The notes under the pieces were generated by a model. That model was given only the letters and a program-made list of their open reading frames with translations, did not search any database and was not told the DNA's origin. A DNA stretch of 64,000 nucleotides from a virus: positions 53,643 to 117,642 of IMG/VR virus record IMGVR_UViG_3300037502_003770. One strand, given 5' to 3'. Of this stretch, positions 1 to 64,000 are shown piece by piece. Numbering within the stretch: position 1 is the first letter of the stretch; the number at the start of each line of letters is the position of its first letter. The position numbers and the translations under genes are program-made.

Positions 1-198
1 TTAGAATTAACAAATTTAGATAAAAAAGATATTATAAAAGAAAATTCTTCTATATTTGAAGAGGAACAACAGATAGCATCTTTTACTAAAAATCTACAAA
101 GATTAACTGATATAGATGAGGAAGTTGATAGTAAATATTATTTATTATTGTATATTGCGTTAGAAAAAAAGTATAAAACGCAAGGTTTAAAAAACTAA
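1..198 (+). CDS. 3' end of a hypothetical protein gene (partial, runs off window start)
   Basis: Frame 1 is open from the window start to TAA at 196-198; no recognisable domain. Confidence 0.35.
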   Translation, partial: LELTNLDKKDIIKENSSIFEEEQQIASFTKNLQRLTDIDEEVDSKYYLLLYIALEKKYKTQGLKN

Positions 199-214
199 CT
201 TTAAAACATAAAAA

Positions 215-2506
215 ATGAACACAAAAGATTTTTCTCTCTTAGATTTTAGAGAAACCAACAATTTAACTTTAAACAATGAAAAAGGGACTTTTGCAAGTCA
301 TATTTCAATTTTTTTAAAGGAAGATTTTAAAAATGTTTATATTATAAACTCTGATAATCCTTTACAATATATTAATAAAATTAAGGAATTATTTTTATTA
401 AGTGATGCTGTATTTTTTTATAACGAACTTATTCTTAATTATGATAAAACATCTGATTATGATATTATTGCAAGTAGAGATACAGCCGAACATAATTTAA
501 AAGTTAAAATTGATGATGAATCTTTTGTATTAGAATATTTTAAATTAGAAAATAAATTTATTTTCAATATTAGATATAATCAAAAAAGTATTGATTCTTT
601 ACCTAAATTAGTTTCTGAATATATTGATTCTTTACTTTCAGAAGAAATCTTTTCTGAATATTCAGTATATAGAACTGATGAAATGTATTTTACTTTAAAT
701 GAATTTTTAGTAAAGAATAAATATATTCTTGAAAAAAATGATATAGTTTTAGATACGACTGGTTATGTAACAGAAAATACTTATAACCCTAACACTCTTT
801 TTCCAAGTAAAAATGTTTGTGTTATTGAAGAGGTTAATAATAAAAGTGAAACTAATGAAGACGATGAAGATAATGGTCTTTATGAAGTTTTATTTGTATG
901 CTCTGAAGATGGTCTTTCATATATTCTTAATACAAGAGATATCTCTTCTTTTGAAGAATTAGATTGTTTTGAAATAAAAGAAGTAACAGAAGGTGGTTTA
1001 AAAGTTAAAAAAATGCTTCATCATGAAGATATAAACCCAAACGATGTTTATATTGAATTAATTAAAACAACCGAAGAAGAACTTGCAAATAATTATGAAT
1101 TAATTAGTAATGGTATTACCACTAATAAAATTATAGGTCAAATTGAACATATAGAAGAAATATTTGATGATAATTCATCAGATTATGATGATACAGAAAA
1201 TCATGAAGTTATGTTCTCTAAACGAGTAAGTGATGAACTATGCCTTGTATACTGGTTAAAATTTGAAGATTTATCTCTTTTTGGTGTAGAAAATATTGAA
1301 GAATTAAAAAACCAATTTTATGAAATTTCTGAATCAACAGAAAAAGAAGGTGGTTTAAAAGCTTTAAAATTAGTTTCATTTCATGGACAAATACCTACTG
1401 AAATATATATTAAAATCAATAAAGTAACTCAGGAAGAATTTATATTAGATTTTAATAATTTGATTGATACTTTAAAACAAAGTACATTTCAAGGTGAAAT
1501 TGTCTTAGAAAGTGATACACATTCTTATAGTTTTAGTACTGATAATGCTATTTCTTTTGAAAAGACTCATAAATATAGAATAATTGAAACTAGTAATGAG
1601 GCTGGTATTTTAGTTAAGAAAAATACACTAAAAAATAAAATGCAGCCATATATAGATTCAATACATTCTATGTGGAATAATATATTTCCTCAAGAAAAAG
1701 ATGGACCTATAATGCTTGATGATTCAGGAAATAATATGTTATCTAAAAAAACAGAATCTAATAAAGAAGAGGAAGTTTATGTAGTTTTAGCTAGAATTAA
1801 AGAAGATAAAAAAGAATCTTCTCAATTAAGTCTCGAATTTGAAGAAAATTCTAATGGGGGTAATATAGTTTTAAAGGATAAAGAATCTTCTCAAGCACCA
1901 ATAATTACTGATGAAACAAGTTCAGTTGAACAAACCGAAAATGTTGAATCTAATTTTATGTTAATCTATCCTTTTGAACAGTTACCAGCATATGTTTCTA
2001 CTTTTGTTAATGCTTATTCAAAATTAACAACTCTTTTAGAAAAAGAAACTTTTGTTGAAAGGTATTTAGATTTGTTAAAATGTTATAATATTTTAAATAA
2101 TAATAAAATAGAAAGTTATTTAATTCCTGAAGATAATTCAGTTGCTAATAACAAAGTTTCTATTAGATTATATGAAAATCAGGATTTATTCTATTTGATT
2201 CAGTTAATAACCAAAACTCATAAAGAAACCATATTAGAAAATATGATTTCAAGAAATCAAAGAATAAATAGATTATATGAAAGCATAGCTAGGGGTGTAT
2301 TTATGAAATATTTACACTTTGATATTGAGACTCCTGATGGAAAATCTTTTTCAGAAAAGGTGAAATTTGAAGCTCATCAGTACTCAATTGATGAAATGAT
2401 ACAAATATTAGATGATAATTCAATTCCTTTCAGAAACGATAGTTATAATATACAAGTTTCTGATTTTGAAAAAGATGTTTTACCTAATATTTATTTTAAT
2501 GAATAA
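215..2506 (+). CDS. large acidic hypothetical protein (763 aa)
   Basis: Long uninterrupted ORF, D/E-rich, internal repeat EGGLK(V/A)xK...(H)xxI(N)P; no catalytic motifs recognised. Confidence 0.6.
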   Translation: MNTKDFSLLDFRETNNLTLNNEKGTFASHISIFLKEDFKNVYIINSDNPLQYINKIKELFLLSDAVFFYNELILNYDKTSDYDIIASRDTAEHNLKVKIDDESFVLEYFKLENKFIFNIRYNQKSIDSLPKLVSEYIDSLLSEEIFSEYSVYRTDEMYFTLNEFLVKNKYILEKNDIVLDTTGYVTENTYNPNTLFPSKNVCVIEEVNNKSETNEDDEDNGLYEVLFVCSEDGLSYILNTRDISSFEELDCFEIKEVTEGGLKVKKMLHHEDINPNDVYIELIKTTEEELANNYELISNGITTNKIIGQIEHIEEIFDDNSSDYDDTENHEVMFSKRVSDELCLVYWLKFEDLSLFGVENIEELKNQFYEISESTEKEGGLKALKLVSFHGQIPTEIYIKINKVTQEEFILDFNNLIDTLKQSTFQGEIVLESDTHSYSFSTDNAISFEKTHKYRIIETSNEAGILVKKNTLKNKMQPYIDSIHSMWNNIFPQEKDGPIMLDDSGNNMLSKKTESNKEEEVYVVLARIKEDKKESSQLSLEFEENSNGGNIVLKDKESSQAPIITDETSSVEQTENVESNFMLIYPFEQLPAYVSTFVNAYSKLTTLLEKETFVERYLDLLKCYNILNNNKIESYLIPEDNSVANNKVSIRLYENQDLFYLIQLITKTHKETILENMISRNQRINRLYESIARGVFMKYLHFDIETPDGKSFSEKVKFEAHQYSIDEMIQILDDNSIPFRNDSYNIQVSDFEKDVLPNIYFNE

Positions 2507-2516
2507 GGTTATTATA

Positions 2517-2957
2517 ATGTTTTTGTTATTATTCTGTCTGAATACTTTTAAAGTATTTGGACAGAATTTAACAGAATTACAAAAGAAAGATAGTATATTA
2601 TATTACTTAAATAATTCTAATATTAAATTCAAAAGATTTGTACTTAAACAAATAATGTATGAATCAAGTTTTTTAAAATCTAAACTTGCTAGATTAAATA
2701 ACAATGTAACAGGTTTTAGATTTCCTAGAAGTAGAAAAACATATGCTATTAAGAAAAAGTATGGTTATGCAGTTTATTTATCTATAAAAGATTGTATTTT
2801 AGATTATGAACTCTTCCAAAATAGATTTAAAGGTTCTACTTTAAAGGAATATGAAAAATTTTTAAATAAAATTTATTCTAAAAATAAAAAAACATATTCT
2901 AAAAAAATACATTCTTTAGATATTGATAGAATTTACAAAAACTTACAACTTAATTAA
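2517..2957 (+). CDS. secreted protein with glucosaminidase-like (muramidase/FlgJ C-terminal type) segment
   Basis: ORF track gives 2412..2957 overlapping the upstream gene. ATG 2517 yields signal-peptide-like MFLLLFCLNTFKVFG. ESSFLKSKLARLNNNVTGFR resembles the E-S-x-x-G-x-S-x-L-x-x-x-N-N-x-F-G-I-K glucosaminidase motif. Confidence 0.4.
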   Translation: MFLLLFCLNTFKVFGQNLTELQKKDSILYYLNNSNIKFKRFVLKQIMYESSFLKSKLARLNNNVTGFRFPRSRKTYAIKKKYGYAVYLSIKDCILDYELFQNRFKGSTLKEYEKFLNKIYSKNKKTYSKKIHSLDIDRIYKNLQLN

Positions 2958-2976
2958 AAAAAAAACAACTGTTACA

Positions 2977-3294
2977 ATGAACCAAGAAATCAAACACAAT
3001 CAACCAGATTTTAAAGAATTTGTTAAAAACTTATCTCTTTCACAATTAAATACTCTTTCAGAACATATTAGTTTTGAAATAAATAAACAATTAGAAGTAG
3101 GTGCTGTTGTTGAATTAAGTGATGGTACAAATGATACTATTACTAAAATTCATACAGAAATTACAGCTGTAACTTTAAAAAAGTCAGGTAAAAAAGATAT
3201 TAAACAAATAAAAAAGATTAAACATACTAATGCTGAACGTATTAATTTTAACAACTTAAATTTTAATAACCAAGAAAATGATGACAACAATTAA
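2977..3294 (+). CDS. hypothetical protein
   Basis: ORF track 2923..3294; internal ATG at 2977 avoids the overlap; no domain recognised. Confidence 0.4.
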   Translation: MNQEIKHNQPDFKEFVKNLSLSQLNTLSEHISFEINKQLEVGAVVELSDGTNDTITKIHTEITAVTLKKSGKKDIKQIKKIKHTNAERINFNNLNFNNQENDDNN

Positions 3295-3715
3295 AAATAA
3301 ACTTGATTTACTTAAAACTGATTACATGCGTAATCGTGATGTTTCTAATTTAAATGCTATTAGAAATATCTTAACCAGATTAACAGTAGCAGAAAAAAAT
3401 AATTCAAATAATGAATTATCTGATGAACAAGTAATTAACTTATTTATTTCATTAGAAAAAGAATTAAATAAAAATATACCATTATATATTGAGAGTGGTA
3501 GAAATGATTTAGCTGATAAAGATAAGGTAGAATTAAATATAATTTCAGAATTTTTACCTAAAAAATTAACTGAATCTGAATTAATTAGTATTATTGAAAC
3601 TATTAAGAATAATAATCCTGATTATAATAAACCTATTATTGGTTTAGTTATGAAAGAACTTAATAGTAATTATAAAGGACAATTTGACCAAAAATTAGTA
3701 TCAACTTTAATTTAA
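3278..3715 (+). CDS. GatB/YqeY-domain protein
   Basis: 145 aa; pattern ...SEFLPKKLTESEL...IIGLVMKELNSNYKGQFDQKLVSTLI matches the YqeY/GatB C-terminal domain family. Confidence 0.65.
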   Translation: MMTTIKNKLDLLKTDYMRNRDVSNLNAIRNILTRLTVAEKNNSNNELSDEQVINLFISLEKELNKNIPLYIESGRNDLADKDKVELNIISEFLPKKLTESELISIIETIKNNNPDYNKPIIGLVMKELNSNYKGQFDQKLVSTLI

Positions 3716-3722
3716 AAAAACA

Positions 3723-4565
3723 ATGTTACAAAAAGTAAAAAACCTTTTAGAAAATAATTTAATTTACAACCTTATTTTAATGTTTGGTTTTATTTTAAAT
3801 ATTACTTTTGGAAATCCTGTTTCTCTTTTTATTAGTTTTCTTTTTGGTTCTCTTATTGCATATAAGTTAATTATTTTAGAAGAAAAATCTTTTGAAGAAA
3901 GAAAAGAAGCTATTAATAAAGATTTTGAAAATTTAAATAATAGCACTTCTTCTATTAAAGAGAATGATACTAAAACTAACTCTTTATTTGATGAGTTTAC
4001 TGATAAATCCACATTTGAGGATTTCTTTAAGAAAGCATTAAATTTACCGCCTGATGCTAAAGTACATATTATTGACGATATAAATTTGATGGGTGGTGGT
4101 TCTAATATTCAAAATAATCCTTTTGCAAATAAAAAAGGTGTTAAACCAAAAGAAGAAGATTTAACTGATAGAGTTATTTATTTAGATAATAAGTTAGCTG
4201 TTTTAACAGGTAAAATAAGTGAACACGAAATTAAAGATATTAGGAAAAAATATGAAATGTTAAGTGAAACTGGTCAAAATGAGTTTTTGGTTGAAAAAAT
4301 ATATAACGAGTTTTTTAATACTGATTTTGAACCTACTTTTGAAGAAAAACTTAATTTCTTTAAAAATAAGTTAACAGATGTAACATTACATAAAAACAAA
4401 ATGGAAAATGATAAACTTACTCTACTTTTCTTAGTCGATATTGAAAAGAACGGTGAATCTAAGTTTATGGAAGATTTAAGAGCTGAAGCAATTAAGAAAG
4501 AAATGTATGAATTTCTTATTGAATTAACCGAATATGAAGAAAAACAAAGAAACAAGTCCCTATAA
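3723..4565 (+). CDS. membrane-anchored coiled-coil hypothetical protein
   Basis: Two N-terminal hydrophobic helices, then a charged coiled-coil-like region. Confidence 0.5.
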   Translation: MLQKVKNLLENNLIYNLILMFGFILNITFGNPVSLFISFLFGSLIAYKLIILEEKSFEERKEAINKDFENLNNSTSSIKENDTKTNSLFDEFTDKSTFEDFFKKALNLPPDAKVHIIDDINLMGGGSNIQNNPFANKKGVKPKEEDLTDRVIYLDNKLAVLTGKISEHEIKDIRKKYEMLSETGQNEFLVEKIYNEFFNTDFEPTFEEKLNFFKNKLTDVTLHKNKMENDKLTLLFLVDIEKNGESKFMEDLRAEAIKKEMYEFLIELTEYEEKQRNKSL

Positions 4566-4693
4566 AAAAATTAAAAGAGATTTAATGAAGAGGGATAACC
4601 TTACTAATGATAGAAGATTCGTTAGTAAGGTTGTTGAAAACAAAAAGAAAAAAGAAAGTAAAAATTTCTGTAAGAATTTTAAATTGAAAAAAT

Positions 4694-4885
4694 ATGAGTA
4701 AGAAAAAGTCTGTTAAGCAAGAATTTATTTTTGTAAATGAAACAACTTGTGAAGCGTATGTTGGAATGAAAGGTGGTAGATTTATTTTCAGCCCAAACTT
4801 TGCAGATGCTAAGATATTTGATGATATAAATCAAGTACATTATTTAGAATCAGCCATTCAGAAACCTTCAATTTTAATATTATAA
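4694..4885 (+). CDS. small hypothetical protein
   Basis: 63-aa ORF on the coding strand; no domain. Confidence 0.35.
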   Translation: MSKKKSVKQEFIFVNETTCEAYVGMKGGRFIFSPNFADAKIFDDINQVHYLESAIQKPSILIL

Positions 4886-4890
4886 TAGTT

Positions 4891-5262
4891 ATGTCAAAAA
4901 TAAAAGTTGAATACTTTGATGAAAGTGAAGTATTTACTATTTTCAAAAACTTTATTCCTTCATATATTAGTAATTTAGATGATGATAATTCTTTAGAAAT
5001 TATTGATTATTTAAATAAAGAATTACTACCTAAAAGTAAGTCTTTTAAGAGTGAAACTGATTTATTTCAGTTTGAAACTAAATTAAGGTCTATTAATTTA
5101 AAGGATAATGAATATGAAAATTATTCTTTATATGAAATAATAAATACATTTATAGATGAATTTTACTATGAATGTGATAAACAATTAGAAGACCAAGAAA
5201 ATATTAACGTAAAAGTTAATGAAAATGGTAAAAATTTAAAGAAATTTAAAGAAAAAAATTAA
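4891..5262 (+). CDS. hypothetical protein
   Basis: 123-aa ORF; no domain. Confidence 0.4.
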   Translation: MSKIKVEYFDESEVFTIFKNFIPSYISNLDDDNSLEIIDYLNKELLPKSKSFKSETDLFQFETKLRSINLKDNEYENYSLYEIINTFIDEFYYECDKQLEDQENINVKVNENGKNLKKFKEKN

Positions 5263-5317
5263 CATATTAACCAGTAAAACGTATTATTTAAAACAAACAT
5301 TAAAAAAAACTTTTCTT

Positions 5318-5830
5318 ATGCAAAATACAGAATTATTATTTAGTAAACTTAACGATTACGCTATCGAAGTTTCTCAAAAAGAGTCAGTTAAATGGTCATT
5401 TAACATGTCTTGGTTAAAGTATCACATGGTAAACGATATGTTTGAAAAACATATTATGAGTAACCGAGAAAAGGGTATTGACCAAAGAGATTTAATTATT
5501 TACTTTGGCGAATTTGATAACTCACCTAACTTAGATTTATTACATAGATTTATGTTAAAGTCTCATCAATCTTATCCAGAATCAAGAGGTTTTTTACATT
5601 TCTTATTCTTACAAAAGATTCCTCAATGGTTAGAATCTGTAAAGAAAACAAGACCTAATTATGATTATTCAGCCGATAAAGAATTTGGTGATTTAATTAG
5701 TTCTTTCTACATGAGAAAAATGACCTTAGAAAATTTTGTTGTTAAATATAAAGAACTAACAAACTTAGACCTTTCTCATTTAATACCTGAATTTGCTCCT
5801 ATTCTAAACGCTAACTTAGTAAAAGAATAA
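5318..5830 (+). CDS. hypothetical protein
   Basis: 170-aa ORF; no domain. Confidence 0.45.
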   Translation: MQNTELLFSKLNDYAIEVSQKESVKWSFNMSWLKYHMVNDMFEKHIMSNREKGIDQRDLIIYFGEFDNSPNLDLLHRFMLKSHQSYPESRGFLHFLFLQKIPQWLESVKKTRPNYDYSADKEFGDLISSFYMRKMTLENFVVKYKELTNLDLSHLIPEFAPILNANLVKE

Positions 5831-5865
5831 TTAAAATATTTGTTCAATTTTAAACTTTACAAAAA

Positions 5866-6309
5866 ATGTTAACAGCCACAACAACAGATACTAAAAAACT
5901 TTCAGAAGTATTAAATAAAAATCAAACTGATACTTATTTAACAGAAGTACAAAATCTTTTTGAAGAAATTGTACTTCTTTCAGAAGATGCTTCTAAGAAA
6001 GGATATAATGGTATATATTTCACACCAAATATTAATATAAGACACTTTATGTCTTTAAGTACTGAATTTTTAGATTTTTTATCTGAAAAACTTTTAGCAG
6101 AAGATTTAAAACTTTTTGTAATACCAACAAATAGTTCAATTAGTGATGATACAAAGATTTATGTTACTTGGGTAGGTGATAACCAATTTCATAAAATGAA
6201 TCTGATTTACTGTAATTTTAAGGGTAAAATTAAGAATAAAACAGAAAAATCAGACTCAATAAGTAATCTAATAAAAGATTTCTTTTCATCTTTTAAAAAG
6301 AACTGGTAA
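5866..6309 (+). CDS. hypothetical protein
   Basis: 147-aa ORF followed by an intrinsic terminator. Confidence 0.45.
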   Translation: MLTATTTDTKKLSEVLNKNQTDTYLTEVQNLFEEIVLLSEDASKKGYNGIYFTPNINIRHFMSLSTEFLDFLSEKLLAEDLKLFVIPTNSSISDDTKIYVTWVGDNQFHKMNLIYCNFKGKIKNKTEKSDSISNLIKDFFSSFKKNW

Positions 6310-6316
6310 TTTTTTT

Positions 6317-6353
6317 AGGTGCTTATATTTTCTTTATATAAGCACCTTTTTTA
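6317..6353 (+). terminator. intrinsic terminator
   Basis: aggtgcttata / tataagcacct 11-bp stem followed by a T-run. Confidence 0.65.
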
Positions 6354-6382
6354 AATAATTAAAACAACTAAACAAAAAAAAT

Positions 6383-7087
6383 ATGCTTAAAGATTTAAAA
6401 AGAATCTTCATTAAAGAAGATGAACCCGAAACTAAAGTTACAACTACAAATAAAGTAGTTTCACCTCCATTATCTACTGATTTTGGTATTGATAATACAA
6501 CACCGATAAGTAATAATCTATTTCAACCACAACAAGTACCAAATGTAAATGTACTTTCTTCAAATGAAAATATTTTGAAGTTTCAAACTATTGTAGAAGA
6601 AATTTTAAAAGAAAATAATTTACAAGGTTTTGATTATCATGAGTTTATGTTAAGTATAAATTCAATGCAAAATTCAGGTACACCTGAAAGTGTAATTTAT
6701 AAATTAGCATTTAATTCTTTATCTTCAGTTGATTCTTCTTTAACTAAAGAGCATATCATTGCATCAGCCAATCATTATATTGATGTTTTAAATAAAAATA
6801 ATCAAGGTATTTTTAAAGATAAAATGGATGAAAAGTATTTCAAACCATCTTCTTTAAAAAAGGAAAGAGCTGCTGAATTAGATAATCAGGTATTAAAAAT
6901 ACAAGAACAAATTGTAGCTTTACAACAGCAAATTAATTCTTTAAATGAAGAAAAAAATACTGTACTATATGAATCTTTAGAATTACAGAATAAGGGTACT
7001 GAAAATATTAATATTTTTAATATGGTTGTAACTTCAAAAATTGAAGAAATCAATAAAAATATTGAAAAAGTACAAACATACATTTAA
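6383..7087 (+). CDS. coiled-coil hypothetical protein
   Basis: 234-aa ORF with a Q/E/K-rich C-terminal heptad-like region. Confidence 0.5.
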   Translation: MLKDLKRIFIKEDEPETKVTTTNKVVSPPLSTDFGIDNTTPISNNLFQPQQVPNVNVLSSNENILKFQTIVEEILKENNLQGFDYHEFMLSINSMQNSGTPESVIYKLAFNSLSSVDSSLTKEHIIASANHYIDVLNKNNQGIFKDKMDEKYFKPSSLKKERAAELDNQVLKIQEQIVALQQQINSLNEEKNTVLYESLELQNKGTENINIFNMVVTSKIEEINKNIEKVQTYI

Positions 7088-7122
7088 TTAAAAAATTCTT
7101 TTAAACTTAAAACAAAAAAACA

Positions 7123-8109
7123 ATGTTAGGAAACGATAATCAAAACATTACAAAAAAGTCTTATTGGGATAGACCCGATGGAAAAGTTGGTATCATTGCA
7201 GGTATATTTTTAGCAGGGTACGCTGGTTTAAAATTATTACCTATTTTAACCGCAATAGTTTGGAATACAATTAATTTTGGTATAGCGTGTGGTGTAGGTT
7301 TTGCTTTATTTATGTTAGTTTCTAATAGGAAATTTAGACTAAGTGTTGGTTATCTTTATGAAATATTTTTTAAAGCTTTAACAGGTTTTGTTATTCAATT
7401 AGACCCTTTTATTATTGCTGAATCTTATATTCAAGATATGGAAAAGGAACAAAGAAATTTAAAAAATAAAATAGTTGAAATTTTAGGACAAAAAGAGAAT
7501 TTAACAGATACTCTAAATAAAAACAAAAAACAAATTTCAAGAAAAGAATCCGAATACCAATTAGGCGTAGAAAGAAATGATAGAGTTTTAATAGAAACTA
7601 GTCAAGTTGAAATTGGTGAACTTATATCTTTTAATGACAGTATTACTTTAATTTTAAATGATATTATTGTAGTATCTGAACAATTACAACAACTAGATGA
7701 AAACGCTACTATTGCAATAAAAAACGCTAAAACTACTCTAAACAATACTAAAATTAAATATGATACTTTACTTAAAGGTAATAGTGCTTTAAAATCAGCT
7801 TTATCCATTATAAATGGCGACCCTGATAAAAAACAAATGCTTGAAATGTCAGCTGAACAATTACAAATTACTATGTCTAACCAACTAGCTCAAATGAAAT
7901 TGGGTATTAAAGAAGGTGAAAAACATTTAAAACAAGCAGCCCTCAATAGAGCTATTGATGCTAAAGAAGGTGAAAAATATATGCAGCAAAGGCTTCAAGA
8001 AAAGAATAACAATTCTATTAGTATGAATCAGTTAACTAGTAAAGTATCTAACCCTATTAAGAATACTAGTACTGATAATAAAACTTATGATAAGTTTGAT
8101 GAACTTTAA
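7123..8109 (+). CDS. membrane-associated coiled-coil hypothetical protein
   Basis: 328 aa; two hydrophobic helices near the N-terminus, then a coiled-coil. Confidence 0.5.
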   Translation: MLGNDNQNITKKSYWDRPDGKVGIIAGIFLAGYAGLKLLPILTAIVWNTINFGIACGVGFALFMLVSNRKFRLSVGYLYEIFFKALTGFVIQLDPFIIAESYIQDMEKEQRNLKNKIVEILGQKENLTDTLNKNKKQISRKESEYQLGVERNDRVLIETSQVEIGELISFNDSITLILNDIIVVSEQLQQLDENATIAIKNAKTTLNNTKIKYDTLLKGNSALKSALSIINGDPDKKQMLEMSAEQLQITMSNQLAQMKLGIKEGEKHLKQAALNRAIDAKEGEKYMQQRLQEKNNNSISMNQLTSKVSNPIKNTSTDNKTYDKFDEL

Positions 8110-8132
8110 TCAACACTTCTTTAAATAAACGA

Positions 8133-8171
8133 ATATACTCCAGTTAAAATAATTACTGGGGTATATTTTTA
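8133..8171 (+). terminator. intrinsic terminator
   Basis: atatactccagt ... actggggtatat 12-bp stem (one G-U) followed by TTTTT. Confidence 0.65.
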
Positions 8172-8182
8172 AATTATATAAA

Positions 8183-8713
8183 ATGAAACCAATAGTAATC
8201 AAAATTTATTCTGATAATTTCTTTTATTGTGAAAAAAATATTTCAGTTTATAAAAAATTTAATAATTTAGCGTTTTTTTATTTTAATTCATTAAGTTTAA
8301 GTTATAATTTTGAACCGTATTATAATTTTATAAATGAATTTCGTATTTATATGGATAAAACCGTTTTTAATCTTTTATTAAGAATTATTTATTCAAATAA
8401 AAAATATTTAAAATCAGATAATTTTAATAATTATTATTTTATTTTGGCTAATAAACTTTCTCTTGATAGTGATACAGTATGTTTATTATTAAAAAATAAA
8501 ATTATTAGGTTTAATGAGACTTCAGTACATAATCGTAGAAGTTTGCTTGTTTGTAAAACTGCACTAGAATATGATTTTAACAATTTTAAATATATTCCAA
8601 ATGAATTACAAAAAAATACTGAAATTTTAGCTTTATATAAATCTGAATTTTTCAGACAATCAATAAAAAAATTTAATATAAAAAATTCTAATTTTTATGA
8701 AAATAATAATTAA
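8183..8713 (+). CDS. FamA-long protein (N-terminal motif of the form I-x-I-F-N-N-N-F-F-Y-x-E; C-terminal DUF4116-like repeat)
   Basis: N-terminus MKPIVIKIYSDNFFYCEKN; C-terminal YIPNELQKNTEILALY resembles the DUF4116 repeat. Confidence 0.55.
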   Translation: MKPIVIKIYSDNFFYCEKNISVYKKFNNLAFFYFNSLSLSYNFEPYYNFINEFRIYMDKTVFNLLLRIIYSNKKYLKSDNFNNYYFILANKLSLDSDTVCLLLKNKIIRFNETSVHNRRSLLVCKTALEYDFNNFKYIPNELQKNTEILALYKSEFFRQSIKKFNIKNSNFYENNN

Positions 8714-8733
8714 ATTTAAATAAACTTAACAAT

Positions 8734-9088
8734 ATGAATAACATATATATTTCTAATGACTTTTTTATTTATATAGATTATGACTTGGGTTATAATTTAT
8801 TTTTAATAAATTTTAAAGAAACAAATATTTTTAGCGAATATAGTCTTTATTACAAGCGACAACTTATCAAACATAAAACCAAAGATGTTTATTTTTTTTA
8901 ATATTATTGAAATTATTGAAAATATAGATATTTCAGAAAAATTTTTAATTAATATAATAGAATTTTTCTATAGTAATGAATATAGTATTCATCTTGGTAT
9001 TAATAATATTAAATATTTACCTAAAAAATATGTAACCGTTTATGAAAATATTATTAAATATTTCCACTTTAAACCTTTAAGAATTTAA
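8734..9088 (+). pseudogene. FamA gene split by a frameshift in a T8 tract (ORFs 8734..8901 and 8885..9088)
   Basis: ORF1 MNNIYISNDFFIYIDYD... ends in GTTTATTTTTTTTAA. ORF2 starts inside the same T-run in the +1 frame and carries the DUF4116-like INNIKYLPKKYVTVYENIIKYF. Confidence 0.45.
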
Positions 9089-10375
9089 CCTCTTAACTGT
9101 CTCGGTATTACGGATAATACCTCTATCTCCTCATGTAAACAATCGGAGATTGCATTTGAATACTTCTTCATTATATTATAACTACCATTTACATCAGCAT
9201 TTATAACTATCCCTTTTGAAGATTTAAATAATTTTGTTGTAATCCTACTACCCAAATAACTATCTTTCTTACATAAAGACTCATTATCTAAAAAAGAACA
9301 CTTACTTGTATAAGATTCCTCTTGTCTTACAAGTTTGATTCCCTTTTCAAATAACTTGTACTCTAACATAGAAAATAATTTATAATAAGGTATCATTACA
9401 AAATTTTGATTATTTTTCTTTCCATTATTAATGTCTTGTTTCCATTCTTTATTTCTACCTACTACTAAAGTATGATAGTTTTTTGAAACTAAATGATTCA
9501 CTAATAATTTACTTATTTTATGTAAATAATCTTCTATTTTGTTATTTCTTCTTAAATTTAATTTTTCTATCCTTTTAGAAGTATAAACTCCTTTATCTAA
9601 CTTACTTCTAAACTCAGCTAACTTCTTATTATAATATTGATTTATATTCTTTAATGGTTTACCATTTATTATTAAAGGTTGTTTATTATCAGAAAAAGTT
9701 AATGTTAATAAATTATTAACACCTACATCCGCTGAACACACCCTTTCTTTAGAAGATGGTTTAACAAAAAGAGATGTATCTATTTTTTTAGAATAAACAA
9801 CTTCTATTACATAATATCCATATTTAGGAACAATTCTTACTTGTTTAATATTAGTTTTATTCACTATCTTACTTTCTAATAAAATAGAAGTCATACTTAA
9901 CTTAATCAACCCTTTAGAAAGAAATTTCTTATCTTTAGAAATAGCACCTTTTTCATAGGTTGTGATGTATTTTCTATTTTTATCTAAATATTTAGGAATA
10001 TTAACCTTTTCATTATATTTTCCTTTTAATTTAAGTTTTAATAAAGAAAAGAAAGATTTAAAGTTTTTATCTACTAATTTTAAAGTTTGTTTAGATACTT
10101 TATCAGGTAACTCTCTATAATCAAAAGAATCTCTTACTTTATAATAGAGTTGTAAATAAGAAAGATATTTTTTTGTTTCAAAGAAATGTTGTCTTACAAT
10201 AAAGAGGGCATAGTTATAGAGATTTCTACTTTTAGTACAAAGAGTTTCACATTCAGAAAAGAATTTATGATTAGGAGTTATTGTATATTTTTGTACTCTA
10301 TTAACTAACATTTAAAATAAGTATATTTATATATAAATAGTAAAAATAAATTATTTTTATTAACAGAAAGGTGTA
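9075..10375 (-). mobile_element. tnpB-only IS200/IS605-like element (no tnpA)
   Basis: Left end tatataaatagtaaaaataaattat at ~10330-10356 is shared with the three TnpB-like paralog elements. Boundaries approximate. Confidence 0.55.
9085..10311 (-). CDS. tnpB: TnpB (IS200/IS605 OrfB-type RuvC-like nuclease, classic zinc-finger form)
   Basis: 408 aa. RuvC-I SADVGVNN, RuvC-II LVVGRNKEWKQ, YTSKCSFLDNESLC zinc-finger region, RuvC-III DVNGSYNIMKK. N-terminal YNYALFIVRQ is TnpB-like. Confidence 0.85.
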   Translation of the reverse strand: MLVNRVQKYTITPNHKFFSECETLCTKSRNLYNYALFIVRQHFFETKKYLSYLQLYYKVRDSFDYRELPDKVSKQTLKLVDKNFKSFFSLLKLKLKGKYNEKVNIPKYLDKNRKYITTYEKGAISKDKKFLSKGLIKLSMTSILLESKIVNKTNIKQVRIVPKYGYYVIEVVYSKKIDTSLFVKPSSKERVCSADVGVNNLLTLTFSDNKQPLIINGKPLKNINQYYNKKLAEFRSKLDKGVYTSKRIEKLNLRRNNKIEDYLHKISKLLVNHLVSKNYHTLVVGRNKEWKQDINNGKKNNQNFVMIPYYKLFSMLEYKLFEKGIKLVRQEESYTSKCSFLDNESLCKKDSYLGSRITTKLFKSSKGIVINADVNGSYNIMKKYSNAISDCLHEEIEVLSVIPRQLRG

Positions 10376-10501
10376 TAAAATATAATATAAAAATATTAAC
10401 ATTTTCAAAGTCTGAAATTTTAACAACATATATTAAAGGATTTTTGAATTCTTCAGAAAAAAAGTATTCTTTAAATAAAAAAGACTTATTAAAAATAAAA
10501 A

Positions 10502-11062
10502 TTGATTTTTATGAAAATAACGATTTATAATAATAACTTTCTTTATATAGAGTGTTTAACTACAGCAGTATGTTATAATTTACATATAGATAATTTTTTT
10601 GATTCATTTAGGTATAATTACATAAATTATTTTAGTCAAAATAAATACCCTATTAGTTATGATTTTTTGTTAAGTCTTGAAAATTATAAACAATACATTT
10701 TACCTGAAAATATTTATATCTTTCTTATAAAGAAATATAAAGATAACATCAGATATACATCTTCTGAATTATTTAATAAATTTGGAATAATTTATTCGTC
10801 TATTACATATAATATATGTTTAGAATTAATTAAAAATTATAGTGATTTTAAATTGAGTAAAATACCATCTAAATTTAGGGACATTAATTTATGTAAAGAA
10901 GCTTTAAAAAATAATTACTTATATTTAAGTTCAGTACCTAAAAAATTAAGAAATAATAAGGAAATACTTAATGTATATTTAGAATCTTTTATTAAATATA
11001 CTAAAGAAAAATACGGTATTTCTGAAGAAAATATAGCTAAATTAAAAAACTTTTCTCTTTAA
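10502..11062 (+). CDS. FamA-long protein
   Basis: MKITIYNNNFLYIE...; C-terminal LCKEALKNNYLYLSSVPKKLRNNKEILNVY is a DUF4116-like repeat. Confidence 0.6.
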   Translation: MIFMKITIYNNNFLYIECLTTAVCYNLHIDNFFDSFRYNYINYFSQNKYPISYDFLLSLENYKQYILPENIYIFLIKKYKDNIRYTSSELFNKFGIIYSSITYNICLELIKNYSDFKLSKIPSKFRDINLCKEALKNNYLYLSSVPKKLRNNKEILNVYLESFIKYTKEKYGISEENIAKLKNFSL

Positions 11063-11063
11063 A

Positions 11064-11633
11064 ATGGAAATAATACTTACAAATAATATTAATTTTCTTT
11101 ATATAGAAAAAGATGGTTTCCCAAATATAAGTATTTATAGTTTATATTTTGGAAATAATCTTTCTTTTTTAGAATCTTATGCTGAAAAAAATGAATTTCG
11201 TTATTTAACTAATATTACTGCTGGTTATTTTTGGGATGTTGTAAGATATCTTACAGATATTAAATATATTAATAAATTAGCTGAATTTTATTCTTCTATT
11301 AATGATAGTAATAATATTTCTTTTATTCATTTAAATAGAACTTTTATAAATAAAGTTAATAAAAAATATTTAAGTACTGAATTGTTTGAAATTATTACAT
11401 CTAATAAATATTATGGTAACTCACTGAGTGATATTCCTAGTGAATTTAGGTCTTTAAAAGTATGTTTAAAATTTATTAAATCTGAACCTGAACAAATATA
11501 TCATGTACCAAAACATTTAAAGAATAATAAAGAAATTATTAATACTTATATATTTCATACAATGGAAAATGCTTGTAGAAAATATAAGTTCTCAAAAGAA
11601 ATATCAGAACAATTAAAAAACCTTTCTATATAA
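11064..11633 (+). CDS. FamA-long protein
   Basis: MEIILTNNINFLYIEKDG...; C-terminal IPSEFRSLKVCLKFIKSEPEQIYHVPKHLKNNKEIINTY; 1-nt gap after the previous stop. Confidence 0.6.
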   Translation: MEIILTNNINFLYIEKDGFPNISIYSLYFGNNLSFLESYAEKNEFRYLTNITAGYFWDVVRYLTDIKYINKLAEFYSSINDSNNISFIHLNRTFINKVNKKYLSTELFEIITSNKYYGNSLSDIPSEFRSLKVCLKFIKSEPEQIYHVPKHLKNNKEIINTYIFHTMENACRKYKFSKEISEQLKNLSI

Positions 11634-11634
11634 A

Positions 11635-12198
11635 ATGAATCAAATAATAATATATACTGAAACTAATTTTTATGTTGAAACATATAAAACTTTATTCTTA
11701 AATAAAAAAACAAACTTACATATATGGTTTCTTTGTAATATAAATAATTTTTCTGATAATATAATTATTAGAGATAAAAAAACTGATAAAAGATATATTA
11801 ATTTAGAAATTAAAAGAAGAATATACGATAGTATTGAAAATATATTCCCATTTAAACATGAAAAAATAAGTTTATTAATAGTAAAAAACTTTTTTGATGT
11901 AATAAAACATATCAAAGCTTTTAAATCTGTGAAAAATGTTACTTATGAAATAAGTAAATATTTTATTGAAAATAATAAATATCAAAGATTACCAAGCATA
12001 AAAAAGAAATATAGAACGCTTGAAATTTGTAAGTTAACAATAAAAAATAATTCTACTTATATAAGTGATGTACCTGAAGAATTATTAAATAACGAAGAAA
12101 TCATAAATACATATCTACAAACTTTAATTAATGAAAATATTAAACGTGCTAAATTTTCTGAAGAAACTATAACTAAATTAAAAAACCTTTCTATATAA
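11635..12198 (+). CDS. FamA-long protein
   Basis: MNQIIIYTETNFYVETYK...; C-terminal ICKLTIKNNSTYISDVPEELLNNEEIINTY. Confidence 0.6.
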   Translation: MNQIIIYTETNFYVETYKTLFLNKKTNLHIWFLCNINNFSDNIIIRDKKTDKRYINLEIKRRIYDSIENIFPFKHEKISLLIVKNFFDVIKHIKAFKSVKNVTYEISKYFIENNKYQRLPSIKKKYRTLEICKLTIKNNSTYISDVPEELLNNEEIINTYLQTLINENIKRAKFSEETITKLKNLSI

Positions 12199-12199
12199 A

Positions 12200-12685
12200 A
12201 TGAAAATTTATTTGAATTTTTATAATTATTTCTATTTTGAATCTTCTGTAAAAACGTACTCTCTTTTGAAAAATACAGTTTATTTTCAATTAGCACTGGA
12301 GATTTTTTTCGATAGAAATTTTTATAATAAGATTTTTTCGCCACTTACTAAAAACTATTATGATTATTCTATTCGTTATAATAAGAAATTTTCAGAAAAA
12401 CTTAGTATTATGATTAGTAAGTACATGATAAAAGATAATTATGAAATATATCGTGATTTTTCTTATGAATTACAAACTTTAGAAAATACCTTACTTTATT
12501 TAGGTATTATAATTGAAAAGTACAATCACGTAAGTCATTATAATTTATCTGTTATTCCTAGTAAATTATTAAAAACTAAAGAAATTACACAAAAAATAGC
12601 AATGGTACGTATTAAATCTTTATCTTTTGAAGAAGAATTTAACCAAGAATATATTGAATCAGTTTTAAAAATTTTAACATTATAA
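12200..12685 (+). CDS. FamA-long protein (divergent)
   Basis: MKIYLNFYNYFYFESS...; C-terminal LSVIPSKLLKTKEITQKI. Confidence 0.5.
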   Translation: MKIYLNFYNYFYFESSVKTYSLLKNTVYFQLALEIFFDRNFYNKIFSPLTKNYYDYSIRYNKKFSEKLSIMISKYMIKDNYEIYRDFSYELQTLENTLLYLGIIIEKYNHVSHYNLSVIPSKLLKTKEITQKIAMVRIKSLSFEEEFNQEYIESVLKILTL

Positions 12686-12734
12686 AATAAATTAAGTATT
12701 ATATTTAACATTAAACAAAAACAATCAAACAATT

Positions 12735-14519
12735 ATGTTCAACAAACTAACAACAACAGGGAAAGCGTTAATTGCCCTACTTATTATTGGTTTACTTATT
12801 TGTGGTAAGTTCTTTATTTTCGATAGATTACCTCAAGAAGTTCAAGAATCTCAACATTTTGGTAAAGTAAGTTTACCAGATTCACCTGAAGCATCTTTAA
12901 CAGGAAATGCTGCTATTAAATTAGAATTTCCTAAAGAAACAGATGCAAATAATGGTGGTACAAAAATCATTTGGAAAATGATGGCGTGGCAAAGTCAAAA
13001 TGGAATTGTTTATTCAAATGGAGGTTCTACCACTAAAGAAAATAGTCTATTTGATAAAGCTAAATTAGATGTAACACTAGAAAGACAAGATGATTGTTTT
13101 AAAAGTTGTGCAGATTTAGTAGCTTTCACTAAACAATACAAAGAAAACCCTGAAACACCAGCTGTTTTTATTACATTTATGGGTTCTGGAATTCCAGCCT
13201 ATATTTCAGGAATTTCTAAACAAGTGGAAGATTTAGGACCTGAATATCAACCAGTAGCTTTTCTAACAACTGGAAAATCTTATGGTGAAGACCAAATTAT
13301 AGGTGATAAAAAATATAAAGATAATAAACAAAATCTAAAAGGTGCTACGGTTGTAGGTGTACGAATGGATGGTGATTTAGATTTAGCTTTAAAACTTTGT
13401 GGTGATAATGGAATAAAAGTAAATGTAGATGATAAAGTTTACGACCCTGAAGCTTTAAACTTTATGTATTCAGGAACTTTCATGGATGCAGTTGTTATGT
13501 ATAATAATAATTATTCTGAAACTCGAAAAATCGCTATTAATGGTAAAACAATTGGTAGAGATACAACAATTAGTGCTGATTTAGTTGCAACATGGACACC
13601 AGGCGATGTTAAAGCAAAACAAGGTAGAGGTGGTGTAACAATTATTTCCACTAAACAATATGCGAGTATTATGCCAAATATCACAATTACTTGTAAGAAA
13701 TGGCTAAACGACCACCGAATACAAGCTCAAGAAATTACAAAAGCATGTGCTATCGCAGGAGACCAAATCAGGACATTTGACGATGTTAAGAAATATGTAT
13801 CTCGTTTAAATACTGATTTTTATAATGAAAAAGATGCTTCACCTGAATATTGGTACAAATATTATAATGGTGAACAAATTGATGAAGATACGAGGTTAGG
13901 TGGTTCAATGGTATTTAACTTAGGTGATATGGCAAATATGTTAGGTATCTTCATTGAAGGACAAACAGACCATACAGATATTTATAAATCAGTTTATAAT
14001 ACCTTTGGTACGCTTCAAAGCAAATATTACCCTAATGATTTACCTAAATACTTAGAATATACTAAGGCTTTTGATAAAACAGTTTTACAAACAGTAATTA
14101 ATGAAAATCCTGAATTACTCACAGGTAAAATCAATTTAATTGATTATAGTAAAACAGAAAAAGGCGACCAAATTGGTAATAAATCTTATAATATTGAATT
14201 TGCATCAGGTTCATCAGAACTTACCGAAAGTGGCAAACGAGAATTAGATGAAATTTATACTAATATTGTTTCAGCTGACGGTACAAAAGTAGAATTGATT
14301 GGTCATACTGATAATCAAGGTATTTCCTCTGAAAACTTATCTCTTTCTGAAAGAAGAGCCAAATCAGCACTAGAATATCTAAAACAAAAAGGTGTGGAAT
14401 CTCAAAGATTAGTATCTAAAGGTAGAGGTGATAGTGAACCAGTTGCAGATAATTCCACAAGTGCAGGTAGAGCTAAAAATAGAAGGGTAAATATTTCACT
14501 CTTTGCTATTAAAGAATAA
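12735..14519 (+). CDS. OmpA-family protein with N-terminal membrane anchor
   Basis: N-terminal TM segment; C-terminal LIGHTDNQGISSENLSLSERRAKSALEYLKQKGV...RAKNRRVNISL is a typical OmpA C-terminal peptidoglycan-binding domain. Confidence 0.75.
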   Translation: MFNKLTTTGKALIALLIIGLLICGKFFIFDRLPQEVQESQHFGKVSLPDSPEASLTGNAAIKLEFPKETDANNGGTKIIWKMMAWQSQNGIVYSNGGSTTKENSLFDKAKLDVTLERQDDCFKSCADLVAFTKQYKENPETPAVFITFMGSGIPAYISGISKQVEDLGPEYQPVAFLTTGKSYGEDQIIGDKKYKDNKQNLKGATVVGVRMDGDLDLALKLCGDNGIKVNVDDKVYDPEALNFMYSGTFMDAVVMYNNNYSETRKIAINGKTIGRDTTISADLVATWTPGDVKAKQGRGGVTIISTKQYASIMPNITITCKKWLNDHRIQAQEITKACAIAGDQIRTFDDVKKYVSRLNTDFYNEKDASPEYWYKYYNGEQIDEDTRLGGSMVFNLGDMANMLGIFIEGQTDHTDIYKSVYNTFGTLQSKYYPNDLPKYLEYTKAFDKTVLQTVINENPELLTGKINLIDYSKTEKGDQIGNKSYNIEFASGSSELTESGKRELDEIYTNIVSADGTKVELIGHTDNQGISSENLSLSERRAKSALEYLKQKGVESQRLVSKGRGDSEPVADNSTSAGRAKNRRVNISLFAIKE

Positions 14520-14548
14520 AATATAACCTTATTTAAAATAAAAAAACT

Positions 14549-14578
14549 CTCAATTTTAACGATTGGGGGTTTTTTTTG
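14549..14578 (+). terminator. possible weak intrinsic terminator
   Basis: ctcaat/attggg 6-bp stem (one G-U) followed by GGTTTTTTTT. Confidence 0.35.
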
Positions 14579-14607
14579 TAATATAAATAAACATAAACAA
14601 CATTATA

Positions 14608-15213
14608 ATGAAACTAACTTATTCTATTTCAGAAAATAATTATATTGGAATTAGCAATCAAATTTTCTTTTATGAGTTACTATTTGGTTTATCTATATTA
14701 AAAAATAATACAGTTTATTTTAGCATACCTTCTTCTTATAGTGAAAGGTTATCTGAATCATTAAAAATAATTACAGGAAATATTGAATCTTTAATAAAAG
14801 TTGATAATAAAATTAAATATGTTGATGTTATATTTTCAAGTTCTATTGAGAAAGCTGAAATATCATTTTCTTCTCATCATAAATTTAGTTTAGATATAAA
14901 TGATAAATTAAATATATCTTACTTAATTGAGAGAATACAAAAATTTTCTAATTTAAAAGCATTAGAAAATATCAATGTTACTGACGAAACAATGGAACTT
15001 TCAGAAGGCTCCGTTGCTTTATTAAAAACAGCTTTAGAAAAATTAGAACCTTCTATTCAAGAAGCTATTTTATTAAATGATATACCTACTTTATTGAAAA
15101 TTGCTTTAGTAAATAAACTATATAGATTAGTTGATACTAATTTAGAATTTGATAATATTCTAAAAGTAGAAGATATTGCAACAGCTTTACAATTTTTACC
15201 TAGATTAAATTAA
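14608..15213 (+). CDS. hypothetical protein, FamA-like motif offset from the N-terminus
   Basis: ISENNYIGISNQIFFYELL at residues 8-26. Confidence 0.35.
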   Translation: MKLTYSISENNYIGISNQIFFYELLFGLSILKNNTVYFSIPSSYSERLSESLKIITGNIESLIKVDNKIKYVDVIFSSSIEKAEISFSSHHKFSLDINDKLNISYLIERIQKFSNLKALENINVTDETMELSEGSVALLKTALEKLEPSIQEAILLNDIPTLLKIALVNKLYRLVDTNLEFDNILKVEDIATALQFLPRLN

Positions 15214-15214
15214 T

Positions 15215-15442
15215 ATGAAGGATGATATTTTTTTACAAATTGATATAAATACTGGTCACACAAAATACTTTGAACGTGACAGTAAATTTAATTTAAAACT
15301 TTCTTTAATTATTATTTATTTTACAGAAGAGACTTTTTTGAATAAAAATGGTTTGTATCTTTTACTTATAATGAAAGATGGTAAAACCATTTTCTTTAAA
15401 GATTTTAGACATCAAAAAATAATTTATTATGTTGGAAATTAG
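15215..15442 (+). CDS. FamA-short protein
   Basis: IFLQIDINTGHTKYFERD motif; tandem position in the array. Confidence 0.35.
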   Translation: MKDDIFLQIDINTGHTKYFERDSKFNLKLSLIIIYFTEETFLNKNGLYLLLIMKDGKTIFFKDFRHQKIIYYVGN

Positions 15443-15623
15443 TATATATTATAATTATACAACTTACAATGAAATTTTTGATATTAGCGTATTGAAATCA
15501 TGTCTTAATATACAGATAAAAGAATATATAGTTTTCCATGAATATATACAATCTTTTTCTAAGTTAATTTCATATTATAATAAAAATCTTCGTAACTTAA
15601 AATATTATGTTAATAAAAATTAA
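15429..15623 (+). CDS. FamA-short-like protein (weak)
   Basis: MLEISIYYNYTTYNE; overlaps its neighbours. Confidence 0.3.
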   Translation: MLEISIYYNYTTYNEIFDISVLKSCLNIQIKEYIVFHEYIQSFSKLISYYNKNLRNLKYYVNKN

Positions 15624-15855
15624 ACTCTCAGAACATTGTTTTTATATTGAGGATTCTTTATACTCAAGACCTTTTACAAGAAGGAACTTTGCTTTTGATT
15701 TAATTTTAAATAATTTTAATGAAATAACATATTTTTTCAATAATAATTTTTATTTAACATGTAATATAAATAAAAATAATATTGAATATTTTGATATTTC
15801 ACTAATGACTGGTATTAAAAATTTTCTTAATTTAACGCATTATATACCAACATAA
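15607..15855 (+). CDS. FamA-short protein
   Basis: MLIKIKLSEHCFYIEDS. Confidence 0.4.
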   Translation: MLIKIKLSEHCFYIEDSLYSRPFTRRNFAFDLILNNFNEITYFFNNNFYLTCNINKNNIEYFDISLMTGIKNFLNLTHYIPT

Positions 15856-16149
15856 ATGTTAGACATTATTTTATATATAGATTGCTTTCAATATATTGAG
15901 GCAACAATAGTGGATATCGGTTCACCAAAAAAAATCTTATTTAGATTAGATTTAAATAATAAAAATAGAATTTTTATTGAAATAAATAGATTTTCTTTAA
16001 AGAAAGGTTATTTTTCATTAATTAACTTTATAAAAGAACGCAAAATTTTATTTAATGATTTAGATTATATAAATATTTTAGATTTAAAATATTATTTTAA
16101 AATATCAAATTCTATCAAAGAGAAAGATTCTCACCTTGCTTTTCTCTGA
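15856..16149 (+). CDS. FamA-short protein whose 3' end runs into the antisense of TnpB-like copy 1
   Basis: MLDIILYIDCFQYIEAT...DLKYYFKISNSIKEKDSHLAFL. The last ~15 codons lie opposite the TnpB-like C-terminal coding region. Confidence 0.4.
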   Translation: MLDIILYIDCFQYIEATIVDIGSPKKILFRLDLNNKNRIFIEINRFSLKKGYFSLINFIKERKILFNDLDYINILDLKYYFKISNSIKEKDSHLAFL

Positions 16150-17495
16150 ATTTAACTGAAAAACTTTATAAGAATGTAAACATTCTTCAATAGAAACTCT
16201 ATATCTCATTTTAGAGTTTTTTATTTTAAGGTAAACTTCCTTCCAATCCTTACAATTAATAAAAGTTTCCTTCCATTGGTCTTTTATTAACAGATTTGGA
16301 TAAAAATTTCCCTTATTTCTTTTAATTATACATTCTATTCCCCTGCGTAAAATTTCTATTGAGGCATTAACAGCATCGCTGTAATCATATTGCAAATTGC
16401 CTATAATAGATGAATACGCAGGATTTATTCTGTATAATTTAATATCTTCAATAAATAACCTTTTTGAAAGATTTTCTATAAAAAGATTTCTTTTCCAAAG
16501 GTTATTATTTTTTCTATTATATTTTCTTCCTTGACCAGCATTTTTACTTTTAAAAGATAAGTCTTCAATAAAAACCGCTTTACAATTATAATACTTTGCA
16601 ACTAAAGAAATCTTCTTAGAGATTTCAATTACTTCATGTTTAATTTTATTCTGAAAGTACTTTGCTTCTTGAGAATCAGTTGATAATTTTAAGGAAATAA
16701 ATTTATCAGTTAGTTCTTTTAAAGAAAACTCTTGGCAATGAATAAGTTTATCATCTTCCATAATAGAAATACCTATATTATTAGGATTCATATCTATCCC
16801 TAAATATCTTTCTTTTGAAGGGAGAAATTTCTTTTCTTGAGATTTAAATTCTTCAAAAGAAATATAAATGTATTTTAAATCAAGTTTTACAGAAAATTTA
16901 TAACCATTCTCAAAACAATCAATATCATTTAATTCCTCAAGTTTAAATAATTCCTTTTTAATATTTCTTCTTAAAGAAGGGAGGTATAAAGGAATATGTA
17001 AATTTCTATTTACTTTAAAAGTGATTTTATTGTTATCAATAATATCTAATTCAAAATAAGTATTTCCTTTATTAGATGTTGTTCCTTGACAAGTAATAGG
17101 TGATAATTTATTTATTTTAAATTCATCATTACTTATCTTACCTTTACATCTTTCATAAAAGTTATTCTTTCCACCAAAAATAACTTTTTGATTTTGAAAT
17201 CTTGTATGAACATCTTTTCCTTCTAAAATAGCGTATTCTATTTGTTTAGAATTAAGCTTTCCAATATTATTTAAACCTTTAAGTAAAGATTTCATTTCTT
17301 TAATATCTGTTATCCCTTCAAAATATCTATTATATGAAAACCTTATTACAGAAGAGAATTGTTTCATTAAAGAATGGATTTCTTTTAATGAATTTACATC
17401 AGTAGTATAAGGCATTTTAATAGTTTTCAAAAGTCTTTAATGTTTATTATAAATAGTAAAAATAAATTATTTAGTATATAATTTTATAACGAATT
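16085..17495 (-). mobile_element. tnpB-like-only IS element, copy 1
   Basis: Shared 3' flank TAAAATATCAAAT just past the stop; shared left end tgtttattataaatagtaaaaataaatta at 17441-17470. Confidence 0.55.
16105..17430 (-). CDS. TnpB-like RuvC nuclease paralog 1 (no zinc-finger insertion in RuvC-III)
   Basis: RuvC-I GIDMNPNNIG, RuvC-II AVFIEDLSF, RuvC-III INPAYSSIIGNLQYDYSDAVNASIEI. No CxxC between PAYSS and DAxNA. Called start is TTG; the ATG 5 codons in gives MPYTT. Confidence 0.75.
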   Translation of the reverse strand: MKTIKMPYTTDVNSLKEIHSLMKQFSSVIRFSYNRYFEGITDIKEMKSLLKGLNNIGKLNSKQIEYAILEGKDVHTRFQNQKVIFGGKNNFYERCKGKISNDEFKINKLSPITCQGTTSNKGNTYFELDIIDNNKITFKVNRNLHIPLYLPSLRRNIKKELFKLEELNDIDCFENGYKFSVKLDLKYIYISFEEFKSQEKKFLPSKERYLGIDMNPNNIGISIMEDDKLIHCQEFSLKELTDKFISLKLSTDSQEAKYFQNKIKHEVIEISKKISLVAKYYNCKAVFIEDLSFKSKNAGQGRKYNRKNNNLWKRNLFIENLSKRLFIEDIKLYRINPAYSSIIGNLQYDYSDAVNASIEILRRGIECIIKRNKGNFYPNLLIKDQWKETFINCKDWKEVYLKIKNSKMRYRVSIEECLHSYKVFQLNSEKSKVRIFLFDRI

Positions 17496-17534
17496 TAATA
17501 TATAAATGTATTTATAAAATAAACTTTTCAAAAA

Positions 17535-17756
17535 ATGAAAATATTTATAGGAAATTGGTTGTTCACTTATGAAGAAATTAATTTAAAAGGTAAAATTGAA
17601 GTTTACTTTTGTATTCATTCTTTATATAACAGTCTTTTTATTTATCAACAAAAATCAAAAAAATTAACTATTTTAACTATAAATGATAATATAAAAAGAA
17701 TAAGTTTTAGTCGTTATACTCTTAATGTTCATAATTTAAACTATTATATAAACTAA
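17535..17756 (+). CDS. FamA-short protein
   Basis: MKIFIGNWLFTYEEIN; TAATG overlap with the permease start. Confidence 0.4.
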   Translation: MKIFIGNWLFTYEEINLKGKIEVYFCIHSLYNSLFIYQQKSKKLTILTINDNIKRISFSRYTLNVHNLNYYIN

Positions 17757-18568
17757 TGAAAAAATTATTATTACCATCTTTTATAGAAAAACCTTCTTTT
17801 AAAATAATACTTATCTCAAGTATTATTCAGTTTGTTTTAGCTATTTTATTTCTTGAATATAATGGTAATGAGGTATTACCTAAACCAAGTAAAGTTTTAC
17901 ATTCTTTGTATAGTATAGTTATTAGTAAAGATTTTATCTTTGATTTTGTTGCAACATTATCTATGATATTTAAGAGTATGTCGATAGCTATTTTAATATC
18001 ATTATTCTTTATATATTTAAGTTTAATACCTATATTTAGAAATATGGCACAATTCATTTCTAAATTAAGGTTTTTAACTTACACAGGTTTAGTATTTGTA
18101 TTTACTGTTATTTTTCATAATGGTTCAGACATTAAACTATCTCTATTCTTATTTGCTATTATTCCTTATTTTGTAACATCTTTACTTTCTTATGTAAAAG
18201 ATATACCACAAAAAGAATATGAGTTAGCTTATACTTTAAAATTTAATGAATTTAAAACATTATATGAAGTAGTAATAAAAGGTCAATTACATACAGTATT
18301 TGAAGTAATAAGACAAAACTTTGCAATAGCATGGATGATGATTACAAGCGTTGAAGCATACTCTATGAGTGAAGGAGGTTTAGGAACCATGATGATTAAA
18401 TCAAATAAATATTTAGATATGAATAGTGTTTTTGCTGTATTAATAATAATTTTAATACTTGGAATATTCTTTGATTATTTATTTGATGTTTTAAAAGTGT
18501 TCTTCTTTCCATATACAAATATAAAAAGGTATGAAAATTTTTGGATAAATAAACTTTTTAAGAAATGA
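17756..18568 (+). CDS. ABC transporter permease, NitT/TauT (SsuC/TauC-like) family
   Basis: LPKPSKVLHSL N-terminal motif; about 6 TM segments; ELAYTLKFNEFKTLYEVVIKGQLHTVFEVIRQNFAIAWMMITSVEAYSMSEGGLGTMMIKS matches the conserved permease loop. Confidence 0.7.
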   Translation: MKKLLLPSFIEKPSFKIILISSIIQFVLAILFLEYNGNEVLPKPSKVLHSLYSIVISKDFIFDFVATLSMIFKSMSIAILISLFFIYLSLIPIFRNMAQFISKLRFLTYTGLVFVFTVIFHNGSDIKLSLFLFAIIPYFVTSLLSYVKDIPQKEYELAYTLKFNEFKTLYEVVIKGQLHTVFEVIRQNFAIAWMMITSVEAYSMSEGGLGTMMIKSNKYLDMNSVFAVLIIILILGIFFDYLFDVLKVFFFPYTNIKRYENFWINKLFKK

Positions 18569-18930
18569 TAAATATCTTTACAGAAAACTTCTTTTATTTA
18601 GAAGGTGGTGTCGAAAACCCAATACTTCATATAAGAAAATATACTACTTTCTTATATTTTAATATAAATATTGTAGATTATTTTATAGAAAAACTACGTA
18701 ATTTTAAAGTTGTTTTATATCATTTTGGTGAATATAATTTCTTTAATTTAAAATATGATGCTCAAGTAAACATATTATATTATTTACAAATTAGTATAAA
18801 AAAATCTATTCTTAATAAACTTTCTTTTCCTTTAGCTAAGTTTATCTATGATTCTGCACAAATAGGTGGTAAACTTAGTGGTAAAATAAAAGCTAGTCAT
18901 GTACCAAATAAATACCTTTTTCCAAAATGA
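18565..18930 (+). CDS. FamA protein (FFYLEGG subtype)
   Basis: MINIFTENFFYLEGGVE; ATGA overlap with the permease stop. Confidence 0.55.
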   Translation: MINIFTENFFYLEGGVENPILHIRKYTTFLYFNINIVDYFIEKLRNFKVVLYHFGEYNFFNLKYDAQVNILYYLQISIKKSILNKLSFPLAKFIYDSAQIGGKLSGKIKASHVPNKYLFPK

Positions 18931-19280
18931 TACAAATATTTAATGAAAACTTCTTTTATTTAGAAGGTGGTTTACAAGATAATGTATATGATAGAATACT
19001 AAGTTGTTTTATCTACTTTAATTCTTTCATTCACGATTATTTTATTAGTAAATTTGATAAAAATAAAGTAGAACTAAATTTATATCATTTTGAGATATAT
19101 AATAAGATAGAACTAAATAGAAGTTATAAAAAAATTCCTTATGAAATAACATTTACTTTAAATAAATTTTTTGTAAAAAAAGCTTCTTTTTCTTTAGTAA
19201 CAAATATTTACAAATATGCAATATCTTGTGGAAATATTAAGAAAACTAACTTACCAAAGAAATTTCAAAATTTATGTTAA
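18927..19280 (+). CDS. FamA protein (FFYLEGG subtype)
   Basis: MIQIFNENFFYLEGGLQ; near-identical to 18565 at the 5' end; ATGA overlap. Confidence 0.55.
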   Translation: MIQIFNENFFYLEGGLQDNVYDRILSCFIYFNSFIHDYFISKFDKNKVELNLYHFEIYNKIELNRSYKKIPYEITFTLNKFFVKKASFSLVTNIYKYAISCGNIKKTNLPKKFQNLC

Positions 19281-19480
19281 TAAAAATAGAATTTTCAAAC
19301 AACAATAATTATTTTGAAACGGAAGTAGGAAGGTTTTATTTTCATTTTACTATAACCTTTTATTATGAATGTGTTCATATTCTTGAAAGTACATTAAATT
19401 ATATTTATATTAAATATAATAATGAATATTTATATAAAAATTTTCAAAATATTAATAAACTTAATTTAAAATATTATTAG
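19274..19480 (+). CDS. FamA-short protein (C-terminal NLKYY)
   Basis: MLIKIEFSNNNNYFETE...NINKLNLKYY. Confidence 0.45.
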   Translation: MLIKIEFSNNNNYFETEVGRFYFHFTITFYYECVHILESTLNYIYIKYNNEYLYKNFQNINKLNLKYY

Positions 19481-19485
19481 TAATT

Positions 19486-19710
19486 ATGTATACTTATATT
19501 ATAATAATAGAATTATCAAACGATATTAATTATTATGAAAGAGAGCAATTTGCGAGTTTTTATTTTCATTTTGTAATATCTTGTATTTATTATGAATGTA
19601 TGCGCTTTAATGAGAGTTTAATATTAATTTATATTGAACATAACGATAAAGATTTATATAATTATTATAAAAATATTAACAAACTTAATTTAAAATATTA
19701 CTTGTTTTAA
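19486..19710 (+). CDS. FamA-short protein
   Basis: ...IIELSNDINYYERE...NINKLNLKYYLF; paralog of 19274. Confidence 0.45.
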   Translation: MYTYIIIIELSNDINYYEREQFASFYFHFVISCIYYECMRFNESLILIYIEHNDKDLYNYYKNINKLNLKYYLF

Positions 19711-19728
19711 AAAAACCATTTTCAAAAA

Positions 19729-20520
19729 ATGATTACTTACAAAAAAGAAGAACTTATTTTATCAGTAAATGACCTTTCTGTAAAGTATGGTGATAAACAA
19801 ATATTAAAAGATATTTCTTTTGATATTCATAATATTACAAGACCAAATCTTACTCAAGGACAAATCATATCTATTTGTGGTAGAAGTGGTTGTGGTAAAA
19901 CATCTTTATTTAAAACTATATCAGGTTTTTTAAAACCAACAACAGGAACTATAAAAATAGGTGTTGAACAAAAAGATGTAATTATGGGTGAGGTTGGTGT
20001 TATTCAACAAGATTATCCTTTATTTAATCATAGAACTGTTTATGAAAATCTTTCTCTTAGTTTAAAAAACGTTAAGACAGATAACGAAAAGAAAGAAAAA
20101 ATACATCATTATTGCGATTTATTTAATCTTTTGGAACATTTAAATAAATACCCTTCACAACTATCAGGTGGTCAAAGACAAAGAGTATCTATATTACAAC
20201 AGGTATTAACTGAAAATAAGTTTATTCTTATGGATGAACCATTTTCAGGATTAGATGTTTTAATGAAAGATAAAGTTATTGAACTTATGTTAAAGGTTTC
20301 AAATCTTGATGAAATGAATACTTTAATAATAGTTTCTCATGATATTGAATCATCTTGCGCTATTTCTGATACTGTACATATTTTAGCAAATAAAGATAAT
20401 ACAGGCTCTACAGTTGTTAAATCATATGACTTTCTAAAAGAAAATCTTGCTTATAGAAAAGATATTAAAGATGATTATAATTTCAAAAGAATTATTAATG
20501 AAATAAAAAGTTTAATCTAA
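19729..20520 (+). CDS. ABC transporter ATP-binding protein (SsuB/TauB-like)
   Basis: Walker A GRSGCGKTSL, signature LSGGQRQRVSI, Walker B ILMDEPFSGLD, H-loop IVSHD. Confidence 0.9.
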   Translation: MITYKKEELILSVNDLSVKYGDKQILKDISFDIHNITRPNLTQGQIISICGRSGCGKTSLFKTISGFLKPTTGTIKIGVEQKDVIMGEVGVIQQDYPLFNHRTVYENLSLSLKNVKTDNEKKEKIHHYCDLFNLLEHLNKYPSQLSGGQRQRVSILQQVLTENKFILMDEPFSGLDVLMKDKVIELMLKVSNLDEMNTLIIVSHDIESSCAISDTVHILANKDNTGSTVVKSYDFLKENLAYRKDIKDDYNFKRIINEIKSLI

Positions 20521-20717
20521 TGCAGATACTTATTTATTTAGAAAGGCATTCAAAATATTTTGAATATTATTATGATAATTCTTTTGAAGAAAGTTTAGTA
20601 TTTGAAATTAGAACATCTTTTTCGTTTGAATTTGTTAAAAATTTTATAATAGAAATATGGGAAAAAAATAATGATTCTTGGTATTATTATAATAAATTAA
20701 AATATTACGTATGTTAA
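20520..20717 (+). CDS. FamA-short protein
   Basis: MQILIYLERHSKYFEYYY...NKLKYYVC; TAATG overlap with the ATPase stop. Confidence 0.4.
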   Translation: MQILIYLERHSKYFEYYYDNSFEESLVFEIRTSFSFEFVKNFIIEIWEKNNDSWYYYNKLKYYVC

Positions 20718-20911
20718 ATATAGGTATTATTATTTTAAATAATGATTTTCGTTATTATGAATATTTTATTGGTATATTTGTTTTTGAAATTGATAATTTT
20801 GTTTTTTCTGAAACTTTTGAAATTGGTTATCATATTAGACTAGAAAGTTTAAGAAAAAACGGTAAGCGTTATTTTATTGCAAATGTTTTTAATTTAAAAT
20901 ATTACTTATGA
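20711..20911 (+). CDS. FamA-short protein
   Basis: ...ILNNDFRYYEYF...NVFNLKYYL. Confidence 0.45.
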   Translation: MLNIGIIILNNDFRYYEYFIGIFVFEIDNFVFSETFEIGYHIRLESLRKNGKRYFIANVFNLKYYL

Positions 20912-21108
20912 TAAGAATAAATTTTAATAATGGTCTTTATGAAGAATGGTTACATAATTGTAATATATATACTTTTGTTACTTTAGTGTATTATTTTGAA
21001 TGTGTAAGCTTTTTAAATTCAAGTTTTCAAATTAATGAATTAAAATTTAAAGGGAATTATTTTTATTATAAAAATATTAATCTTCTTAATTTAAAATATT
21101 ACTTATGA
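20908..21108 (+). CDS. FamA-short protein
   Basis: MIRINFNNGLYEEW...NINLLNLKYYL; ATGA overlap. Confidence 0.45.
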   Translation: MIRINFNNGLYEEWLHNCNIYTFVTLVYYFECVSFLNSSFQINELKFKGNYFYYKNINLLNLKYYL

Positions 21109-21323
21109 TTCATATTTTTTCTCTTAATAAAAACATTTTTTATTCAGAAAAATTTATATTTAATGCTGATGTATTTCTTGTTCGTTTAAATATTAATAAT
21201 TATGTTGAAAGTATTATGTTTGATTATAATTTTATTCTATTAGAAATGGAATATTCGATGTTTATAGAAATTAATAAACTTCTTAAATTAAAATATTATT
21301 TAAGTTATTACTTATGGCTGTAA
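21105..21323 (+). CDS. FamA-short protein
   Basis: MIHIFSLNKNIFYSEKF...INKLLKLKYYL; ATGA overlap. Confidence 0.45.
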   Translation: MIHIFSLNKNIFYSEKFIFNADVFLVRLNINNYVESIMFDYNFILLEMEYSMFIEINKLLKLKYYLSYYLWL

Positions 21324-21523
21324 ATATATATTTAACAAATTCTTCTTATAGGGAAAGACAACATGAATATTATATTAGTAATATATTTCATAATGAAAAT
21401 ACTATTTTCAGTTCGATATATTCTTTACAATTAGCATCTTTAATAAAAAATAAAATCTTTTATTATTCAATAGTACAAAAATATAATACTGTTTTAAAAT
21501 TAAAATATTATTTATGGGAATAA
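21314..21523 (+). CDS. FamA-short protein (divergent N-terminus)
   Basis: ...NTVLKLKYYLWE. Confidence 0.4.
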   Translation: MAVNIYLTNSSYRERQHEYYISNIFHNENTIFSSIYSLQLASLIKNKIFYYSIVQKYNTVLKLKYYLWE

Positions 21524-21744
21524 AAATTTGTTTTAACAATACTACATGGAATTTTTATATTGAATTTTTTTCTTATAAAGAGTGTATTTTCACTATTAAA
21601 ATTTTATCTAATTTAATAACATCTACATTAATTGGAAATAAATTACAAGATGTTGTTTTAAAAATAAAAAATAATACACTATTAACAACTGATTCCATTA
21701 AAAACGTTACCACTAATGTTCTTAATTTAAAATTTTATATATGA
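21514..21744 (+). CDS. FamA-short protein (divergent)
   Basis: ...NVLNLKFYI. Confidence 0.4.
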   Translation: MGIKICFNNTTWNFYIEFFSYKECIFTIKILSNLITSTLIGNKLQDVVLKIKNNTLLTTDSIKNVTTNVLNLKFYI

Positions 21745-21956
21745 TAATAAGTATTAAAATTTCTAATAATAATTTTTCTTATGACGAAAATATTTCCAGT
21801 ATTTATGATAATACTATAATAACTAACTTATGGATTTTTAAATGTTTTGAAGATAGAATTTTTATTAACACAATAAATCAAATAATAGAAATGATTTACT
21901 ATATTACAATTAATAATTTCACAGTATACAGTAATAATAAATATTATAAAACTTAA
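21741..21956 (+). CDS. FamA-short protein (divergent, no KYY tail)
   Basis: MIISIKISNNNFSYDEN...; ATGA overlap. Confidence 0.35.
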   Translation: MIISIKISNNNFSYDENISSIYDNTIITNLWIFKCFEDRIFINTINQIIEMIYYITINNFTVYSNNKYYKT

Positions 21957-21965
21957 AGAACTAAA

Positions 21966-22193
21966 ATGAGAATAAATATTAAAATAAAAACATATTTCTT
22001 TAAATATGAAGAATTTAATTTAGTAGATGAAAATATGATAACTCATCTAGACCTTTCAAATATCTTTTATTTTGAAAGAAGTTATTTTTCTTTAAATGTA
22101 GATAATTATAAAATATATGCAATTTATAAAAATAGATTTCTTTATTTTGAAAATCGTGATGTTAATTTACTTAAATTAAAATATTATCTATGA
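21966..22193 (+). CDS. FamA-short protein
   Basis: MRINIKIKTYFFKYEEFNL...VNLLKLKYYL. Confidence 0.45.
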   Translation: MRINIKIKTYFFKYEEFNLVDENMITHLDLSNIFYFERSYFSLNVDNYKIYAIYKNRFLYFENRDVNLLKLKYYL

Positions 22194-22402
22194 GATTACA
22201 AATTGTTTTTAATTTTGGAGGTTATTATAGTGAACTTGATAAATATGTAATTGTTTACATTTATCCAAAATATTATGATATTTATTTTAATGATGTATTT
22301 TATTATATTGATTCAAATATAAAATTAATAGAAGTAAGGCATTTAAACAGCAAAAAATATTCTCGTGAATATAAAGATTTCATTTTAAAATACTATACAT
22401 AA
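22190..22402 (+). CDS. FamA-short protein
   Basis: MRLQIVFNFGGYYSELD...FILKYYT; ATGA overlap. Confidence 0.4.
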   Translation: MRLQIVFNFGGYYSELDKYVIVYIYPKYYDIYFNDVFYYIDSNIKLIEVRHLNSKKYSREYKDFILKYYT

Positions 22403-22612
22403 TGAAGATAGAAATTAAATCAACATATTTTACGTATTATGAAAGACTTGGTTATGATGTTCAAAATTATTTTTCTTTAAATTTAGATTGGATTTTTTTT
22501 AGAAGATATAGATTTATATAAAAATGAATTTATTATGAATTTTGTAGGTTTTGGTCAAAAATGTTTTTATTCAAAAAATAGTAATTTACTTAAATTAAAA
22601 TATTATATATAA
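22402..22612 (+). pseudogene. FamA-short gene frameshifted at a T9 homopolymer
   Basis: Frame a: MKIEIKSTYFTYYERLGYDVQNYFSLNLDWIFF... Frame b after GATTTTTTTTTAG: ...FFLEDIDLYKNEFIMNFVGFGQKCFYSKNSNLLKLKYYI ending at 22610-22612. Confidence 0.45.
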
Positions 22613-24000
22613 AATATTAAATTCTTTCAAAGACAAAAGTTTTCACCTTGCTTTTCTCTGAACTTAACTGAAAAACTTTATAAGAATGCAAACATTCTTC
22701 AATAGAAACTCTATATTTCAATTTAGAGTTTTTTATTTTAAGAGAAATTTCTTTCCAATCTGTACATTTAATAAAAGTTTCCTTCCAACGGTCTTTTATT
22801 AACAAATTGGGATAAAAATTTCCCTTATTTCTTTTAATTATACATTCAATTCCTCTGCGTACAATTTCTATTGAGGCATTAATAGCATCAGTATAATCAT
22901 GTTGCAAATTGCCTATAATAGACGAATACGCAGGATTAATTCTGTATAATTTAATATCTTCTATGAATAACCTTTTACTTAAATTTTCAAAAAACAGATT
23001 CCTTTTCCAAAGGTCATTATTTTTTCTGTTATATGTTTTTCCCTTACCAGCGTCTTTTTGTTTAAATGATAAATCTTCAATAAAAACTGCTTTACACTTA
23101 TAATATTTTGCAAGTAATGAAATCTTTTTTGAAATTTCAATTACTTCATGTTTAATTTTATTCTGAAAGTACTTTGCTTTTTCAGAATCAGTAGATAGTT
23201 TTAAAGAAATAAATTTATCAGTTAATTCCTTTAAAGAAAACTCTTGACAATGAATAATTTTATCATCTTCCATTATAGATATACCTATATTATTGGGATT
23301 CATATCTATTCCTAGATACCTTTCTTTTGAAGGAAATTTCTTTTCTTCATATTTAAATTCTTCAAAAGATATATAAATATATTTTAAGTCAAGTTTTACA
23401 CAAAATTTATATCCTTTCTCACCAAACTTTATATCATTTAATTCTTGAAGTTTAAATAATTCTTTTTTAATATTCTTTCTTAAAGAAGGAAGGTATAAAG
23501 GTATATGCACATATTTATTTACTTTAAATATAATTTGATTATTATCAATTATATCTAAATTAAAATAAGAATTTCCTTTATTATTAGTTATTCCTTGACA
23601 CGTAATAGGTGAAAGTTTATTTATTTTAAATTCATCTTTACTTATTTTAGCTTTACACCTTTCATAAAAATTATTCTTTCCTCCGAAAATAACCTTTTCA
23701 TTTTGAAATCTTGTATAAACATCTTTTCCTTCTAAAATAGCATACTCTATTAGTTTAGAATTAAGTTTATTTATATTATTTAAATTAGAAAGTAAAAATT
23801 TTATTTTCTTAATATCAGATATCCCTTCAAAATATCTATTATAGGAGTACCTTACTACAGAGGAGAATTGTTTCATCAAAGAATGAATTTCTTTTAATGA
23901 AGTATCATCTGTAGTGTAAGGCATTTTAATAGTTTTCAAAAGTCTTTAATGTTTATTATAAATAGTAAAAATAAATATAATTTTTTTAACAAATCATTTT
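22598..24000 (-). mobile_element. tnpB-like-only IS element, copy 2, immediately 5' of tRNA-Met
   Basis: Shared 3' flank TAAAATATTAAAT; shared left end at 23951-23980. Confidence 0.55.
22617..23939 (-). CDS. TnpB-like RuvC nuclease paralog 2 (no zinc-finger insertion)
   Basis: 440 aa, near-identical to copies 1 and 3; GIDMNPNNIG, AVFIEDLSF, INPAYSSIIGNLQHDYTDAINASIEI. Confidence 0.75.
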   Translation of the reverse strand: MKTIKMPYTTDDTSLKEIHSLMKQFSSVVRYSYNRYFEGISDIKKIKFLLSNLNNINKLNSKLIEYAILEGKDVYTRFQNEKVIFGGKNNFYERCKAKISKDEFKINKLSPITCQGITNNKGNSYFNLDIIDNNQIIFKVNKYVHIPLYLPSLRKNIKKELFKLQELNDIKFGEKGYKFCVKLDLKYIYISFEEFKYEEKKFPSKERYLGIDMNPNNIGISIMEDDKIIHCQEFSLKELTDKFISLKLSTDSEKAKYFQNKIKHEVIEISKKISLLAKYYKCKAVFIEDLSFKQKDAGKGKTYNRKNNDLWKRNLFFENLSKRLFIEDIKLYRINPAYSSIIGNLQHDYTDAINASIEIVRRGIECIIKRNKGNFYPNLLIKDRWKETFIKCTDWKEISLKIKNSKLKYRVSIEECLHSYKVFQLSSEKSKVKTFVFERI

Positions 24001-24029
24001 AAATCAAGTATTATATAAACAAACACAAT

Positions 24030-24103
24030 GGACCTATAGCGCAACTGGTCAGAGCAGCTGACTCATAATCAGCAGGTTTCAGGTTCAAATCCTGATAGGT
24101 CCA
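24030..24103 (+). tRNA. tRNA-Met (anticodon CAT; could also be initiator or tRNA-Ile2 type)
   Basis: Acceptor ggaccta/taggtcc; anticodon stem gctga/tcagc with loop ctCATaa; T-arm tcagg-ttcaaat-cctga; D-loop with GG; no encoded CCA. Confidence 0.8.
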
Positions 24104-24121
24104 CTTTAAAATTTTATAAAA

Positions 24122-24727
24122 ATGGTGTTAATATCAAGTAAAGTTATTTCTGTAACAGAAAGTAATTGGCAAGAACTAAAACCAAAATTAGTTTTAGAAT
24201 TAAAAAATATTATAACTACTTGGGAAATCAAGAGATTAATACAAGCAGACAGTTTTAACAAATTTTTTGATGTTTTATATAGTAATTATGTACCATTAAA
24301 ATTTGAATATGCAAGTATTATTGAAATTGAAAATATGAAACAATCTAAATATAAAGAATCAGAATTTATTATTTGGTTGTTAGAAACTTATTGTTTAAAA
24401 ATTGAAAATTATAGTTTATCTAAATTAAGTAGTAATAATGAACTTACTGAACAAGTAATTAAATTACATAAAGATTTAATAGCAGGTAAATTTGATGAAT
24501 TTAAATGGAAATCTCTTCGTAATAGTACTGGTTTTTGTAAAAAACCAATAAATATTGTTGAATATATTTGTTATTGCTCACTTAATACTGATGATTTTTA
24601 TTTTATTAGTATAAACCATGTTATACGTCTTTTTTTCCATTATTTAGATGAAGACCGTAGTATTGGTGATAGTATTGCAGACACAATTGCACAAGAAATT
24701 ACTAACAAACTAATAACCTTTTTATAA
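24122..24727 (+). CDS. hypothetical protein
   Basis: 201-aa ORF; no domain. Confidence 0.45.
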   Translation: MVLISSKVISVTESNWQELKPKLVLELKNIITTWEIKRLIQADSFNKFFDVLYSNYVPLKFEYASIIEIENMKQSKYKESEFIIWLLETYCLKIENYSLSKLSSNNELTEQVIKLHKDLIAGKFDEFKWKSLRNSTGFCKKPINIVEYICYCSLNTDDFYFISINHVIRLFFHYLDEDRSIGDSIADTIAQEITNKLITFL

Positions 24728-24731
24728 AAAA

Positions 24732-24980
24732 ATGAACTCTATTTTAATAAAAGGAATTTATACTGAGTATGATGATATTTTTTTAATAGAATATCATTTT
24801 AAAAAATTTAAAGTTTCATTAAAAAATGATAGTTTTCATCTAACTTTAAAACTAGGTTCATTCACTAAACTTTATATTGAAGATAGTTTTAAACAAGTAC
24901 ATAGATTTTTTAAATTAACAGAAAAAGAATTACGAGAACTAGTTAAAACAATAACATTAACATCTTTTAAACAAAAATAA
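24732..24980 (+). CDS. small hypothetical protein
   Basis: 82-aa ORF, tightly linked to the AAA ATPase (ATGA overlap at 24980). Confidence 0.4.
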   Translation: MNSILIKGIYTEYDDIFLIEYHFKKFKVSLKNDSFHLTLKLGSFTKLYIEDSFKQVHRFFKLTEKELRELVKTITLTSFKQK

Positions 24981-26119
24981 TGGAAAATAGAAATCAAAAA
25001 TGGGTCATTGATGATAATCAAGCTATGTGCTTTAATGGTTCTATCGTTAAGGATAGTTTACCTAAAGCGGTATATCTTTTAAAATATGAAAAGATGATAG
25101 GTATGTTTTTAGAAAAAGTATCTGATAATTTTATATTTAACCATGAATTATATAATAGTGGTTCTGATAGAATTATTAAAAGATGCGTTAATTCTTGGAA
25201 TAAATCAGAAACAAACTTAGGTATTCTTTTTAATGGTCTTAAAGGTTCAGGTAAAAGCGTTACTGCAAAACTTATTTGTAATGAAATTAATTTACCTGTT
25301 ATATTAATAAATAAAAATATAGGTGATATTTCTGAATATATCAATAATATACAGCAAGATATTATTATTTTTATAGATGAATTTGAAAAGATATTTCCTT
25401 ATCAAATGCACAGTAGAAATAATGAAGATGATAAAGCTAATAAAGATAGTAATATGTTACTTTCTTTAATGGATGGTGCATTTACTTCTGAATATAAAAG
25501 ATTATTTATTGCAACAACTAACACTCTTATAATAAACCCTTTTCTTTTAGAAAGACCTTCTCGTTTTAGATATACTTTTAATTTTACAAATGTTGATAAT
25601 ACAACATTAAATGAATTAATAGATAAATTATTAGTTAATAAAGAATTTGAAACGGATTTAATTGAAACAATTAATACATTAGAAAATTATTCAGTTGATA
25701 CTGTAATTTCTATTATTAAAGAAATGAATTTATATAATGAAAAAGCTAGTGATTTTATAGATTTCTTTAATGTTAAAAGAAAAGATAGTGAAACTTATGA
25801 TATATATGAAATGAATGATGATGGTACTTATGAGTTAGCTATTAATCATACAACATCACTTGATTATTTTTCAAAATCAAGAAACGATAATAAAAGAAAA
25901 GATATTATTTATGAAACTACTAAATTTGGTGGTTGGCTTTATGAAATTATTCATTACGAAAATGGTAATATAAAAGCTTATAAATATGAATACGATGAAG
26001 ATGATAATAATAACAGAATTAAAGATAATGATGGTAAAGATATTATCTTTAAGTTAAAAGCTGTTAAAAAATCAAATTACACTCGTTATAGTGGTGATAG
26101 TAGTACAGTAGCTTTTTAA
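24980..26119 (+). CDS. AAA-family ATPase (classic AAA domain)
   Basis: Walker A GLKGSGKSV, Walker B IIIFIDEFEKI, LLSLMDG, ATTNTLIINPFLLERPSRFRY (arginine-finger region). Confidence 0.8.
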   Translation: MENRNQKWVIDDNQAMCFNGSIVKDSLPKAVYLLKYEKMIGMFLEKVSDNFIFNHELYNSGSDRIIKRCVNSWNKSETNLGILFNGLKGSGKSVTAKLICNEINLPVILINKNIGDISEYINNIQQDIIIFIDEFEKIFPYQMHSRNNEDDKANKDSNMLLSLMDGAFTSEYKRLFIATTNTLIINPFLLERPSRFRYTFNFTNVDNTTLNELIDKLLVNKEFETDLIETINTLENYSVDTVISIIKEMNLYNEKASDFIDFFNVKRKDSETYDIYEMNDDGTYELAINHTTSLDYFSKSRNDNKRKDIIYETTKFGGWLYEIIHYENGNIKAYKYEYDEDDNNNRIKDNDGKDIIFKLKAVKKSNYTRYSGDSSTVAF

Positions 26120-26136
26120 ACAAAACAATTAATAAT

Positions 26137-26406
26137 ATGTTCGCAGAAGCAGGTAAAGGAAAAACTCACGATTTAGTTGAAAGTATAAATAAACTTTCTA
26201 ATAAAAAAGATAAGGAATTTTTAAAAGATAATATCCTTAAAAAAGGACTTCCTTTAAAAGTAAATTATTTTTCTATTAGTTTAGAAACTATTGAAGAACT
26301 TAAAGCTTCAAAAATGAAAATTGATTCTAAACAAGAATTAGTAACTGAATGGGATGGAAAAAAACCAGTTAAAGGATTTTTAACTTATCTTATTATAAGT
26401 AAGTAA
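26137..26406 (+). CDS. small hypothetical protein
   Basis: 89-aa ORF followed by a terminator. Confidence 0.4.
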   Translation: MFAEAGKGKTHDLVESINKLSNKKDKEFLKDNILKKGLPLKVNYFSISLETIEELKASKMKIDSKQELVTEWDGKKPVKGFLTYLIISK

Positions 26407-26414
26407 AATTATAA

Positions 26415-26447
26415 CCATAAGAATTAATTTTCTTATGGGTTTTTATT
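26415..26447 (+). terminator. intrinsic terminator
   Basis: ccataagaa/ttcttatgg 9-bp stem followed by a T-run. Confidence 0.6.
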
Positions 26448-26508
26448 TTAACAATATATCAAATATAATAGTATTATAATTGTTCTTAAACTTTAACATC
26501 TATAAAAA

Positions 26509-27657
26509 ATGGTTCTTTCTGAAATAACAACTTCTTTAATTAAAGAAAATTCTCTAATTGAGAATCCTGTTTCTGTTAATAAAATTGATTTATCAAAACA
26601 TAAATCAAAACAATATGAATTATATGATTCACTATTAAGTTCATTAATTGAAAATGATATAATCAACTTCAATATAATTGAACCAAAAAAAGGTTTATCA
26701 TATTTTAATTTATTTAAAAAGACCTTAAATAAATTAAGGGAAGAAAATAGATTAAACGCTTGTATTCCAAATTTAAAGATACAATTTAAATTTCTTTCTT
26801 GCAACGTAAATGATTTATATAATCTTTTAATAGAATTTGCTGATACAAATCTTTTGGTATCTCATCCAACATTATTAAAAGATTTCACACCTGAATTACT
26901 AAAAAAATATATTACATATTGCTTAGATAATTCTATCGTACATTCTATTGTTAGGATATTATATGTCTTTGACAATAAATTATCTCTTGATAAAGATTAT
27001 TATGAAGATGTTATTGTTAAACTTTTGGAAAGTAATTCCTTAATAAACAATTCTTCTCTTAGAGAAATACATCCTTTCTTATTAAAAAATAAATCTACAT
27101 ATACTAAACTATGTTATTTATTTTTAAATCAAGATAAAAATAATATTAAATATGTAATACCTCAATTAATATCTTCTAAAGAAGATTATCAATCATTAGT
27201 GGATAAATCTATTGAAGGAAGTTTTACTAAGTTTAATTTATCTTATGCTGATAAAAGATTCCTTTTAAAAGAAATAGATGTTACTTTAAGTAAGAATTAT
27301 TACTTTAATATAACTGTTCTAATAAATGATAAAAGGTATGTGGATAATTCATTTAATAATGATACAGGTTTAATACCTCATTTTGATAATAAAGTAAATA
27401 AACTAATGCTTTATCTTCATGATGTAAAAGAAAATAAAGTAATTAGTTCAGTAGATATTTTTAATACAGATGAACTCAAATCTGGGTATGACTGGTTTAA
27501 ATACTTGGATGCTTCAACCTTTGTTAAATTTGATAAAGCTCAAAATGAACTTGACCAAATGAAAAATAGAGCTTTAAAAGATAAAGAGAAAACCAAAGGG
27601 GGTATTCATGGTATTAAACGTGGTTCTAACGTTACCAAATCTAAAAAACGTAAATAA
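26509..27657 (+). CDS. hypothetical protein with basic C-terminal tail
   Basis: 382-aa ORF; C-terminus GGIHGIKRGSNVTKSKKRK. Confidence 0.5.
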   Translation: MVLSEITTSLIKENSLIENPVSVNKIDLSKHKSKQYELYDSLLSSLIENDIINFNIIEPKKGLSYFNLFKKTLNKLREENRLNACIPNLKIQFKFLSCNVNDLYNLLIEFADTNLLVSHPTLLKDFTPELLKKYITYCLDNSIVHSIVRILYVFDNKLSLDKDYYEDVIVKLLESNSLINNSSLREIHPFLLKNKSTYTKLCYLFLNQDKNNIKYVIPQLISSKEDYQSLVDKSIEGSFTKFNLSYADKRFLLKEIDVTLSKNYYFNITVLINDKRYVDNSFNNDTGLIPHFDNKVNKLMLYLHDVKENKVISSVDIFNTDELKSGYDWFKYLDASTFVKFDKAQNELDQMKNRALKDKEKTKGGIHGIKRGSNVTKSKKRK

Positions 27658-27673
27658 CTATTAACAACCTTCA

Positions 27674-27708
27674 AAACCGTTTTAACTTTGATTAGAACGG
27701 TTTTTTTA
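27674..27708 (+). terminator. intrinsic terminator
   Basis: aaaccgtt/aacggttt stem followed by TTTTTTT. Confidence 0.6.
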
Positions 27709-27721
27709 AAATAAAAACTTT

Positions 27722-28351
27722 ATGGTAAACAATTTTAAACAAGTTAAAAACATATTATCTTTTGAAGATAAAAATGATTTCTATTTAGTAGAAATTATTA
27801 AAAGAAAGAAAGATAATTCTCATGATTCTTCTTTTAAAAAGAATGAAAAACATATAAAAAGGTTTTATATTAATAATTTAGAAGATTTTGATGAGAAACA
27901 AAACTCAATAATAGAAACTTGTATTAGAAATAATGCAAGGGCGTATATCAAACTTAATAAACGCAATCATAAACATATAGCAAAAGTTATGAATGTAAAA
28001 CTCGCTGAAATTTTACTTCATGATAATAACGATGAATATAAAAGACTCGAAACTTTATATTCAAAAGTAACAGGAAAATATTTTGTAAATAATGATAAAA
28101 AGTTTATTATAGATTTAGATGAAAAAGACCTTCATTTAAAAGAAGAAATACTTACATATTTAAAAACTCATAATGACTTTAAATTTTCTTTACATAAAGA
28201 GGATTTAGTAATAGATACATTCCCATCAAATACTGGTCTTCATATTGTTACTAAAAAATTTAATTTAAATATATTTAAAAAGAAATATCCAAATATCGAT
28301 GTACATTCTGATAATATGGTCTTACTTTTCTTTAATAATCAACCTTTATAA
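27722..28351 (+). CDS. hypothetical protein
   Basis: 209-aa ORF; no domain. Confidence 0.45.
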   Translation: MVNNFKQVKNILSFEDKNDFYLVEIIKRKKDNSHDSSFKKNEKHIKRFYINNLEDFDEKQNSIIETCIRNNARAYIKLNKRNHKHIAKVMNVKLAEILLHDNNDEYKRLETLYSKVTGKYFVNNDKKFIIDLDEKDLHLKEEILTYLKTHNDFKFSLHKEDLVIDTFPSNTGLHIVTKKFNLNIFKKKYPNIDVHSDNMVLLFFNNQPL

Positions 28352-28355
28352 GAGA

Positions 28356-28426
28356 TAATTTTTTAACAAAAAAGAATCTTTCTTGTAATATAAATCAATT
28401 CAATGTTCAACTAAACAAAAAAAACA
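28356..28426 (+). promoter_or_regulatory. degenerate TPC cassette copy (leader type 1)
   Basis: ttttttaacaaaaaagaatctttcttgtaatataaatcaa...ctaaacaaaaaaaacaATG. Confidence 0.4.
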
Positions 28427-29023
28427 ATGAAAAACTTTCTAATTCTTTTAATGCTTGTATTTACTTTCAGCATTACAACTTTTGCACAAACTCAAACTAC
28501 CACAACACCTGATTATGGTTTTGCTAAAGGTCAAATTACTATTGGTGGTAATCTAATGGGTTACGCTGTTAAAACTAGTAGTCCCTCAATTACTGAATCA
28601 GCTTTTGGTGGTGGCTTAAATTTAGGTTATATGTTATCAGCTAAACATAATATTGCTTTAATGACAGATTATGTGAGTACATCTGATAATTCAAGACAAA
28701 ATACTTTTGGTTTAAGTTATACTTTTTATCCACTAAATCAAAGAGTCGCACCATATTTACAAGTTAACGCAGTAAGATTTAATAGAACAGAAAATAGTGG
28801 TCTTGTTAGTTCTATTACTTCAGAAACGGAAACCACAGTTAGAGGTTATTCAGCTTATCTAAGTGCTGGAGTTTGTTACAGGGTACATACAGACTTTTGG
28901 ATTTCAACTCAGTTTAACTTCTTACAATACCAAAGATATGATGATAGTGATTATACTGTAACTGAATTTGGTACATTACAAGCACCATTTACTTTAGGAG
29001 TACAATATTTCTTGAGTAGATAA
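28427..29023 (+). CDS. outer-membrane beta-barrel protein (small OMP)
   Basis: Signal peptide MKNFLILLMLVFTFSITTFAQ; alternating amphipathic strands; aromatic-rich C-terminal strand. Confidence 0.55.
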   Translation: MKNFLILLMLVFTFSITTFAQTQTTTTPDYGFAKGQITIGGNLMGYAVKTSSPSITESAFGGGLNLGYMLSAKHNIALMTDYVSTSDNSRQNTFGLSYTFYPLNQRVAPYLQVNAVRFNRTENSGLVSSITSETETTVRGYSAYLSAGVCYRVHTDFWISTQFNFLQYQRYDDSDYTVTEFGTLQAPFTLGVQYFLSR

Positions 29024-29052
29024 TACTTAAAAAACAATAACTTACTTAATAA

Positions 29053-29085
29053 AAAGTCTATTTTAAAAGAATAGGCTTTTTATTT
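29053..29085 (+). terminator. intrinsic terminator (related to the TPC hairpin)
   Basis: aagtctatt-ttaaaag-aataggctt 9-bp stem (one G-U) followed by a T-run. Confidence 0.55.
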
Positions 29086-29100
29086 TTAAATAAATATTTT

Positions 29101-30723
29101 ATGAAAATAGAAAACAGAATAGAAAAAGCTATTTCTTTATACGGAAATAATTCAACTGAAAATTTAAATGATTTTAATTTTTTTAATTGTAGTAGAGAAG
29201 AATTAATTTCATCAAAAAAACACTACGAATATATAAGTGGTCGTGATAATTCAATTCCAGAAAATGAAGTTGAATTATATATAAAAATATTGGGAAAAGA
29301 AAAAATAAAATCTTATATTTTAGAAGATTTAAAAAATATAGATAATTTAAATTATTATTTCAGAAGGAATTTAGAAAATTTAGATTTTACTATTTCAGAT
29401 TTAATAAACAATAGACAGTATTTACCAGAATTGTTAGATTATGATAATTCATATAGATTTTATAGTTTATTATCTAATAGTTTAAAAGAAAATAATTTTG
29501 ATGAGGTTGTTTTATTTTTATTAGAATATATATTTATTAATAATGATTATTGGCAAACATATTATACTTTTTATGATACTTTTTTATCTAAAAATCCAGA
29601 TTTATTTAAAAGAAATAAAGATATTCTTTTAGAAAATCTAATACAATCAATAAATAGTCAAAATATTTTAAATATTTTTTCTTTAATTATATGTAATATT
29701 GAATTAGATTTATCTACTGTAAAAGAAATTTATAACTTAATAAATTTATACGATTTAAGTTTACCAAAATTTATTTACGATTCATTTGATAACTCACGTT
29801 CTTTAGAATATGATAAAAGAAATAATAACCCATTAAAAAATAACTTAACTTTATTTTATGATTATTATCTATCATTAGATAGAGATAAAAATATTATAAA
29901 ATATTCTGACCATATTTTTTATGACAATCATATTGTAAATCAAATTTTTATCGAAAAATTAAAAGAAATTTACACAAAAGAGTATATTATTGAAAATCCT
30001 AATTCTTTAAAAAATAATAAGATTCTAAATATGTTAATTAATAATAAAATATTAAATACTGATATTTATAATCTTTTATTAGAAAACAATATTGAAAATG
30101 TGTTTACTGTTGGATATAGTTATCGTTTTCATGATAATTATAAATTTATAAAAATAAAAATTTATGAAGTATTAGATATTTATGTCAATAATAAATATTA
30201 TATAAATTCATTTAAAAGTGAAACTATGTATAGTATTTTAAATAATACATTAAATAAATTTTCTAAAATTGAATTAGTTTCTATTTTAGAAAAATATTTT
30301 ATACCAATATTTGATTATTTTACTGAGATTGAAAAGAAAGAAAGAGAAAATAGGGTTTATTCTGATGAGCTTTTATATGATGATAGAGTTGATGTTGAGG
30401 AATATAAAAATGATTTTTACAATTCAAAAAATGATTTTATTTTTTTAGTTGAATGTTTCATAATCAATATATTGAATATTAAACAACAATATGAATTAAT
30501 AACCAAATATGATTATAAATTAATTGATGTTATAAAAAAACCAAAAACAAGTTTATTTTTAAAACTTGCTTCCTTTGATAATAATTATTTTATGAGATAT
30601 TTATTTCTTTTAAAACTTAACAATTATGAGAATATTTCGTATTATAGAAAGGAACAAAGAAAAACTAAAAGTAAAAGTTTAAAACATTCAGGTGATGCCA
30701 TGTTGGTAGCAAAATCTTGTTAA
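29101..30723 (+). CDS. hypothetical protein (540 aa, N/Y/I-rich)
   Basis: Long ORF; no domain. Confidence 0.5.
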   Translation: MKIENRIEKAISLYGNNSTENLNDFNFFNCSREELISSKKHYEYISGRDNSIPENEVELYIKILGKEKIKSYILEDLKNIDNLNYYFRRNLENLDFTISDLINNRQYLPELLDYDNSYRFYSLLSNSLKENNFDEVVLFLLEYIFINNDYWQTYYTFYDTFLSKNPDLFKRNKDILLENLIQSINSQNILNIFSLIICNIELDLSTVKEIYNLINLYDLSLPKFIYDSFDNSRSLEYDKRNNNPLKNNLTLFYDYYLSLDRDKNIIKYSDHIFYDNHIVNQIFIEKLKEIYTKEYIIENPNSLKNNKILNMLINNKILNTDIYNLLLENNIENVFTVGYSYRFHDNYKFIKIKIYEVLDIYVNNKYYINSFKSETMYSILNNTLNKFSKIELVSILEKYFIPIFDYFTEIEKKERENRVYSDELLYDDRVDVEEYKNDFYNSKNDFIFLVECFIINILNIKQQYELITKYDYKLIDVIKKPKTSLFLKLASFDNNYFMRYLFLLKLNNYENISYYRKEQRKTKSKSLKHSGDAMLVAKSC

Positions 30724-30739
30724 CAATAAAAATCTTTTT

Positions 30740-31012
30740 ATGGAAAAAATAGAACTGCAAGAAGTGGAAATTATGGATGAAGATACTATTTCTTCAAAAC
30801 AAATAGTCCTTTATAATGACGATTTCAATACATTTGATAATGTTATTAAATGTTTAATGGTTTATTGTAAACATGTGTATGAACAAGCACTACAATTTGC
30901 TATGCAAGTGCATGAAAAAGGTAGATGTTCCGTTAAAGAGGGTTCATATAAAGAATTAAAACCTATTTGCGAGGCTTTACTTGAGAAAGGTTTATCAGCT
31001 CAAATAGAATAA
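30740..31012 (+). CDS. clpS: ATP-dependent Clp protease adaptor ClpS
   Basis: 90 aa; VLYNDDFNTFDNVIKCL...AMQVHEKGRCSVKEGSYKELKPICEAL matches the ClpS core. Confidence 0.8.
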   Translation: MEKIELQEVEIMDEDTISSKQIVLYNDDFNTFDNVIKCLMVYCKHVYEQALQFAMQVHEKGRCSVKEGSYKELKPICEALLEKGLSAQIE

Positions 31013-31019
31013 AAGATAT

Positions 31020-31523
31020 ATGAAACATAACATACAACAAGAAAAATTTTCTTTATTTATTGAAAAAAATTTCATAATAGAATATGAAAAAAATACCACA
31101 TCATATAGAATAGATGTTTATAATGATGTAAAAAAATATGATAAATATCTTATTGACAAATATATTAAAACGGATGATACTTTTCGAGTACTAAACTTAT
31201 TTCAAAATTTAAAATTAGAATATTATAATGGTTTATTATCATTAAATTTTGAAAGAAAAGAACATATTTATATAAATTATAGTTCTCTTGAATATGGTAC
31301 TCAACATAATAAAGAAAAATTCCTAAACGAAGTAATTAAATATTTACCGCAAACAGATTTAACTAAAAAAATAGATTTTTCTAAAAGAAATATTTTTGGT
31401 AGTACAAATCATGTATTTATTAAAGACATACCTTTTTTTAATGAAAAATTTATTCCATTAAATGTAGAACCTTATGTAAAAAATGCTATTACTAATAATA
31501 ATTTTTTAATAAATTATATATAG
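31020..31523 (+). CDS. hypothetical protein
   Basis: 167-aa ORF. Confidence 0.45.
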   Translation: MKHNIQQEKFSLFIEKNFIIEYEKNTTSYRIDVYNDVKKYDKYLIDKYIKTDDTFRVLNLFQNLKLEYYNGLLSLNFERKEHIYINYSSLEYGTQHNKEKFLNEVIKYLPQTDLTKKIDFSKRNIFGSTNHVFIKDIPFFNEKFIPLNVEPYVKNAITNNNFLINYI

Positions 31524-31542
31524 TAAGGATATTATTCACCGT

Positions 31543-31619
31543 TTTAACAAAAAACATTATTTCTTGTAGTATAAATCAGTTCAAACAAAACAACAATTAA
31601 ACAAAAACAATTTTCTCTT
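31543..31619 (+). promoter_or_regulatory. degenerate TPC cassette copy (leader type 1)
   Basis: ttttaacaaaaaacattatttcttgtagtataaatcagttcaaacaaaacaa... Confidence 0.4.
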
Positions 31620-32429
31620 ATGAAAAGATTCCTTTTCCTCTTATGTACAATCATTACTTTAGTATCGATGCAATCATGCGAAATGATTGAATCTGGATAT
31701 GTTGGTATCAAAGTTAATAAAACTGGTGATAATCAAGGTGTTCAAAACATAGTAGAAGTTACTGGGTGGTGTTTCTATAATCCAATTACAAGTAGTATTT
31801 ACGAGTTTCCAACACACGTTCAACACGTAGATTATGAAGCTTTTGAAGTAGGTGCTAAAGATGCTGCATTATTTACTATTAAACCATCATTAAATTATAT
31901 GGTTTCACCAAGTAAAGTACCATTTATCTTTGTTAAATATAGAAAACCTTTAAATGAAATTGAACAACAATTTATCAGAACTACATTATTTGAAGCTTAT
32001 AAAATTTCAGCAAACAGGTATAGTTCAGATAGTTTACTTAAATCAAGACAAATCTTCGAGGATAATGTAAGAAAAATCTTGGTTGATTCTTTAGGAAAAG
32101 ATGGTTTTATTTTAAATCAACTAACTTGTAATATCTCAATTCCAAAAAGTTTGCAAGAATCTATTGAAAGAAAAAATAATAGCGTTCAGGCATCAATGCA
32201 AGCAGAGAATGAAGTTAAAACAGCTGAGGCTAATGCCAGAATTGCAATTGCCCAAGCCAATGGAGAAGCACAGGCTGCATTAATCGCAGCGAAAGCTGAG
32301 GCTGAAGTAAATAGACTACGTCAACAAAGTTTAACACCTTTGCTTATTCAACAGCAGTATATTCAAAAATGGAATGGTGTTTTACCTCAATATGGACAAG
32401 TTCCTTCTTTAATGAAACAAGTTCAATAA
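31620..32429 (+). CDS. SPFH/band-7 domain lipoprotein
   Basis: Lipobox LVSMQSC; C-terminal Ala/Glu-rich AEANARIAIAQANGEAQAALIAAKAEAEVNRLRQQ typical of SPFH/HflC-type proteins. Confidence 0.6.
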   Translation: MKRFLFLLCTIITLVSMQSCEMIESGYVGIKVNKTGDNQGVQNIVEVTGWCFYNPITSSIYEFPTHVQHVDYEAFEVGAKDAALFTIKPSLNYMVSPSKVPFIFVKYRKPLNEIEQQFIRTTLFEAYKISANRYSSDSLLKSRQIFEDNVRKILVDSLGKDGFILNQLTCNISIPKSLQESIERKNNSVQASMQAENEVKTAEANARIAIAQANGEAQAALIAAKAEAEVNRLRQQSLTPLLIQQQYIQKWNGVLPQYGQVPSLMKQVQ

Positions 32430-32449
32430 GAAGAAATAAAATTATATTA

Positions 32450-32486
32450 AAAGACTTCTATTTTAAAAGATAGAAGTCTTTTTAAA
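32450..32486 (+). terminator. intrinsic terminator (TPC-hairpin relative)
   Basis: aaagacttctat-tttaaaag-atagaagtcttt 12-bp stem. Confidence 0.65.
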
Positions 32487-32497
32487 TAAAGATAAAT

Positions 32498-32809
32498 ATG
32501 TTTATAAAAATAATTATAACAACAAATACATTTTTCTATTCTGAATGTATTACTAGTATATATGGGAATGGTAGTAGTTTATTATATTGTGAATATATCA
32601 ATAGTCAATACTGTTTTAATTTTGAAAAAGCTACTGAATGGAATGCTTATTTCAAAATTAATGAAAATTTATGGATTACTTTTCAATTACCTATGTCAGA
32701 TTTTCATTTAAATGATGTGTATTTATTTTTAGACTTTCGTGATAAACATTCATATAATAATTTATCTAATTTTTTTAAAAAATTTAAACCAAATGAATAT
32801 AAATATTAA
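32498..32809 (+). CDS. FamA protein
   Basis: MFIKIIITTNTFFYSECIT. Confidence 0.5.
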   Translation: MFIKIIITTNTFFYSECITSIYGNGSSLLYCEYINSQYCFNFEKATEWNAYFKINENLWITFQLPMSDFHLNDVYLFLDFRDKHSYNNLSNFFKKFKPNEYKY

Positions 32810-33293
32810 TACAGAACATTGTTTTTATCAAGAAATTAATTATTATTTAGAATATAATATTAAACCAATTTTTATTTTAATAAATAAGTTTTTTTCTGAG
32901 GAATGGTTTCTTCCTTTAATTGGTATAACTTATTTTTATAATAATTTATTTCATAATAAAACAGTTAAATCTTTAAGAAAAACTCATCTTTATGAATATA
33001 TATTATTAAGTTTTTTACGTATTAGGATGAAACTTGATAAATTAAATAAAACCACAATAAAACAAAGTGTTGATAATTTTATTCATCATACACATATAAC
33101 ATATTATACAGAAAATATTTGTAAAGAATTAATAAAATATTATGGTATTGAAATTATTAAATTTTTACCAAATAAATTCTTTACTAAAAAACTGTATATT
33201 TTTATGTATGATTTATTAGGCAATGAATTGCTTTCTTTACATAAAATATCAAATTCTTTCAAAGACAAAGGTTTTCACCTTGCTTTTCCTTGA
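32793..33293 (+). CDS. FamA protein whose 3' end runs into the antisense of TnpB-like copy 3
   Basis: ORF track 32739..33293; motif MNININTEHCFYQEIN from ATG 32793; tail ...KISNSFKDKGFHLAFP lies opposite the TnpB-like C-terminus. Confidence 0.4.
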   Translation: MNININTEHCFYQEINYYLEYNIKPIFILINKFFSEEWFLPLIGITYFYNNLFHNKTVKSLRKTHLYEYILLSFLRIRMKLDKLNKTTIKQSVDNFIHHTHITYYTENICKELIKYYGIEIIKFLPNKFFTKKLYIFMYDLLGNELLSLHKISNSFKDKGFHLAFP

Positions 33294-34640
33294 ATTTAAC
33301 TCAAAAACTTTATAAGAATGTAAACATTCCTCAATAGAAACTCTATATTTCAATCCAGAGTTTTTTATTTTAAGGGAAACTTCCTTCCAATCCTTACATT
33401 TAATAAAAGTTTCCTTCCAACGGTCTTTTATTAATAGATTTGGATAAAAATTTCCCTTATTTCTTTTAATTATACATTGAATTCCTCTGCGTACAATTTC
33501 TATCGAGGCATTAACAGTATCAGTATAATCATGTTGCAAATTGCCTATGATAGATGAATACGCAGGATTTATTCTGTATAATTTAATATCTTCAATAAAT
33601 AATCTCTTTGAAAGGTTCTCTACAAACAAATTTCTTTTCCAAAGGTTATTATTTTTCCTGTTATATGTTGTTCCTTTACCAGCATTTTTATCTTTAAAAG
33701 ATAAATCTTCAATAAAAACAGCTTTACAATTATAATATTTTGCAATCAAAGAAATCTTTTTTGAAATTTCGATTGTTTCAAATTGTATTTTATTTTGAAA
33801 GTACTTTGCTTTATCAGAAGAAGAATCTAATTTTAAAGAAATAAATTTATCTATTAACTCTTTTAAAGAAAATTCTTGACAATAAATAAGTTTATCATCT
33901 TCCATAATAGAAATACCTATATTATTAGGATTCATATCTATTCCTAGATATCTTTCTTTTGAAGGGAGAAATTTCTTTTCTTCATTTTTAAATTCTTCAA
34001 AAGAAATATAAATATATTTTAAATCAAGTTTAATAGAAAATTTATAACCTTTTTCAAAATTAGGTTTTACATCATTTAATTCTTGAAGTTTATACAAATC
34101 TTTTTTAATATTTTTCCTTAAAGAAGGTAAATATAAAGGTATATGTAATTTTTTATTTACTTTAAAAATGATTTGATTATTATCAATTATATCTAATTCA
34201 AAATAAGAATTTCCTCTATTATTGGTAACACCTTGACACGTAATAGGTGAAAGTTTATTTATTTTAAATTCATCTTTACTTATATTTCCTTTACATCTTT
34301 CATAAAAATTATTCTTTCCACCAAAAATAACCTTTTGATTTTTAAATCTTGTGTGAACATCTTTTCCTTCTAAAATAGCGTATTCTATTAATTTAGAATT
34401 TAAATCTTGAATATTATTTAAACCTTTAAGTAAAGACTTTATTTTTTTAATATCAGTTATTCCTTCAAAATACCTATTATAAGAAAACCTTACTACAGAA
34501 GAGAATTGTTTCATTAAAGAATGAATTTCTTTTAATGAATTTACATCAGTTGTATAAGGCATTTTAATAGTTTTCAAAAGTATTTAATGTTTATTATAAA
34601 TAGTAAAAATAAATTATTCTTTTAACAAATAGAAGTCTTT
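33232..34640 (-). mobile_element. tnpB-like-only IS element, copy 3
   Basis: Shared 3' flank TAAAATATCAAAT; shared left end at 34589-34618, then ttttaacaaatagaagtcttttctgtattata which matches the 3' half of the TPC hairpin. Confidence 0.55.
33249..34577 (-). CDS. TnpB-like RuvC nuclease paralog 3 (no zinc-finger insertion)
   Basis: 442 aa; GIDMNPNNIG, AVFIEDLSF, INPAYSSIIGNLQHDYTDTVNASIEI. Confidence 0.75.
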   Translation of the reverse strand: MKTIKMPYTTDVNSLKEIHSLMKQFSSVVRFSYNRYFEGITDIKKIKSLLKGLNNIQDLNSKLIEYAILEGKDVHTRFKNQKVIFGGKNNFYERCKGNISKDEFKINKLSPITCQGVTNNRGNSYFELDIIDNNQIIFKVNKKLHIPLYLPSLRKNIKKDLYKLQELNDVKPNFEKGYKFSIKLDLKYIYISFEEFKNEEKKFLPSKERYLGIDMNPNNIGISIMEDDKLIYCQEFSLKELIDKFISLKLDSSSDKAKYFQNKIQFETIEISKKISLIAKYYNCKAVFIEDLSFKDKNAGKGTTYNRKNNNLWKRNLFVENLSKRLFIEDIKLYRINPAYSSIIGNLQHDYTDTVNASIEIVRRGIQCIIKRNKGNFYPNLLIKDRWKETFIKCKDWKEVSLKIKNSGLKYRVSIEECLHSYKVFELNSRKSKVKTFVFERI

Positions 34641-34674
34641 TCTGTATTATAAAATAATAAACATTTATAAAAAA

Positions 34675-35466
34675 ATGATATACTTTACATCAGACCTTCA
34701 TTTCCACCACAAAAACATTATTAAATCCTTAACTAAATGGGATAAGAATACTCCTTGTTTAAGGAATTTTTCCTCTATTGAGGAAATGAATCTTACTTTA
34801 ATAAATAATATTAATCAAACAATTAAAAATCCCCAAGAAGATATACTTTTTATATTAGGTGATTTTTCATTCTCTCGAAAAGAAAAAGATTTAATTGAAA
34901 TAAGGAATCAAATTCTTTGTAAAAATATTTATTTTGTTGTAGGAAATCACGATTGGCAGTTTGAATCTCCTGTTATTAGGGAATTATTCACAAAGGTTTC
35001 TACCTTTAATCAATTAATTCTTTATAAAGATTATACTTTTGATTTGTATGATATACCTTGCTATTTGAAAAAACATACACAAAAGGAAGTACTTTCAAAA
35101 ATAGAATTATTTCATTACCCAATAAACGTGGATATTTATAGTGAATATAAATATTTACATTTACATGGACACCTTCATACCACACTTTCTTTACAAGAAC
35201 AACTTAATTCTAAATATAATAATGTATTGGATATTGGTGTAGATTCTCATCCTGAGTTAAAACCTTATACTATAGATGAAATCCTTTTAACTAAAAAGGA
35301 AAATTTCTATAATATGTATAAAGCAGGTAAATGTAGTATTGATGATTCTGATGATTATGTTGATAAATGGCACAATTCAAAAGAAATTGGTATTCCATTA
35401 AATAAATTCTTAGGATTTCCTACAAATAAAGAATACGAACTTTACCTTAAAGGATTAGATTTTTAA
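34675..35466 (+). CDS. calcineurin-like metallophosphoesterase
   Basis: Motifs SDLHFHH, GDFSF, VGNHD, HLHGHLH. Confidence 0.75.
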   Translation: MIYFTSDLHFHHKNIIKSLTKWDKNTPCLRNFSSIEEMNLTLINNINQTIKNPQEDILFILGDFSFSRKEKDLIEIRNQILCKNIYFVVGNHDWQFESPVIRELFTKVSTFNQLILYKDYTFDLYDIPCYLKKHTQKEVLSKIELFHYPINVDIYSEYKYLHLHGHLHTTLSLQEQLNSKYNNVLDIGVDSHPELKPYTIDEILLTKKENFYNMYKAGKCSIDDSDDYVDKWHNSKEIGIPLNKFLGFPTNKEYELYLKGLDF

Positions 35467-35477
35467 ATTATCTTGTT

Positions 35478-36278
35478 ATGACCATTTACATCTTTAATAA
35501 TAATCTTTTTTATTTAGAGATACATAAAGTATTTACTCTTATAAATTCTAAATTCTATGAATTTGATAAGGGTATTATACCTGCATTAAAAAGATTACTT
35601 GATATGACAGCTAATGATAGCAAGTTAAAAAATTTTAAGATGTATAAATACTTCTGTAATTTTTTATACGAAGTATGTTTTGAGAAATCTAGGATATTAA
35701 ATACTATCAAAGATAATGAAGTTTTAGTTTATATTATTGAAAAAAATAATCTAACTGATGATTTAGAAACTTTAGAAAAATTATATTTTTCAAATAACGC
35801 ACTTTCAGATGAAAAAATATTTAAACAAGTTTTAGATACTTTTAAACCGAAGTTTCAATATTATAATTTTAATAATTTAAATAAAAAATTATTTGAATCA
35901 AAGACTGTTCGTAATTATATAGTTGATATATTTAAAAGAACATTACAGGCATCAAGTATACCATTATTATCCATACCAAAACCTACCGAATATAATATAT
36001 TAACTGAATCTGAATATATTGATATTGTTTCATATGGTTTTAAGAAATATCAAAATTCTGGTGTTTTTGAAACTGATAAATCTCGGTATTTTACACCAAC
36101 AATACAACAGTTTATTGATTTCATTAATAAAGAAAGTAAAAATATTAAATCTTATCATTCTTCTGATAGTGAGAATACAGTAATATCATATAAAAAATTA
36201 TTTGAAATGAGACATAATCAAACCCATTTCTTTACTCAAGAACAAATTAATACTTTAATTGACTTACATAAAGAATAA
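35478..36278 (+). CDS. FamA N-terminal motif protein (266 aa)
   Basis: MTIYIFNNNLFYLEIHK. Confidence 0.5.
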   Translation: MTIYIFNNNLFYLEIHKVFTLINSKFYEFDKGIIPALKRLLDMTANDSKLKNFKMYKYFCNFLYEVCFEKSRILNTIKDNEVLVYIIEKNNLTDDLETLEKLYFSNNALSDEKIFKQVLDTFKPKFQYYNFNNLNKKLFESKTVRNYIVDIFKRTLQASSIPLLSIPKPTEYNILTESEYIDIVSYGFKKYQNSGVFETDKSRYFTPTIQQFIDFINKESKNIKSYHSSDSENTVISYKKLFEMRHNQTHFFTQEQINTLIDLHKE

Positions 36279-36761
36279 ATGTTAAATATAATTTTAAGTT
36301 CAAATAAATTTGTTTATCAGGAAATAGGTCAGGAAGACTATGGATATACTGGTTATCTTAAATATAATCAATATATACCTGAAGCAGAATTTTTCGTAAG
36401 TTATCTTTATTGCAATAGTAATATTTTTCTACATGAGTATCAGGAATATGGTTTAAAATATTCTTTTAAAGAAAAAATAGAAGATATTGAAATAGCAAAA
36501 CGTTCAATTGGTACTAATAATAAATTTATAAACCATAAAACTCCTTTCTATATAGGTGGAAATTATTCATTAAATAACGACGTTAATTATTTTGTTACCT
36601 TATTACCTTTAAGAAAAATCTCTACTAGAAAAGAAAGGTATACTTTTAATAATGATTCTGAATATCATAAAATTACAACTTACAAAATAGATTTTTCATT
36701 ACGAGAAAAACCATCTTTAATTAAAAAAATAAAAACATTTTTAAAGAAAGTATTATGTTAA
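36279..36761 (+). CDS. FamA protein
   Basis: MLNIILSSNKFVYQEIG. Confidence 0.5.
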   Translation: MLNIILSSNKFVYQEIGQEDYGYTGYLKYNQYIPEAEFFVSYLYCNSNIFLHEYQEYGLKYSFKEKIEDIEIAKRSIGTNNKFINHKTPFYIGGNYSLNNDVNYFVTLLPLRKISTRKERYTFNNDSEYHKITTYKIDFSLREKPSLIKKIKTFLKKVLC

Positions 36762-37147
36762 ATATTAATATTTCTTGTTTTCACAGTATTTACTTTGAAA
36801 GAAGTTTTCTACCTAATTTATTTAGTTTAAGTTTTGATTTTATTATTAGTTTTGCTTTAATTAATACAATTTTTAATGAATCTAATAATAAAAGAATATT
36901 TTGTACATTTTTAAATTTATCAAATGGTCTACCTCAAAAGATATTAAGAAAATATCCACATTTTAGTAAACAAATTTATCATCTAATAATAGAACATAAT
37001 ATTAATCATATATCAAAAATTAATTTAAAAGATAGAACGTATGAAATGTATAAAATGGTTTATATTAGAAAATCACATGATACTTTTATAAAATACTTTC
37101 CAAAAGAAATCTTAGAACAAATAAAAAATGAAATTAAAAATAATTAA
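36755..37147 (+). CDS. FamA protein
   Basis: MLNINISCFHSIYFERS. Confidence 0.45.
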   Translation: MLNINISCFHSIYFERSFLPNLFSLSFDFIISFALINTIFNESNNKRIFCTFLNLSNGLPQKILRKYPHFSKQIYHLIIEHNINHISKINLKDRTYEMYKMVYIRKSHDTFIKYFPKEILEQIKNEIKNN

Positions 37148-37173
37148 CTAATTAAAAAAATAATTATATTCTT

Positions 37174-37461
37174 ATGAAAGAAGCCATAAAAATAAGTGAA
37201 CTTAAAACAAACCTTGAGACAAATGTTAACCTTAACTATGACGAACATATTGAAAAGATTAATAACCTTCTTTTAGAAGATTCACAATCACATGGACCAA
37301 GACAAACTATAACTTATGAAATTAATTATAAAGATGAATATATTTGTGATAGTGTAACAAATTTTTTATCTGAATATTATGAAAAAGAAGGTTATTCAAT
37401 AGAAATAGAATACAATTCTAAATATAGATTAGGTAATAAACTACATATTTCTTACAGTTAA
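37174..37461 (+). CDS. hypothetical protein
   Basis: 95-aa ORF. Confidence 0.4.
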   Translation: MKEAIKISELKTNLETNVNLNYDEHIEKINNLLLEDSQSHGPRQTITYEINYKDEYICDSVTNFLSEYYEKEGYSIEIEYNSKYRLGNKLHISYS

Positions 37462-37465
37462 AATT

Positions 37466-37600
37466 ATGAAAAAAGATAAACAAAATGTAGAATTAAAAGC
37501 TGTTAAAGGTGCGGGTTTTATGTCTTTGGTTAAAGAGTTAGATAAACAAATAGTTTGGACCAAGGAGTTAACTAAAAAAGTTTTAAATAAAAAAAAATAA
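37466..37600 (+). CDS. possible small basic protein (44 aa), not in the ORF track
   Basis: ATG 37466 MKKDKQNVELKAVKGAGFMSLVKELDKQIVWTKELTKKVLNKKK. Confidence 0.25.
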   Translation: MKKDKQNVELKAVKGAGFMSLVKELDKQIVWTKELTKKVLNKKK

Positions 37601-37604
37601 TACT

Positions 37605-38090
37605 ATGAATAAACAAGAAGAGAAAGATTCACCAGGTTATAAAGCATTAGAAAGGGATTTAGAAGCTCAATTACTAAGGTCACATATAAAACCAAAAGAA
37701 GGTGCTGGTTACAAAGGATTATTTAACCAAATAGAGAAAAATTTAGTATGGAAAAAGAATAAAACTTTTCACATAATAAAATTTACTCAAAATAAAGTGA
37801 GTTTTGAAGTATTGGAAGATACTTTTGCTGATTACCATTCAGCATTAAAATACTTAGATAAGTATGAAGTACTTAATTCTGAAAATGAGAATAATCTTTA
37901 TTTAGTTACAGATTCATTAGGTTATTTTTTATCTACAGGTTTTTATGATAAAGAAAAACTTATTTCTTTAAGAAAAATTACTGTACAAAAGAAAGTAACT
38001 TTTACAATAGAATGTGTACATGAAGATTTCTTACTTGAAAAAATACAATCTTTCTGTAAAGAAAATAATATCACTTATAAACTAAACTAA
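37605..38090 (+). CDS. hypothetical protein
   Basis: 161-aa ORF. Confidence 0.45.
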   Translation: MNKQEEKDSPGYKALERDLEAQLLRSHIKPKEGAGYKGLFNQIEKNLVWKKNKTFHIIKFTQNKVSFEVLEDTFADYHSALKYLDKYEVLNSENENNLYLVTDSLGYFLSTGFYDKEKLISLRKITVQKKVTFTIECVHEDFLLEKIQSFCKENNITYKLN

Positions 38091-38096
38091 CATTTT

Positions 38097-38864
38097 ATGA
38101 AATTAGAACTTACAAAAGAACAAATTGAAAATATAAATAACGAATTATCAAATAAATATTATATATGGAGGGAACAAGGTATTGCGATACAACCTCAAGG
38201 TGTACCTTTACATGTAACTGAACCTGTTCTATATAATAGTTATATTACACATGGAGTAAGTGGTGGAAATTGTTGGAATAATAATAAATATCGGTTTGAT
38301 AATGGTAAGGACGATAGGAAAGAATTTATTACTATAAGGTTAGTTCTTTCTGAATTAAGAATTCACCATTCAATAATTGAACAAACTTATAGGGATATTG
38401 ATAGACTTTTAATTGAGAATGATGATTATTGTGATACTCATTATTATGGAAATTATGATAATTATACAGTTGAATATATACCACTTTCAAAATTACTTAA
38501 CTATTTACAAGGTTTTAGATTAGAAAATGATACTATTTCTTTTAATAAAAATAAAATTGATAATATTCTTACTGATTTAAGTATATTAAAAAAATCTTGT
38601 GTTAATATATTAAAAATATTTAATATTGAAACTAATGTGGATTTTATTAATCTAAATTTAGAACCTAATTTTACAAGTTATAATATTTATATTAATATAT
38701 TAGATGATAATGGTAATGTAGAAGCTGATGATATTATTAATATTACAGATGAACAAGGTTTTTTAAGAGTATATGATACAAGTGAACAAGAGAGTCATAT
38801 GATTCCAATAAGGTTTTTCTCAATGAATGAGAATGAAATAAAAAAAGAATTAAATCTTTTGTAA
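38097..38864 (+). CDS. hypothetical protein; C-terminal domain paralogous to 40257..40607
   Basis: LKKSCVNILKIFNIETNVDFINLNL...IPIRFFSMNENEIKKELNLL versus LKKRCSEIFKIFGIDINYNDFNLNI...IPLRFIYETDENIQKEIELF. Confidence 0.45.
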   Translation: MKLELTKEQIENINNELSNKYYIWREQGIAIQPQGVPLHVTEPVLYNSYITHGVSGGNCWNNNKYRFDNGKDDRKEFITIRLVLSELRIHHSIIEQTYRDIDRLLIENDDYCDTHYYGNYDNYTVEYIPLSKLLNYLQGFRLENDTISFNKNKIDNILTDLSILKKSCVNILKIFNIETNVDFINLNLEPNFTSYNIYINILDDNGNVEADDIINITDEQGFLRVYDTSEQESHMIPIRFFSMNENEIKKELNLL

Positions 38865-39100
38865 TGGAAATATTAATTATCAGAGATTGTATTTTTTATT
38901 ATGAAGTTAGTAAGTTCTGTTATGTATTTATACTATCAAGTGGTAATTATCTTTATAATAAAATTGTACAAACAGCTGATATGAAATTCATAATAAATTA
39001 TCCTCATGGGAATACTTTTTTCATTATAGATAAAAAATATTCACATTTTAACATAATAAATATAATCACTTTGTGCAACTACATAATCGTATGGAATTAA
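38864..39100 (+). CDS. FamA-short protein
   Basis: MEILIIRDCIFYYEVSK; ATGA overlap with the upstream stop. Confidence 0.4.
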   Translation: MEILIIRDCIFYYEVSKFCYVFILSSGNYLYNKIVQTADMKFIINYPHGNTFFIIDKKYSHFNIINIITLCNYIIVWN

Positions 39101-39841
39101 ATGAATATAGAATATAATAAAATATATAATCAAAGCTGTCTGGAAATATTAAAAGATATTCCTGACCAAGAAATAGATTTAGTAGTAACATCACCACCTT
39201 ATAATATGAATCTTCGTATTAGAGGTAATAAATATGTTAAAAGAAGTTATAAAGAAAAAGGCTTCTCTACAAAGTATGATGGTTTTAAAGATGATTTACC
39301 TATTGATGAATTTTATAATTTACATAAATCTATATTAACTGAATTATTAAGAACAAGTAAAATTATATTTTATAATATACAAATAGTTACAGGTTCTAAA
39401 AAAGCTTTTTTTAAATTAATAGGTGATTTTTCTGAACAATTAAAAGATATTATTGTTTGGGATAAAGGACATGGTCAACCGTCTATGTTGCCAGCTGTTT
39501 TGAATAGACAAAGTGAATTAATTTTAATATTTGATTCTACCAATGCAATAAGTAGACAATTTGATAAAGTTAACTTTAAAAGAGGAGAATTATCAGATAC
39601 TTGGAAAATTAATAGAGGAAAGAAAATTCTTAAAGAACATTCAGCCGTTTTTCCAGAAGAATTAGTTGAAAAAATAATATTAAATTTTAGTAATGAAAAT
39701 GATTTAATATATGACCCATTCTCAGGTACAGGAACTACTTGTTATGTTGCAAAAAAATTAAACAGAAGATTTTTAGGTACTGAAATAGTTAAAAAATATT
39801 TTGACTTCTCAAATGAAAGAATAAACCAACTTAATAAATAA
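39101..39841 (+). CDS. DNA methyltransferase, beta-class (N4-cytosine or N6-adenine)
   Basis: Motif IV VVTSPPYNM at the N-terminus and motif I DPFSGTGTT at the C-terminus (beta order); SPPY suggests N4C. Confidence 0.8.
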   Translation: MNIEYNKIYNQSCLEILKDIPDQEIDLVVTSPPYNMNLRIRGNKYVKRSYKEKGFSTKYDGFKDDLPIDEFYNLHKSILTELLRTSKIIFYNIQIVTGSKKAFFKLIGDFSEQLKDIIVWDKGHGQPSMLPAVLNRQSELILIFDSTNAISRQFDKVNFKRGELSDTWKINRGKKILKEHSAVFPEELVEKIILNFSNENDLIYDPFSGTGTTCYVAKKLNRRFLGTEIVKKYFDFSNERINQLNK

Positions 39842-39847
39842 ATAATT

Positions 39848-40282
39848 ATGCAAGACTTAATAACAACCATACAAAATTATAATTCTTTAAGAGAAAGAAT
39901 TATTCATATAAGTAAAAATCTTTTTAAAATACACAATATTAATTTAGAATATATCACAAATATTGAACATAGAAAAAGAGAGAATGATTTAGAATTACAA
40001 CCTTATTCAATATCAATTTATAAATTTAATACTTCAGAATATATTCATGTTACTTTTTTAGAAGATGAATATTATGGTGAAGGTAAAACCGAATCATATT
40101 TAAATATACCATTTAATTTTCTCACCTCTACTGATGAAGAAATTCTTTCTTTTATAGAAGAGGCTAAAGAAAAAGAAAGACAAAAGGAAGAAGAATATAG
40201 AAGTAAATTTCTAAAAGAAAACGAAATTAAACATAAAGAATATATTAAATCTGAATATGAAAAATACTTTAACAAACAATAA
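39848..40282 (+). CDS. hypothetical protein sharing the C-terminal IP-x-x-F motif with its neighbours
   Basis: YLNIPFNFLTSTDEEILSFIEE; glutamate-rich tail. Confidence 0.4.
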   Translation: MQDLITTIQNYNSLRERIIHISKNLFKIHNINLEYITNIEHRKRENDLELQPYSISIYKFNTSEYIHVTFLEDEYYGEGKTESYLNIPFNFLTSTDEEILSFIEEAKEKERQKEEEYRSKFLKENEIKHKEYIKSEYEKYFNKQ

Positions 40283-40607
40283 ACTTTCTTTACAAGAAAT
40301 TAAATCTTCTTTTGAAAATATATCTTTTTTAAAGAAAAGATGTTCTGAAATATTTAAAATTTTTGGTATAGATATTAATTATAATGATTTTAATTTAAAT
40401 ATTGTTAATCAAGCTTCTAATGTTAAAGTAGATTTTTCATATCATTTTCGCAAAAGAAAATATTCTTTCTTTGATAAAGATGGTTTTATTGAAGCCGAAT
40501 ATTATGTGGATTATGAAGAATTTAATATAATTAATATTCCTTTACGATTTATATATGAAACTGATGAGAATATACAAAAAGAAATAGAATTATTTAACAA
40601 AAAATAA
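40257..40607 (+). CDS. hypothetical protein, paralog of the 38097 C-terminal domain
   Basis: See 38097. Confidence 0.45.
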   Translation: MKNTLTNNKLSLQEIKSSFENISFLKKRCSEIFKIFGIDINYNDFNLNIVNQASNVKVDFSYHFRKRKYSFFDKDGFIEAEYYVDYEEFNIINIPLRFIYETDENIQKEIELFNKK

Positions 40608-40654
40608 ATCTTTTTATATTATAAGCATGTTCAATCCAAAAAAAACGTTTCAAA

Positions 40655-41251
40655 ATGTTAAAACCTAGAAGACCAAATAATTTATCGAAATTAAATAATA
40701 GTAATCAATCTAATGGTAAATATTTTAAACCTGAATCTAAAGGGAAACGTATAAATAACAAGTCCATACTTGATACACATCCTTTTATTCCGTTAAGAAA
40801 AGCTATATCAATATCTTTTTTTGATGTATCAACCAATTTAGGTCGTAATAATGGTATTGATGAAACTTTTGAAATTAAATCTATTAAACAAATAAAGAAA
40901 GATTATAAGGAAACTATATTAAAGTTTGTTAATATATTTCCTGAAACAAAAAATTTACCTAAAATAGAAGATTTAGAAAAAGAAATAGATATTTGGATTT
41001 CCCAAGTAACAAAACATTCAAAAGTAACAAAAGAAACTGATAGAATGTTTATTTCTTTTCTAAAAGAAGAAATTTTAAATGAAAAATCTTTTTCTTTTGA
41101 TGAGAAAGATTGTATTAAAATAATTGGTCCAGCTTATCTTATTCTAACAGAAATATTTAATCAAACATATGATTCTTTAAAAAATTTATATGCTATTAAA
41201 TATTTTGAATCTATAAAAGGTTCGATTCAAAACTTTAAAGACTTACGTTAA
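40655..41251 (+). CDS. hypothetical protein
   Basis: 198-aa ORF. Confidence 0.45.
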   Translation: MLKPRRPNNLSKLNNSNQSNGKYFKPESKGKRINNKSILDTHPFIPLRKAISISFFDVSTNLGRNNGIDETFEIKSIKQIKKDYKETILKFVNIFPETKNLPKIEDLEKEIDIWISQVTKHSKVTKETDRMFISFLKEEILNEKSFSFDEKDCIKIIGPAYLILTEIFNQTYDSLKNLYAIKYFESIKGSIQNFKDLR

Positions 41252-41304
41252 AAAATCATTTTCTCTTTAAAAAGAAATTATTTTAAAGGGAAGATTTAAC
41301 CTTT

Positions 41305-42042
41305 ATGAAACATTTTGAATCTTATTATAATTTTGGTAAATATCATCCCAATGTCGATGATAAACTTAATATAATCGAAAATAATTTAAATAAATGTCTT
41401 TACCATAGAGAACTATTATTTAAAGATAGTAGTATCATTTTTAATTTAAAATATGTTTTAAAAAGATATTACTGTAACCCAAATAGATATTATCATAATT
41501 TAAATCATATTATATTTATGACTTCAATGTTTTTTGATTTAAAAGAATATAAAAAAATCAATGATAATGAAAAATATTCTATTTTACTATCTATTTTGTT
41601 TCATGATATTGTATATGATATTAAATCAAGTACAAACGAAGAAGATTCTGTTGAAATCTTTTTATTATATTATAATTCATTAAGTACTATCGTACAAAAA
41701 CAAATAGATAAAGATTTAATAATAAATTTAATTTTAGTAACAAAAAATAGAACTTTAAAAAAAGGTGTTTCTTTACCTTATAAAATTATACATCGTTTAG
41801 ATAATGCCATAATTAGAGAAAATAAAAATACAGATATTCTTTTAGAATATGAAACAAATATTAAAGAAGAATATCTTCAATATTATTCTTTTGATGAATA
41901 TTATTTAGGTAGAAAGAAATTCTTACTCAAAGAAATAGAAATCTCTGGAAATCAATCTCTTAATGTAATATTAGAAAATTTAAATATAAATTATATTAAT
42001 GAATTAAGTCATCAAATAATTACTAAAAATTTTAAAAGTTAA
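41305..42042 (+). CDS. possible HD-domain phosphohydrolase-like protein
   Basis: YHNLNHIIF ... LSILFHDIVYD (H...HD pattern). Confidence 0.35.
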   Translation: MKHFESYYNFGKYHPNVDDKLNIIENNLNKCLYHRELLFKDSSIIFNLKYVLKRYYCNPNRYYHNLNHIIFMTSMFFDLKEYKKINDNEKYSILLSILFHDIVYDIKSSTNEEDSVEIFLLYYNSLSTIVQKQIDKDLIINLILVTKNRTLKKGVSLPYKIIHRLDNAIIRENKNTDILLEYETNIKEEYLQYYSFDEYYLGRKKFLLKEIEISGNQSLNVILENLNINYINELSHQIITKNFKS

Positions 42043-42046
42043 AATT

Positions 42047-42193
42047 ATGTACGTACAAGGATGGAAGCAACCTGTTTATTCAGTTATAAATAAAAAATTA
42101 ATTTGGACTAAAGACAAACGTAGAACCTATGAAAATTGGGAACGTGAGTTTTATATAAATCAAAGATATTTAATACAACTTATTAGATTATAA
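42047..42193 (+). CDS. possible small protein (48 aa), not in the ORF track
   Basis: MYVQGWKQPVYSVINKKLIWTKDKRRTYENWEREFYINQRYLIQLIRL. Confidence 0.25.
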   Translation: MYVQGWKQPVYSVINKKLIWTKDKRRTYENWEREFYINQRYLIQLIRL

Positions 42194-42248
42194 TTTCTTT
42201 TAACAAAAAAGAATTATTTCCTTAATATAATAAAACCCTTCTAAAAAT

Positions 42249-43301
42249 ATGAGTACTTTTAAAGTATCAAAAGAAATAATTGAAATTTTCCCACATCCAA
42301 ATGCTGATAGTTTAGAAATTGGTAAAGTAGGAACTAGACAAGTGGTAGTTCAAAAAGGTTTATACCAAACAGGTAATGAGGTTATATTTGCACCAAGCAA
42401 ATCAGTTTTACCTGAAGGGAGAATTAAAACTGAATTTAAAGATTATCTTGTTGGTGATAATAAAGATAGAGTATCATCTATTCATTTAAGAAATGAACTT
42501 TCTGACGGAATTATTATCCCAAAAGAATTAATTGATTTTGATTTAGATACTGTTTCTATTGGTGAAGATATTTCTCAGAGATTAGGAATATATAAATATG
42601 AAAAAAAGATTCCCGAAGAGCTTCTTCCTTTTGTAAAAAATATTGATTTTCCAAATTATTACAAACACGATTGTGAACAATTTAGAATTTATTCATCTCA
42701 ATTAGCAGACGATGAACAAATTTCAATAGAAGAAAAAATACATGGTACACAAGTTACAGCTTTTTATGACTTTGATGTAGAAGATGGGTTTGTTTCAAGT
42801 AAAGGTTTACTTGATGATGGATTCTGTTTTATTAAGTCTGAAGGTTTTCAATTTGATTATATTAAGGCTGTTAATAATACTGGGATATTTGAATTAATTA
42901 AAAAACATTTTTCTACAGGACAAGTTCAAGTCTTTGGAGAAGGTATTCCAGTATTTAGTGGTTTTAATTATGGTTTAAATTCTGATACTAAAAGAGTTTT
43001 ACTGTTTGATGTTTTTCATAATGGAAAAAGAATTCCTTATAATGATTTACATCAAGATTTTAAAGATATTTGGGTTCCTGTTTTCTACATTGGAAAAATT
43101 AAATTTGATGAGGAAAGAAATCTTTCCAAAGAATTAGTAGATTTTCGTTCAGGAAAAGAAACAGTTTCAGGAAAATCTTTACATATTAAAGAAGGTATTG
43201 TGATTAGAACAATCGAATACAAAAGAGCTTTCGATAACACAAAACTTATTCTTAAATTAATAAATCCAAAGTATAAAGAAAGCGGAGAAGAAACTAACTA
43301 A
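42249..43301 (+). CDS. RNA ligase (Rnl2-like) with N-terminal tRNA-binding OB-fold domain
   Basis: N-terminal IEIFPHPNADSLEIGKVGTRQVVVQKG matches the tRNA-binding (Myf/EMAP-type) domain; EEKIHGTQV matches Rnl2 nucleotidyltransferase motif I (KIHGT). Confidence 0.6.
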   Translation: MSTFKVSKEIIEIFPHPNADSLEIGKVGTRQVVVQKGLYQTGNEVIFAPSKSVLPEGRIKTEFKDYLVGDNKDRVSSIHLRNELSDGIIIPKELIDFDLDTVSIGEDISQRLGIYKYEKKIPEELLPFVKNIDFPNYYKHDCEQFRIYSSQLADDEQISIEEKIHGTQVTAFYDFDVEDGFVSSKGLLDDGFCFIKSEGFQFDYIKAVNNTGIFELIKKHFSTGQVQVFGEGIPVFSGFNYGLNSDTKRVLLFDVFHNGKRIPYNDLHQDFKDIWVPVFYIGKIKFDEERNLSKELVDFRSGKETVSGKSLHIKEGIVIRTIEYKRAFDNTKLILKLINPKYKESGEETN

Positions 43302-43341
43302 AAAAATATTAGAAAATTTAAGCGTGAAAACTGATTTTTAA

Positions 43342-43372
43342 AACCTATTTTCTTTGAGGATAGGTTTTTCTT
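43342..43372 (+). terminator. intrinsic terminator
   Basis: aacctat/ataggtt stem followed by a T-run. Confidence 0.5.
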
Positions 43373-43427
43373 TTAACAAAAGTTTACTTTTAAAGTAATA
43401 TTAATACAAACTAATTTTATTTCCTTT

Positions 43428-44393
43428 ATGAAAAACCCTTTCTTAGATAAACTTTCTTCTGAAAAAAATTCTTTTATATTAGATAATTTAAAATCTAAAT
43501 TAAAAGAATTAAATATTTCTCATAAGGAGTTGGCTACTAGAATGGGTTACGAAAATCCTAAAAATTTATACCCTAAACTTAGAGGTGAGACTTTATTAAA
43601 TGTAAAAGATATAACAGCTTTTAATATGGTTTTACCTAAAAAAGATAAACTTCTTTTAAATGAAGGTTATTCTTTAGAAAATGATTCTTTTTTTCATAAT
43701 ATTGAAAAGAATATATGTAAAGAAATTCAAAGATTTTTTATTTCACAGTTAAATAATCAAAATGAAATAAGTTTTTATTTTGTAAATTATCTTGATTTAA
43801 GACATTGGGATTCCACCGAAGGACCGCAACCTAATATTAAATTTATATTTAAAAATCCTAAAAATAATAAACTTTATTATATTAAAGAAAGTTATCGTGA
43901 TTATAAAGATGAACCTATTCAGGTAGATGAATTTACAATTGGTTTAATTGAAAAGAATTACGATATATTCTTTAAATATTGTAAAGATAATACAAATAAA
44001 GAAAGGTCAGCTCACTATTGGAATAGTAAAGGTGAACCAGTAGAAAAGAAATATGAAGATAAATCAGTTGTTTCAGAATATTGTTTTGAATATTTTAAAG
44101 ACAATATTGATAAAACAAGAAAGATAAATCTTTTAATAGAAGGAAATTCTTCGTATGATTTTGAATTTTATCAGCACATACTCTTCAATACAGAAGAAGG
44201 TGAAGATTATTTTGAATCTCGAAAAAAACATGGTTATTCAACAGACTATGATGAACTATTAAGTTGTTATTTAATTGCAAAAGATTTTGTTGATGAATTT
44301 AACCCAAGAGCAAAGAATAAAAATCTTTTCTTAAAAGAGTATGAATTTTACACAGTAAAAAACATTCTTAAAAAAGAAAAAACTTTAGAATAA
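43428..44393 (+). CDS. putative HTH (XRE-like) domain protein
   Basis: ISHKELATRMGYENPKNLYPKLRGE looks helix-turn-helix-like; the rest is unknown. Confidence 0.4.
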   Translation: MKNPFLDKLSSEKNSFILDNLKSKLKELNISHKELATRMGYENPKNLYPKLRGETLLNVKDITAFNMVLPKKDKLLLNEGYSLENDSFFHNIEKNICKEIQRFFISQLNNQNEISFYFVNYLDLRHWDSTEGPQPNIKFIFKNPKNNKLYYIKESYRDYKDEPIQVDEFTIGLIEKNYDIFFKYCKDNTNKERSAHYWNSKGEPVEKKYEDKSVVSEYCFEYFKDNIDKTRKINLLIEGNSSYDFEFYQHILFNTEEGEDYFESRKKHGYSTDYDELLSCYLIAKDFVDEFNPRAKNKNLFLKEYEFYTVKNILKKEKTLE

Positions 44394-44468
44394 AAAGAAT
44401 TTTTAACAAAATATATTTCTTTTAGTATTATAACCACAATTAATGTTCAACTTAAATTTCTAATAAAA

Positions 44469-45152
44469 ATGTTTCAACCTAAAACAACATCATTCCAAAA
44501 AAATTCTAATCCTTCAAAAGAAAGAATTTATTCAGTACCAGTTTCTTACCTTAAAGAAGGTAGCAACATCATTTTAAAACCTTATATGTTTGAAAGAGGT
44601 TGCGATGGTAATAATGTTACAATTGTTTGTGATGGTAATGGTAATCAAAAACCTTTGATTCCATCAAATATTTCACCTACTGTAGAAAATGGTTTTATCA
44701 GAGCCAAAGTAGGTGTAAGACAAGGTGATTTAGTTATCAATGCTGTAATAACAGAAGATAATGAGACTAAAATATTTATTACTAGAATTACTGATATTAA
44801 TATTAGTACATTAGATTCACAACCTAAAGCTAATATTAAAACAAAATTATTAGCTAAATGGTCTAAGAATTTTGAAACAAATAAATATTCTTGGTTTTGT
44901 TCAAAAAGAACAATTGACCCTCAATTTGCAAATGCTATTATTGCAGCAGTAGCAGCCCTAGAAGCTAACCAACTTAACGTGCCTATATTCGTTATAGATA
45001 ACCAAGGTTTGATGCTCACACCATGCTCACAAGGTGTTATTACAAAAGAAACAGAAGATAATCTATATAATAGATATATTCAACCATTTCTTTCAAAAGA
45101 AGAAGATTTTATTGAAGAAGATACAAATTCTTCAGTAATTAAAAACTATTAA
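44469..45152 (+). CDS. hypothetical protein
   Basis: 227-aa ORF. Confidence 0.45.
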   Translation: MFQPKTTSFQKNSNPSKERIYSVPVSYLKEGSNIILKPYMFERGCDGNNVTIVCDGNGNQKPLIPSNISPTVENGFIRAKVGVRQGDLVINAVITEDNETKIFITRITDINISTLDSQPKANIKTKLLAKWSKNFETNKYSWFCSKRTIDPQFANAIIAAVAALEANQLNVPIFVIDNQGLMLTPCSQGVITKETEDNLYNRYIQPFLSKEEDFIEEDTNSSVIKNY

Positions 45153-45247
45153 TAATTAACTTTCCTTCACAGACAAATCCCCTTTCTAAAAGAATAGTAC
45201 CCTTTTTAGGGTGTTGAAATTTTCTAAAAGAATATTTATTTTTAAGG

Positions 45248-45320
45248 AAAGGGAATTTTTTTAAGACTTCTTTTTTAACAGAAAGAAGTCTTTTTTGTAT
45301 TATAATTAAACCTTTAAAAA
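45248..45320 (+). promoter_or_regulatory. TPC cassette (terminator hairpin + promoter-like block)
   Basis: aagacttcttt-tttaacag-aaagaagtctt perfect 11-bp stem at 45263-45292, then a T-run and ttgtattataat. Confidence 0.6.
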
Positions 45321-45335
45321 AATCTTTTCTTTAAT

Positions 45336-45731
45336 ATGTCAGCATTTGAAATATTCTCAATCTTTACATCTATTATAATAACAAGTTGCTTTTTAGTTAC
45401 TTGGAATATTATTAATTATTGTAAGAATTTTGTTGATAAATATAATAAAGATTACAATAATCTTGTAGATGATTATAATTCTTTACTTAAAGAACATAAA
45501 CAAAATATTGAAGACTATAATTTTCTTTTAAATGATGTAAATGAAAACCATATATTTAAATATAATATGATGGTTGATAAATATAATGATTTATTACTTG
45601 AAACAAAACTTCTTAAAGAAGAACCTAAAGAAGTACATTTAAATTTTTTACTTGAGAAAGTTTCTTTATTAGGAGAAGAATCTTTAACTGAAAAACAAAA
45701 ATTATATTTAAAAAAGTTTTCTTTAAAATGA
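45336..45731 (+). CDS. membrane-anchored hypothetical protein with DYNxL repeats
   Basis: N-terminal TM; repeated KDYNNL/DDYNSL/EDYNFL/DKYNDL. Confidence 0.45.
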   Translation: MSAFEIFSIFTSIIITSCFLVTWNIINYCKNFVDKYNKDYNNLVDDYNSLLKEHKQNIEDYNFLLNDVNENHIFKYNMMVDKYNDLLLETKLLKEEPKEVHLNFLLEKVSLLGEESLTEKQKLYLKKFSLK

Positions 45732-45982
45732 TACAAATTTTTAATAATAATTTTATTTACTATGAAAGTAGTAATTTTAAAAAATGTTTAAATTTTTATT
45801 TAGGTAATCTTATTTTTATAGATACAGGATTATTATATAATAAAAGTTTTATTTATGAAGTATATAAACTTTTAGATTTAAAATATATATTAAAAGATTT
45901 AAACTATAAACATAAAAGTAGAATTAAGACATTTACTCAATATTGTTATAATTTTAATAACGATAATAAACCTTATTTATGA
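45728..45982 (+). CDS. FamA-short protein (second array)
   Basis: MIQIFNNNFIYYESSN; ATGA overlap. Confidence 0.5.
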   Translation: MIQIFNNNFIYYESSNFKKCLNFYLGNLIFIDTGLLYNKSFIYEVYKLLDLKYILKDLNYKHKSRIKTFTQYCYNFNNDNKPYL

Positions 45983-46245
45983 GAATAAAAATATTTAATA
46001 ATAATCTTTTTTATTTTGAATTAAATTCTAATAATAAAGATTACTACTATTCAAATATAAAAATTATTGATATTGGTTTTCTTTTAAATAAAGAATTTTT
46101 ATTTGAACTTTATCAAGTTATAAGAAGCGATTCTTCTATTCAATTAACAACTTTTAATATTCATTATTTATATGATAAATGTAGATTTTTTATTGATTTT
46201 AATTTAGAATATAATTTAAATGATAACCCATACCTTTATTTATGA
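45979..46245 (+). CDS. FamA-short protein
   Basis: MRIKIFNNNLFYFELNS. Confidence 0.5.
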   Translation: MRIKIFNNNLFYFELNSNNKDYYYSNIKIIDIGFLLNKEFLFELYQVIRSDSSIQLTTFNIHYLYDKCRFFIDFNLEYNLNDNPYLYL

Positions 46246-46535
46246 AAATTTTTATCTTTAAAGAAAACTTGTTTTATTGTGAGTGTTATACCCCTTTTAG
46301 ATTTGGTAGTCATATTATATTTTTATATATAAATTCTTATTTTATTGAAACAAATGATTTAAATATAGTGTATCATTTTGATAATACTTTTGAATATTCA
46401 ATACGTTTTAATTTAAAACCTTTTGACAAAACAAATGATAATATAAATCAGTTATTTCTTATTTTAAAATATGCTTCTAAAAGTAGAAGTGTAATTTTTT
46501 CAAAAAAAGAATCTTATTATTACAAAACGAAATGA
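46242..46535 (+). CDS. FamA-short protein
   Basis: MKIFIFKENLFYCECY. Confidence 0.5.
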   Translation: MKIFIFKENLFYCECYTPFRFGSHIIFLYINSYFIETNDLNIVYHFDNTFEYSIRFNLKPFDKTNDNINQLFLILKYASKSRSVIFSKKESYYYKTK

Positions 46536-46825
46536 GAATATTAATCTTTAATAACTATATGTATTATTTTGAATTTTTTCATACGCACAGTACATATTAC
46601 AAAAATCCATTATATTTATATATAAATTCTTATTTTCTTGAGACAAGTAATATTGATATTTATTATTATCTAGTAAAATATTTTGAATATAGTATTGTAT
46701 TTTTTAGATATAAAAAATCACTTGAAAATATAAAAGATTTATTTTTAAAATTAAAATTTGAATATAATACTTTTGAATCCATACCTTTCTTTTATAAAAA
46801 ACGAAATGAAAATATTAATCTTTAA
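46532..46825 (+). CDS. FamA-short protein (stop lost; reads past the next start)
   Basis: MRILIFNNYMYYFEFF...PFFYKKRNENINL. Confidence 0.45.
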   Translation: MRILIFNNYMYYFEFFHTHSTYYKNPLYLYINSYFLETSNIDIYYYLVKYFEYSIVFFRYKKSLENIKDLFLKLKFEYNTFESIPFFYKKRNENINL

Positions 46826-47099
46826 TAACAATTTGTTTTATTTAGAAAATGATTTTCAATTCTATGAAACATTCTTATTGATAAATTCTAAAATAATTGA
46901 AACTAACAAGCTTATAACAATATTTTTATTTGTTAAACGAGATAATAAGAATTTACAAACAGTATATAATTTTTGTAATATATCTTTAAATGTATTGTAT
47001 GAAGTTGCAATGGAATATTACAAAATTAATGTTTTAAATAAACCTTTAACTTCAAGTGGTATAGCTTATAAACCTTTCTTTTATAAAAAACGAACATGA
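46806..47099 (+). CDS. FamA-short protein
   Basis: ORF track 46758..47099; motif MKILIFNNNLFYLEND from ATG 46806; C-terminus KPFFYKKRT; stop overlaps the pth ATG (ATGA). Confidence 0.5.
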   Translation: MKILIFNNNLFYLENDFQFYETFLLINSKIIETNKLITIFLFVKRDNKNLQTVYNFCNISLNVLYEVAMEYYKINVLNKPLTSSGIAYKPFFYKKRT

Positions 47100-47635
47100 A
47101 CACTAACAAATACTTAATAGTTGGGTTGGGCAATCCTGAAGATAAACATAGATTCAATAGACATAATATTGGATATAGAGTTGCTGATAAGTTTGCAAAA
47201 CATTATCAAGGAAAAGAATTTAAACATTACAGTAAAAACTCTTTACTTTCAAAAGTAAATTTTTCTGATAAGGAAATATATGTTTTAAAACCATTAACTT
47301 ATATGAACTTATCAGGTCTTGCAGTAAAAGAAATTATTAAAGATTTTGATATTCCTTTAGAAAATGTTTTAATTATAACAGATGATATTTCTTTAGATTT
47401 TGGTAAACTAAGATTAAGAAATAAAGGAAGTGCTGGTGGTCACAATGGTTTAAAAAACATTGAAAAAGAATTACAAACTGATGAGTATTCTCGTCTTAAA
47501 ATAGGTATTGGTTCAGACTTTAAAAAAGGTGAACTAATTGATTTTGTACTAGGTAATTTTACAATGGAAGAAGAACTTGGTTTATCTTTAATTCATCTTG
47601 AATCTTTTAAAATAATTGAAAACTTTATTAACTAA
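47096..47635 (+). CDS. pth: peptidyl-tRNA hydrolase
   Basis: LIVGLGNPEDKHRFNRHNIGYRV, LTYMNLSG, GHNGLKNI are Pth signatures. Confidence 0.9.
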   Translation: MNTNKYLIVGLGNPEDKHRFNRHNIGYRVADKFAKHYQGKEFKHYSKNSLLSKVNFSDKEIYVLKPLTYMNLSGLAVKEIIKDFDIPLENVLIITDDISLDFGKLRLRNKGSAGGHNGLKNIEKELQTDEYSRLKIGIGSDFKKGELIDFVLGNFTMEEELGLSLIHLESFKIIENFIN

Positions 47636-47906
47636 AAATATGTATATAATCACTTCTTATTACTTTTCAATATTATTAGTTCTATTCATAATAGTAACTG
47701 TTTTATTTAAACCTTCTTTATTTAAAAGGTTTATTATATTGTACTTTAAATTGTTTGGTATTGATTATTATGATAATTATTATGATTTTGAAAAATTTTT
47801 TATATGGATAGCTTTAGTACTTTTCATATTATTACCTTTTATTGCAATACCATTAATATTACTTATTTTATTTATTGGAAGAATAATTAAAATATTAAAA
47901 AATTAA
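47616..47906 (+). CDS. small membrane protein (2-3 TM)
   Basis: Hydrophobic 96-aa ORF. Confidence 0.4.
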   Translation: MKTLLTKNMYIITSYYFSILLVLFIIVTVLFKPSLFKRFIILYFKLFGIDYYDNYYDFEKFFIWIALVLFILLPFIAIPLILLILFIGRIIKILKN

Positions 47907-47956
47907 CTTTCTTTAAGAAAAAATATATTATTAAAAGAAACTAAACTTTAAAAGAA

Positions 47957-57553: not shown

Positions 57554-57907
57554 ATGAATATGAAAACAGAAGTTAATGAATGGAAAGATGGTAGGTTTGC
57601 TATTTTTGATTCCGAAACAAAAAAGATTCTTGATGATGCACAAGGTTATGGTTATAAAACCAAACAAAATGCTTTAAAAGCTATGTGGTATAAATTTAAA
57701 GGTGGTAAAGAAAAGAAAGATGAAGAAAAGGAATTATTTAATAAATGGATAAAAGAAAATAAAAAAGTTTATAATACAATAAATGATTATTTTGAATCAG
57801 CTTTTAAAGAAATAGCAAGAGGTGAAACAACTATTAAAGAAATTTATCAAGAAATAGAAGAAGAATTTAATATTAAAATACCTGATTATGTAATTAAAAA
57901 TATGTAA
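57554..57907 (+). CDS. hypothetical protein
   Basis: 117-aa ORF. Confidence 0.4.
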   Translation: MNMKTEVNEWKDGRFAIFDSETKKILDDAQGYGYKTKQNALKAMWYKFKGGKEKKDEEKELFNKWIKENKKVYNTINDYFESAFKEIARGETTIKEIYQEIEEEFNIKIPDYVIKNM

Positions 57908-57913
57908 CCTTTT

Positions 57914-58309
57914 ATGAATAAAATAACTATTTTTAATGAAAATTTTATTTATTTAGAAATGATTATTTCTAATATGGAATATTTAAATATAACAAATTTA
58001 TATATAAATAAATACACTTTAAAATCAATGGATAAAGAAGATGAAAATGTTGTCTCATTTATAGCATCTATTTTATTAGATAGATTAAATTTATTTAAAG
58101 ATTGGTATTTTTATTTCTATAAAATAACAGTAGAAAGTGAATTTAGATATATAAGTTTTGTATATAATACAATAATGAATCAACAAGAATATTATGATAT
58201 TATATATAAGATATATTTAAAAGATAAATCTATTATTGAAAAATATAGAGAAATTTTAACACCTAAAGTTGTCAGAAATCTTTTAGAAAATAATAAAATT
58301 ATTTCTTAA
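57914..58309 (+). CDS. FamA protein
   Basis: MNKITIFNENFIYLEMI; C-terminal YLKDKSIIEKY is DUF4116-like. Confidence 0.5.
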   Translation: MNKITIFNENFIYLEMIISNMEYLNITNLYINKYTLKSMDKEDENVVSFIASILLDRLNLFKDWYFYFYKITVESEFRYISFVYNTIMNQQEYYDIIYKIYLKDKSIIEKYREILTPKVVRNLLENNKIIS

Positions 58310-58360
58310 CTAAAAAGATATATTTCTGTAATATAAATCAAACTAAACAAAAACGGCAAT
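58302..58360 (+). promoter_or_regulatory. TPC cassette, partial (leader type 1)
   Basis: ttaactaaaaagatatatttctgtaatataaatcaaactaaacaaaaacggcaatATG. Confidence 0.45.
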
Positions 58361-58678
58361 ATGAAAAAAATCTTATTCTTAATATTATTTTCTATAATAA
58401 GTGTTTCTTTTTACTCATGTGGTAAACAAAGGAAAAGTAACACAAAAAATTATACTTTAATTTATGAAGCACCTTGTTTACCTGAGTATATTATTTTTTA
58501 TGATGAAACATTAAAAGAAACGGTAACATATTCTTCACATAAAGCAAAAAATGATAATATAACTGAATTTACTTGTCAGTATGTTAAAATTTCATTAAAA
58601 CAAAAATATTCTGAAATAATAATCAAAGATACTATTGGTTATCAAAAAATGTTTTACACTCGTGATTTACAATATTAA
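58361..58678 (+). CDS. lipoprotein
   Basis: MKKILFLILFSIISVSFYSCGK lipobox. Confidence 0.5.
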   Translation: MKKILFLILFSIISVSFYSCGKQRKSNTKNYTLIYEAPCLPEYIIFYDETLKETVTYSSHKAKNDNITEFTCQYVKISLKQKYSEIIIKDTIGYQKMFYTRDLQY

Positions 58679-58680
58679 TA

Positions 58681-58787
58681 ATATGTAAGCGTAGTAAAGC
58701 TCCGTTAATGATAGGTTAAACTAAGGGTTTGGCTCTATGTGCGAGAAACCCTGAAAGACCCGAAAAACGCTTACATATTTTTATTTT
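58681..58787 (+). ncRNA. candidate structured small RNA or palindromic element bounded by a 12-bp perfect inverted repeat
   Basis: ATATGTAAGCGT...ACGCTTACATAT encloses ~83 nt of locally GC-enriched sequence with an internal agggtt/aaccct hairpin, followed by TTTTATTTT; non-coding and intergenic. Confidence 0.35.
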
Positions 58788-58828
58788 AAATAAAATTCTT
58801 TACTTAAAAAAACTTTAAGAATATTATC

Positions 58829-59824
58829 ATGAAACTAACAAAAAAAGTAGAAGAAAAAATAATAGCGGTTTATACTGAAAAAAATGGTTTCACCAAAGTA
58901 ATGAAGGATGGAAAAATGAATCTTCTAAATAAAGAAGGTGTATTAATTTCAGATACTTGGTATGATAATATTTTTTATAATGGACTAAATAATTTTTTGA
59001 TTGTAGAAGTTGAAGACAAATATAATTTTTTAAATGATGATTTTAAATTAATTTCAGATACTTGGTATGATAATATTTCAGGTTTTAATAATAATTATTG
59101 TTTTGTTTATTCTGATACGATAGATAAACAAAATCTTATTAATAAAGAAGGTAAAATTTTATTAGATACTTGGTGTGATTATATTGAAAATCTTAGTTAC
59201 CTTAACGATAAAGATTTCTTTATAAAAGTACATATTGATGGTAAAACTAATATCTTTAATGAAAATTTAAATTTACTGTCAAATGTTTGGTATGATTCAA
59301 TATATATTGTAAATGATTATAACATTAGAAAAAGTAGAAAAAATACAACACATACTATATTAGTAGAGCGTGATAAAAAATATAATTTTATTAATAGAGA
59401 TGGTAAATTATTATCTGACACTTGGTTTGATAATGCTTTCAATTTTACATTTGAGTTTGCTAGTGTAACTCTTAATGATAAAGTTAATTTTATTAATAGA
59501 GATGGTAAATTATTATCTGACACTTGGTTTGATAATGCTTCTAATTTTCACTATAATAATTATACTTTATCTGAAGTTGTATTAAATAATAAAGTTAATT
59601 TTATTAATAGAGACGGTAAACTAGTATCTGACACTTGGTTTGATTATGTTAACCTTCATCCTGATAGTGAGTATGGTATTGTAAGAATTAATGATAAATT
59701 TGGTTTAATAAATAAAAAATGTTTATTGGAAACAGAAGTAATCTATGATGAAATAAAACGAATTAGTATGTCTGATAAGTTTGAATTTCATTTAAATGGT
59801 GAAGTTTATGTTCAAGAAGAATAA
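58829..59824 (+). CDS. repeat protein with about 9 tandem (K/D)x(N/V)FIN(R/K)DGKL(L/V)SDTW(F/Y)DN units (WG-repeat-like)
   Basis: Clear ~25-aa periodic repeat; resembles WG/KWG-type repeats. Confidence 0.5.
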   Translation: MKLTKKVEEKIIAVYTEKNGFTKVMKDGKMNLLNKEGVLISDTWYDNIFYNGLNNFLIVEVEDKYNFLNDDFKLISDTWYDNISGFNNNYCFVYSDTIDKQNLINKEGKILLDTWCDYIENLSYLNDKDFFIKVHIDGKTNIFNENLNLLSNVWYDSIYIVNDYNIRKSRKNTTHTILVERDKKYNFINRDGKLLSDTWFDNAFNFTFEFASVTLNDKVNFINRDGKLLSDTWFDNASNFHYNNYTLSEVVLNNKVNFINRDGKLVSDTWFDYVNLHPDSEYGIVRINDKFGLINKKCLLETEVIYDEIKRISMSDKFEFHLNGEVYVQEE

Positions 59825-59827
59825 AAA

Positions 59828-59906
59828 TTCAAAAAGACTTCTTTTTTAACAGAAAGAGGTCTTTTTCTGTAATATAGATAATTTTAACCTTTAAATAAAT
59901 CAGTAA
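59828..59906 (+). promoter_or_regulatory. TPC cassette (leader type 2)
   Basis: aagacttcttt-tttaacag-aaagaggtctt (one G-U), then tttctgtaatatagataattttaaccttta. Confidence 0.6.
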
Positions 59907-60521
59907 ATGACAAAATATAATGAAGTAAAGAAGTTTTTCAATAATGAAATATTTTCTCAATTACCTTCTCATCATTTTACAAGTATTGTGGGTAGAACCA
60001 CTAAATTTGCTAAAGTTATAGCAAACCTTAACCCTACTTTGGTTATACCTGGAGAACATATTGATAAATTAAAAACTTTTATTTCATATATAGTATGGTT
60101 AGACTCTTCACCAACTAAATATGACCGATTTGGTGGTATTCTTACTGTGGAATATTTAGAAGAAATAATGAGAGTTATTGTTTATGAAATAATATTTTGT
60201 AAACAAATGAAACTTGACAATTCTTTTAGGAAACCTGAAAATAATACTTACTATAGATTTGAGATTGATAGTAATGAATCTTTAAATACAGAAGATTATA
60301 TATCTATCTTAGATAGTTTACCTGATTTGGAAGCTATAAAATCTGAAGAAAATGAAAATGTAATATTTGAAAAAATATTTTTACTATCACAAGAATTATA
60401 TAACCCTCAGCATCCAATAAGAAGATTTTTATATTCTAAATTTTCTTTATATGAGATACAAACAGTTATATCTGATATCATACTAACTAATGATTATGAG
60501 AAAATTCAATATAAATTATAA
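59907..60521 (+). CDS. hypothetical protein
   Basis: 204-aa ORF. Confidence 0.45.
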   Translation: MTKYNEVKKFFNNEIFSQLPSHHFTSIVGRTTKFAKVIANLNPTLVIPGEHIDKLKTFISYIVWLDSSPTKYDRFGGILTVEYLEEIMRVIVYEIIFCKQMKLDNSFRKPENNTYYRFEIDSNESLNTEDYISILDSLPDLEAIKSEENENVIFEKIFLLSQELYNPQHPIRRFLYSKFSLYEIQTVISDIILTNDYEKIQYKL

Positions 60522-60526
60522 TAATT

Positions 60527-60748
60527 ATGACTTTAGATAACTGTTTACCTGATGGCTACGTTCCAATTTCAAATGTATCTTTTTCTGAAAGAATGAAGAT
60601 TATTAATAATATATTTATCCCAACAGAAGAAATTTATATTAGAAAAGAAACTTCTTGGGAAAGAATAACTTTTTATAAACAAGTTGTCTTTGAATATGAA
60701 ATAGCTATTTCAGGTAGAGATTTTTTTGAAGTAAACAAACTTAAATAA
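60527..60748 (+). CDS. small hypothetical protein
   Basis: 73-aa ORF. Confidence 0.35.
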   Translation: MTLDNCLPDGYVPISNVSFSERMKIINNIFIPTEEIYIRKETSWERITFYKQVVFEYEIAISGRDFFEVNKLK

Positions 60749-60771
60749 TTATCACCTTTAAAACATTTATT

Positions 60772-61356
60772 ATGCAAAAAGTTAAACTAACATTATTTGA
60801 CAATGAATTTAGATTTGGTGAACCTACTAAATTTTATGAAGTCAAAAAAGAATATTATTTCCTATCAAATAGGAGTTCTACTGAGATAAAAGAAATTTTT
60901 GCAAAATCAAATGAATTAACAGGACTTGATTTTGAAAAACTCTTTTTAAGAAGAAATGAATATAATAGACGATATACTTTAAATAAAGATGAAATTTCAA
61001 TTCTTGAAGAAAACGGTATTGATTTTTCAAAAGTTCTTAGTACTTTTTTTTATTCTCACATGATATTTTTAGATTTAAGTCGTGATGGTGAAGGTGGTTA
61101 TGTTTTTAAAGAATATGATTCAATAAAATTATTTGTTGAATATGTAAAATTATCAGACCCCGAAATAATTTTAGAACTAGTTGATGGGTATGATAAATTA
61201 TTTAAAGACAGTAATAATCAGAAAATATGGGATGAATATTCAAAATTATCCGATTCTGAAACAATAATTAGATTGATTGAACCATACTCAAATGAGTATG
61301 AAAATATTGATGTTTCTTTTATATTATGGTTAGCTAGTATTTATAATTATTCATAA
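60772..61356 (+). CDS. hypothetical protein
   Basis: 194-aa ORF. Confidence 0.45.
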   Translation: MQKVKLTLFDNEFRFGEPTKFYEVKKEYYFLSNRSSTEIKEIFAKSNELTGLDFEKLFLRRNEYNRRYTLNKDEISILEENGIDFSKVLSTFFYSHMIFLDLSRDGEGGYVFKEYDSIKLFVEYVKLSDPEIILELVDGYDKLFKDSNNQKIWDEYSKLSDSETIIRLIEPYSNEYENIDVSFILWLASIYNYS

Positions 61357-61404
61357 TTAGTACTAAATTAAAGATAAACAATATTTTATAAACAAAATTA
61401 AATA

Positions 61405-61490
61405 AAAATTCTTTTCTTTCAATAATACTTCTTTTTTAACAGAAAGAAGTATTTTTTGTAATATAGATAATCTTAAACTTTAAATCATTT
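61405..61490 (+). promoter_or_regulatory. TPC cassette (leader type 2; stem variant with a compensatory T-A pair)
   Basis: ttcttttctttcaataatacttcttttttaacagaaagaagtattttttgtaatatagataatcttaaacttta. Confidence 0.6.
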
Positions 61491-61871
61491 ATGAAAAACA
61501 TACTTCTTAAAATAAGTATATTCTTAATGAATATAAATTTCTTGAAAGGAAAAATATCTTTTTCATTAAAAAGTGATATACTAAAGAAATATTTTGCACC
61601 TTATGTTTCTCGTTCTTTTGAAAAACAATCTTTTAACCCTATAATTATTTTTAAAGAATATGATAACGCAATCATTGAATATGGTAAAATATTTAATGAT
61701 GATTATAGTTCTCCTGATTTATGGTCTAGGTATAAAGGTTATCAAAAAGGTAGATATAATTATAATAAATCCGAATATAAAGGAAATTTTATACAAAATA
61801 TTTGTTTAAGAATTATTATTTTTAATGTGAAAATACCTATTTTAAGGAAAAGATTTGTATATAAAAGTTAA
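61491..61871 (+). CDS. hypothetical protein
   Basis: 126-aa ORF. Confidence 0.4.
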   Translation: MKNILLKISIFLMNINFLKGKISFSLKSDILKKYFAPYVSRSFEKQSFNPIIIFKEYDNAIIEYGKIFNDDYSSPDLWSRYKGYQKGRYNYNKSEYKGNFIQNICLRIIIFNVKIPILRKRFVYKS

Positions 61872-61914
61872 ACAGTTTAATAGTACTGAAATACGTCTGA
61901 TAAAATTATTAATC

Positions 61915-61981
61915 TCAAAAATACTTCTTTTAACAGAAAGAAGTATATTTTGTAATATAGATAATCTTAACCTTTATCAAA
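61915..61981 (+). promoter_or_regulatory. TPC cassette (leader type 2; shortened loop)
   Basis: aaaaatacttcttttaacagaaagaagtatattttgtaatatagataatcttaaccttta. Confidence 0.55.
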
Positions 61982-62287
61982 ATGAATAGAAAAACAGAAC
62001 TTCATGAAGAATTAAAATCTTTATTTGAAAATAAACTTAAAGAAGATAGGGATTTTAAACTATCTTTTGACGAACAAGAAGTACCATTCACATTAGAAGT
62101 AAAATATACGGGTAGTAATGAAGTAACACAATTTAAAACATATATAAAATCATTTAGTTGGTATGGATTTTTAATGTGTGATTTTTATACTTTACCTGAA
62201 GATGAAAATTTTAAAGATGGTTTTTGTCAGATAATTGTTGATTACACAGAAGAACAATTAGAATATTTTATAAGCAAACTTAAATAA
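61982..62287 (+). CDS. hypothetical protein
   Basis: 101-aa ORF. Confidence 0.4.
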   Translation: MNRKTELHEELKSLFENKLKEDRDFKLSFDEQEVPFTLEVKYTGSNEVTQFKTYIKSFSWYGFLMCDFYTLPEDENFKDGFCQIIVDYTEEQLEYFISKLK

Positions 62288-62291
62288 AATT

Positions 62292-62372
62292 CTTTTCCTT
62301 TCAAAAATACTTCTTTTTTAACAGAAAGAAGTATTTTTTGTAATATAGATAATCTTAACCTTTAGAACATTT
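62292..62372 (+). promoter_or_regulatory. TPC cassette (leader type 2)
   Basis: ttcttttcctttcaaaaatacttcttttttaacagaaagaagtattttttgtaatatagataatcttaacctttag. Confidence 0.6.
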
Positions 62373-62813
62373 ATGAAAAAAGATTCATTTGAAGTAATAA
62401 TTACTGGTACTAATAAAGAAGGTAATAAGCAAACTTTTAATTATCATAATATTAGTATATCAGGTTATGGTAATTATGTTGAAAATAACTTTTCTTTTTG
62501 GAAAAAGATAATTCATTTATTATCATCTCTTTTTTTAGGGAAAATGTATTTTATTAATTCTGATTTTAAGTTTAAATTACTGGCTCATCTAATGATGTTG
62601 GATAATGCTATTAAATTAAAAGAGTTAAGAAATATGAGTTTAAAGTTAATACCAACTGTATCAGATTTTCTTGATATAAATTTTTATTATCAAGAAATAC
62701 TTGAAACTAAAGGTATAACTTATGGTGAAGTCTTTTGGATTAAAAATAAAAATAACTTTGATACATTAGCTTTATGGTTTAATTCAACTGTATCTAAAAA
62801 TCTCTCAAAATAA
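62373..62813 (+). CDS. hypothetical protein
   Basis: 146-aa ORF. Confidence 0.4.
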   Translation: MKKDSFEVIITGTNKEGNKQTFNYHNISISGYGNYVENNFSFWKKIIHLLSSLFLGKMYFINSDFKFKLLAHLMMLDNAIKLKELRNMSLKLIPTVSDFLDINFYYQEILETKGITYGEVFWIKNKNNFDTLALWFNSTVSKNLSK

Positions 62814-62821
62814 AAATCTTT

Positions 62822-63112
62822 ATGCAAAGAATATATCATTTTAGTTTAGTAAAATCTTTAGATGAAAGTAAAAAACCTTTCAAAAAAATAACTAGACAGT
62901 ACGCAAGTATTCCTTTGTCTGATAATGATTTATTATCAAAGTTATTATCATCTTCATTTAAAAATGATAGTGAAATAAAAATTGATTCAATAAAATCATT
63001 TATTTCTTTGTTAAAGAAAGAATTAAATATAAAAGATGTTATTGAGTTTTTTGAAACTACCGTAGAATTATTATCTTCTTCAGAAAAACTATCTCTTGAA
63101 ATAAACTATTAA
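62822..63112 (+). CDS. hypothetical protein
   Basis: 96-aa ORF. Confidence 0.4.
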   Translation: MQRIYHFSLVKSLDESKKPFKKITRQYASIPLSDNDLLSKLLSSSFKNDSEIKIDSIKSFISLLKKELNIKDVIEFFETTVELLSSSEKLSLEINY

Positions 63113-63116
63113 AAAA

Positions 63117-63710
63117 ATGGAAAACATAAAAAGTTATAAGAATAGTTTATTACTATCTATTTTAGATAGTTTTAATTATTTAGCTACACTTAATAGTAAT
63201 TCTATTAATAGTGTATATATTTCTAATAATAAGATTTCATTACCTTGTGATTATAATACAATTACATTATATTTAGATGATACTCAAGAAGGTAGTTTAT
63301 TAGATAAGTTATATTTTTATACAAATTCATCTCTTCAAGGAAATCTTTTAGATTTACAAGTTGAAACTATTCATCAATTTAAAGATGTTTTATCTGATAT
63401 GGTTTTACATAAAAAAGATTTAATCCGTAGTATTGAAATTCTTTTTAATGGTAAATCTAAAAAACTTAATACTATTCAAGAAATAGGAATTAAAGAAAAT
63501 GATTTACTAATAGATTTTGATTGGGATGGTAACGTTTATCATTGTAATCGCATTATTAGTTATGGTCAATATGAAAAGAATATTTATATTGAAATATATA
63601 TTGTTGATAATGGAAATAGTTATAGAGTACCATTATCAATAAGTAATTTATCGATTGATACTTTAATTAAAGTATATCATTACTTAAACAATTTAAACAT
63701 TTCCTTATAA
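63117..63710 (+). CDS. hypothetical protein
   Basis: 197-aa ORF. Confidence 0.45.
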   Translation: MENIKSYKNSLLLSILDSFNYLATLNSNSINSVYISNNKISLPCDYNTITLYLDDTQEGSLLDKLYFYTNSSLQGNLLDLQVETIHQFKDVLSDMVLHKKDLIRSIEILFNGKSKKLNTIQEIGIKENDLLIDFDWDGNVYHCNRIISYGQYEKNIYIEIYIVDNGNSYRVPLSISNLSIDTLIKVYHYLNNLNISL

Positions 63711-63724
63711 TAATCCTTTCCTTA

Positions 63725-64000
63725 TGAAAAAACTTATTTTTACAATACTAATTTTATTCTTAGGAATAAATCTTTATGCTCAAAAAACTCATATTATAAA
63801 AGAAGATACTGCTTTTATATATGTGGATTCTAAAGCAACGTTAGCTGAACTACAAGAAGAAAATAAATCTTTAAAAGTAAATATTGTTATTTTAAATAAT
63901 AATATTAAAGATTTACAAAATGAAATAAAAGAGAAAGAAAATGAACTTTATAGTATTATAACAACAATGTTATTGATTATTATTTTAATTTTCTTTCATA
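63725..64000 (+). CDS. secreted hypothetical protein (partial, runs off window end)
   Basis: ATG 63725 MKKLIFTILILFLGINLYAQ signal peptide; frame open to the window end. Confidence 0.4.

What the first reader, a model, noticed from the sequence alone, without database searches (positions are those of the whole stretch)
9075..34640. All four tnpB-type elements share a left end, lie next to the loop half of the TPC terminator hairpin, and abut FamA gene 3' ends
The four elements are 9085-10311, 16105-17430, 22617-23939 and 33249-34577. Upstream of each tnpB start on the minus strand (to the right on the + strand) is the same block tt(t)ataaatagtaaaaataaatta. In copies 0, 2 and 3 this block is followed by ttaacagaaaggtgtataaaatataat, ttttttaacaaatc..., or ttttaacaaatagaagtcttttctgtattata. 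These match the loop and 3' half (TTAACAG-AAAGAAGTCTTTTTTGTAATATA) of the repeated terminator cassette. That points to insertion into or next to the hairpin loop (TTTAACA|GAA), consistent with single-strand hairpin targeting by the IS200/IS605 family. At the other end each element abuts or overlaps the 3' end of a FamA gene: 8885..9088, 15856..16149, the frameshifted 22402..22612, and 32793..33293. No tnpA is present in the window, so the elements are non-autonomous or use a tnpA elsewhere.
Basis: partly seen in the sequence, partly recalled or inferred. Interest (0 to 1): 0.65.

Follow-up and report, generated by a model that had tools for sequence, protein, structure and literature searches.

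The report
IS607-type TnpB modules beside phage promoters
The four antisense genes are stripped-down IS607-type mobile elements (an RNA-guided TnpB-like nuclease plus its guide-RNA scaffold, transposase gene lost) in a very AT-rich giant-phage-like genome. They sit just upstream of the -35 box of ordinary promoters rather than being hairpin-loop insertions by an IS200/IS605 transposase; this is a known kind of element with one odd site preference.

Summary

**Two gene families.** c0 (9085-10311) is a canonical TnpB. c1-c3 are a separate family without the zinc finger, with a Cas12f/TnpB-like fold and no hit in the local Pfam.

**IS607, not IS200/IS605.** A 97%-identical c0 relative is preceded by a serine-recombinase tnpA. 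Serine-recombinase ORFs lie upstream of the c1-3-type match in 11 related loci; it is immediately upstream in the four examined. No Y1 tnpA was found, and no left-end (LE) hairpin. The window copies lack tnpA.

**Guide-RNA scaffold.** The last ~130 nt of the c1-3 family, up to a sharp right end (RE) (G/A)TATTTT(A/G), fold into helices with strong covariation, as expected of an omegaRNA.

**The "loop half" is a promoter.** It reads TTAACA-N17-TA(A/T)TAT. In full cassettes the -35 box lies in the terminator loop. Two empty sites in this window have the promoter without any hairpin.

**Site preference.** The LE lies 4-13 nt from a -35 box in 7 of 10 independent insertions (P about 1e-6 under a random-intergenic model). 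The cause is unresolved.

**FamA.** The association holds weakly for c1 and c2 only. The "overlaps" are ORFs reading into element DNA.

The parts
9034..10357 (-). c0: IS607-type element with tnpA cleanly deleted. It comprises the right end and 3' UTR (9034-9084), tnpB (9085-10311), and a left-end/promoter block (10312-~10357).
   Evidence: Pfam OrfB_IS605 3e-18 and Cas12f1-like_TNB. L131 positions 783-2060 match window 10312-9034 at 96%. In L131 a PF00239 Resolvase gene sits 8 nt upstream of the 97%-identical tnpB. The region upstream of c0 resembles, by direct reading, the region upstream of tnpA in L131.
16098..17471 (-). c1: tnpA-less module encoding a zinc-finger-less TnpB-like nuclease (gene 16105-17430, TTG start). 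No promoter box lies next to its left end.
   Evidence: Copy-to-copy boundaries. Conserved RuvC D/E/D residues and no CxxC motif.
22610..23980 (-). c2: same module (gene 22617-23939).
33242..34616 (-). c3: same module (gene 33249-34577). It is orthologous in position to L001 copy #1.
33242..33375 (-). [quoted passage not shown] The equivalent regions are 22610-22743 in c2 and 16098-16231 in c1.
   Evidence: On alignment A7 of 25 family members, RNAalifold finds a long-range helix with 7 of 8 pairs compensatory. A three-helix model is 85% paired against 38-54% for slid controls, with covariation 0.41 against 0.05-0.16 and 0/500 shuffles reaching it. The right-end motif (G/A)TATTTT(A/G) is kept down to 33% protein identity.
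33222..33241 (-). Inferred guide-encoding flank of c3. The equivalents are 22590-22609 for c2, 16078-16097 for c1 and 9014-9033 for c0.
   Evidence: Inferred by analogy with IS607/IS605 TnpB, where the guide begins at the right-end boundary. The c2 guide matches 8 other FamA 3' ends with 3 or fewer mismatches: 11 matches in all against 3 expected. No shared TAM lies next to them.
34622..34650 (+). Promoter of the downstream Metallophos gene: TTAACA-N17-TATTAT. Its spacer keeps the right arm of the terminator cassette.
   Evidence: 10/12 match to the consensus; best site in the region
23986..24014 (+). Promoter TTAACA-N17-TATTAT directly upstream of tRNA-Met (24030-24104).
10360..10388 (+). Promoter TTAACA-N17-TAATAT next to the c0 left end.
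31530..31619 (+). Empty counterpart of L001 copy #2. It holds the promoter TTAACA(31544)-N17-TAGTAT and leader of the Band_7 gene, with no hairpin.
44390..44431 (+). Empty counterpart of the L130 insertion. The junction is at 44397-44405, immediately 5' of the -35 TTAACA at 44403.

Best explanation
The four elements are tnpA-less derivatives of IS607-family transposons living in a roughly 313-kb, 21%-GC phage-like genome.

**What each copy contains (shown).**
- A short left end (LE) that also holds the gene's upstream region.
- A RuvC nuclease gene of the TnpB/Cas12f superfamily. c0 is a classical TnpB. c1-3 are a phage-borne lineage without the zinc finger.
- A structured 3' region ending at a sharply defined right end (RE).

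**How it probably works (inferred, by analogy with characterised IS607/IStron systems).**
- The 3' region is transcribed as an omegaRNA. Its guide is the 16-20 nt of flanking DNA just past the RE.
- The nuclease-RNA complex then cuts alleles that lack the element. In co-infecting or replicating phage genomes, recombinational repair copies the element back in (homing).
- New sites are reached either through a serine-recombinase TnpA supplied in trans, or through recombination.

**The flank (shown).** The 'hairpin-loop half' next to the LE is the intact sigma70-type promoter (TTAACA-N17-TAnTAT) of the next + strand gene. In this genome's compact terminator-promoter cassettes the -35 box happens to lie in the hairpin loop.

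**The site preference (not settled).** The elements prefer the position just upstream of that -35 box. On the element's strand this reads TGTTAA(AA), followed by the LE. The most likely reason is that this motif serves as the target or TAM-like site, or as a patch of homology with the LE terminus. Selection to keep the downstream promoter intact would add to the pattern.
For: **IS607 affiliation**
- L131 carries a 97%-identical c0 protein with a PF00239 Resolvase gene 8 nt upstream. Homology to the window begins exactly at the tnpB start.
- tblastn finds serine-recombinase ORFs upstream of the c1-3-type match in L058, L073, L099, L011, L119, L124, L106, L047, L051, L023 and L031.
- In the four examined (L058, L073, L099, L011) the ORF ends at or within about 50 nt of the gene start, on the same strand. 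All four are PF00239.
- tnpA remnants (L062/L064, L066) or clean deletions with the LE retained (L057, L059, L060, L065) occur in sister copies.

**Nuclease**
- D209, E285 and D348 are invariant in 36 sequences, and there is no CxxC motif.
- Foldseek gives AsCas12f E=1e-8, ISFba1 TnpB 1.5e-4 and ISDra2 TnpB 3.5e-4.

**omegaRNA**: covariation in the 3' region and a conserved RE terminus.

**Mobility**
- Three copies at 86-89% identity lie in this window.
- Two filled/empty site pairs exist with related contigs.
- The family is multi-copy in many large IMG/VR contigs.

**Promoter reading**
- The pattern gives 27 + strand hits against 9 on the - strand. Only 7 of the + strand hits carry a strong hairpin.
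- The LE lies 4-13 nt from a -35 box in c0, c2, c3, L001#2, L132A, L132B and L134. In L130 the RE side faces the box.
- Under a random-intergenic model, 7 or more of 10 gives P = 6e-8 to 7e-7.
- L131 also has CTGTTAAT at its LE side, inside a co-oriented ORF and so not at a promoter.
Against: - No tnpA lies in the window or in any window-clade contig fetched, so trans-mobilisation is unproven.
- The LE boundary is ragged. c1, L129 and L130 lack the outer LE and TGTTAA. A site-specific recombinase should leave identical termini.
- L001#2 is flanked by a ~65-nt direct repeat. L130 carries 65 nt of foreign DNA and an LE truncated at a microhomology. IS607 transposition makes no duplication (PMC6188088).
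- A core dinucleotide shared by the LE flank and the RE end (TA or TG) is plausible but not demonstrable in DNA this AT-rich.
- The structure model has low confidence outside the RuvC core (mean pLDDT 60). Profile-profile comparison of c1-3 with the c0 family is not significant.
- No transcript, cleavage or TAM data exist.
- The 10 sites come from several related contigs. Their independence is inferred only from their different flanks.
Confidence: 0.72

Rival explanations
1. These are IS200/IS605-family elements placed by a Y1 HUH TnpA acting on single-stranded DNA. The terminator hairpin loop (TTTAACA|GAA) is the structural target.
For: The left end abuts TTAACA in c0, c2 and c3. In 7 full cassettes this motif is the hairpin loop. 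IS200/IS605 elements do insert 3' of a short motif with the left end adjacent (general knowledge).
Against: Relatives carry serine recombinases, not Y1 TnpA. The left ends have no hairpin. Both empty sites lack a hairpin. At c3 and L001#1 the hairpin's left arm is missing on the right-end side. The distance from the conserved left-end block to TTAACA varies.
Confidence: 0.03
2. There is no targeting. Insertions land anywhere, and only those between a stop codon or terminator and the next -35 box survive in a tightly packed phage genome. Promoter adjacency would then be a selection footprint.
For: Only about 7% of the window is intergenic. All copies keep the downstream promoter intact. Upstream ORFs are only trimmed or extended at their 3' tips.
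Against: Even among 'permissible' intergenic positions, 7 of 10 within 15 nt of a -35 box gives P of about 7e-7. Nine of 10 copies are antisense to their neighbours, with the left end facing the promoter in 7; selection alone does not predict this. L131 has the same CTGTTAAT motif at a non-promoter site.
Confidence: 0.12
3. The elements spread by recombination rather than transposition. The left-end terminus and its flank (TTGTTAAAA) share 8-9 nt with every promoter of this class. The modules move between promoter cassettes by short-homology or microhomology recombination or by template switching, as proposed for the 'mobile regulatory cassettes' (PeSL) of T4-type phages (recalled from memory, not checked here). 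TnpB-made breaks may stimulate this.
For: L001#2 is flanked by a ~65-nt direct repeat of the local promoter and leader. That is the product expected when a circle integrates by homologous recombination or after a template switch. The L130 junction lies at a 7-8 nt microhomology with a truncated left end and carried-over foreign DNA. Left ends are ragged while right ends are sharp. Promoter and leader modules are repeated across the genome.
Against: Flanking repeats are significant only for L001#2. The c1 score is marginal (p about 0.02) and the others are at background. The right-end junctions show no homology with their targets. A sharp right end in 10 copies fits site-specific excision, or constraint on the scaffold, better.
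Confidence: 0.2
4. The genes are domesticated phage genes, such as RNA-guided nucleases or regulators used against competitors or the host. They would no longer be mobile, and the shared upstream block would simply be a phage promoter for them.
For: All copies lack tnpA. The 20-25 nt block lies about 20 nt upstream of the start codon in c0, in c1-3, and upstream of tnpA in L131. It contains a perfect TATAAT. Phage-encoded TnpB derivatives with regulatory roles are known (TldR; titles listed).
Against: Site occupancy differs among close relatives and there are multiple diverged copies per genome. The flanks past the right end differ at every copy, as for transposon-borne guides. The catalytic triad is intact, unlike TldR-type inactivated forms.
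Confidence: 0.08

Closest known systems
IS607-family transposons and IStrons (serine-recombinase TnpA_S, TnpB and omegaRNA; e.g. the Clostridium botulinum IStron, H. pylori IS607)
   Same: Complete relatives have a small serine recombinase with an N-terminal HTH directly upstream of the RuvC nuclease gene. There are no terminal inverted repeats. A structured RNA overlaps the 3' end of the nuclease ORF and stops at the right end. Copies without tnpA are common.
   Different: The window copies have lost tnpA entirely. The ends are extremely AT-rich, with ...TATTTT(A/G) at the right end instead of the GG core (PMC6188088; bioRxiv 10.1101/2023.11.20.567912). The c1-3 nuclease lacks the zinc finger. 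The left end recurs next to a promoter -35 box. Two copies have non-canonical junctions: a 65-nt repeat in one and carried-over DNA in the other.
Solo-TnpB elements (IS1341-type) and standalone omegaRNA modules
   Same: They encode only the nuclease and its RNA between transposon-like ends, and presumably rely on a transposase in trans or on homing (PMC10691335).
   Different: IS1341-type elements are usually related to IS200/IS605 ends with hairpins. These derive from IS607-type ends and show no left-end hairpin.
Zinc-finger-less TnpB branches in the Altae-Tran et al. 2023 classification (e.g. RIIIr-4, noted as virus-associated)
   Same: No C4 zinc finger between RuvC-II and RuvC-III. Enriched in viral contigs (PMC10691335).
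   Different: RIIIr-4 is described as having the RuvC-III Asp replaced by His. This family keeps an invariant Asp in T-D-x-x-N-A-S. I could not place it in that tree.
Promoter-early stem-loop 'mobile regulatory cassettes' of T4-type phages
   Same: Repeated promoter/stem-loop cassettes between genes. A gene flanked by two cassette copies (L001#2) is the signature proposed for cassette-mediated shuffling.
   Different: The cargo here is itself a transposon-derived nuclease with its own ends. Only one copy shows the flanking repeat.

Membership tests
IS607 family | Serine-recombinase TnpA (PF00239 catalytic domain, N-terminal HTH) encoded upstream of the nuclease gene | tested here: inconclusive
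   Absent from all four window copies. Present directly upstream in a 97%-identical c0 relative (L131), and upstream of the c1-3-type gene in 11 related loci. The window copies are therefore derivatives, not complete members.
IS607 family | No terminal inverted repeats; ends unrelated apart from short direct motifs | tested here: met
   No inverted repeat joins the two termini of c3. Both ends share AAAGAAT...ATTTTTA-like motifs in direct orientation; this is by eye and was not tested statistically.
IS607 family | No target-site duplication | tested here: inconclusive
   No significant flanking repeat for c2, c3, L129 or L130, and a marginal one for c1. L001#2 has a ~65-nt flanking repeat, which is not canonical.
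IS607 family | Identical 2-bp crossover core at the LE flank, the RE terminus and the target | tested here: inconclusive
   The right end finishes in T(A/G). Under one reading the LE flanks finish in TA or TG. The LE boundary is uncertain by about 12 nt, and such dinucleotides are everywhere in 21%-GC DNA.
IS200/IS605 family | Y1 HUH TnpA | tested here: not met
   tblastn with IS608 TnpA (sequence recalled from memory) gives no hit in the window or beside family members. Neighbour gene tables show no Y1_Tnp.
IS200/IS605 family | Subterminal DNA hairpins at both ends, recognised in single-stranded form | tested here: not met
   Left-end DNA folds no better than shuffles: c3 z=+1.4, c0 z=-0.2. 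The hairpins near the right end are accounted for by the RNA scaffold.
TnpB/Cas12 (OMEGA) RNA-guided nucleases | Split RuvC domain with a D-E-D catalytic triad in the C-terminal half | tested here: met
TnpB/Cas12 (OMEGA) RNA-guided nucleases | C4 zinc finger between RuvC-II and RuvC-III | tested here: not met
   Met for c0 (TNB domain). Absent in c1-3 and in all 36 aligned relatives. Zinc-finger loss is documented in some TnpB branches (PMC10691335).
TnpB/Cas12 (OMEGA) RNA-guided nucleases | Structured guide RNA encoded at the 3' end of the gene, ending at the transposon boundary | tested here: met
   Covariation analysis for the c1-3 family. Not analysed for c0. No Rfam family matched.
TnpB/Cas12 (OMEGA) RNA-guided nucleases | RNA-guided, TAM-dependent DNA cleavage | not testable with these tools
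   Needs biochemistry or plasmid-interference assays.
FamA small-protein family (C-terminal L-x-L-K-Y-Y), as the supposed common neighbour | The adjacent ORF matches a profile built from array members | tested here: not met
   c1 neighbour E=0.07 and c2 neighbour fragment E=0.02, both weak. The c0 and c3 neighbours give no hit.

The most novel reading that the evidence does not exclude
The reverse complement of this phage's consensus -35 region (TTGTTAAAA) may be the true target or TAM of a phage-adapted IS607 lineage. Its zinc-finger-less TnpB-like nuclease and omegaRNA would then home specifically to the upstream edge of phage promoters. It might spread without its own transposase, by nuclease-stimulated short-homology recombination. 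That would account for sharp right ends, ragged left ends, a 65-nt flanking repeat, and one left end shared by two unrelated nuclease lineages.
Probability: 0.25. Interest if true: 0.6.

Novelty: new member of a known kind. Interest (0 to 1): 0.38.

Why it matters
- It corrects the mechanism: double-stranded serine-recombinase/homing biology rather than single-strand hairpin targeting.
- It shows that the 'half cassette' is a working promoter whose -35 box is embedded in the terminator loop. This is a tidy piece of phage genome economy.
- It documents a compact (~440 aa) zinc-finger-less TnpB-like nuclease family with a clearly delimited guide-RNA scaffold. The family is widespread and multi-copy in large phages and could interest genome-editing prospecting.
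- It records a strong, unexplained preference for the upstream edge of promoters. If this reflects target recognition, it would be an unusual example of a selfish element using regulatory motifs as safe harbours in a virus.

Tried and rejected
- **Flanking direct repeats as a general feature.** By eye c1, c2 and c3 seemed to have them. Local alignment against mock-insertion controls supports only L001#2 (score 94), with c1 marginal (32, p about 0.02).
- **An LE-like remnant at the Band_7 empty site.** It looked convincing by eye but scores below the shuffle background.
- **The RE-proximal coding sequence as the missing left arm of the hairpin.** It is protein-coding, and the C-terminus differs in other clades. 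Dropped.
- **Sequence homology between c1-3 and TnpB.** Pfam gave no significant hit (best E = 0.009-0.03 to the unrelated DUF2420). PHROGs gave only weak RuvC resolvase hits. PDB sequence and profile searches gave at best E=0.08 to Cas12j/Cas12X. hhalign against the c0 family was not significant. Only fold comparison and genomic context place the family.
- **Window identity.** No megablast match among GenBank phages.
- **More copies by exact LE 27-mer.** None in metagenome contigs or viral contigs.
- **Literature search for 'SSO2105'** (the name of precomputed Pfam PF27229): no papers.
- **A shared TAM next to the FamA 3' ends that match the c2 guide.** None found.
- **Rfam.** Only the tRNA matched.

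Full report
**Setting.** The window is about 21% GC. Almost every gene is on the + strand. The source contig is 312,694 bp. Gene content (OmpA-domain protein, AAA ATPase, RNA ligase, one tRNA-Met, many small ORFs) and synteny with metagenomic contigs point to a very large phage-like genome. GenBank phages give no megablast match.

**The observation.** The four ORFs are where stated. The 20-mer TATAAATAGTAAAAATAAAT occurs exactly four times, once upstream of each gene. Identity reaches about 25 nt between c0 and c1. The quoted flanks are correct.

The four genes are not one family.
- c0 (9085-10311) hits Pfam OrfB_IS605 (3e-18) and the Cas12f1-like TNB zinc-ribbon domain.
- c1-c3 give no significant Pfam hit and only weak RuvC-resolvase hits in PHROGs.
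- c1-c3 are 86-89% identical to one another and about 25% identical to c0.

**What c1-c3 encode.**
- The big protein collection holds 458 relatives with E <= 0.001. Those below the near-identical group in the list are about 432 aa and 51-59% identical. Some are labelled 'IS605 OrfB family transposase' by JGI, and many carry the precomputed Pfam entry PF27229 (SSO2105_N).
- In an alignment of 36 sequences, D209 (GIDxNP), E285 (FIEDL) and D348 (YTDAVNAS) are invariant. No CxxC pair lies between the second and third motifs.
- The AlphaFold model is confident only in the RuvC core (mean pLDDT 60).
- Foldseek aligns the model along nearly its whole length to AsCas12f (E=1e-8), other Cas12f proteins, ISFba1 TnpB (1.5e-4) and ISDra2 TnpB (3.5e-4).
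- Sequence-only comparisons fail.
- The family is concentrated in IMG/VR viral contigs, many of 100-500 kb, often with several copies per contig. In the genome collection it appears in MAG contigs and, distantly, in cyanobacteria.
- Zinc-finger-less TnpB branches, some virus-associated, are already described (PMC10691335).

**Both types belong with IS607, not IS200/IS605.**
- A 97%-identical c0 protein sits on contig L131 directly downstream (8 nt) of a 190-aa PF00239 Resolvase gene.
- L131 aligns to the window from the first base before the tnpB start codon to 50 nt past the stop (783-2060 = 10312-9034, 96%).
- By direct reading, the ~45 nt upstream of c0 resemble the region upstream of tnpA in L131. 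So c0 is an IS607-type element with tnpA neatly removed. Its right end (RE) is at window 9034.
- tblastn with the L131 recombinase finds ORFs upstream of the c1-3-type match in eleven loci. Two of them, L058 and L073, are 57-58% identical to c3.
- In the four loci examined (L058, L073, L099, L011) the ORF ends at or within about 50 nt of the gene start, on the same strand. All four are PF00239 proteins, two with HTH_17/MerR-type N-termini.
- Sister copies keep N- or C-terminal tnpA remnants, or only the left end (LE).
None appears in any neighbour table.
- IS607 transposons have no terminal inverted repeats and make no target duplication. They exchange DNA at a 2-bp core and move as double-stranded circles (PMC6188088; bioRxiv 10.1101/2023.11.20.567912).
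- Consistent with that, c3 has no terminal inverted repeat. The LE DNA of c3 and c0 folds no better than shuffles.

**Ends and RNA.**
- Comparing ten copies (c1-c3; L001#1 and #2; L129; L130; L132A and B; L134) fixes the RE of the c1-3 type to the base...GAAAGAATTT(G/A)ATATTTTA|. Unrelated sequence follows in every copy.
- The terminal (G/A)TATTTT(A/G) survives down to 33% protein identity.
- In an alignment of the last 130 nt from 25 diverse members, RNAalifold finds a long-range helix in which 7 of 8 pairs show compensatory change.
- A three-helix model is 85% paired against 38-54% when partners are slid. Covariation is 0.41 against 0.05-0.16, and no shuffle out of 500 reaches it.
- This is the anatomy of an omegaRNA scaffold overlapping the 3' end of tnpB, with the guide starting at the boundary. 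Transcription and function are inferred.
- The LE is less well defined. Most copies read TTGTTAAAA(A/G)AATAATTTATTTTTACTATTTATAATAAAC... up to the TTG start. c1, L129 and L130 lack the outer part.

**What the 'hairpin-loop half' is.**
- A census of TT[AG]ACA-N16-18-TAnn[AT]T gives 27 hits on the + strand and 9 on the - strand. Twenty of the + strand hits lie in or at intergenic DNA.
- Seven overlap a strong hairpin (about -12 to -17 kcal/mol) in which TTAACA is the loop. The right arm is the 17-nt spacer ending in TG, followed by TAATAT or TATTAT. This is a terminator fused to the next promoter.
- The rest are plain promoters of the same class.
- The flanks of c0 (10360), c2 (23986, 16 nt upstream of tRNA-Met) and c3 (34622) are such promoters. 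Only c3's spacer retains the cassette arm (26/30 to the consensus).
- No complementary left arm lies on either side of c3 or its orthologue L001#1.

**Empty sites.**
- L001 is syntenic with window 26.5-36 kb. It has an extra copy between a 299-aa gene and the Band_7 gene. The window lacks it and shows ...caccgTTTTAACA-N17-TAGTAT... with no hairpin.
- L130 is syntenic with window 43.4-51.6 kb. It has a co-oriented copy inserted at window 44397-44405, immediately 5' of the -35 box at 44403, again with no hairpin.
The hairpin is not what recurs.

**How non-random is the position?**
- The LE lies 4-13 nt from a correctly spaced -35/-10 pair in seven of ten independent sites: c0, c2, c3, L001#2, L132A, L132B and L134.
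- In L130 the RE side faces the box. c1 and L129 are exceptions.
- With 4.7-6.9% of intergenic positions qualifying, 7 or more of 10 has P = 6e-8 to 7e-7.
- Caveats: the sites are pooled from related contigs, and selection is not modelled.
- L131 also has CTGTTAAT at its LE side inside a co-oriented ORF. This hints that the sequence, not promoter function, matters (a single case).
- I cannot separate three causes: a TAM-like target motif, short homology between the LE terminus and promoter boxes, or selection.

**Irregular junctions.**
- L001#2 is flanked by a ~65-nt direct repeat of the local promoter and leader (score 94 against a null 95th percentile of 28).
- In L130 the LE is truncated at a 7-8 nt microhomology, and 65 nt of foreign DNA, including a (TA)n run, lies between the RE and the promoter.
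- These fit recombination or template switching better than clean serine-recombinase insertion. They are why the spread mechanism is left open.

**FamA.**
- The arrays at 15.2-16.1, 17.5-17.8 and 19.3-22.6 kb encode 65-80-aa proteins ending in L-x-L-K-Y-Y.
- Against a profile of 15 members, the ORF beside c1 scores E=0.07 and the fragment beside c2 E=0.02. The ORFs beside c0 and c3 do not hit.
- The overlaps arise because these ORFs read 50-54 nt into the element.
- Joining the two flanks of c1 over a single TA restores ...KYYFI*, a typical FamA end. This assumes a simple insertion (direct reading).
- The putative c2 guide matches eight other FamA 3' ends with 3 or fewer mismatches: 11 matches in all against 3 expected. 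No common motif lies on the TAM side, so paralogue homing is only a possibility.

**Verdict.** These are ordinary in kind: tnpA-less IS607-type TnpB/omegaRNA modules, one of them a phage-enriched lineage without the zinc finger. The mechanism differs from the one proposed. One real and statistically strong oddity remains, the preference for the upstream edge of promoter -35 boxes, along with a few unexplained junctions. Interest is moderate to low.

Noticed in passing
window 45245-45304, 54980-55040, 55825-55880, 59816-59875, 61406-61465, 61900-61960, 62288-62347: Compact terminator-promoter cassettes. The hairpin loop is the -35 box (TTAACA) of the next promoter, the right arm is the 17-nt spacer ending in TG, and the -10 (TAATAT or TATTAT) follows. 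The 55825-55880 copy has DNA-fold z = -4.6.
   Followed up: partly
window 15215-16149, 17535-17756, 19274-19710, 20520-22612: Tandem arrays of 65-80-aa paralogues ending in L-(N/K)-L-K-Y-Y, often with overlapping stop and start codons. Function unknown. The last member before c2 is frameshifted.
   Followed up: partly
L001 8722-8790 and 7290-7355 (window counterpart 31540-31619): A ~65-nt direct repeat of the Band_7 promoter and leader flanks the extra element copy in the related contig. The left copy would drive transcription antisense into the nuclease gene. Origin unexplained.
   Followed up: partly
L130 2324-2388: 65 nt of DNA with no counterpart in the window lies between the element's right end and the native promoter. 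It includes a (TA)11-like run and is bounded by GATGAATT repeats. It may be flank carried over from an earlier site.
   Followed up: no
window 28392-28430, 31573-31619, 54619-54650, 55041-55070: Several promoters are followed by a similar leader (AAATCAA(T/A)TCAA...CTAAACAAAAAA) before the ATG. This suggests a repeated promoter-plus-5'UTR module.
   Followed up: no
window 24030-24104: A single tRNA-Met (CAT) lies 16 nt downstream of the promoter that abuts the c2 left end.
   Followed up: partly
window 30740-31523 vs L001 8777-11937: Between the ClpS-like and Band_7 genes the window has one 167-aa ORF, where the related contig has four genes (100, 137, 384 and 299 aa). This is a mosaic replacement next to the element site.
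   Followed up: no
window 33238-33241 vs L001 5700-5733: Next to the c3 right end the window reads ACAT, where L001 has 34 nt (GGGTGGAAACTTTTTAATAAATAAACATTACCTT). This is a small deletion or insertion right at the putative guide position.
   Followed up: no
window 10312-10357; L131 150-202; L058 and L073 upstream of tnpA: A TTT(C)TTTAC/ATAT...TATAA motif about 20-25 nt upstream of the first ORF is shared by three otherwise different IS607-type elements. It may be a promoter or a TnpA-binding site. It contains a perfect TATAAT but no -35 box at 16-18 nt.
   Followed up: partly

Follow-up and report, generated by a model that had tools for sequence, protein, structure and literature searches.

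Within the window, by which we mean the whole 64,000-nucleotide stretch of DNA analysed here, a small mobile element occurs as three intact copies in the genome of a very AT-rich, large phage (Table 1). Each copy consists of a short left end with a promoter-like segment, a tnpB-like open reading frame (ORF), and a right end. The boundaries follow from the DNA conserved among the three copies, which begins at ..AATAATTTATTTTTAC and ends at ..GAATTTGATATTTTA. The left end, of about 40 nt, is made up of the tip AATAATTTA and a promoter-like TTTATTTTTAC..TATAAT segment, and the right end (...GAATTTGATATTTTA) finishes 7 nt past the stop codon. All copies have a fixed orientation and are located at intergenic cassettes of the phage.

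Table 1. Features of the three element copies and of related sites in the window.
Feature	Coordinates	Strand	Basis or remark
Copy A ORF, zinc-finger-less TnpB homologue	16105..17430	minus	441 aa from TTG
Copy B ORF	22617..23939	minus	440 aa
Copy C ORF	33249..34577	minus	442 aa
Element copy A: left end with promoter-like segment, tnpB-like ORF, right end	16098..17471	minus	three-copy DNA conservation
Element copy B	22610..23976	minus	conserved-DNA boundaries among copies
Element copy C	33242..34618	minus	conserved-DNA boundaries; orthologous insertion in related phage contig L069/L070
Copy A omega-RNA-like scaffold	16098..16299	minus	last ~65 codons + 7 nt past stop; covariance model 187 bits
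Copy B omega-RNA-like scaffold	22610..22811	minus	covariance model 185.3 bits
Copy C omega-RNA-like scaffold	33242..33443	minus	covariance model 186.6 bits
Copy A candidate guide, flank directly 3' of right end	16078..16097	minus	copies diverge right after ATATTTTA
Copy B candidate guide	22590..22609	minus	flank consists of a gene-leader motif that recurs in the phage
Copy C candidate guide	33222..33241	minus	within 3' end of opposite-strand phage ORF 32739..33293
Candidate TAM/target motif of copy B: GTTAAAA, 5' of the element	23984..23990	minus	
Candidate TAM of copy C: GTTAAAA, 5' of the element	34620..34626	minus	
Empty GTTAAAA site; related phage carries an extra element copy here	31542..31548	minus	L072 compared with window 31513-31600
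Fourth element, a different TnpB	9085..10311	minus	matches NF040570

The three ORFs lie where the original prediction placed them, and all are intact. A TTG codon is probably the true start of each, since LKTIKMPY aligns with the MKTIKLPY (ATG, GTG, or TTG) of relatives; counted from it, the catalytic residues of copy A are D213/E289/D352, and counted from the Met of MPYTT they are D208/E284/D347. The motifs quoted for these proteins (RFSYNRYFEG, GIDMNPNNIG, AVFIEDLSF, and INPAYSSIIGNL..SDAVNASIEI) were all found, with a GNL-to-SDAV spacer of four residues (QYDY) instead of the seven first reported, and the tail that follows the RuvC-III Asp, earlier put at about 95 residues, is 89 aa long. 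Mutual identity had been given as 85–90%; the measured pairwise values are 85–87% for protein and 86–92% for DNA.

An intact RuvC active site is a constant feature of these proteins. In a diverse family alignment, the D/E/D residues, which follow the order RuvC-I, II, and III, are found in 106/106, 106/106, and 105/106 members. The predicted structure of the copy A protein has a WED-REC-RuvC fold that matches solved TnpB and Cas12f structures over its full length, including WED and REC, the parts of TnpB and Cas12f that hold the guide RNA and the heteroduplex. Together, the intact triad and the TnpB/Cas12f-like predicted fold bear out the identification of the three proteins as RuvC nucleases of the TnpB superfamily. 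The proteins had no match in a Pfam search, which included PF01385 (OrfB_IS605) and PF07282 (the TNB zinc finger), and did not reach the threshold of NCBIfam NF040570 (guided_TnpB); two further NCBIfam models gave sub-threshold matches, TIGR01766 (E 1.3e-3, 19 bits where 32 are required) and TIGR01765 (E 3e-3). Because the curated TnpB models (PF01385/PF07282, NF040570) stay below threshold, TnpB homology rests mainly on the predicted structure. Comparison with a TnpB alignment using hhalign gave an E value of 1.1e-4 and a probability of 57%, with the aligned part stopping exactly at YSS/YTS. In a PDB profile search each of the top three matches was Cas12f or a Cas12f-like protein, with a residue-for-residue alignment running from RuvC-II to PxYTS; the remaining five were Cas12 effectors matched at the same profile positions. 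The sequence-level signals for TnpB homology are weak but consistent.

Where TnpB normally has a zinc-finger (TNB) domain of ~35–45 residues, the three copies have 11–15 residues. The same distance separates YSS from the RuvC-III Asp in 104 of 106 diverse family members, and paired CxxC motifs occur in none of 128 full-length family representatives. In the window copies the PAYSS-to-DAVNA segment is, as reported, free of CxxC..CxxC. In known TnpB and Cas12f structures the TNB domain touches nucleic acid, and its absence could alter or abolish cleavage of dsDNA. TldR, a nuclease-dead TnpB-like repressor, was ruled out as an identity, as its RuvC site is inactivated whereas the triad is intact here. 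Neither the earlier statement that the finger is invariably there in classic TnpB nor the notion of an unrecognised branch without it is supported: the C4 finger is stated to be missing from some large TnpB branches and from RIIIr-4, a major clade enriched in viruses (Altae-Tran et al. 2023, PMC10691335), a member of the present lineage has carried the annotation ‘ISCaje4 transposase TnpB’ since 2010, and JGI labels lineage members ‘IS605 OrfB family transposase’. The fourth element, offered as a classic zinc-finger comparator, turned out to be unsuitable: its TNB domain has degenerate Cys, with C-x8-C in place of a C4 finger, and its clade has 0–3 Cys. The RuvC-II Glu of this element is replaced by Gly, and a 24-nt segment upstream of it is common to copies A and C.

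A structured RNA that covaries strongly is encoded at the 3' end of each gene, in the final ~200 nt that run to the sharp right end ...ATATTTTA. In an alignment of 18 sequences, 87% of cells are paired compared with 30–49% in slid controls, with compensatory changes in 18 pairs, and 0 of 500 shuffles were as good. The covariance model, part of whose signal is accounted for by conserved codons, detects the RNA in 46 homologues, ISCaje4 of phage CP220 among them, in each case at the 3' end. With 41 distinct sequences, pairing reaches 90% of cells (29–46% when slid), and double changes are seen in 26 of 28 pairs. The RNA has four covarying helices, is kept across relatives as distant as 31% protein identity, and stops exactly at the element boundary, the transition from scaffold to flank being sharp after (G/A)TATTTTA in three clades. 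A single G-U pair is retained in 28 of the 30 sequences with letters at both columns, which argues for an RNA of the sense strand. The copy A scaffold has a folding z-score of −2.25, and synonymous divergence drops over this scaffold, dS being about halved in the last 90 codons. No omega-RNA family in Rfam, including RAGATH-18, matched at the gathering threshold or at E values up to 10, and no terminator-like site was found. The covarying 3' RNA and its sharp boundary fit an omega-RNA scaffold with a guide taken from the flank next to it; by analogy with TnpB, the flank 3' of the right end would act as this guide. Because the covarying RNA is positioned at the 3' end, the three proteins are very probably RNA-guided, in agreement with the original prediction of a candidate RNA-guided nuclease.

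The lineage to which the window proteins belong is large and mainly phage-borne, with at least 1356 clusters at 50% identity; among its members are ISCaje4, from Campylobacter phage CP220, and copies carried by Lak megaphages. We found no functional study of this lineage in the literature. Many large phage contigs commonly hold multiple copies of the element. The CP220 homologue, with 35–38% identity to the window proteins, has a resolvase-like remnant upstream, and in eight relatives an IS607-type TnpA lies directly upstream, with a Resolvase domain (PF00239) and, in one of the two that were scanned, a MerR-type HTH. No serine recombinase or tnpA gene was found beside the window copies or anywhere in the 64-kb window, and in place of the upstream tnpA region the window copies retain just the short left-end tip.

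Insertions are found 3' of an AT-rich TTAAAA motif. In a clade at 55% identity the left-flank motif is (A/G)TTAAAAAT in 7 of 10 independent insertions, and GTTAAAA flanks copies B and C and an extra copy in the related phage L072; copy A and the copy in L071 fit TTAAAA poorly, and the candidate TAM is not sharply defined. The extra copy in L072 occupies a GTTAAAA site that is empty in the window, a case of presence/absence polymorphism. The window copies are old and under purifying selection, with dS of 0.33–0.45 and dN/dS of 0.17–0.25 among the three, and dN/dS of 0.12–0.25 across six related copies. These dS values, and the fact that copy C has an orthologue in a phage of just ~90% identity, run counter to the earlier view that the similarity of the copies indicates recent mobility or gene conversion.

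We consider it probable that the three loci are compact derivatives of IS607-type transposons that lack a transposase of their own and encode an RNA-guided TnpB-type nuclease with a 3' omega-RNA scaffold. The lineage would be that of an IS607-type transposon living mainly in large phages, with no transposase gene at the window loci. Its protein retains the D/E/D active site and an architecture of WED, REC, and RuvC, has lost the TNB insertion, and has gained a conserved C-terminal domain of ~90 aa without metal ligands. The last ~200 nt of the mRNA, comprising C-terminal codons and the right end, form a conserved multi-helix scaffold, in which one long-range helix closes onto the right-end motif. 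By analogy with characterised TnpB, this scaffold and ~16–20 nt of adjoining flank may be processed to an omega RNA, which would direct the nuclease to DNA bearing the flank sequence beside an AT-rich TAM, tentatively TTAAAA. The putative target is the unoccupied site of a sister phage or of one that co-infects the cell; once cut there, the DNA would be repaired by recombination, and the element would thereby be restored or spread, in the manner of restorative homing or a gene drive. The sole filled/empty comparison, L072 against the window, has a flanking duplication of ~68 nt, so that the flank past the right end and the stretch behind the TAM of the empty allele are not the same sequence. 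This mismatch does not fit simple insertion and restorative homing. More tentatively, it is possible that the family is a distinct, mostly phage-restricted TnpB lineage in which the C-terminal domain takes the TNB role, with an omega RNA unrelated to the known families and almost wholly in the CDS and an AT-rich TAM (~TTAAAA) unlike that of other IS607-type systems, acting as a gene drive between co-infecting large phages at their own intergenic regulatory cassettes.

The absence of tnpA from 64 kb, the age of copies that purifying selection still holds, the orthologous insertion in a related phage, the fixed orientation at intergenic cassettes, and the common multi-copy occurrence in large phage contigs would also suit a domesticated phage weapon in place of a selfish transposon. 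Such copies would be immobile, because no transposase is nearby, and would be retained because flank-derived guides act on competing phages or host DNA during co-infection, by cleavage or binding, in the way that T4-like phages use free-standing homing endonucleases or that miniature Cas12 systems encoded by phages work. We think this rather unlikely: the candidate guides are merely adjoining flank, there is no array, and both the presence/absence polymorphism and the autonomous TnpA-bearing relatives point to an ordinary transposon life cycle. Mechanistically it overlaps with the transposon-derived nuclease proposed above, because homing is also a form of competition.

A RuvC-fold nuclease that works without RNA guidance, such as a structure- or sequence-specific DNA endonuclease, would account for the missing TNB domain, the failure of every curated TnpB or Cas12 model to reach threshold, and the lack of any Rfam omega-RNA match, RAGATH-18 included, with the RNA being only a cis element (a transcript stabiliser, terminator, or recombinase-binding end). 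It is very unlikely given that the fold match extends over the regions that hold guide RNA and heteroduplex, that four helices covary in an RNA conserved to 31% protein identity and ending exactly with the element, and that a terminator-like site was not found. That the copies are decaying, functionless relics, as their divergence and the absence of an adjoining transposase might suggest, is scarcely credible in view of three intact ORFs, low dN/dS among them, the retained triad, and the compensatory changes that maintain the RNA pairs. Least credible of all, the zinc site was suggested to have shifted into the C-terminal extension (GIECII..FINCKDWK..IEECLHSYK), where the last 90 residues of the window copies hold three Cys and one His, but these lack conservation: of 106 family members just 8, 10, 19, and 10 have Cys/His at the four positions, where F, K, or gaps are most frequent, and the clade at 55% identity has GFEYRI, TKYKDW, and DEV.. 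instead.

If active, the proteins would be TnpB-type RNA-guided nucleases able to work without any TNB zinc-finger domain, which would bear on the role of that domain and on the diversification of Cas12 effectors, and would provide a candidate editor of ~440 aa with an AT-rich TAM from a lineage missed by standard TnpB models. In huge phages (the lineages of Lak, of CP220-like phages, and of this 313-kb phage), multi-copy RNA-guided elements located at regulatory cassettes may be a common, overlooked cause of both genome mosaicism and phage–phage competition. A covarying RNA that overlaps a conserved protein domain is, in addition, a clean natural example of dual coding.

The elements are not a new kind of system; zinc-finger loss in TnpB branches and phage TnpB are both documented. 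Fanzor2 (mimivirus L79, PDB 9b0l) has a zinc finger and a relocated RuvC-II Glu, whereas the window family has the canonical Glu and no finger. In contrast to type V Cas12f (Cas14), the window elements have no CRISPR array, cas genes, or zinc finger; no array was found within 8000–36000, and PADLOC gave no match to any Cas model, Cas12f included. The RIIIr-4 clade, over-represented in viruses, likewise lacks the C4 zinc finger, but its RuvC-III Asp is changed to His (Altae-Tran et al. 2023, PMC10691335), whereas the window family keeps Asp in 105/106 and, in relatives, has a serine recombinase as partner. With the IS607 family, including ISCaje4, the likeness lies in the MerR-HTH/resolvase-type TnpA directly upstream in relatives and in the RNA also matched in CP220. 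Typical IS607 elements have GG ends, insert at or after GG, and use G-rich TAMs (AGGAG/GAGGG) and RAGATH-18 omega RNA (review PMC13565253); the window elements have AT-rich ends (AATAATTTA ... ATATTTTA), a left flank of TTAAAA(AT), and no RAGATH-18 match. The TnpB/omega-RNA (OMEGA) nucleases of IS200/IS605 and IS607 (ISDra2 TnpB; ISFba1 TnpB, PDB 8iaz) are alike in size (~400–450 aa), in the predicted WED-REC-RuvC fold and D/E/D triad, in a structured RNA that shares the 3' portion of the gene and extends as far as the transposon right end, beyond which the flank varies, and in the coexistence of transposase-less and autonomous copies. The window family differs from them in having 11–15 residues in place of the ~35–45-residue TNB insertion, in falling outside the Pfam/NCBIfam TnpB models and, for its RNA, outside Rfam, in its extra conserved C-terminal domain of ~90 aa, and in a scaffold that, in the window clade, is almost wholly within the CDS, with just 7 nt of right end past the stop.

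Copies A, B and C of the element each carry an intact open reading frame, translated without interruption on the minus strand as the original prediction had it, and their TTG start lines up with the MKTIKLPY start in relatives. Pfam gave no match to these proteins, NCBIfam only matches to TIGR01766 and TIGR01765, both below threshold, and PHROGs none. PADLOC also returned no match to the element protein and, with no other supporting sign, an association with CRISPR was rejected. In an alignment of 106 sequences the putative RuvC triad is almost invariant (Asp in 106, Glu in 106 and the last Asp in 105), so a nuclease-dead regulator could be rejected as well. The YSS strand lies 11–15 residues from the RuvC-III Asp in 104 of the 106 members, and paired CxxC motifs occur in none of 128 full-length representatives. 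An AlphaFold model made with this alignment reached a pLDDT of 94.3 and a pTM of 0.87, replacing one from a shallow 21-sequence alignment (pLDDT 56). A profile search of the PDB gave eight matches, all of them Cas12-family or Cas12f-like, in weak but consistent agreement, and the three that were aligned residue by residue span RuvC-II to PxYTS; with the shallow alignment, the search gave a chance match only. Comparison with a TnpB alignment by hhalign (E 1.1e-4) ends exactly at YSS/YTS, where TNB, the zinc-finger domain usual in TnpB, would start. Taken together, the alignment, predicted structure, PDB profile matches and hhalign result indicate that copies A–C are TnpB-superfamily proteins truly without the zinc-finger insertion, and both the TnpB assignment and the missing finger are thus upheld.

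The C-terminal extension is kept family-wide, with P373, K399, Y405 and R406 each present in at least 90% of members, and it is a high-confidence region of the model. It had been proposed to hold a relocated zinc site. Its Cys and His residues lack conservation (C362 in 8, C388 in 10, C412 in 19 and H414 in 10 of the 106 members), which leaves that site without support, and it was rejected.

A tblastn search found homologues with 53% identity in an uncultured phage of 462 kb, with 35–38% in Lak megaphages, and also in Campylobacter phage CP220, where the protein is annotated 'ISCaje4 transposase TnpB' and lies behind a resolvase-like remnant. The family is an extensive one: clusters at 90% identity gave 873 matches, many called 'IS605 OrfB family transposase' by JGI, and clusters at 50% identity at least 1356 at E <= 1e-3; among the 150 clusters listed, most are 400–500 aa long and most of those cover the profile almost to its C-terminal end. 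In BFVD the family is represented by proteins of gut Myoviridae, with a TM-score of 0.83 to the AlphaFold model, and, for Campylobacter phage F379, by split copies. A scan of metagenome contigs with a single protein as query found no relatives, the peptide patterns being too specific. The contig index, queried for an exact match to the window protein, gave none. In genome contigs, a closer alignment found 13 loci only, the closest on contigs binned into MAGs and the rest distant Bacillus/Clostridia TnpBs with 22–28% identity. The closest 'cellular' matches (46–50% identity) are on short contigs of a Candidatus Gracilibacteria MAG (L073) and an Omnitrophota MAG (L075), and may represent mis-binned phage DNA or a hint of host range. 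Homologues at loci L036, L040, L041, L044, L048, L049, L053, L054, L056 and L068 have in-frame TAG interruptions, as would fit recoding of this stop codon in the phages concerned; these are IMG/VR contigs of 111–554 kb, several above 200 kb, with the exception of L054 (9.7 kb). Lak phages have been reported to recode TAG.

DNA similarity among copies A–C has its left limit ~40 nt 5' of the start, at AATAATTTATTTTTACTATTTATAATAAAC, and its right limit 7 nt past the stop codon, at GAATTT(G/A)ATATTTTA, and these sharp limits define each copy as a discrete ~1.37-kb unit. Directly beyond (G/A)TATTTTA, different insertions are unrelated in sequence, and this break is the predicted boundary between scaffold and guide (the flank 3' of the right end), as expected for an omega RNA. 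In eight relatives, a protein of ~200 aa is encoded directly upstream of tnpB; both of the two scanned contain a Resolvase domain and one a MerR-type HTH, which identifies it, by predicted domains, as an IS607-type serine recombinase. In other relatives this gene is reduced to an HTH fragment or to a decayed remnant, after which comes TTTATTTTTAC..TTATAA, the promoter-like segment also found 5' of the window ORFs. No serine recombinase gene was found in the 64-kb window, and the copies there seem to have arisen by deletion, which joined the left-end tip AATAATTTA, common to the ACAATAATTTAA left end of a related group of elements (the 55% clade), to the tnpB-proximal segment. A 24-mer is identical 5' of the ORFs of copies A and C and of the fourth TnpB, an unrelated element (chance expectation 0.08), and copy B matches 20 of its 24 bases. 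It could be either a left-end/promoter module common to two different TnpB elements or a phage promoter captured by both. At the right end of copy C, a phage ORF extends 45 nt into the element, which therefore supplies its last 14 codons and stop codon; the counterpart in a related phage has 176 aa, compared with 184 aa in the window. The orthologous pair of copy C shows a 33-nt indel directly 3' of the element right end.

Coordinates of the elements and neighbouring features in the window
Feature	Position	Strand	Remark
Copy A	16098..17471	-	ORF 16105..17430
Copy B	22610..23976	-	ORF 22617..23939
Copy C	33242..34618	-	ORF 33249..34577
Fourth TnpB	9085..10311	-	
24-mer AATAATTTATTTTTACTATTTATA	10332-10355	-	5' of fourth TnpB
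24-mer AATAATTTATTTTTACTATTTATA	17448-17471	-	5' of copy A ORF
24-mer AATAATTTATTTTTACTATTTATA	34595-34618	-	5' of copy C ORF
Cassette copies (examples)	14525-14603, 28332-28410, 31513-31591, 45244-45322, 54558-54636, 54980-55058	+	repeat
Further cassette copies (examples)	55819-55897, 58275-58353, 61405-61483, 61899-61977, 62287-62365	+	repeat
Phage ORF entering copy C	32739..33293	+	
Overlap of this ORF with copy C	33249-33293	both	
Region of leader copies	19400-22630		long ORFs scarce
~68-nt promoter/5'UTR segment	31513-31600		region compared with L072; segment single-copy in window
ORF with repeats	58829..59824	+	repeats at 58908-59659

Several lines of evidence point to an RNA encoded within the 3' codons. 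In the last 80 codons, synonymous differences among copies A–C drop from ~0.2 to 0.06–0.10 per comparable codon, with no drop in amino-acid differences, and for six related copies dS at the gene 3' end is about halved in almost every pairwise comparison. The last ~200–240 nt to the right end were aligned across three clades with proteins 33–56% identical to the window copies, and RNAalifold predicted two conserved elements. One is a hairpin within the KNxKLKYRV codons, in which changes at the variable codon x are matched by the Arg codon used (TCT-AGA, TTG/TCG-CGA, GCG-CGT/CGC, CTG-CGG); the other is a long-range helix from the VFQ(L/Q)NS codons to the right-end motif GAATTT(T)G(T/A)A. With the structure extended by a further hairpin, placed in the variable EECLHSY segment, 87% of cells in this alignment are paired compared with 30–49% with slid partners, compensatory changes occur at 18 pairs, and none of 500 shuffles matched the observed values. 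The resulting covariance model found the RNA at the homologous gene 3' end in 46 loci, including CP220 ISCaje4 and Lak-like contigs, all outside the training set except the three window copies. For 41 distinct RNA sequences, in an alignment fitted to the model and biased towards it, 90% of cells are paired (29–46% when slid), with double-sided changes at 26 of 28 pairs; both the slid controls and the independent result from the MAFFT alignment speak for real covariation. One G-U pair favours a sense-strand RNA, being preserved in 28 of the 30 sequences with letters at both columns. For copy A, the 202-nt region has a folding z-score of −2.25, and no Rfam family, RAGATH-18 included, was found for the element RNA.

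In the 55% clade, (A/G)TTAAAAAT lies directly outside the left end in 7 of 10 independent insertions, and in the window clade GTTAAAA precedes three insertions: copy B, copy C and one that a related phage carries as an extra copy. The window lacks an element at the site orthologous to this extra copy, where its sequence runs from GTTAAAA directly into CGGTG, so the motif belongs to the target. It is the loop of a phage cassette read on the opposite strand, which accounts for all copies being intergenic and antisense to phage genes. TTAAAA is our candidate for the target-adjacent motif (TAM), but a tentative one only, since copy A and the relative at locus L071 fit poorly. When the window was searched for guide targets, candidate guides A and B matched only a repeated gene-leader motif with a different 5' neighbour, and candidate guide C was unique. 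The extra copy in contig L072 is flanked by two diverged ~68-nt promoter/5'UTR segments (L072 2385-2470, 3825-3896). Such a bracketing duplication would not be expected of an IS607-type insertion, and it prevents a simple TAM/guide-target reading from a single filled/empty pair.

The cassette is intergenic, with at least 11 copies in the window, each having a hairpin (AAGACTTCTTT TTTAACA GAAAGAAGTCTT) ahead of TTTTTTGTAATATAAAT (for family D4, TTGTAATATAAAT); it resembles a terminator joined to a phage promoter. The TnpB elements adjoin its TTTTAAC loop. Leaders of the CTTAAATTAAAATATTAtnT type form the right flanks of copies A and B, and many copies of this motif, followed by ATG, in the region of scarce long ORFs suggest a family of small paralogous genes. 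Another ORF contains six ~105-nt tandem-like repeats and encodes a repeat-domain protein, its motif being ..(N/D)G(K)L(I/L)SDTW(Y/F)D... Given its G+C content of 18–27%, the location of almost all ORFs on the + strand, a single tRNA-Met, the cassettes, PHROG matches that include an ATPase, an RNA ligase and phage proteins without assigned function, and the exact copy A protein on a record from a 312,694-bp JGI contig, the window was taken to belong to a large phage genome.

The original prediction also took the similarity of the copies, measured here at 85–87% protein identity, as a sign of recent mobility or gene conversion. This finds no support: dS among them is 0.33–0.45, and copy C has an ortholog in a phage contig that shares ~90% identity with the window. 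Their dN/dS is 0.17–0.25, and six related copies have dS up to 0.60 and dN/dS of 0.12–0.25. These substitution patterns indicate that copies A–C are old and selectively maintained, with no recent burst, and with the intact ORFs they led to rejection of a pseudogene reading.

The most likely mechanism, in our analysis, is that of a standard OMEGA system operated by a variant without TNB. The nuclease would partner with an omega RNA derived from the gene 3' end, its scaffold written inside the coding sequence and its guide drawn from the adjoining flank; the variant would be marked by the missing TNB domain, a new C-terminal domain and an AT-rich target motif. The fourth TnpB, previously regarded as a 'classic' comparator, cannot serve as one: C-x8-C is all that its TNB segment offers, and members of its clade have 0–3 Cys, so it too is without a C4 finger. 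It has an invariant Gly at the RuvC-II Glu position (..TLVVGRNK..) and an invariant EE just ahead of YTSK, an arrangement resembling the rearranged RIIr-5 or 'pro-Fanzor' type (PMC10691335). Downstream of it lie ~370 nt of non-coding DNA, for which a scan of the whole window against Rfam gave nothing at gathering threshold.

For zinc-finger-less TnpBs, our literature search found only a 2023 classification and no function or structure paper. In that work, Altae-Tran et al. reported loss of the C4 zinc finger in some large branches and described RIIIr-4 as a major, virus-enriched clade without it (PMC10691335), and the claim of an unrecognised architecture therefore lacks support. RIIIr-4 is defined by a RuvC-III Asp-to-His change (PMC10691335), whereas the window family retains the Asp (105 of 106). 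For IS607, GG ends and G-rich TAMs are reported (PMC13565253), in contrast to the AT-rich target preference of the window lineage.

What the first reader, a model, noticed from the sequence alone, without database searches (positions are those of the whole stretch)
16108..16225. Conserved hairpins in the 3' end of the TnpB-like genes; a derived guide would read into the FamA KYYL motif
All three TnpB-like copies keep two hairpins just inside the 3' coding region. The first is agaatg-taaa-cattct at 16171-16186 (copy 2 agaatg-caaa-cattct, copy 3 weakened). The second is aaactcta-N9-tagagttt at 16194-16219, retained in copies 2 and 3 with loop changes. Inter-copy similarity ends about 15 nt past the stop codon, at TAAAATAT(C/T)AAAT. 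TnpB omega-RNA scaffolds are made from exactly this region, and the guide is the flanking DNA beyond the right end. Here that flank is the reverse complement of the FamA-short C-terminal coding sequence (AATTTAAAATATTA, encoding NLKYY), which is present in more than 15 copies nearby. The element would then be guided to the FamA arrays.
Basis: inference. Interest (0 to 1): 0.6.

Follow-up and report, generated by a model that had tools for sequence, protein, structure and literature searches.

The report
Guide-RNA-like fold inside phage TnpB-like genes
The last ~215 bases of three TnpB-like nuclease genes in this probable huge-phage genome carry an evolutionarily conserved RNA fold that ends at the edge of the mobile element, as a TnpB guide-RNA scaffold would, but the idea that it steers the element to one neighbouring gene family is weakly supported.

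Summary
They are part of a larger conserved fold of four well-supported helices plus a weaker outer one. The fold spans about 215 nt on the sense strand and ends 7 nt past the stop codon, at the element's right end (TATTTTA).

Across 21 homologous viral loci, 84.9% of cells pair (shuffles 73.5±0.8). 22 of 38 pairs show compensatory changes, and slid controls fall to 31-50%. Held-out loci and ISCaje4 of Campylobacter phage CP220 keep the helices with new arm sequences. Synonymous variation drops in the last ~70 codons (p 2e-6).

The protein has a Cas12f/TnpB fold and an invariant D-E-D triad, but no zinc finger. Complete relatives carry an IS607-type serine recombinase. The window copies have lost it.

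An embedded omega-RNA-like scaffold is therefore well supported by inference, though not shown experimentally.

The claim that the element is guided to FamA arrays is weak. Copies 1 and 2 abut FamA C-terminal codons (flanks 14/16 identical). Copy 3 and six other insertion sites in close relatives do not. Short-homology recombination between FamA ends explains the pattern more simply.

Verdict: a new member of a known kind, of moderate interest.

The parts
16105..17430 (-). Copy 1 of the TnpB-like gene (441 aa from TTG; an ATG lies 5 codons in)
   Evidence: ORF list. Copies are 86% identical in protein. Cas12f/TnpB fold. D213/E289/D352 are invariant.
16098..16312 (-). Copy 1: conserved structured region (putative omega-RNA scaffold), about 215 nt, ending at the right end of the element
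   Evidence: Fold z -2.84 on the sense strand. Covariation on alignment A5. Low synonymous variation.
16256..16290 (-). Helix H0. Arms UUAAUAAAAG (16281-16290) and CUUUUAUUAA (16256-16265) enclose the conserved loop ACCAAUGGAAGGAAA (16266-16280).
   Evidence: All 7 core pairs show double changes. Cognate arms pair at -6.3 kcal/mol against -2.5 for foreign arms. Held-out loci carry new compensatory variants. Coordinates.
16194..16219 (-).
   Evidence: 95% of cells pair. The Ser/Leu codon covaries with the synonymous Arg codon: TCT/AGA, TTG/CGA, TCG/CGA, TCTG/CAGG, TCCGG/CCGGG. The helix is kept in ISCaje4.
16171..16186 (-). It is longer in relatives (up to 13 bp).
   Evidence: Arm sequences and the encoded peptide differ between clades, but a hairpin remains. 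Cognate arms pair at -9.4 kcal/mol against -4.2 for foreign arms, and 9 of 13 pairs show double changes. ISCaje4 has a new 10-bp stem.
16105..16155 (-). Closing helix H3: UUAAAUUC (16148-16155) pairs with GAAUUUGA (16105-16112, including the stop codon). An inner window-clade stem pairs AGAGAAA (16141-16147) with UUUCUCU (16119-16125).
   Evidence: 91.9% of cells pair in aligned sequences. Other clades use CAAAAUUCAA/UUGAAUUUUG, UAAAUCAU/AUGAUUUA or AAAUCAUA/UAUGAUUU. This is weaker than H0-H2.
16230..16312 (-). Outer helix around H0, with arms at about 16292-16312 and 16230-16250. It pairs the F-Y-P codons with the D-W-K-E codons.
   Evidence: Modest support: 78.8% of cells pair against 75.4±1.1 in shuffles (2/500), and slid controls give 38-64%.
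16098..16104 (-). Right-end terminal heptamer UAUUUUA. All copies and relatives end here, and the flanks differ beyond it.
16078..16097 (-). Flank of copy 1 (AAAUAAUAUUUUAAAUCUAA), the guide if the element works like TnpB. It is antisense to FamA ...(L)DLKYY(F).
   Evidence: The first 16 nt match six other FamA ends with at most 1 mismatch. Its role as a guide is inferred, not shown.
17431..17523 (-). Left-end region of copy 1. It holds a remnant of the tnpA HTH tail (ATTTATTTTTACTATTTATAA) and an upstream stretch shared with relative P0005. The exact left boundary is not resolved.
22617..23939 (-). Copy 2 of the TnpB-like gene (440 aa)
22610..22824 (-). Copy 2 structured region. H0 is at 22768-22802, H1 at 22706-22731, H2 at 22683-22698 and H3 at 22617-22667. 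The right end is at 22610-22616.
22590..22609 (-). Flank of copy 2 (UAUAUAAUAUUUUAAUUUAA), antisense to FamA ...LKLKYYI. The FamA stop codon TAA is supplied by the element end.
   Evidence: It is 14/16 identical to the copy 1 flank.
33249..34577 (-). Copy 3 of the TnpB-like gene (442 aa). It is orthologous to P0002 in a related phage, which has the same flanks.
33242..33456 (-). Copy 3 structured region. H0 is at 33400-33434, H1 at 33338-33363, H2 at 33315-33330 (with a G.U first pair) and H3 at 33249-33299. The right end is at 33242-33248. The flank 33222-33241 is not a FamA end.
15856..16149 (+). Last FamA-type gene of the 15.2-16.1 kb array. Its reading frame now runs from ...LDLKYY into the antisense of the element end (FKISNSIKEKDSHLAFL).
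22535..22612 (+). C-terminal fragment of the last FamA-type gene of the 20.5-22.6 kb array (...NLLKLKYYI*)

Best explanation
The three copies are tnpA-less derivatives of an IS607-type insertion sequence of phages, related to ISCaje4. Its TnpB-like RuvC nuclease gene carries its own guide-RNA (omega-RNA-like) scaffold in the last ~215 nt.

The scaffold consists of an outer helix, H0 with a conserved loop, H1, H2, and a closing helix H3 that includes the stop codon. It ends at UAUUUUA, 7 nt past the stop. The transcript would continue into the adjacent flank, giving each copy its own roughly 16-20 nt guide. The nuclease-RNA complex would then cut matching DNA, such as an element-free allele in a co-infecting genome, and recombinational repair would copy the element in.

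Shown here:
- the structure and its covariation;
- suppressed synonymous change over the region;
- the exact right-end boundary;
- the Cas12f/TnpB fold with an invariant D-E-D triad;
- IS607-type TnpA in complete relatives.

Inferred from knowledge of TnpB:
- that the RNA is made, processed and bound;
- that the flank acts as a guide;
- that cleavage depends on a target-adjacent motif.

For copies 1 and 2 the would-be guide is antisense to the FamA ...LKYY codons. I regard this as a consequence of where those two copies sit, at the last gene of two FamA arrays, and not as a family-wide targeting rule.
For: Structure:
- RNAalifold finds H0 and H1 unaided.
- On alignment A5, 84.9% of cells pair against 73.5±0.8 in shuffles. 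22 of 38 pairs show double changes against 13.4±2.0. The covariation score is 0.326 against at most 0.113 for slid partners. All comparisons gave 0/500.
- Cognate arms pair better than foreign arms for every helix.
- Ten held-out loci keep H0 and H1 with new compensatory variants.
- ISCaje4, at 38% protein identity, keeps H1 and has a different 10-bp H2.
- The sense strand is 13.6 kcal/mol more stable than the antisense strand, and a mid-gene control is unstructured.
- Synonymous differences are 0.23 in the last 70 codons against 0.35 elsewhere, p 2e-6.

Boundary: all copies and relatives end at TATTTTA, and the flanks are unrelated beyond it.

Protein:
- The AlphaFold model has pLDDT 80.6.
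- The top Foldseek hits are Cas12f, ISFba1 and ISDra2 TnpB, Cas12k and Fanzor2, with E 7e-10 to 1e-5.
- D213, E289 and D352 are invariant in 117 sequences.

Element type:
- L004, L019, L043 and L041 have an HTH+Resolvase TnpA overlapping the gene start.
- CP220 annotates the homolog as ISCaje4 TnpB with a resolvase-like TnpA (PMC2853527).

TnpB paradigm: guide RNA from the right end (PMC8612924 abstract), and homing by cleavage of vacant sites (PMC10690162 abstract).
Against: - There is no expression, processing or binding data.
- No Rfam family matches.
- Curated TnpB sequence models do not reach threshold, and profiles find no solved TnpB by sequence.
- The zinc-finger/TNB domain is absent.
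- Foldseek TM-scores are low (about 0.3), although E-values are good.
- H3 and the outer helix have limited covariation.
- In the one case where a clean empty allele is available (P0009 against window 31513-31640), the current right flank of the element does not sit next to the left-flank motif in the empty allele. A simple model of TnpA insertion followed by TnpB homing predicts that it should.
- The structure was derived from the same sequences on which it was first scored. This is only partly offset by the held-out loci.
Confidence: 0.6

Rival explanations
1. The conserved fold is a cis-acting mRNA element, for example for transcript stability or for autoregulation by the protein binding its own message. 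It does not deliver a guide.
For: Every part of the fold except 7 nt lies inside the coding sequence. No evidence of processing or of a guide is available. The family lacks the TNB zinc finger that other TnpB and Cas12 proteins have.
Against: The fold ends precisely at the element boundary in every clade, even though the 3' UTR length varies from 7 to about 50 nt. The catalytic triad is invariant. The whole-protein architecture matches RNA-guided nucleases. TnpB is known to process its own mRNA into omega-RNA (PMC10278001 abstract), so a coding location is not an argument against a guide role.
Confidence: 0.2
2. The hairpins are DNA-level signals of the right end that the transposase recognises, as in the subterminal hairpins of IS200/IS605.
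For: The element is an insertion sequence, and the hairpins lie within about 120 nt of the right end. The antisense strand also folds better than shuffles, z -2.42.
Against: The associated transposase is a serine recombinase of IS607 type. That type acts on double-stranded ends, not on single-strand hairpins (PMC6188088 and PMC4058570 abstracts). Many pairs are G.U on the sense strand, which become A-C mismatches on the other strand (UG 12, GU 8 and others). The helices stay under selection in tnpA-less copies.
Confidence: 0.07
3. The hairpins are by-products of conserved codons in an AT-rich gene and have no function.
For: H1 overlaps the most conserved peptide (KN.K.KYRVS), and the three window copies are 86% identical.
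Against: Compensatory double changes occur in 22 of 38 pairs, including covariation between a Ser/Leu codon and the synonymous choice of an Arg codon. The H2 peptide and sequence vary while the hairpin persists. Synonymous sites are specifically constrained.
Confidence: 0.03
4. On the FamA adjacency: copies 1 and 2 lie at FamA ends for two reasons. The element lands or is tolerated at the ends of gene blocks next to terminator-like modules. It also moved between two FamA array ends by short-homology recombination or copy choice, using the FamA ...LKYY sequence on the right and a TTGTTAAAA-type motif on the left. RNA guidance is not needed.
For: - Both copies sit at the last gene of their arrays.
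- Only 2 of 9 independent sites in the close clade are FamA.
- TTGTTAAAA (TTCGTTATAAAA in copy 1) sits next to the left end in copies 2 and 3 and in P0009, P0006 and P0005. It is also present in the empty alleles.
- P0008 joins at a 7-nt microhomology with a truncated left end and carries 72 extra nt after the right end.
- P0009 and P0004 are flanked by direct duplications of about 75 and 230 bp, which IS607 transposition does not make (PMC6188088 abstract).
Against: The right junction is exact in all copies. The copy 1 and copy 2 flanks are more alike (14/16) than any of 316 between-genome pairs (maximum 11). A guide-induced break at a FamA end would stimulate exactly this kind of recombination, so the two accounts are not exclusive.
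Confidence: 0.55

Closest known systems
TnpB with its omega-RNA (reRNA) of IS200/IS605 elements, e.g. ISDra2 (PMC8612924; structures 8exa, 8bf8)
   Same: A small RuvC nuclease with the Cas12f/TnpB fold. A structured RNA overlaps the 3' end of its own gene and ends at the right end of the element. The flank beyond the right end would serve as the guide. Many copies lack a transposase.
   Different: - There is no detectable sequence similarity to solved TnpBs.
- There is no zinc-finger/TNB insertion.
- The partner transposase is a serine recombinase, not a Y1 enzyme.
- The scaffold lies almost wholly inside the coding sequence, with only 7 nt beyond the stop in the window clade.
- RNA production and cleavage are untested.
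IS607-family elements (serine-recombinase TnpA plus TnpB), including IStron-type elements of Clostridia (PMC10690162) and Fanzor2 of giant viruses (9b0l)
   Same: Complete relatives have an HTH-first serine recombinase immediately upstream of, and overlapping, the TnpB-like gene. Fanzor2 is among the structural hits. The habitat is viral.
   Different: The window copies retain only about 20 nt of tnpA. No group I intron is present. Junctions in close relatives show long flanking duplications or microhomology, which are not IS607 hallmarks.
ISCaje4 of Campylobacter phage CP220 (ISfinder name; Timms et al. 2010, PMC2853527)
   Same: A homologous TnpB (38% identity over 78% of the query) with a truncated resolvase-like TnpA. 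H1 is identical in sequence and H2 is present with different arms. It lies in a large virulent phage.
   Different: The protein is longer (465 aa) and 51 nt follow the stop. H0 is poorly formed. The 2010 paper does not mention an RNA, and I found no later description.
Zinc-finger-less TnpB branches in the TnpB/Cas12 classification of Altae-Tran et al. 2023 (PMC10691335), e.g. RIIIr-4
   Same: The C4 zinc finger between RuvC-II and RuvC-III is lost. These branches are well represented in viruses.
   Different: RIIIr-4 is defined by Asp-to-His at RuvC-III and a link to RHH/MazE proteins. Here Asp352 is invariant and the partner is a serine recombinase, so I could not assign the family to that branch.
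Free-standing homing endonuclease genes of large phages
   Same: Selfish nuclease genes lie between phage genes and are present or absent between close relatives. Junctions are consistent with recombinational copying.
   Different: Recognition would be by RNA, not protein. The element descends from a transposon.

Membership tests
TnpB (OMEGA RNA-guided nuclease) | RuvC (RNase H-like) nuclease domain with a D-E-D catalytic triad | tested here: met
   GIDMN, FIEDL and DAVNASIEI motifs are present. D213, E289 and D352 are invariant in 117 sequences. RuvC resolvases and Cas12/TnpB are among the fold hits.
TnpB (OMEGA RNA-guided nuclease) | Overall WED/REC + RuvC architecture like TnpB and Cas12f | tested here: met
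   The model has pLDDT 80.6. Foldseek against PDB gives Cas12f, ISFba1 TnpB, ISDra2 TnpB, Cas12k and Fanzor2 with E 7e-10 to 1e-5 over about 390-480 columns, but TM is only about 0.3. The precomputed Pfam hit is PF27229 SSO2105_N.
TnpB (OMEGA RNA-guided nuclease) | Match to curated sequence models (Pfam OrfB_IS605 / Cas12f1-like_TNB; NCBIfam guided_TnpB) | tested here: not met
   There is no Pfam-A hit. TIGR01766 gives E 1.3e-3 and 19 bits against a cut-off of 32. The canonical TnpB at 9085-10311 passes all of these models.
TnpB (OMEGA RNA-guided nuclease) | C4 zinc finger (TNB) between RuvC-II and RuvC-III | tested here: not met
   Only about 15 residues (NPAYSSIIGNLQYDYSD) lie there, with no Cys pairs, in all 117 sequences. 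Loss of the finger is known in some TnpB branches (PMC10691335).
TnpB (OMEGA RNA-guided nuclease) | Structured RNA encoded at the 3' end of the gene and right end, ending at the element boundary | tested here: met
   A conserved multi-helix fold with covariation, constrained synonymous sites and an exact boundary. This shows selection on structure, not that the RNA is produced.
TnpB (OMEGA RNA-guided nuclease) | Guide taken from the flank, with cleavage dependent on a target-adjacent motif | not testable with these tools
   Only indirect data are available. Flanks differ between copies, as expected. The candidate left-flank motif TTGTTAAAA cannot be told apart from part of the left end or a microhomology.
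IS607 family insertion sequence | Serine-recombinase TnpA with an N-terminal HTH followed by the catalytic domain, upstream of tnpB | tested here: met
   Met in relatives. L004 has a 198-aa TnpA with Resolvase PF00239 at E 8e-22, residues 54-188, after an HTH. L019, L043 and L041 are full length, and other loci carry remnants. Not met in the window itself: tblastn finds no tnpA.
IS607 family insertion sequence | No target-site duplication, and defined ends shared by all copies | tested here: inconclusive
   The right end is exact in all copies. The left junction varies. Direct duplications of 75 bp and about 230 bp flank P0009 and P0004, and P0008 has a truncated left end plus 72 extra nt.
ISCaje4-like elements (ISfinder) | Homology of TnpB to ISCaje4 TnpB | tested here: met
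   tblastn gives 38% identity over residues 83-425, E 8e-41. The feature is annotated 'ISCaje4 transposase TnpB'. This is far below the identity ISfinder uses for the same IS, so it is a relative and not the same element.
RIIIr-4 clade of TnpB (Altae-Tran 2023) | RuvC-III catalytic Asp replaced by His, with no zinc finger | tested here: not met
   The zinc finger is absent, but Asp352 is invariant. The definition comes from PMC10691335.
Any Rfam RNA family | Score at or above the gathering threshold | tested here: not met
   Only tRNA-Met at 24030-24103 was found in the window.

The most novel reading that the evidence does not exclude
In tnpA-less copies living in huge phages, the guide taken from the right flank matches a motif shared by a whole tandem gene family (FamA ...LKYY). 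One element's RNA-nuclease complex would then cut several paralogous gene ends and spread from array to array by break-induced, short-homology recombination. That would be an RNA-guided selfish element whose target is a multi-copy family rather than a single vacant site.

Supporting observations are thin:
- 2 of 3 copies lie at FamA ends, with 14/16 identical flanks.
- The 16-nt flank of copy 1 matches six other FamA ends with at most 1 mismatch.
- One uninterrupted array end, at 19688-19703, has TTAAAA one base upstream of such a match.
Probability: 0.12. Interest if true: 0.7.

Novelty: new member of a known kind. Interest (0 to 1): 0.38.

Why it matters
If the inference holds, a large family carries a compact guide-RNA scaffold written almost entirely into its own coding sequence. 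The family has more than 1000 proteins and is almost exclusively viral. It occurs in Lak megaphages, other huge phages and Campylobacter phages. Its nuclease is zinc-finger-less and about 435 aa long. It would then be a candidate miniature RNA-guided nuclease from phages, and a clear case of dual coding in which codon choice covaries to keep RNA helices. The irregular junctions in close relatives also offer material for studying how transposase-less TnpB elements persist and move in virulent phage genomes. It does not change the known picture of TnpB biology.

Tried and rejected
- Sequence searches against solved structures with the single protein and with a 117-sequence profile found nothing relevant. 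hhalign against the window's canonical TnpB was not significant.
- Literature searches for SSO2105 and for phage TnpB families found no description of this family's RNA.
- The metagenome scan with the FamA protein next to copy 1 found no relative. The exact right-end pattern found nothing in metagenome or viral contigs. I therefore could not recover empty alleles for copies 1-3.
- The source-contig protein P0001 is not on record for a context look-up.
- nhmmer with the 3'-end alignment found no stand-alone scaffold copies in the window beyond the three genes.
- I first read the 12/16 similarity of the L034 and L041 right flanks as a second case of similar guides. I rejected this because a third copy on another contig (L038) shares the same 16 nt, so they belong to the element.
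- I looked for direct duplications flanking copies 1-3 like those in P0004 and P0009 and found none.
- I considered TTCG/TTTG next to the left end as a target-adjacent motif. I dropped it because the left boundary is not fixed: P0005 shares about 50 more nt with copy 1, and TTGTTAAAA is also in the empty alleles.
- The 9-mer AAATATTAT alone is only mildly enriched in the window: 31 matches against 19.9±4.3.
Full report
CONTEXT

The window is 21% G+C and nearly all its genes are on the + strand. It holds one tRNA-Met and a few recognisable genes: an OmpA-domain protein, an AAA ATPase and an RNA ligase. The exact protein of copy 1 is on record from a 312,694-bp JGI contig.

Homologs lie in the 462-kb and 636-kb 'uncultured phage' records LR756500.1 and LR756504.1. 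They also lie in Prevotella Lak megaphages (540-550 kb, up to five places per genome) and in Campylobacter phages. A scan of one genome per prokaryotic species found only two hits, both in a single Omnitrophota MAG. IMG/VR gave 40 loci, and the protein search gave more than 1000 relatives. The source is therefore most likely a huge phage, and the family is essentially viral.

THE OBSERVATION

Three minus-strand genes are 86% identical in protein: 16105-17430, 22617-23939 and 33249-34577. The loop of the second is 10 nt, not 9. Both are kept in copies 2 and 3. The 'weakened' pair in copy 3 is a G.U pair on the sense strand.

DNA similarity between the copies starts about 40-60 nt upstream of the start codon. 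It ends at TATTTTA, 7 nt after the stop.

The right flanks of copies 1 and 2 are the reverse complements of FamA C-terminal codons (...DLKYY and ...LKLKYYI). In copy 2 the FamA stop codon is supplied by the element. In copy 1 the FamA frame reads on into the element. The flank of copy 3 is the end of an unrelated ORF. About 13-15 FamA-type ORFs lie at 15.2-16.1, 19.3-19.7 and 20.5-22.6 kb.

WHAT THE PROTEIN IS

Curated TnpB models do not reach threshold. Sequence searches of the PDB find nothing.

An AlphaFold model built on 117 homologs has pLDDT 80.6. Its best matches are Cas12f, ISFba1 and ISDra2 TnpB, Cas12k and mimivirus Fanzor2, with E 7e-10 to 1e-5. The RuvC motifs GIDMN, FIEDL and DAVNASIEI are present, and D213, E289 and D352 are invariant.

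The zinc finger normally found between RuvC-II and RuvC-III is absent. Zinc-finger-less TnpB branches have been described, some enriched in viruses (PMC10691335). The named branch RIIIr-4 has His in place of the RuvC-III Asp, which is not the case here.

A canonical TnpB that passes all the models sits separately at 9085-10311.

WHAT THE ELEMENT IS

In relatives L004, L019, L043 and L041 the gene is preceded and overlapped by a 198-aa protein. This protein has an N-terminal HTH followed by a Resolvase domain (PF00239, E 8e-22), which is the domain order of IS607-type serine transposases (PMC4058570 abstract). Other relatives keep only N- or C-terminal remnants of it.

The window copies keep about 20 nt that correspond to the end of the HTH segment (ATTTATTTTTACTATTTATAA, compare ...IYFYWL). 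The window holds no tnpA.

In Campylobacter phage CP220 the homolog is annotated as ISCaje4 TnpB, next to a truncated resolvase-like gene. The element was named in 2010 (PMC2853527). The kind of element is therefore known.

THE RNA-LEVEL SIGNAL

I anchored 21 sequences (three window copies and 18 viral loci, 31-57% protein identity) at the element end and aligned the last 240 nt.

It also recovers a new helix, H0, which encloses a conserved loop ACCAAUGGAAGGAAA. Single-sequence folds repeat the same layout in every clade:
- an outer helix;
- H0;
- H1;
- a closing helix H3, which pairs the V-F-Q-x-N-S codons with the last bases of the ORF or 3' UTR just before UAUUUUA.

Scoring H0-H3 on the alignment gave the following:

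| Measure | Observed | 500 shuffles | Slid partners |
|---|---|---|---|
| Cells paired | 84.9% | 73.5±0.8 | 31-50% |
| Pairs with changes on both sides | 22 of 38 | 13.4±2.0 | not compared |
| Covariation score | 0.326 | 0.155 | at most 0.113 |

No shuffle reached the observed value for any measure (0/500).

The outer helix has only modest support. Cognate 5' and 3' arms pair far better than arms exchanged between sequences: H0 -6.3 against -2.5, H2 -9.4 against -4.2 kcal/mol.

H1 is the clearest case. The Ser/Leu codon in K-N-[S/L]-K covaries with the synonymous codon chosen for Arg in Y-R-V. The observed pairings are TCT/AGA, TTG/CGA, TCG/CGA, TCTG/CAGG and TCCGG/CCGGG.

The structure was derived from these same sequences, so I checked ten held-out loci. 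H0 and H1 are kept with further new variants, for example TCATTAA/TTAGTGA, GAGTTAA/TTGGTTC and AAACCTTA/TAGGGTTT. ISCaje4 keeps H1 and has a different 10-bp H2.

Many pairs are G.U on the sense strand. The sense strand of copy 1 folds at -48.3 kcal/mol (z -2.84) against -34.7 for the antisense strand. A mid-gene stretch of equal length has z -0.34.

Among residues that stay identical, codons differ in 23% of sequence pairs over the last 70 codons, against 35% elsewhere (p 2e-6). The fold is therefore selected, acts on the sense strand, and ends at the element boundary.

HOW IT MOST LIKELY WORKS

Three features are the signature of a TnpB omega-RNA: a TnpB-fold nuclease with an intact active site, a conserved RNA fold overlapping the 3' end of its own gene, and a fold that stops exactly at the right end. 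In known TnpB systems the RNA comes from the right end and the guide is the adjacent flank (PMC8612924). TnpB processes its own mRNA into that RNA (PMC10278001). The complex cuts vacant sites so that recombination restores the element (PMC10690162; abstracts).

I take this as the best explanation (confidence about 0.6). The RNA's existence, its binding, the guide and any target-adjacent motif are inferred and untested.

THE FamA CLAIM

Points in its favour:
- Copies 1 and 2 both end 2-3 nt after the KYY codons.
- Their 16-nt flanks are 14/16 identical, above all 316 between-genome flank pairs (maximum 11).
- The flank of copy 1 matches six other FamA ends with at most one mismatch.

Points against it as a rule:
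- Copy 3 (and its ortholog P0002) and the sites of P0004, P0005, P0006, P0008, P0009 and a second copy in L049 have unrelated flanks.
- Both FamA sites are at the last gene of an array. FamA ends inside arrays are followed immediately by the next start codon.
- A second apparent case of similar flanks (L034/L041) turned out to be part of the element.

Two insertions present in relatives are absent from the window, which gives filled-versus-empty comparisons.
- At window 31513-31640 the P0009 element is flanked on both sides by the same ~75-bp intergenic module.
- At window 44378-44409 the P0008 element joins through a 7-nt microhomology with a truncated left end, and it carries 72 extra nt after its right end.

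P0004 is flanked by a direct duplication of about 230 bp of a T5orf172 gene.

The motif TTGTTAAAA lies next to the left end in five sites. It is also present in the empty alleles, where it is the loop of a repeated terminator-like module.

These junctions are not those of IS607 transposition, which makes no duplications (PMC6188088 abstract). They point to short-homology or copy-choice recombination. Movement between two FamA array ends would then use FamA homology on one side and the TTGTTAAAA-type motif on the other. That is the simpler account of the adjacency. A guide-induced break could still be what triggers it, and I put that at about 0.12.

VERDICT

The omega-RNA reading is supported by strong comparative evidence but not demonstrated. 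The FamA-targeting reading is weak. The element belongs to a known kind (an IS607-type TnpB element, ISCaje4-like) whose RNA had not, as far as I could find, been described.

Noticed in passing
window 9085-10311 (-) and 10323-10369: A canonical TnpB (Pfam OrfB_IS605 + Cas12f1-like_TNB; NCBIfam guided_TnpB, E 2e-48) lies 6 kb from copy 1. The ~45 nt upstream of its start (GTTAATAAAAATAATTTATTTTTACTATTTATA) are about 90% identical to the left-end region of the zinc-finger-less copies. Two very different TnpB types therefore share one upstream module.
   Followed up: partly
window 31513-31640 versus L047 2330-2520 and 3780-3920: This is the element-free allele of the site occupied by P0009 in a related phage. 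The filled site has the same ~75-bp intergenic module on both sides of the element (about 95% identical). This direct duplication is far longer than any transposase-made target duplication.
   Followed up: partly
window 44378-44409 versus L048 880-1000 and 2290-2440: This is the element-free allele of the site occupied by P0008. The left junction lies in a 7-nt microhomology (ATTTTTA) inside the usual left end. 72 nt of unknown origin, including a (TA)n run, follow the right end before the target resumes at TAACAAAA.
   Followed up: partly
L046 2151-2396 and 3816-4044: The P0004 copy is flanked by two direct copies, about 90% identical, of part of a T5orf172/GIY-YIG-like gene. The left copy is an intact gene. 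The right copy is a frameshifted fragment that ends at the element's right end.
   Followed up: partly
window 45260-45320, 55835-55915, 54575-54650, 58270-58375, 28350-28415, 31513-31600: A repeated intergenic module is present. It consists of a hairpin (e.g. AAGACTTCTTT-TTTAACAG-AAAGAAGTCTT), then a T run, then TGTATTATAAT-like sequence, so it looks like a terminator followed by a promoter. Its loop (TTTTAAC, i.e. GTTAAAA on the other strand) is where the left ends of several elements sit.
   Followed up: partly
window 24030-24104 (+): The single tRNA gene of the window (tRNA-Met, CAT) lies about 40 nt from the left end of copy 2.
   Followed up: no
window 15215-16100, 19274-19710, 20520-22612 (+): Three tandem arrays of 64-97-aa FamA-type ORFs end in ...(N)LKYY(L). 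Stop and start codons often overlap (ATGA). There is no Pfam match for the member tested, and the function is unknown.
   Followed up: partly
window 45.3-47.9 kb, 51.7-54.6 kb, 56.6-58.7 kb (+): Further runs of back-to-back 80-130-aa ORFs are present, possibly other tandem small-gene families.
   Followed up: no
L013/L014 (stop at codon 303) and L028-L031 (stop at codon 160): Several full-length homologs have a single in-frame stop codon, yet tblastn similarity continues beyond it. The cause may be stop-codon reassignment in those phages or pseudogenes.
   Followed up: no
window 16105-16149 (+), 33249-33293 (+); L049 3767-3811: Convergent neighbouring ORFs regularly read through into the antisense of the element's last ~45 nt. 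This gives them the same artificial tail (...ISNSFKDKGFHLAF[LP]*). Gene callers will therefore report false C-termini for the flanking genes.
   Followed up: yes
window 16085-16091 and 22596-22602 (-): The FamA ...LKYY codons contain a second copy of the right-end heptamer TATTTTA, 13-14 nt beyond the true end. The target therefore resembles the element end.
   Followed up: no
alignment A5 columns 71-85 (copy 1: 16266-16280): The H0 loop ACCAAUGGAAGGAAA is almost invariant at synonymous positions. Lys is AAG in nearly all sequences, although the genomes are very AT-rich. This suggests the loop is a sequence-specific contact.
   Followed up: partly

What the first reader, a model, noticed from the sequence alone, without database searches (positions are those of the whole stretch)
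19274..22612. Tandem array of 13 mini-genes of roughly 200 bp (FamA-short), with conserved ends and a hypervariable middle, chained by overlapping stop/start codons
Units at 19274, 19486, 20520, 20711, 20908, 21105, 21314, 21514, 21741, 21966, 22190 and 22402 each encode 65-75 aa. The N-terminus is the FamA motif, the C-terminus is N(L/K)LNLKYYL, and the middle is unrelated between neighbours. Consecutive units are joined by ATGA or TAATG overlaps, for example ...AAATATTACTTATGATAAGA at 20900 and 21098, so the array reads as one translationally coupled polycistron. Candidate explanations are a diversified peptide library (bacteriocin or leader-core-like), an immunity or orphan-module array, or a decaying tandem duplication. 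The array sits inside an ABC transporter operon, which adds to the interest.
Basis: seen in the sequence. Interest (0 to 1): 0.7.

Follow-up and report, generated by a model that had tools for sequence, protein, structure and literature searches.

The report
Fast-evolving mini-protein gene arrays, giant phage
An uncultivated giant phage carries about 17 back-to-back genes for tiny, tyrosine-rich beta-sheet proteins wedged into a nutrient-importer operon. They are real, fast-evolving genes known only from this phage's closest kin, so they look like an arms-race style gene family rather than exported peptides or decaying junk.

Summary
The array is real. All twelve listed ATG starts check out, and five more units lie upstream (15215-16098 and 17535). 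The last unit (22402-22612) is frameshifted at a T8 run.

The units are genuine coding genes. There are 0 stops in 1,066 in-frame codons, against 8-17% stop density in the other five frames. In a neutral-mutation simulation a unit rarely stays open.

They form an orphan family. Only about 12-14 hits turned up among billions of proteins, all from the source 312-kb contig and two or three related metagenomic phages. AlphaFold predicts a six-stranded beta-meander with an unplaced conserved C-terminal tail.

Related phages keep the same synteny, but copy number and unit content differ. dN/dS is 0.4-1.0 for the units and about 0.1 for the ABC genes. A more distant 416-kb phage has the three ABC genes contiguous with no minis, so the minis are lineage-specific insertions. 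The ABC system is an importer type, which argues against a bacteriocin or leader-core library.

The N-terminal motif M-x-I-x-I-…-F-Y-x-E heads 26-40 of about 120 genes in the window.

Best reading: a birth-and-death multigene family of small binder-like accessory proteins, probably translationally coupled. Its function is not demonstrated.

The parts
12735..14519 (+). 594-aa membrane-anchored protein with a C-terminal OmpA peptidoglycan-binding domain. Presumed substrate-binding partner of the ABC importer and first gene of the conserved cluster.
   Evidence: Pfam OmpA and NCBIfam OmpA-like hits. Orthologues are present in all relatives and in the distant 416-kb phage. dN/dS is 0.09. The substrate-binding role is inferred from position only.
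14608..15213 (+). 201-aa protein of unknown function that always precedes the upstream mini-gene array.
   Evidence: Present as 201-203 aa in the relatives. No Pfam or NCBIfam hit. dN/dS is 0.32.
15215..16098 (+). Upstream mini-gene array of four units (15215, 15429, 15607, 15856). The last unit runs into the inserted TnpB-like element right after its LDLKYY motif.
   Evidence: ORFs; HMM hit. The relative has 13 units here and no insertion.
16098..17467 (-). About 1.37-kb TnpB-like (RuvC-type) single-gene mobile element, copy A, inserted in the upstream array.
   Evidence: Three copies at 88-89% nt identity. Weak TIGR01766/TIGR01765 hits. Absent at this site in relatives.
17535..17756 (+). Mini-gene unit (73 aa) immediately upstream of the permease, with a TAATG overlap.
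   Evidence: The orthologue P0012 is 90% identical.
17756..18568 (+). ABC importer permease.
   Evidence: Pfam BPD_transp_1. Weak NCBIfam hits to SaoP/TauC/SsuC. dN/dS is 0.10.
18565..19280 (+). Two 'FamA-long' paralogues (121 and 117 aa) carrying the same N-terminal motif, ATGA-coupled to the permease and to each other.
   Evidence: Structure prediction was uninformative.
19274..19710 (+). Two mini-gene units (68 and 74 aa) that are 54% identical to each other.
19729..20520 (+). ABC transporter ATPase.
   Evidence: Pfam ABC_tran. 97% nt identity to L001. dN/dS is 0.10.
20520..22402 (+). Main array of nine intact mini-gene units (65-76 aa) starting at 20520, 20711, 20908, 21105, 21314, 21514, 21741, 21966 and 22190.
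   Evidence: AF2 model of unit 20908 has pLDDT 85 and is a six-stranded beta-meander.
22402..22612 (+). Tenth unit of the main array, frameshifted at the T8 run 22493-22500. This is either a pseudogene or a homopolymer sequencing error.
   Evidence: The colinear unit at this position in the 47-kb relative's gene table is an intact 69 aa; its sequence was not compared.
22606..23994 (-). TnpB-like element, copy B, inserted directly after the last unit's ...TTAAAATATTATATAT.
   Evidence: The relative has one more unit (77 aa) here and no element.

Best explanation
The locus is a lineage-specific multigene family of small (62-87 aa), cytoplasmic, tyrosine/isoleucine/asparagine-rich all-beta proteins in an uncultivated giant (312-kb) phage. 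The host is probably in Bacteroidota.

Shown:
- The units are protein-coding and kept open by selection.
- They are found only in this small phage clade.
- They were inserted at all three gene boundaries of a pre-existing three-gene ABC importer cluster.
- Copy number and content change quickly between close relatives.
- Their non-synonymous rate is about 4-10 times that of the flanking genes.

Inferred:
- They multiply by unequal recombination at the conserved roughly 40-nt stop/start junction (ancestral ...AAT TTA AAA TAT TAC TTA TGA with ATG overlapping the stop).
- They are transcribed with the ABC genes and translated by termination-reinitiation coupling.
- Each unit folds into the same six-stranded beta-meander scaffold. 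The N-terminal hairpin (M-x-I-x-I-…-Y-x-E) and the C-terminal N-L-K-Y-Y strand are held constant, while the surface varies.
- That is the signature of a diversified binder repertoire. It would be used in host interaction (counter-defence or host takeover), comparable to multigene families and hyperplastic regions of other large viruses.
For: Coding and under selection. There are 0 stops in 1,066 in-frame codons against 8-17% in the other frames, and 99% ORF cover against at most 14% in shuffles. In a neutral substitution simulation only 13%, 4% and 0.7% of units stay open at 10%, 17% and 33% divergence. Orthologues are intact in relatives at 83-90% identity (P0002, P0004, P0009, P0012, P0014) and in L001.

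Orphan and clade-restricted. A word-indexed search of 5.8 billion proteins gave 14 hits, and an exhaustive HMMER search of 1.84 billion representatives gave 12. All were 65-84 aa and all came from the source contig or 2-3 related contigs. There was no Pfam, PHROG, NCBIfam or PDB match.

Insertions into an older operon. The 416-kb IMG/VR phage has the OmpA-fused protein, permease and ATPase contiguous, with no mini-like ORF.

Rapid turnover. Between the window and L001 the ATPase is 97% nt identical and the permease and OmpA-fused gene 83-84%. Only 1-2 of about 12 units are still alignable at the nucleotide level. The arrays have 13 versus 4(+1), 3 versus 2 and 12 versus 10 units. Each genome has roughly one broken unit.

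dN/dS is 0.38-0.97 for the minis against 0.09-0.10 for the ABC genes.

Common scaffold. AF2 gives pLDDT 85 and pTM 0.69 with six strands. Conserved framework columns run all along the alignment.

Polycistronic layout. Overlaps are -1, -4, -7 or -10, or gaps are at most 18 nt. No terminator-like site was found in 12000-24500.
Against: No expression or protein data exist. Function is inferred only from evolutionary pattern and size.

The dN/dS confidence intervals include 1 for 3 of 4 pairs, and the estimates rest on one relative with DNA in a genome of extreme AT bias.

No defence-related or host-derived partner was identified. The constant association with the ABC genes in all three close relatives could mean a functional link that I have not recognised. 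The meaning of the N-terminal motif shared with many unrelated proteins is unexplained.
Confidence: 0.45

Rival explanations
1. The N-terminal 14-residue hairpin is a targeting tag. It would be recognised by one common machine: prohead core or protease as with the T4 capsid-targeting sequence, or a chaperone, protease adaptor or export device. The arrays would then encode a large arsenal of delivered or processed effector proteins.
For: A strict form of the motif sits at the extreme N-terminus of 26 of 120 genes, against 1.2 expected from its internal frequency. A looser reading gives about 40 genes. Profile-profile comparison shows that similarity between subfamilies stops after residues 9-14. 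Conservation is at the protein level, because codons vary synonymously. The motif ends in [F/Y]-x-E, which is reminiscent of the L/I-x-E cleavage site of the T4 prohead protease (my own knowledge). T-even internal proteins are diverse anti-restriction proteins that share only a CTS (PMC3012670).
Against: One third of the genes in 64 kb is far more than any known set of packaged proteins. In the model the motif is the first hairpin of the folded sheet, not a detachable peptide. No prohead protease or scaffold gene lies in the window. P3 is aromatic rather than Leu or Ile.
Confidence: 0.12
2. The ORFs are kept open only to preserve transcription-translation coupling (avoiding polarity) or genome length for headful packaging. 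On this view the proteins themselves are functionless filler produced by runaway tandem duplication.
For: dN/dS is statistically compatible with 1 in 3 of 4 pairs. Amino-acid composition is what very AT-rich DNA encodes (F, L, I, N, K, Y; 15-18% GC). Units are gained and lost freely. One unit per genome is broken.
Against: Paralogues at only 18-54% identity still keep invariant or near-invariant framework residues, unit length (62-87 aa) and both terminal motifs. A confident common fold is predicted. The terminal array has no coupled essential gene downstream, yet it is as intact as the internal ones. Polarity would not require a stop and restart every 200 nt.
Confidence: 0.1
3. Units are joined into longer proteins. 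This could happen by programmed -1 ribosomal frameshifting at the conserved T_TTA_AAA (the N-L-K codons) just before each stop. It could also happen after translation, by head-to-tail strand pairing of the C-terminal NLKYY strand with the next unit's N-terminal strand. Either route would give modular beta-sheet polymers of variable composition.
For: An in-frame X_XXY_YYZ heptamer lies 12-21 nt upstream of the next ATG, with the next ORF in the -1 frame and no intervening stop. This holds at 7 junctions in the window and 4 in L001, including junctions with 2-8 nt gaps rather than overlaps. The Leu codon in the motif is TTA in 20 of 22 cases, against 128 of 195 elsewhere (Fisher p = 0.01). The junction is the most conserved DNA in the array. 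The conserved tail is left unplaced in the monomer model.
Against: Only about half of the units have the canonical heptamer; the others read A_TTA_AAA or ATA AAA. The orthologue of unit 20908 in L001 has CTA, which destroys the heptamer. Three heptamers are followed by an ORF in another frame. No stimulatory structure is evident in this roughly 16% GC DNA. TTTAAAA is common by chance in this genome, and 4-nt ATGA overlaps automatically place the next gene in the -1 frame. The copies are homologous and therefore not independent observations.
Confidence: 0.07
4. An array of immunity, antitoxin or anti-toxin-like small proteins, comparable to orphan immunity gene arrays.
For: The units are small, diversified, tandem, intracellular proteins. 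One weak Foldseek hit was to an Rhs immunity protein (E = 3.3, not significant).
Against: No toxin or polymorphic-toxin gene lies in the locus or in the relatives' loci. All units belong to one family, whereas orphan immunity arrays are usually heterogeneous.
Confidence: 0.05
5. A diversified precursor-peptide library (bacteriocin or RiPP leader-core) exported by the adjacent ABC transporter.
Against: The permease is an importer-type BPD_transp_1 with an OmpA-anchored partner whose binding-protein role is inferred from position. There is no C39 peptidase, no double-glycine motif and no modification enzyme. The C-terminus is conserved as well. A folded beta protein is predicted. A distant relative has the same ABC genes with no minis. 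Genes with the same N-terminal motif occur at many other places in the window away from any transporter.
Confidence: 0.02
6. Neutral decay of duplicated gene fragments (pseudogene array), or a non-coding repeat array.
For: High dN/dS. One frameshifted unit at 22402, and one split unit (58 + 38 aa) in the relative.
Against: In the simulation the probability that all 15 units stay open at only 10% divergence is about 7e-14. There are no stops in frame, against 8-17% in the other frames. Orthologues are intact in three other assemblies.
Confidence: 0.02

Closest known systems
Hyperplastic regions and the internal-protein (IP) locus of T4-type phages
   Same: Both are clusters of small, fast-changing ORFan genes between conserved genes. 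Their content differs between close relatives. In the IP locus, otherwise unrelated proteins share only a short N-terminal sequence (PMC3012670). Shuffling is mediated by short conserved sequences at cassette borders (PMC2839356, PMC4122927).
   Different: Here the conserved borders are coding (stop/start overlap plus terminal protein motifs), not promoter-stem-loop (PeSL) elements, and no terminator-like hairpins were found. The units are paralogues of one family rather than unrelated ORFs. There is no sequence similarity to any T4 protein. The shared N-terminal motif is a predicted beta-hairpin that forms part of the fold. Packaging into virions is untested.
Tandem multigene families and 'gene accordions' of large DNA viruses (ASFV MGF110/360, poxvirus host-range gene amplification); comparison from my own knowledge
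   Same: Tandem paralogue arrays in variable genome regions, copy-number change between strains, elevated non-synonymous rates, and small accessory proteins thought to act on host functions.
   Different: This is a bacterial virus with much smaller units (about 70 aa). The units are chained by 1-10 nt overlaps inside an operon of conserved genes. There is no homology to those families and no phenotype.
-1 programmed frameshift gene pairs (IS3-family orfA/orfB, lambda G/GT, dnaX); comparison from my own knowledge
   Same: The upstream ORF ends shortly after an in-frame X_XXY_YYZ heptamer, and the downstream ORF overlaps in the -1 frame.
   Different: The heptamer is present in only about half of the units and is lost in one orthologue. 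No stimulator was seen. Every downstream unit has its own ATG and a full N-terminal motif, which fits independent initiation.
Beta-hairpin repeat or single-layer beta-sheet proteins (OspA central sheet, MORN repeats)

Membership tests
Bacteriocin/RiPP precursor array with dedicated ABC exporter | Exporter-type ABC transporter (ABC_membrane domain fused to the ATPase, often with a C39 peptidase) | tested here: not met
   The permease is BPD_transp_1 (importer type) and the ATPase is a separate importer-like NBD. An OmpA-anchored 594-aa partner lies upstream.
Bacteriocin/RiPP precursor array with dedicated ABC exporter | Leader peptide with a processing motif (e.g. double glycine), followed by a short Cys/Ser/Thr-rich core, with modification enzymes nearby | tested here: not met
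   The N-terminal motif is M-x-I-x-I-…-Y-x-E with no GG or GA. Gly, Ala and Pro are nearly absent. No modification enzyme appeared among the neighbouring ORFs scanned.
T4-type internal proteins with a capsid-targeting sequence | Short conserved N-terminal sequence shared by otherwise unrelated proteins | tested here: met
   26 of 120 genes carry it, against 1.2 expected. Similarity between subfamilies is limited to residues 1-14.
T4-type internal proteins with a capsid-targeting sequence | The tag ends at a prohead-protease site (L/I-x-E) and is removed; a gp21-like protease and scaffold core are present | tested here: inconclusive
   The motif ends in [F/Y]-x-E, which is similar but not the same. 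No protease or scaffold gene was recognised in the 64-kb window. The rest of the 312-kb genome was not available.
T4-type internal proteins with a capsid-targeting sequence | The proteins are present in virions and are ejected | not testable with these tools
   Needs virion proteomics.
PeSL-flanked mobile cassettes of T4-like hyperplastic regions | Each small ORF is flanked by a conserved early promoter plus stem-loop terminator motif | tested here: not met
   No terminator-like sites were found in 12000-24500, and promoter-like sites are not above shuffle expectation. The conserved junction is coding.
Birth-and-death tandem multigene family (viral 'accordion' type) | Tandem paralogues with copy-number and content differences between close relatives | tested here: met
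Birth-and-death tandem multigene family (viral 'accordion' type) | Faster protein evolution than flanking genes, with ORFs maintained | tested here: met
   dN/dS is 0.38-0.97 for the minis against 0.09-0.10 for the ABC genes. ORF integrity is shown. The confidence intervals are wide.
Birth-and-death tandem multigene family (viral 'accordion' type) | Adaptive role in host interaction | not testable with these tools
   Needs genetics or biochemistry in the unknown host.
Programmed -1 frameshift fusion | In-frame X_XXY_YYZ heptamer, with the downstream ORF open in the -1 frame | tested here: inconclusive
   Met at 11 junctions. It fails at 3 heptamers (wrong frame), and the heptamer is absent from about half of the units.
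Programmed -1 frameshift fusion | The heptamer is conserved among orthologues, and a stimulatory element is present | tested here: not met
   TTA changes to CTA in the L001 orthologue of unit 20908. No terminator-type hairpin was found. Pseudoknots were not searched for specifically.
IS200/IS605-type TnpB element (the flanking 440-aa ORFs) | RuvC-type TnpB protein in a short element present in several copies | tested here: inconclusive
   Three copies at 88-89% nt identity with defined ends. Only weak TIGR01766/TIGR01765 hits (E = 4e-4 to 8e-4, below cut-off). No Pfam, PDB or GTDB-genome relative. The RuvC-like D/E/D motifs were seen by eye only.

The most novel reading that the evidence does not exclude
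The conserved N-terminal hairpin, present on 26-40 of about 120 genes, and the conserved C-terminal N-L-K-Y-Y / T_TTA_AAA junction may be functional addressing and joining signals. On this reading the phage encodes a very large repertoire of small diversified modules that are either routed to one common machine (packaged, ejected or processed effectors, i.e. a T4 internal-protein system scaled up by an order of magnitude) or concatenated into variable multi-module proteins, by -1 frameshifting or by strand exchange between neighbours. That would amount to a combinatorial protein-diversification system in a phage.
Probability: 0.15. Interest if true: 0.85.

Novelty: new variant of a known kind. 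Interest (0 to 1): 0.55.

Why it matters
Giant phages are full of ORFan genes whose origin and role are unknown. This locus shows unusually clearly how such genes arise and spread. A roughly 200-nt coding cassette with a built-in stop/start junction multiplies in place and colonises every gene boundary of an older three-gene importer cluster. It turns over between near-identical genomes while staying open.

If the products are diversified binders against host factors, the family is a natural small-scaffold library and a new source of anti-defence or host-takeover proteins. If the shared N-terminal hairpin is an address tag, it would define a new targeting signal covering about a third of the genes in this region.

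The locus also gives a concrete test case for separating selection on the protein from selection on ORF continuity in extremely AT-rich genomes.

Tried and rejected
- Nucleotide search of the locus against INPHARED phages found no match.
- Pfam, PHROGs and NCBIfam found no family for the minis, the FamA-long pair or the 201-aa protein. A PDB sequence search found nothing meaningful.
- AlphaFold on FamA-long 18565 with its single paralogue failed with pLDDT 39.
- The search for the N-terminal motif outside the clade found nothing. The strict DNA pattern had no hit in IMG/VR. A looser pattern gave 12 singletons that look like chance, with no clusters.
- A search with the DUF4116-containing FamA subfamily returned only the same clade.
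- A metagenome scan with the ATPase found only the distant 416-kb phage and unrelated ABC genes. DNA of the closest relative (the 47/74-kb contig) could not be retrieved, so its orthologues could be compared only as proteins.
- The TnpB-like protein has no relative in the GTDB genomes and none in the PDB, so it gave no host assignment.
- The sigma-70 promoter scan is uninformative in this AT-rich DNA.
- A literature search for comparable jumbo-phage arrays found nothing specific.
- Considered and rejected from the anatomy: CRISPR-like or integron-cassette arrays (the units are coding, and there are no non-coding repeats or attC-like sites), and an alternative genetic code (conserved genes are full length under table 11, and TGG is used for Trp).

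Full report
CONTEXT. The window is about 21-22% G+C, and 116 of about 120 ORF calls from my own crude caller are on the + strand. It has one tRNA-Met and no other Rfam hit. Most large ORFs have no Pfam or PHROG family. Recognisable genes include:
- a DNA methyltransferase, an RNA ligase and an AAA ATPase;
- ClpS, peptidyl-tRNA hydrolase, an SPFH protein and a Bax1-I protein;
- an OmpA-domain protein, lipoprotein-like signal sequences and a true TnpB.

Database look-ups show that the window comes from a 312,694-bp metagenomic contig. Its ABC ATPase is 51% identical to one on a 416-kb IMG/VR contig. I therefore treat the source as an uncultivated giant phage. No Shine-Dalgarno-like sequences precede the starts. 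Together with the lipoprotein signals, this hints at a Bacteroidota host, but that is inference.

OBSERVATION.

The stop/start junctions are as described. They comprise four ATGA overlaps, two TAATG overlaps, four overlaps of 7-10 nt and three short gaps. The longer overlaps read TTA TGG xxx TAA or xTA TGT TAA, meaning an ancestral TTATGA whose TGA was lost.

The junction motif TTAAAATATTAYNTRTG occurs nine times against 0.34 expected, and only in 19690-22611.

The array is far beyond chance. ORFs of at least 60 aa cover 99% of 20520-22402, against at most 14% in 500 shuffles. There is no stop in 1,066 in-frame codons, while the other five frames carry 8-17% stops.

- The last unit (22402-22612) is frameshifted at a T8 run (22493-22500). 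Removing one T restores a 69-aa unit.
- The ATPase gene interrupts the series.
- Five more members lie at 15215, 15429, 15607, 15856 and 17535.
- The middle is diverged rather than unrelated. Paralogues are 18-54% identical and share framework columns throughout.
- At the DNA level only the 35-50 nt junction repeats, and TRF sees no 200-bp period.

ARE THEY GENES? In this composition a neutral sequence cannot stay open. I applied random substitutions with the local base composition. The fraction of units left open was 13% at 10% divergence, 4% at 17% (the divergence of the best-conserved orthologue pair) and 0.7% at 33%. Fifteen of seventeen units in the window are nevertheless open. So are all those translated from L001, and so, by length, are all but one in the 47-kb relative's gene table. 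Five orthologues from the closer relative are intact at 83-90% identity. Neutral decay is rejected.

WHAT ARE THE PROTEINS? They have no Pfam, PHROG, NCBIfam or PDB relative. A word-indexed search of 5.8 billion proteins gave 14 hits, and an exhaustive HMMER search of 1.84 billion representatives gave 12. All hits were 65-84 aa and all belong to the source contig or to two or three related contigs. This is an orphan family.

The proteins are extreme in composition: Tyr 12%, Ile 13%, Asn 12% and Phe 9%, with almost no Gly, Ala or Pro. They have no signal peptide or membrane segment by inspection.

COMPARATIVE ANATOMY. Three related assemblies keep the same order:
1. OmpA-fused protein (591-594 aa)
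2. 201-203 aa protein
3. mini array
4. permease
5. one or two FamA-long genes
6. zero to three minis
7. ATPase
8. mini array

Copy numbers differ: 13 or 9 against 4(+1) upstream, 3 or 0 against 2 in the middle, and 12 or at least 5 against 10 downstream.

Against L001 the ATPase is 97% nt identical and the permease and OmpA-fused gene are 83-84%. Only unit 20908 (83%) and, weakly, unit 17535 still align at the nucleotide level. Most L001 units are not even detected by an HMM built from the window's units.

dN/dS (NG86 with bootstrap) is 0.09-0.10 for the three ABC genes and 0.32 for the 201-aa gene. For mini pairs it is 0.38-0.97, with intervals that include 1 in three of four pairs.

The 416-kb phage has the OmpA-fused protein, permease and ATPase directly adjacent, with no mini-like ORF. 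The minis are therefore later insertions at all three boundaries of an older cluster, not transporter components. The transporter is an importer type: BPD_transp_1, with weak best hits to SaoP/TauC/SsuC. That, together with the absence of any leader-type motif or maturation enzyme, removes the bacteriocin or leader-core idea.

THE N-TERMINAL MOTIF IS MUCH WIDER THAN THE ARRAY. M-x-I-x-I-(F-N-N-N)-x-F-Y-x-E starts 26 of 120 genes in a strict form, against 1.2 expected from its internal frequency. A looser reading gives about 40 genes, in proteins of 55-266 aa. Examples are:
- the tandem sets 10511-12685, which also carry DUF4116;
- 45728-47099, which is ATGA-coupled to the peptidyl-tRNA hydrolase gene;
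- 48363/49770/50249 and 35478-37147.

Codons at the conserved residues vary synonymously (ATA/ATT/ATC, TTT/TTC, TAT/TAC, GAA/GAG), so the peptide is what is conserved. Profile-profile comparison finds no similarity between subfamilies beyond residues 9-14. I found the motif nowhere outside the clade. Its role is unexplained. It may be a folding nucleus inherited by duplication and divergence, or an address tag.

MECHANISM. The best-supported reading is a birth-and-death tandem family.
- The cassette carries its own start and a stop that overlaps the next start. Unequal recombination at the roughly 40-nt junction therefore adds or removes whole units without breaking the operon (inferred and the copy-number differences).
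- Close spacing and the lack of terminator-like sites fit co-transcription with the ABC genes and termination-reinitiation coupling. This is not shown.
- A constant scaffold with a rapidly changing surface, a clade-restricted distribution and fast turnover are the pattern of virus accessory families engaged with host factors.
- The nearest precedents are T4-type hyperplastic regions and the internal-protein locus, where diverse anti-restriction proteins share only a capsid-targeting sequence (PMC3012670; PMC2839356; PMC4122927). Multigene families of large eukaryotic DNA viruses are a further precedent (my own knowledge).

I put 0.45 on this reading. The coding, orphan, inserted and fast-evolving parts are well supported. 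The binder or host-interaction function is inference.

RIVALS.
(a) Address tag or delivered effectors, 0.12. This fits the strict N-terminal position and the [F/Y]-x-E end. However, the motif is part of the predicted fold and occurs on too many genes.
(b) ORFs maintained only for polarity or genome length, 0.10. This fits dN/dS near 1 and the AT-driven composition. It does not fit the conserved framework residues, unit length or predicted fold.
(c) Joining of units, 0.07. An in-frame slippery heptamer T_TTA_AAA (the N-L-K codons) lies 12-21 nt before the next ATG, with the next ORF open in the -1 frame. This holds at 11 junctions, including some with small gaps. TTA is over-used at that Leu (20 of 22 against 128 of 195, p = 0.01). 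Against this, half of the units lack the canonical heptamer, one orthologue has lost it, three heptamers point to a wrong frame, and the copies are not independent.
(d) Immunity array, 0.05. No toxin gene was found.
(e) Exported peptide library, 0.02.
(f) Decay, 0.02.

SURROUNDINGS. Two of three copies of a 1.37-kb single-gene element flank the region (about 16098-17467 and 22606-23994; the third is at 33238-34630). The copies are 88-89% identical. Their 440-aa product has only sub-threshold TnpB-type hits and RuvC-like motifs seen by eye. Relatives lack the element at these sites. In the window, copy A coincides with about eight fewer units than in the relative. Copies A and B sit directly after a unit's ...TTAAAATATTAT... 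end, and copy C follows ...TTTACAT.

VERDICT. The locus is an orphan, rapidly evolving mini-protein family that has colonised an importer operon of a giant phage, and its function is unproven. It is a new variant of a known kind of system, and I score its interest at 0.55.

Noticed in passing
window-wide, e.g. 8183, 8734, 10511, 11064, 11635, 12200, 18565, 18927, 32498, 32793, 35478, 36279, 36755, 38864, 45728-46806, 48363, 49770, 50249, 57914: The N-terminal motif M-x-I-x-I-(FNNN)-x-F-Y-x-E heads 26 (strict) to about 40 (loose) of about 120 genes, in proteins of 55-266 aa that are otherwise unrelated between subfamilies. About 1.2 would be expected by chance. Conservation is at the protein level, and the motif was not found outside this phage clade.
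   Followed up: partly
window 16098-17467, 22606-23994, 33238-34630 (all - strand): Three copies (88-89% nt identity) of a 1.37-kb element encoding only a 440-aa RuvC/TnpB-like protein. It has sub-threshold TnpB hits and no Pfam, PDB or GTDB relative. The element is absent at these sites in related phages. Two copies sit directly after a mini-gene's TTAAAATATTAT end, and all three abut genes carrying the FamA motif. Copies A and B are direct repeats bracketing the permease-ATPase-mini segment.
   Followed up: partly
window 9085-10311 (-): A separate, canonical TnpB (OrfB_IS605 plus the Cas12f1-like TNB domain), unrelated to the three 440-aa copies.
   Followed up: no
window 22493-22500: A T8 homopolymer causes the only frameshift in the array. 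The colinear unit in the 47-kb relative's gene table is an intact 69 aa (matched by position and length; its sequence was not compared). This is a recent pseudogene, an assembly error or a slippage site.
   Followed up: partly
window 12735-14519, 17756-18568, 19729-20520; L003 7352-10801: A phage-borne ABC importer whose presumed binding protein is membrane-anchored and fused to an OmpA peptidoglycan-binding domain. It is conserved between this phage and a 416-kb IMG/VR phage. The substrate is unknown (weak NitT/TauT-like permease hits).
   Followed up: partly
window 19725-20516 vs L001 9209-10000: The ATPase gene is 97% nt identical to L001, while the flanking permease and OmpA-fused genes are only 83-84% identical. 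This suggests a recent recombinational exchange of that one gene.
   Followed up: no
window 45728-47099 and 47096-47635: A second array of five tandem FamA paralogues (84-97 aa) is ATGA-coupled to a peptidyl-tRNA hydrolase gene. The phage also encodes ClpS (30740-31012), an SPFH/Band 7 protein (31620-32429) and a Bax1-I family protein (55071-55817).
   Followed up: partly
window 10511-12685 and 8183-8713; 48363-50815: Tandem FamA paralogues of 160-189 aa with DUF4116 repeats (Pfam hit for 10511 and 8183), plus a conserved C-terminal L-K-N-L-S-I right at the next gene's start. That repeats the pattern of a conserved tail at the junction in a different subfamily.
   Followed up: partly
window 51030-54577: Another run of about 15 small genes (55-107 aa) with their own recurring N-termini (MNKTIEQLFQ...; MNKTKTIIISKKI...). 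It includes a near-duplicate pair at 52881 and 53200. This appears to be a different mini-gene family.
   Followed up: no
L001 about 10400-10665: The end of the 11.5-kb JGI contig switches abruptly to normal G+C and encodes a GtrA-like fragment on the other strand. The 30.5-kb version of the same phage continues with more mini-genes instead, so this is probably a chimeric assembly end.
   Followed up: no
window 14608-15213: The 201-aa protein that always heads the upstream array contains an internal FamA-like stretch (IGISNQIFFYEL) at residues 13-24. It may be a divergent member with an N-terminal extension.
   Followed up: no
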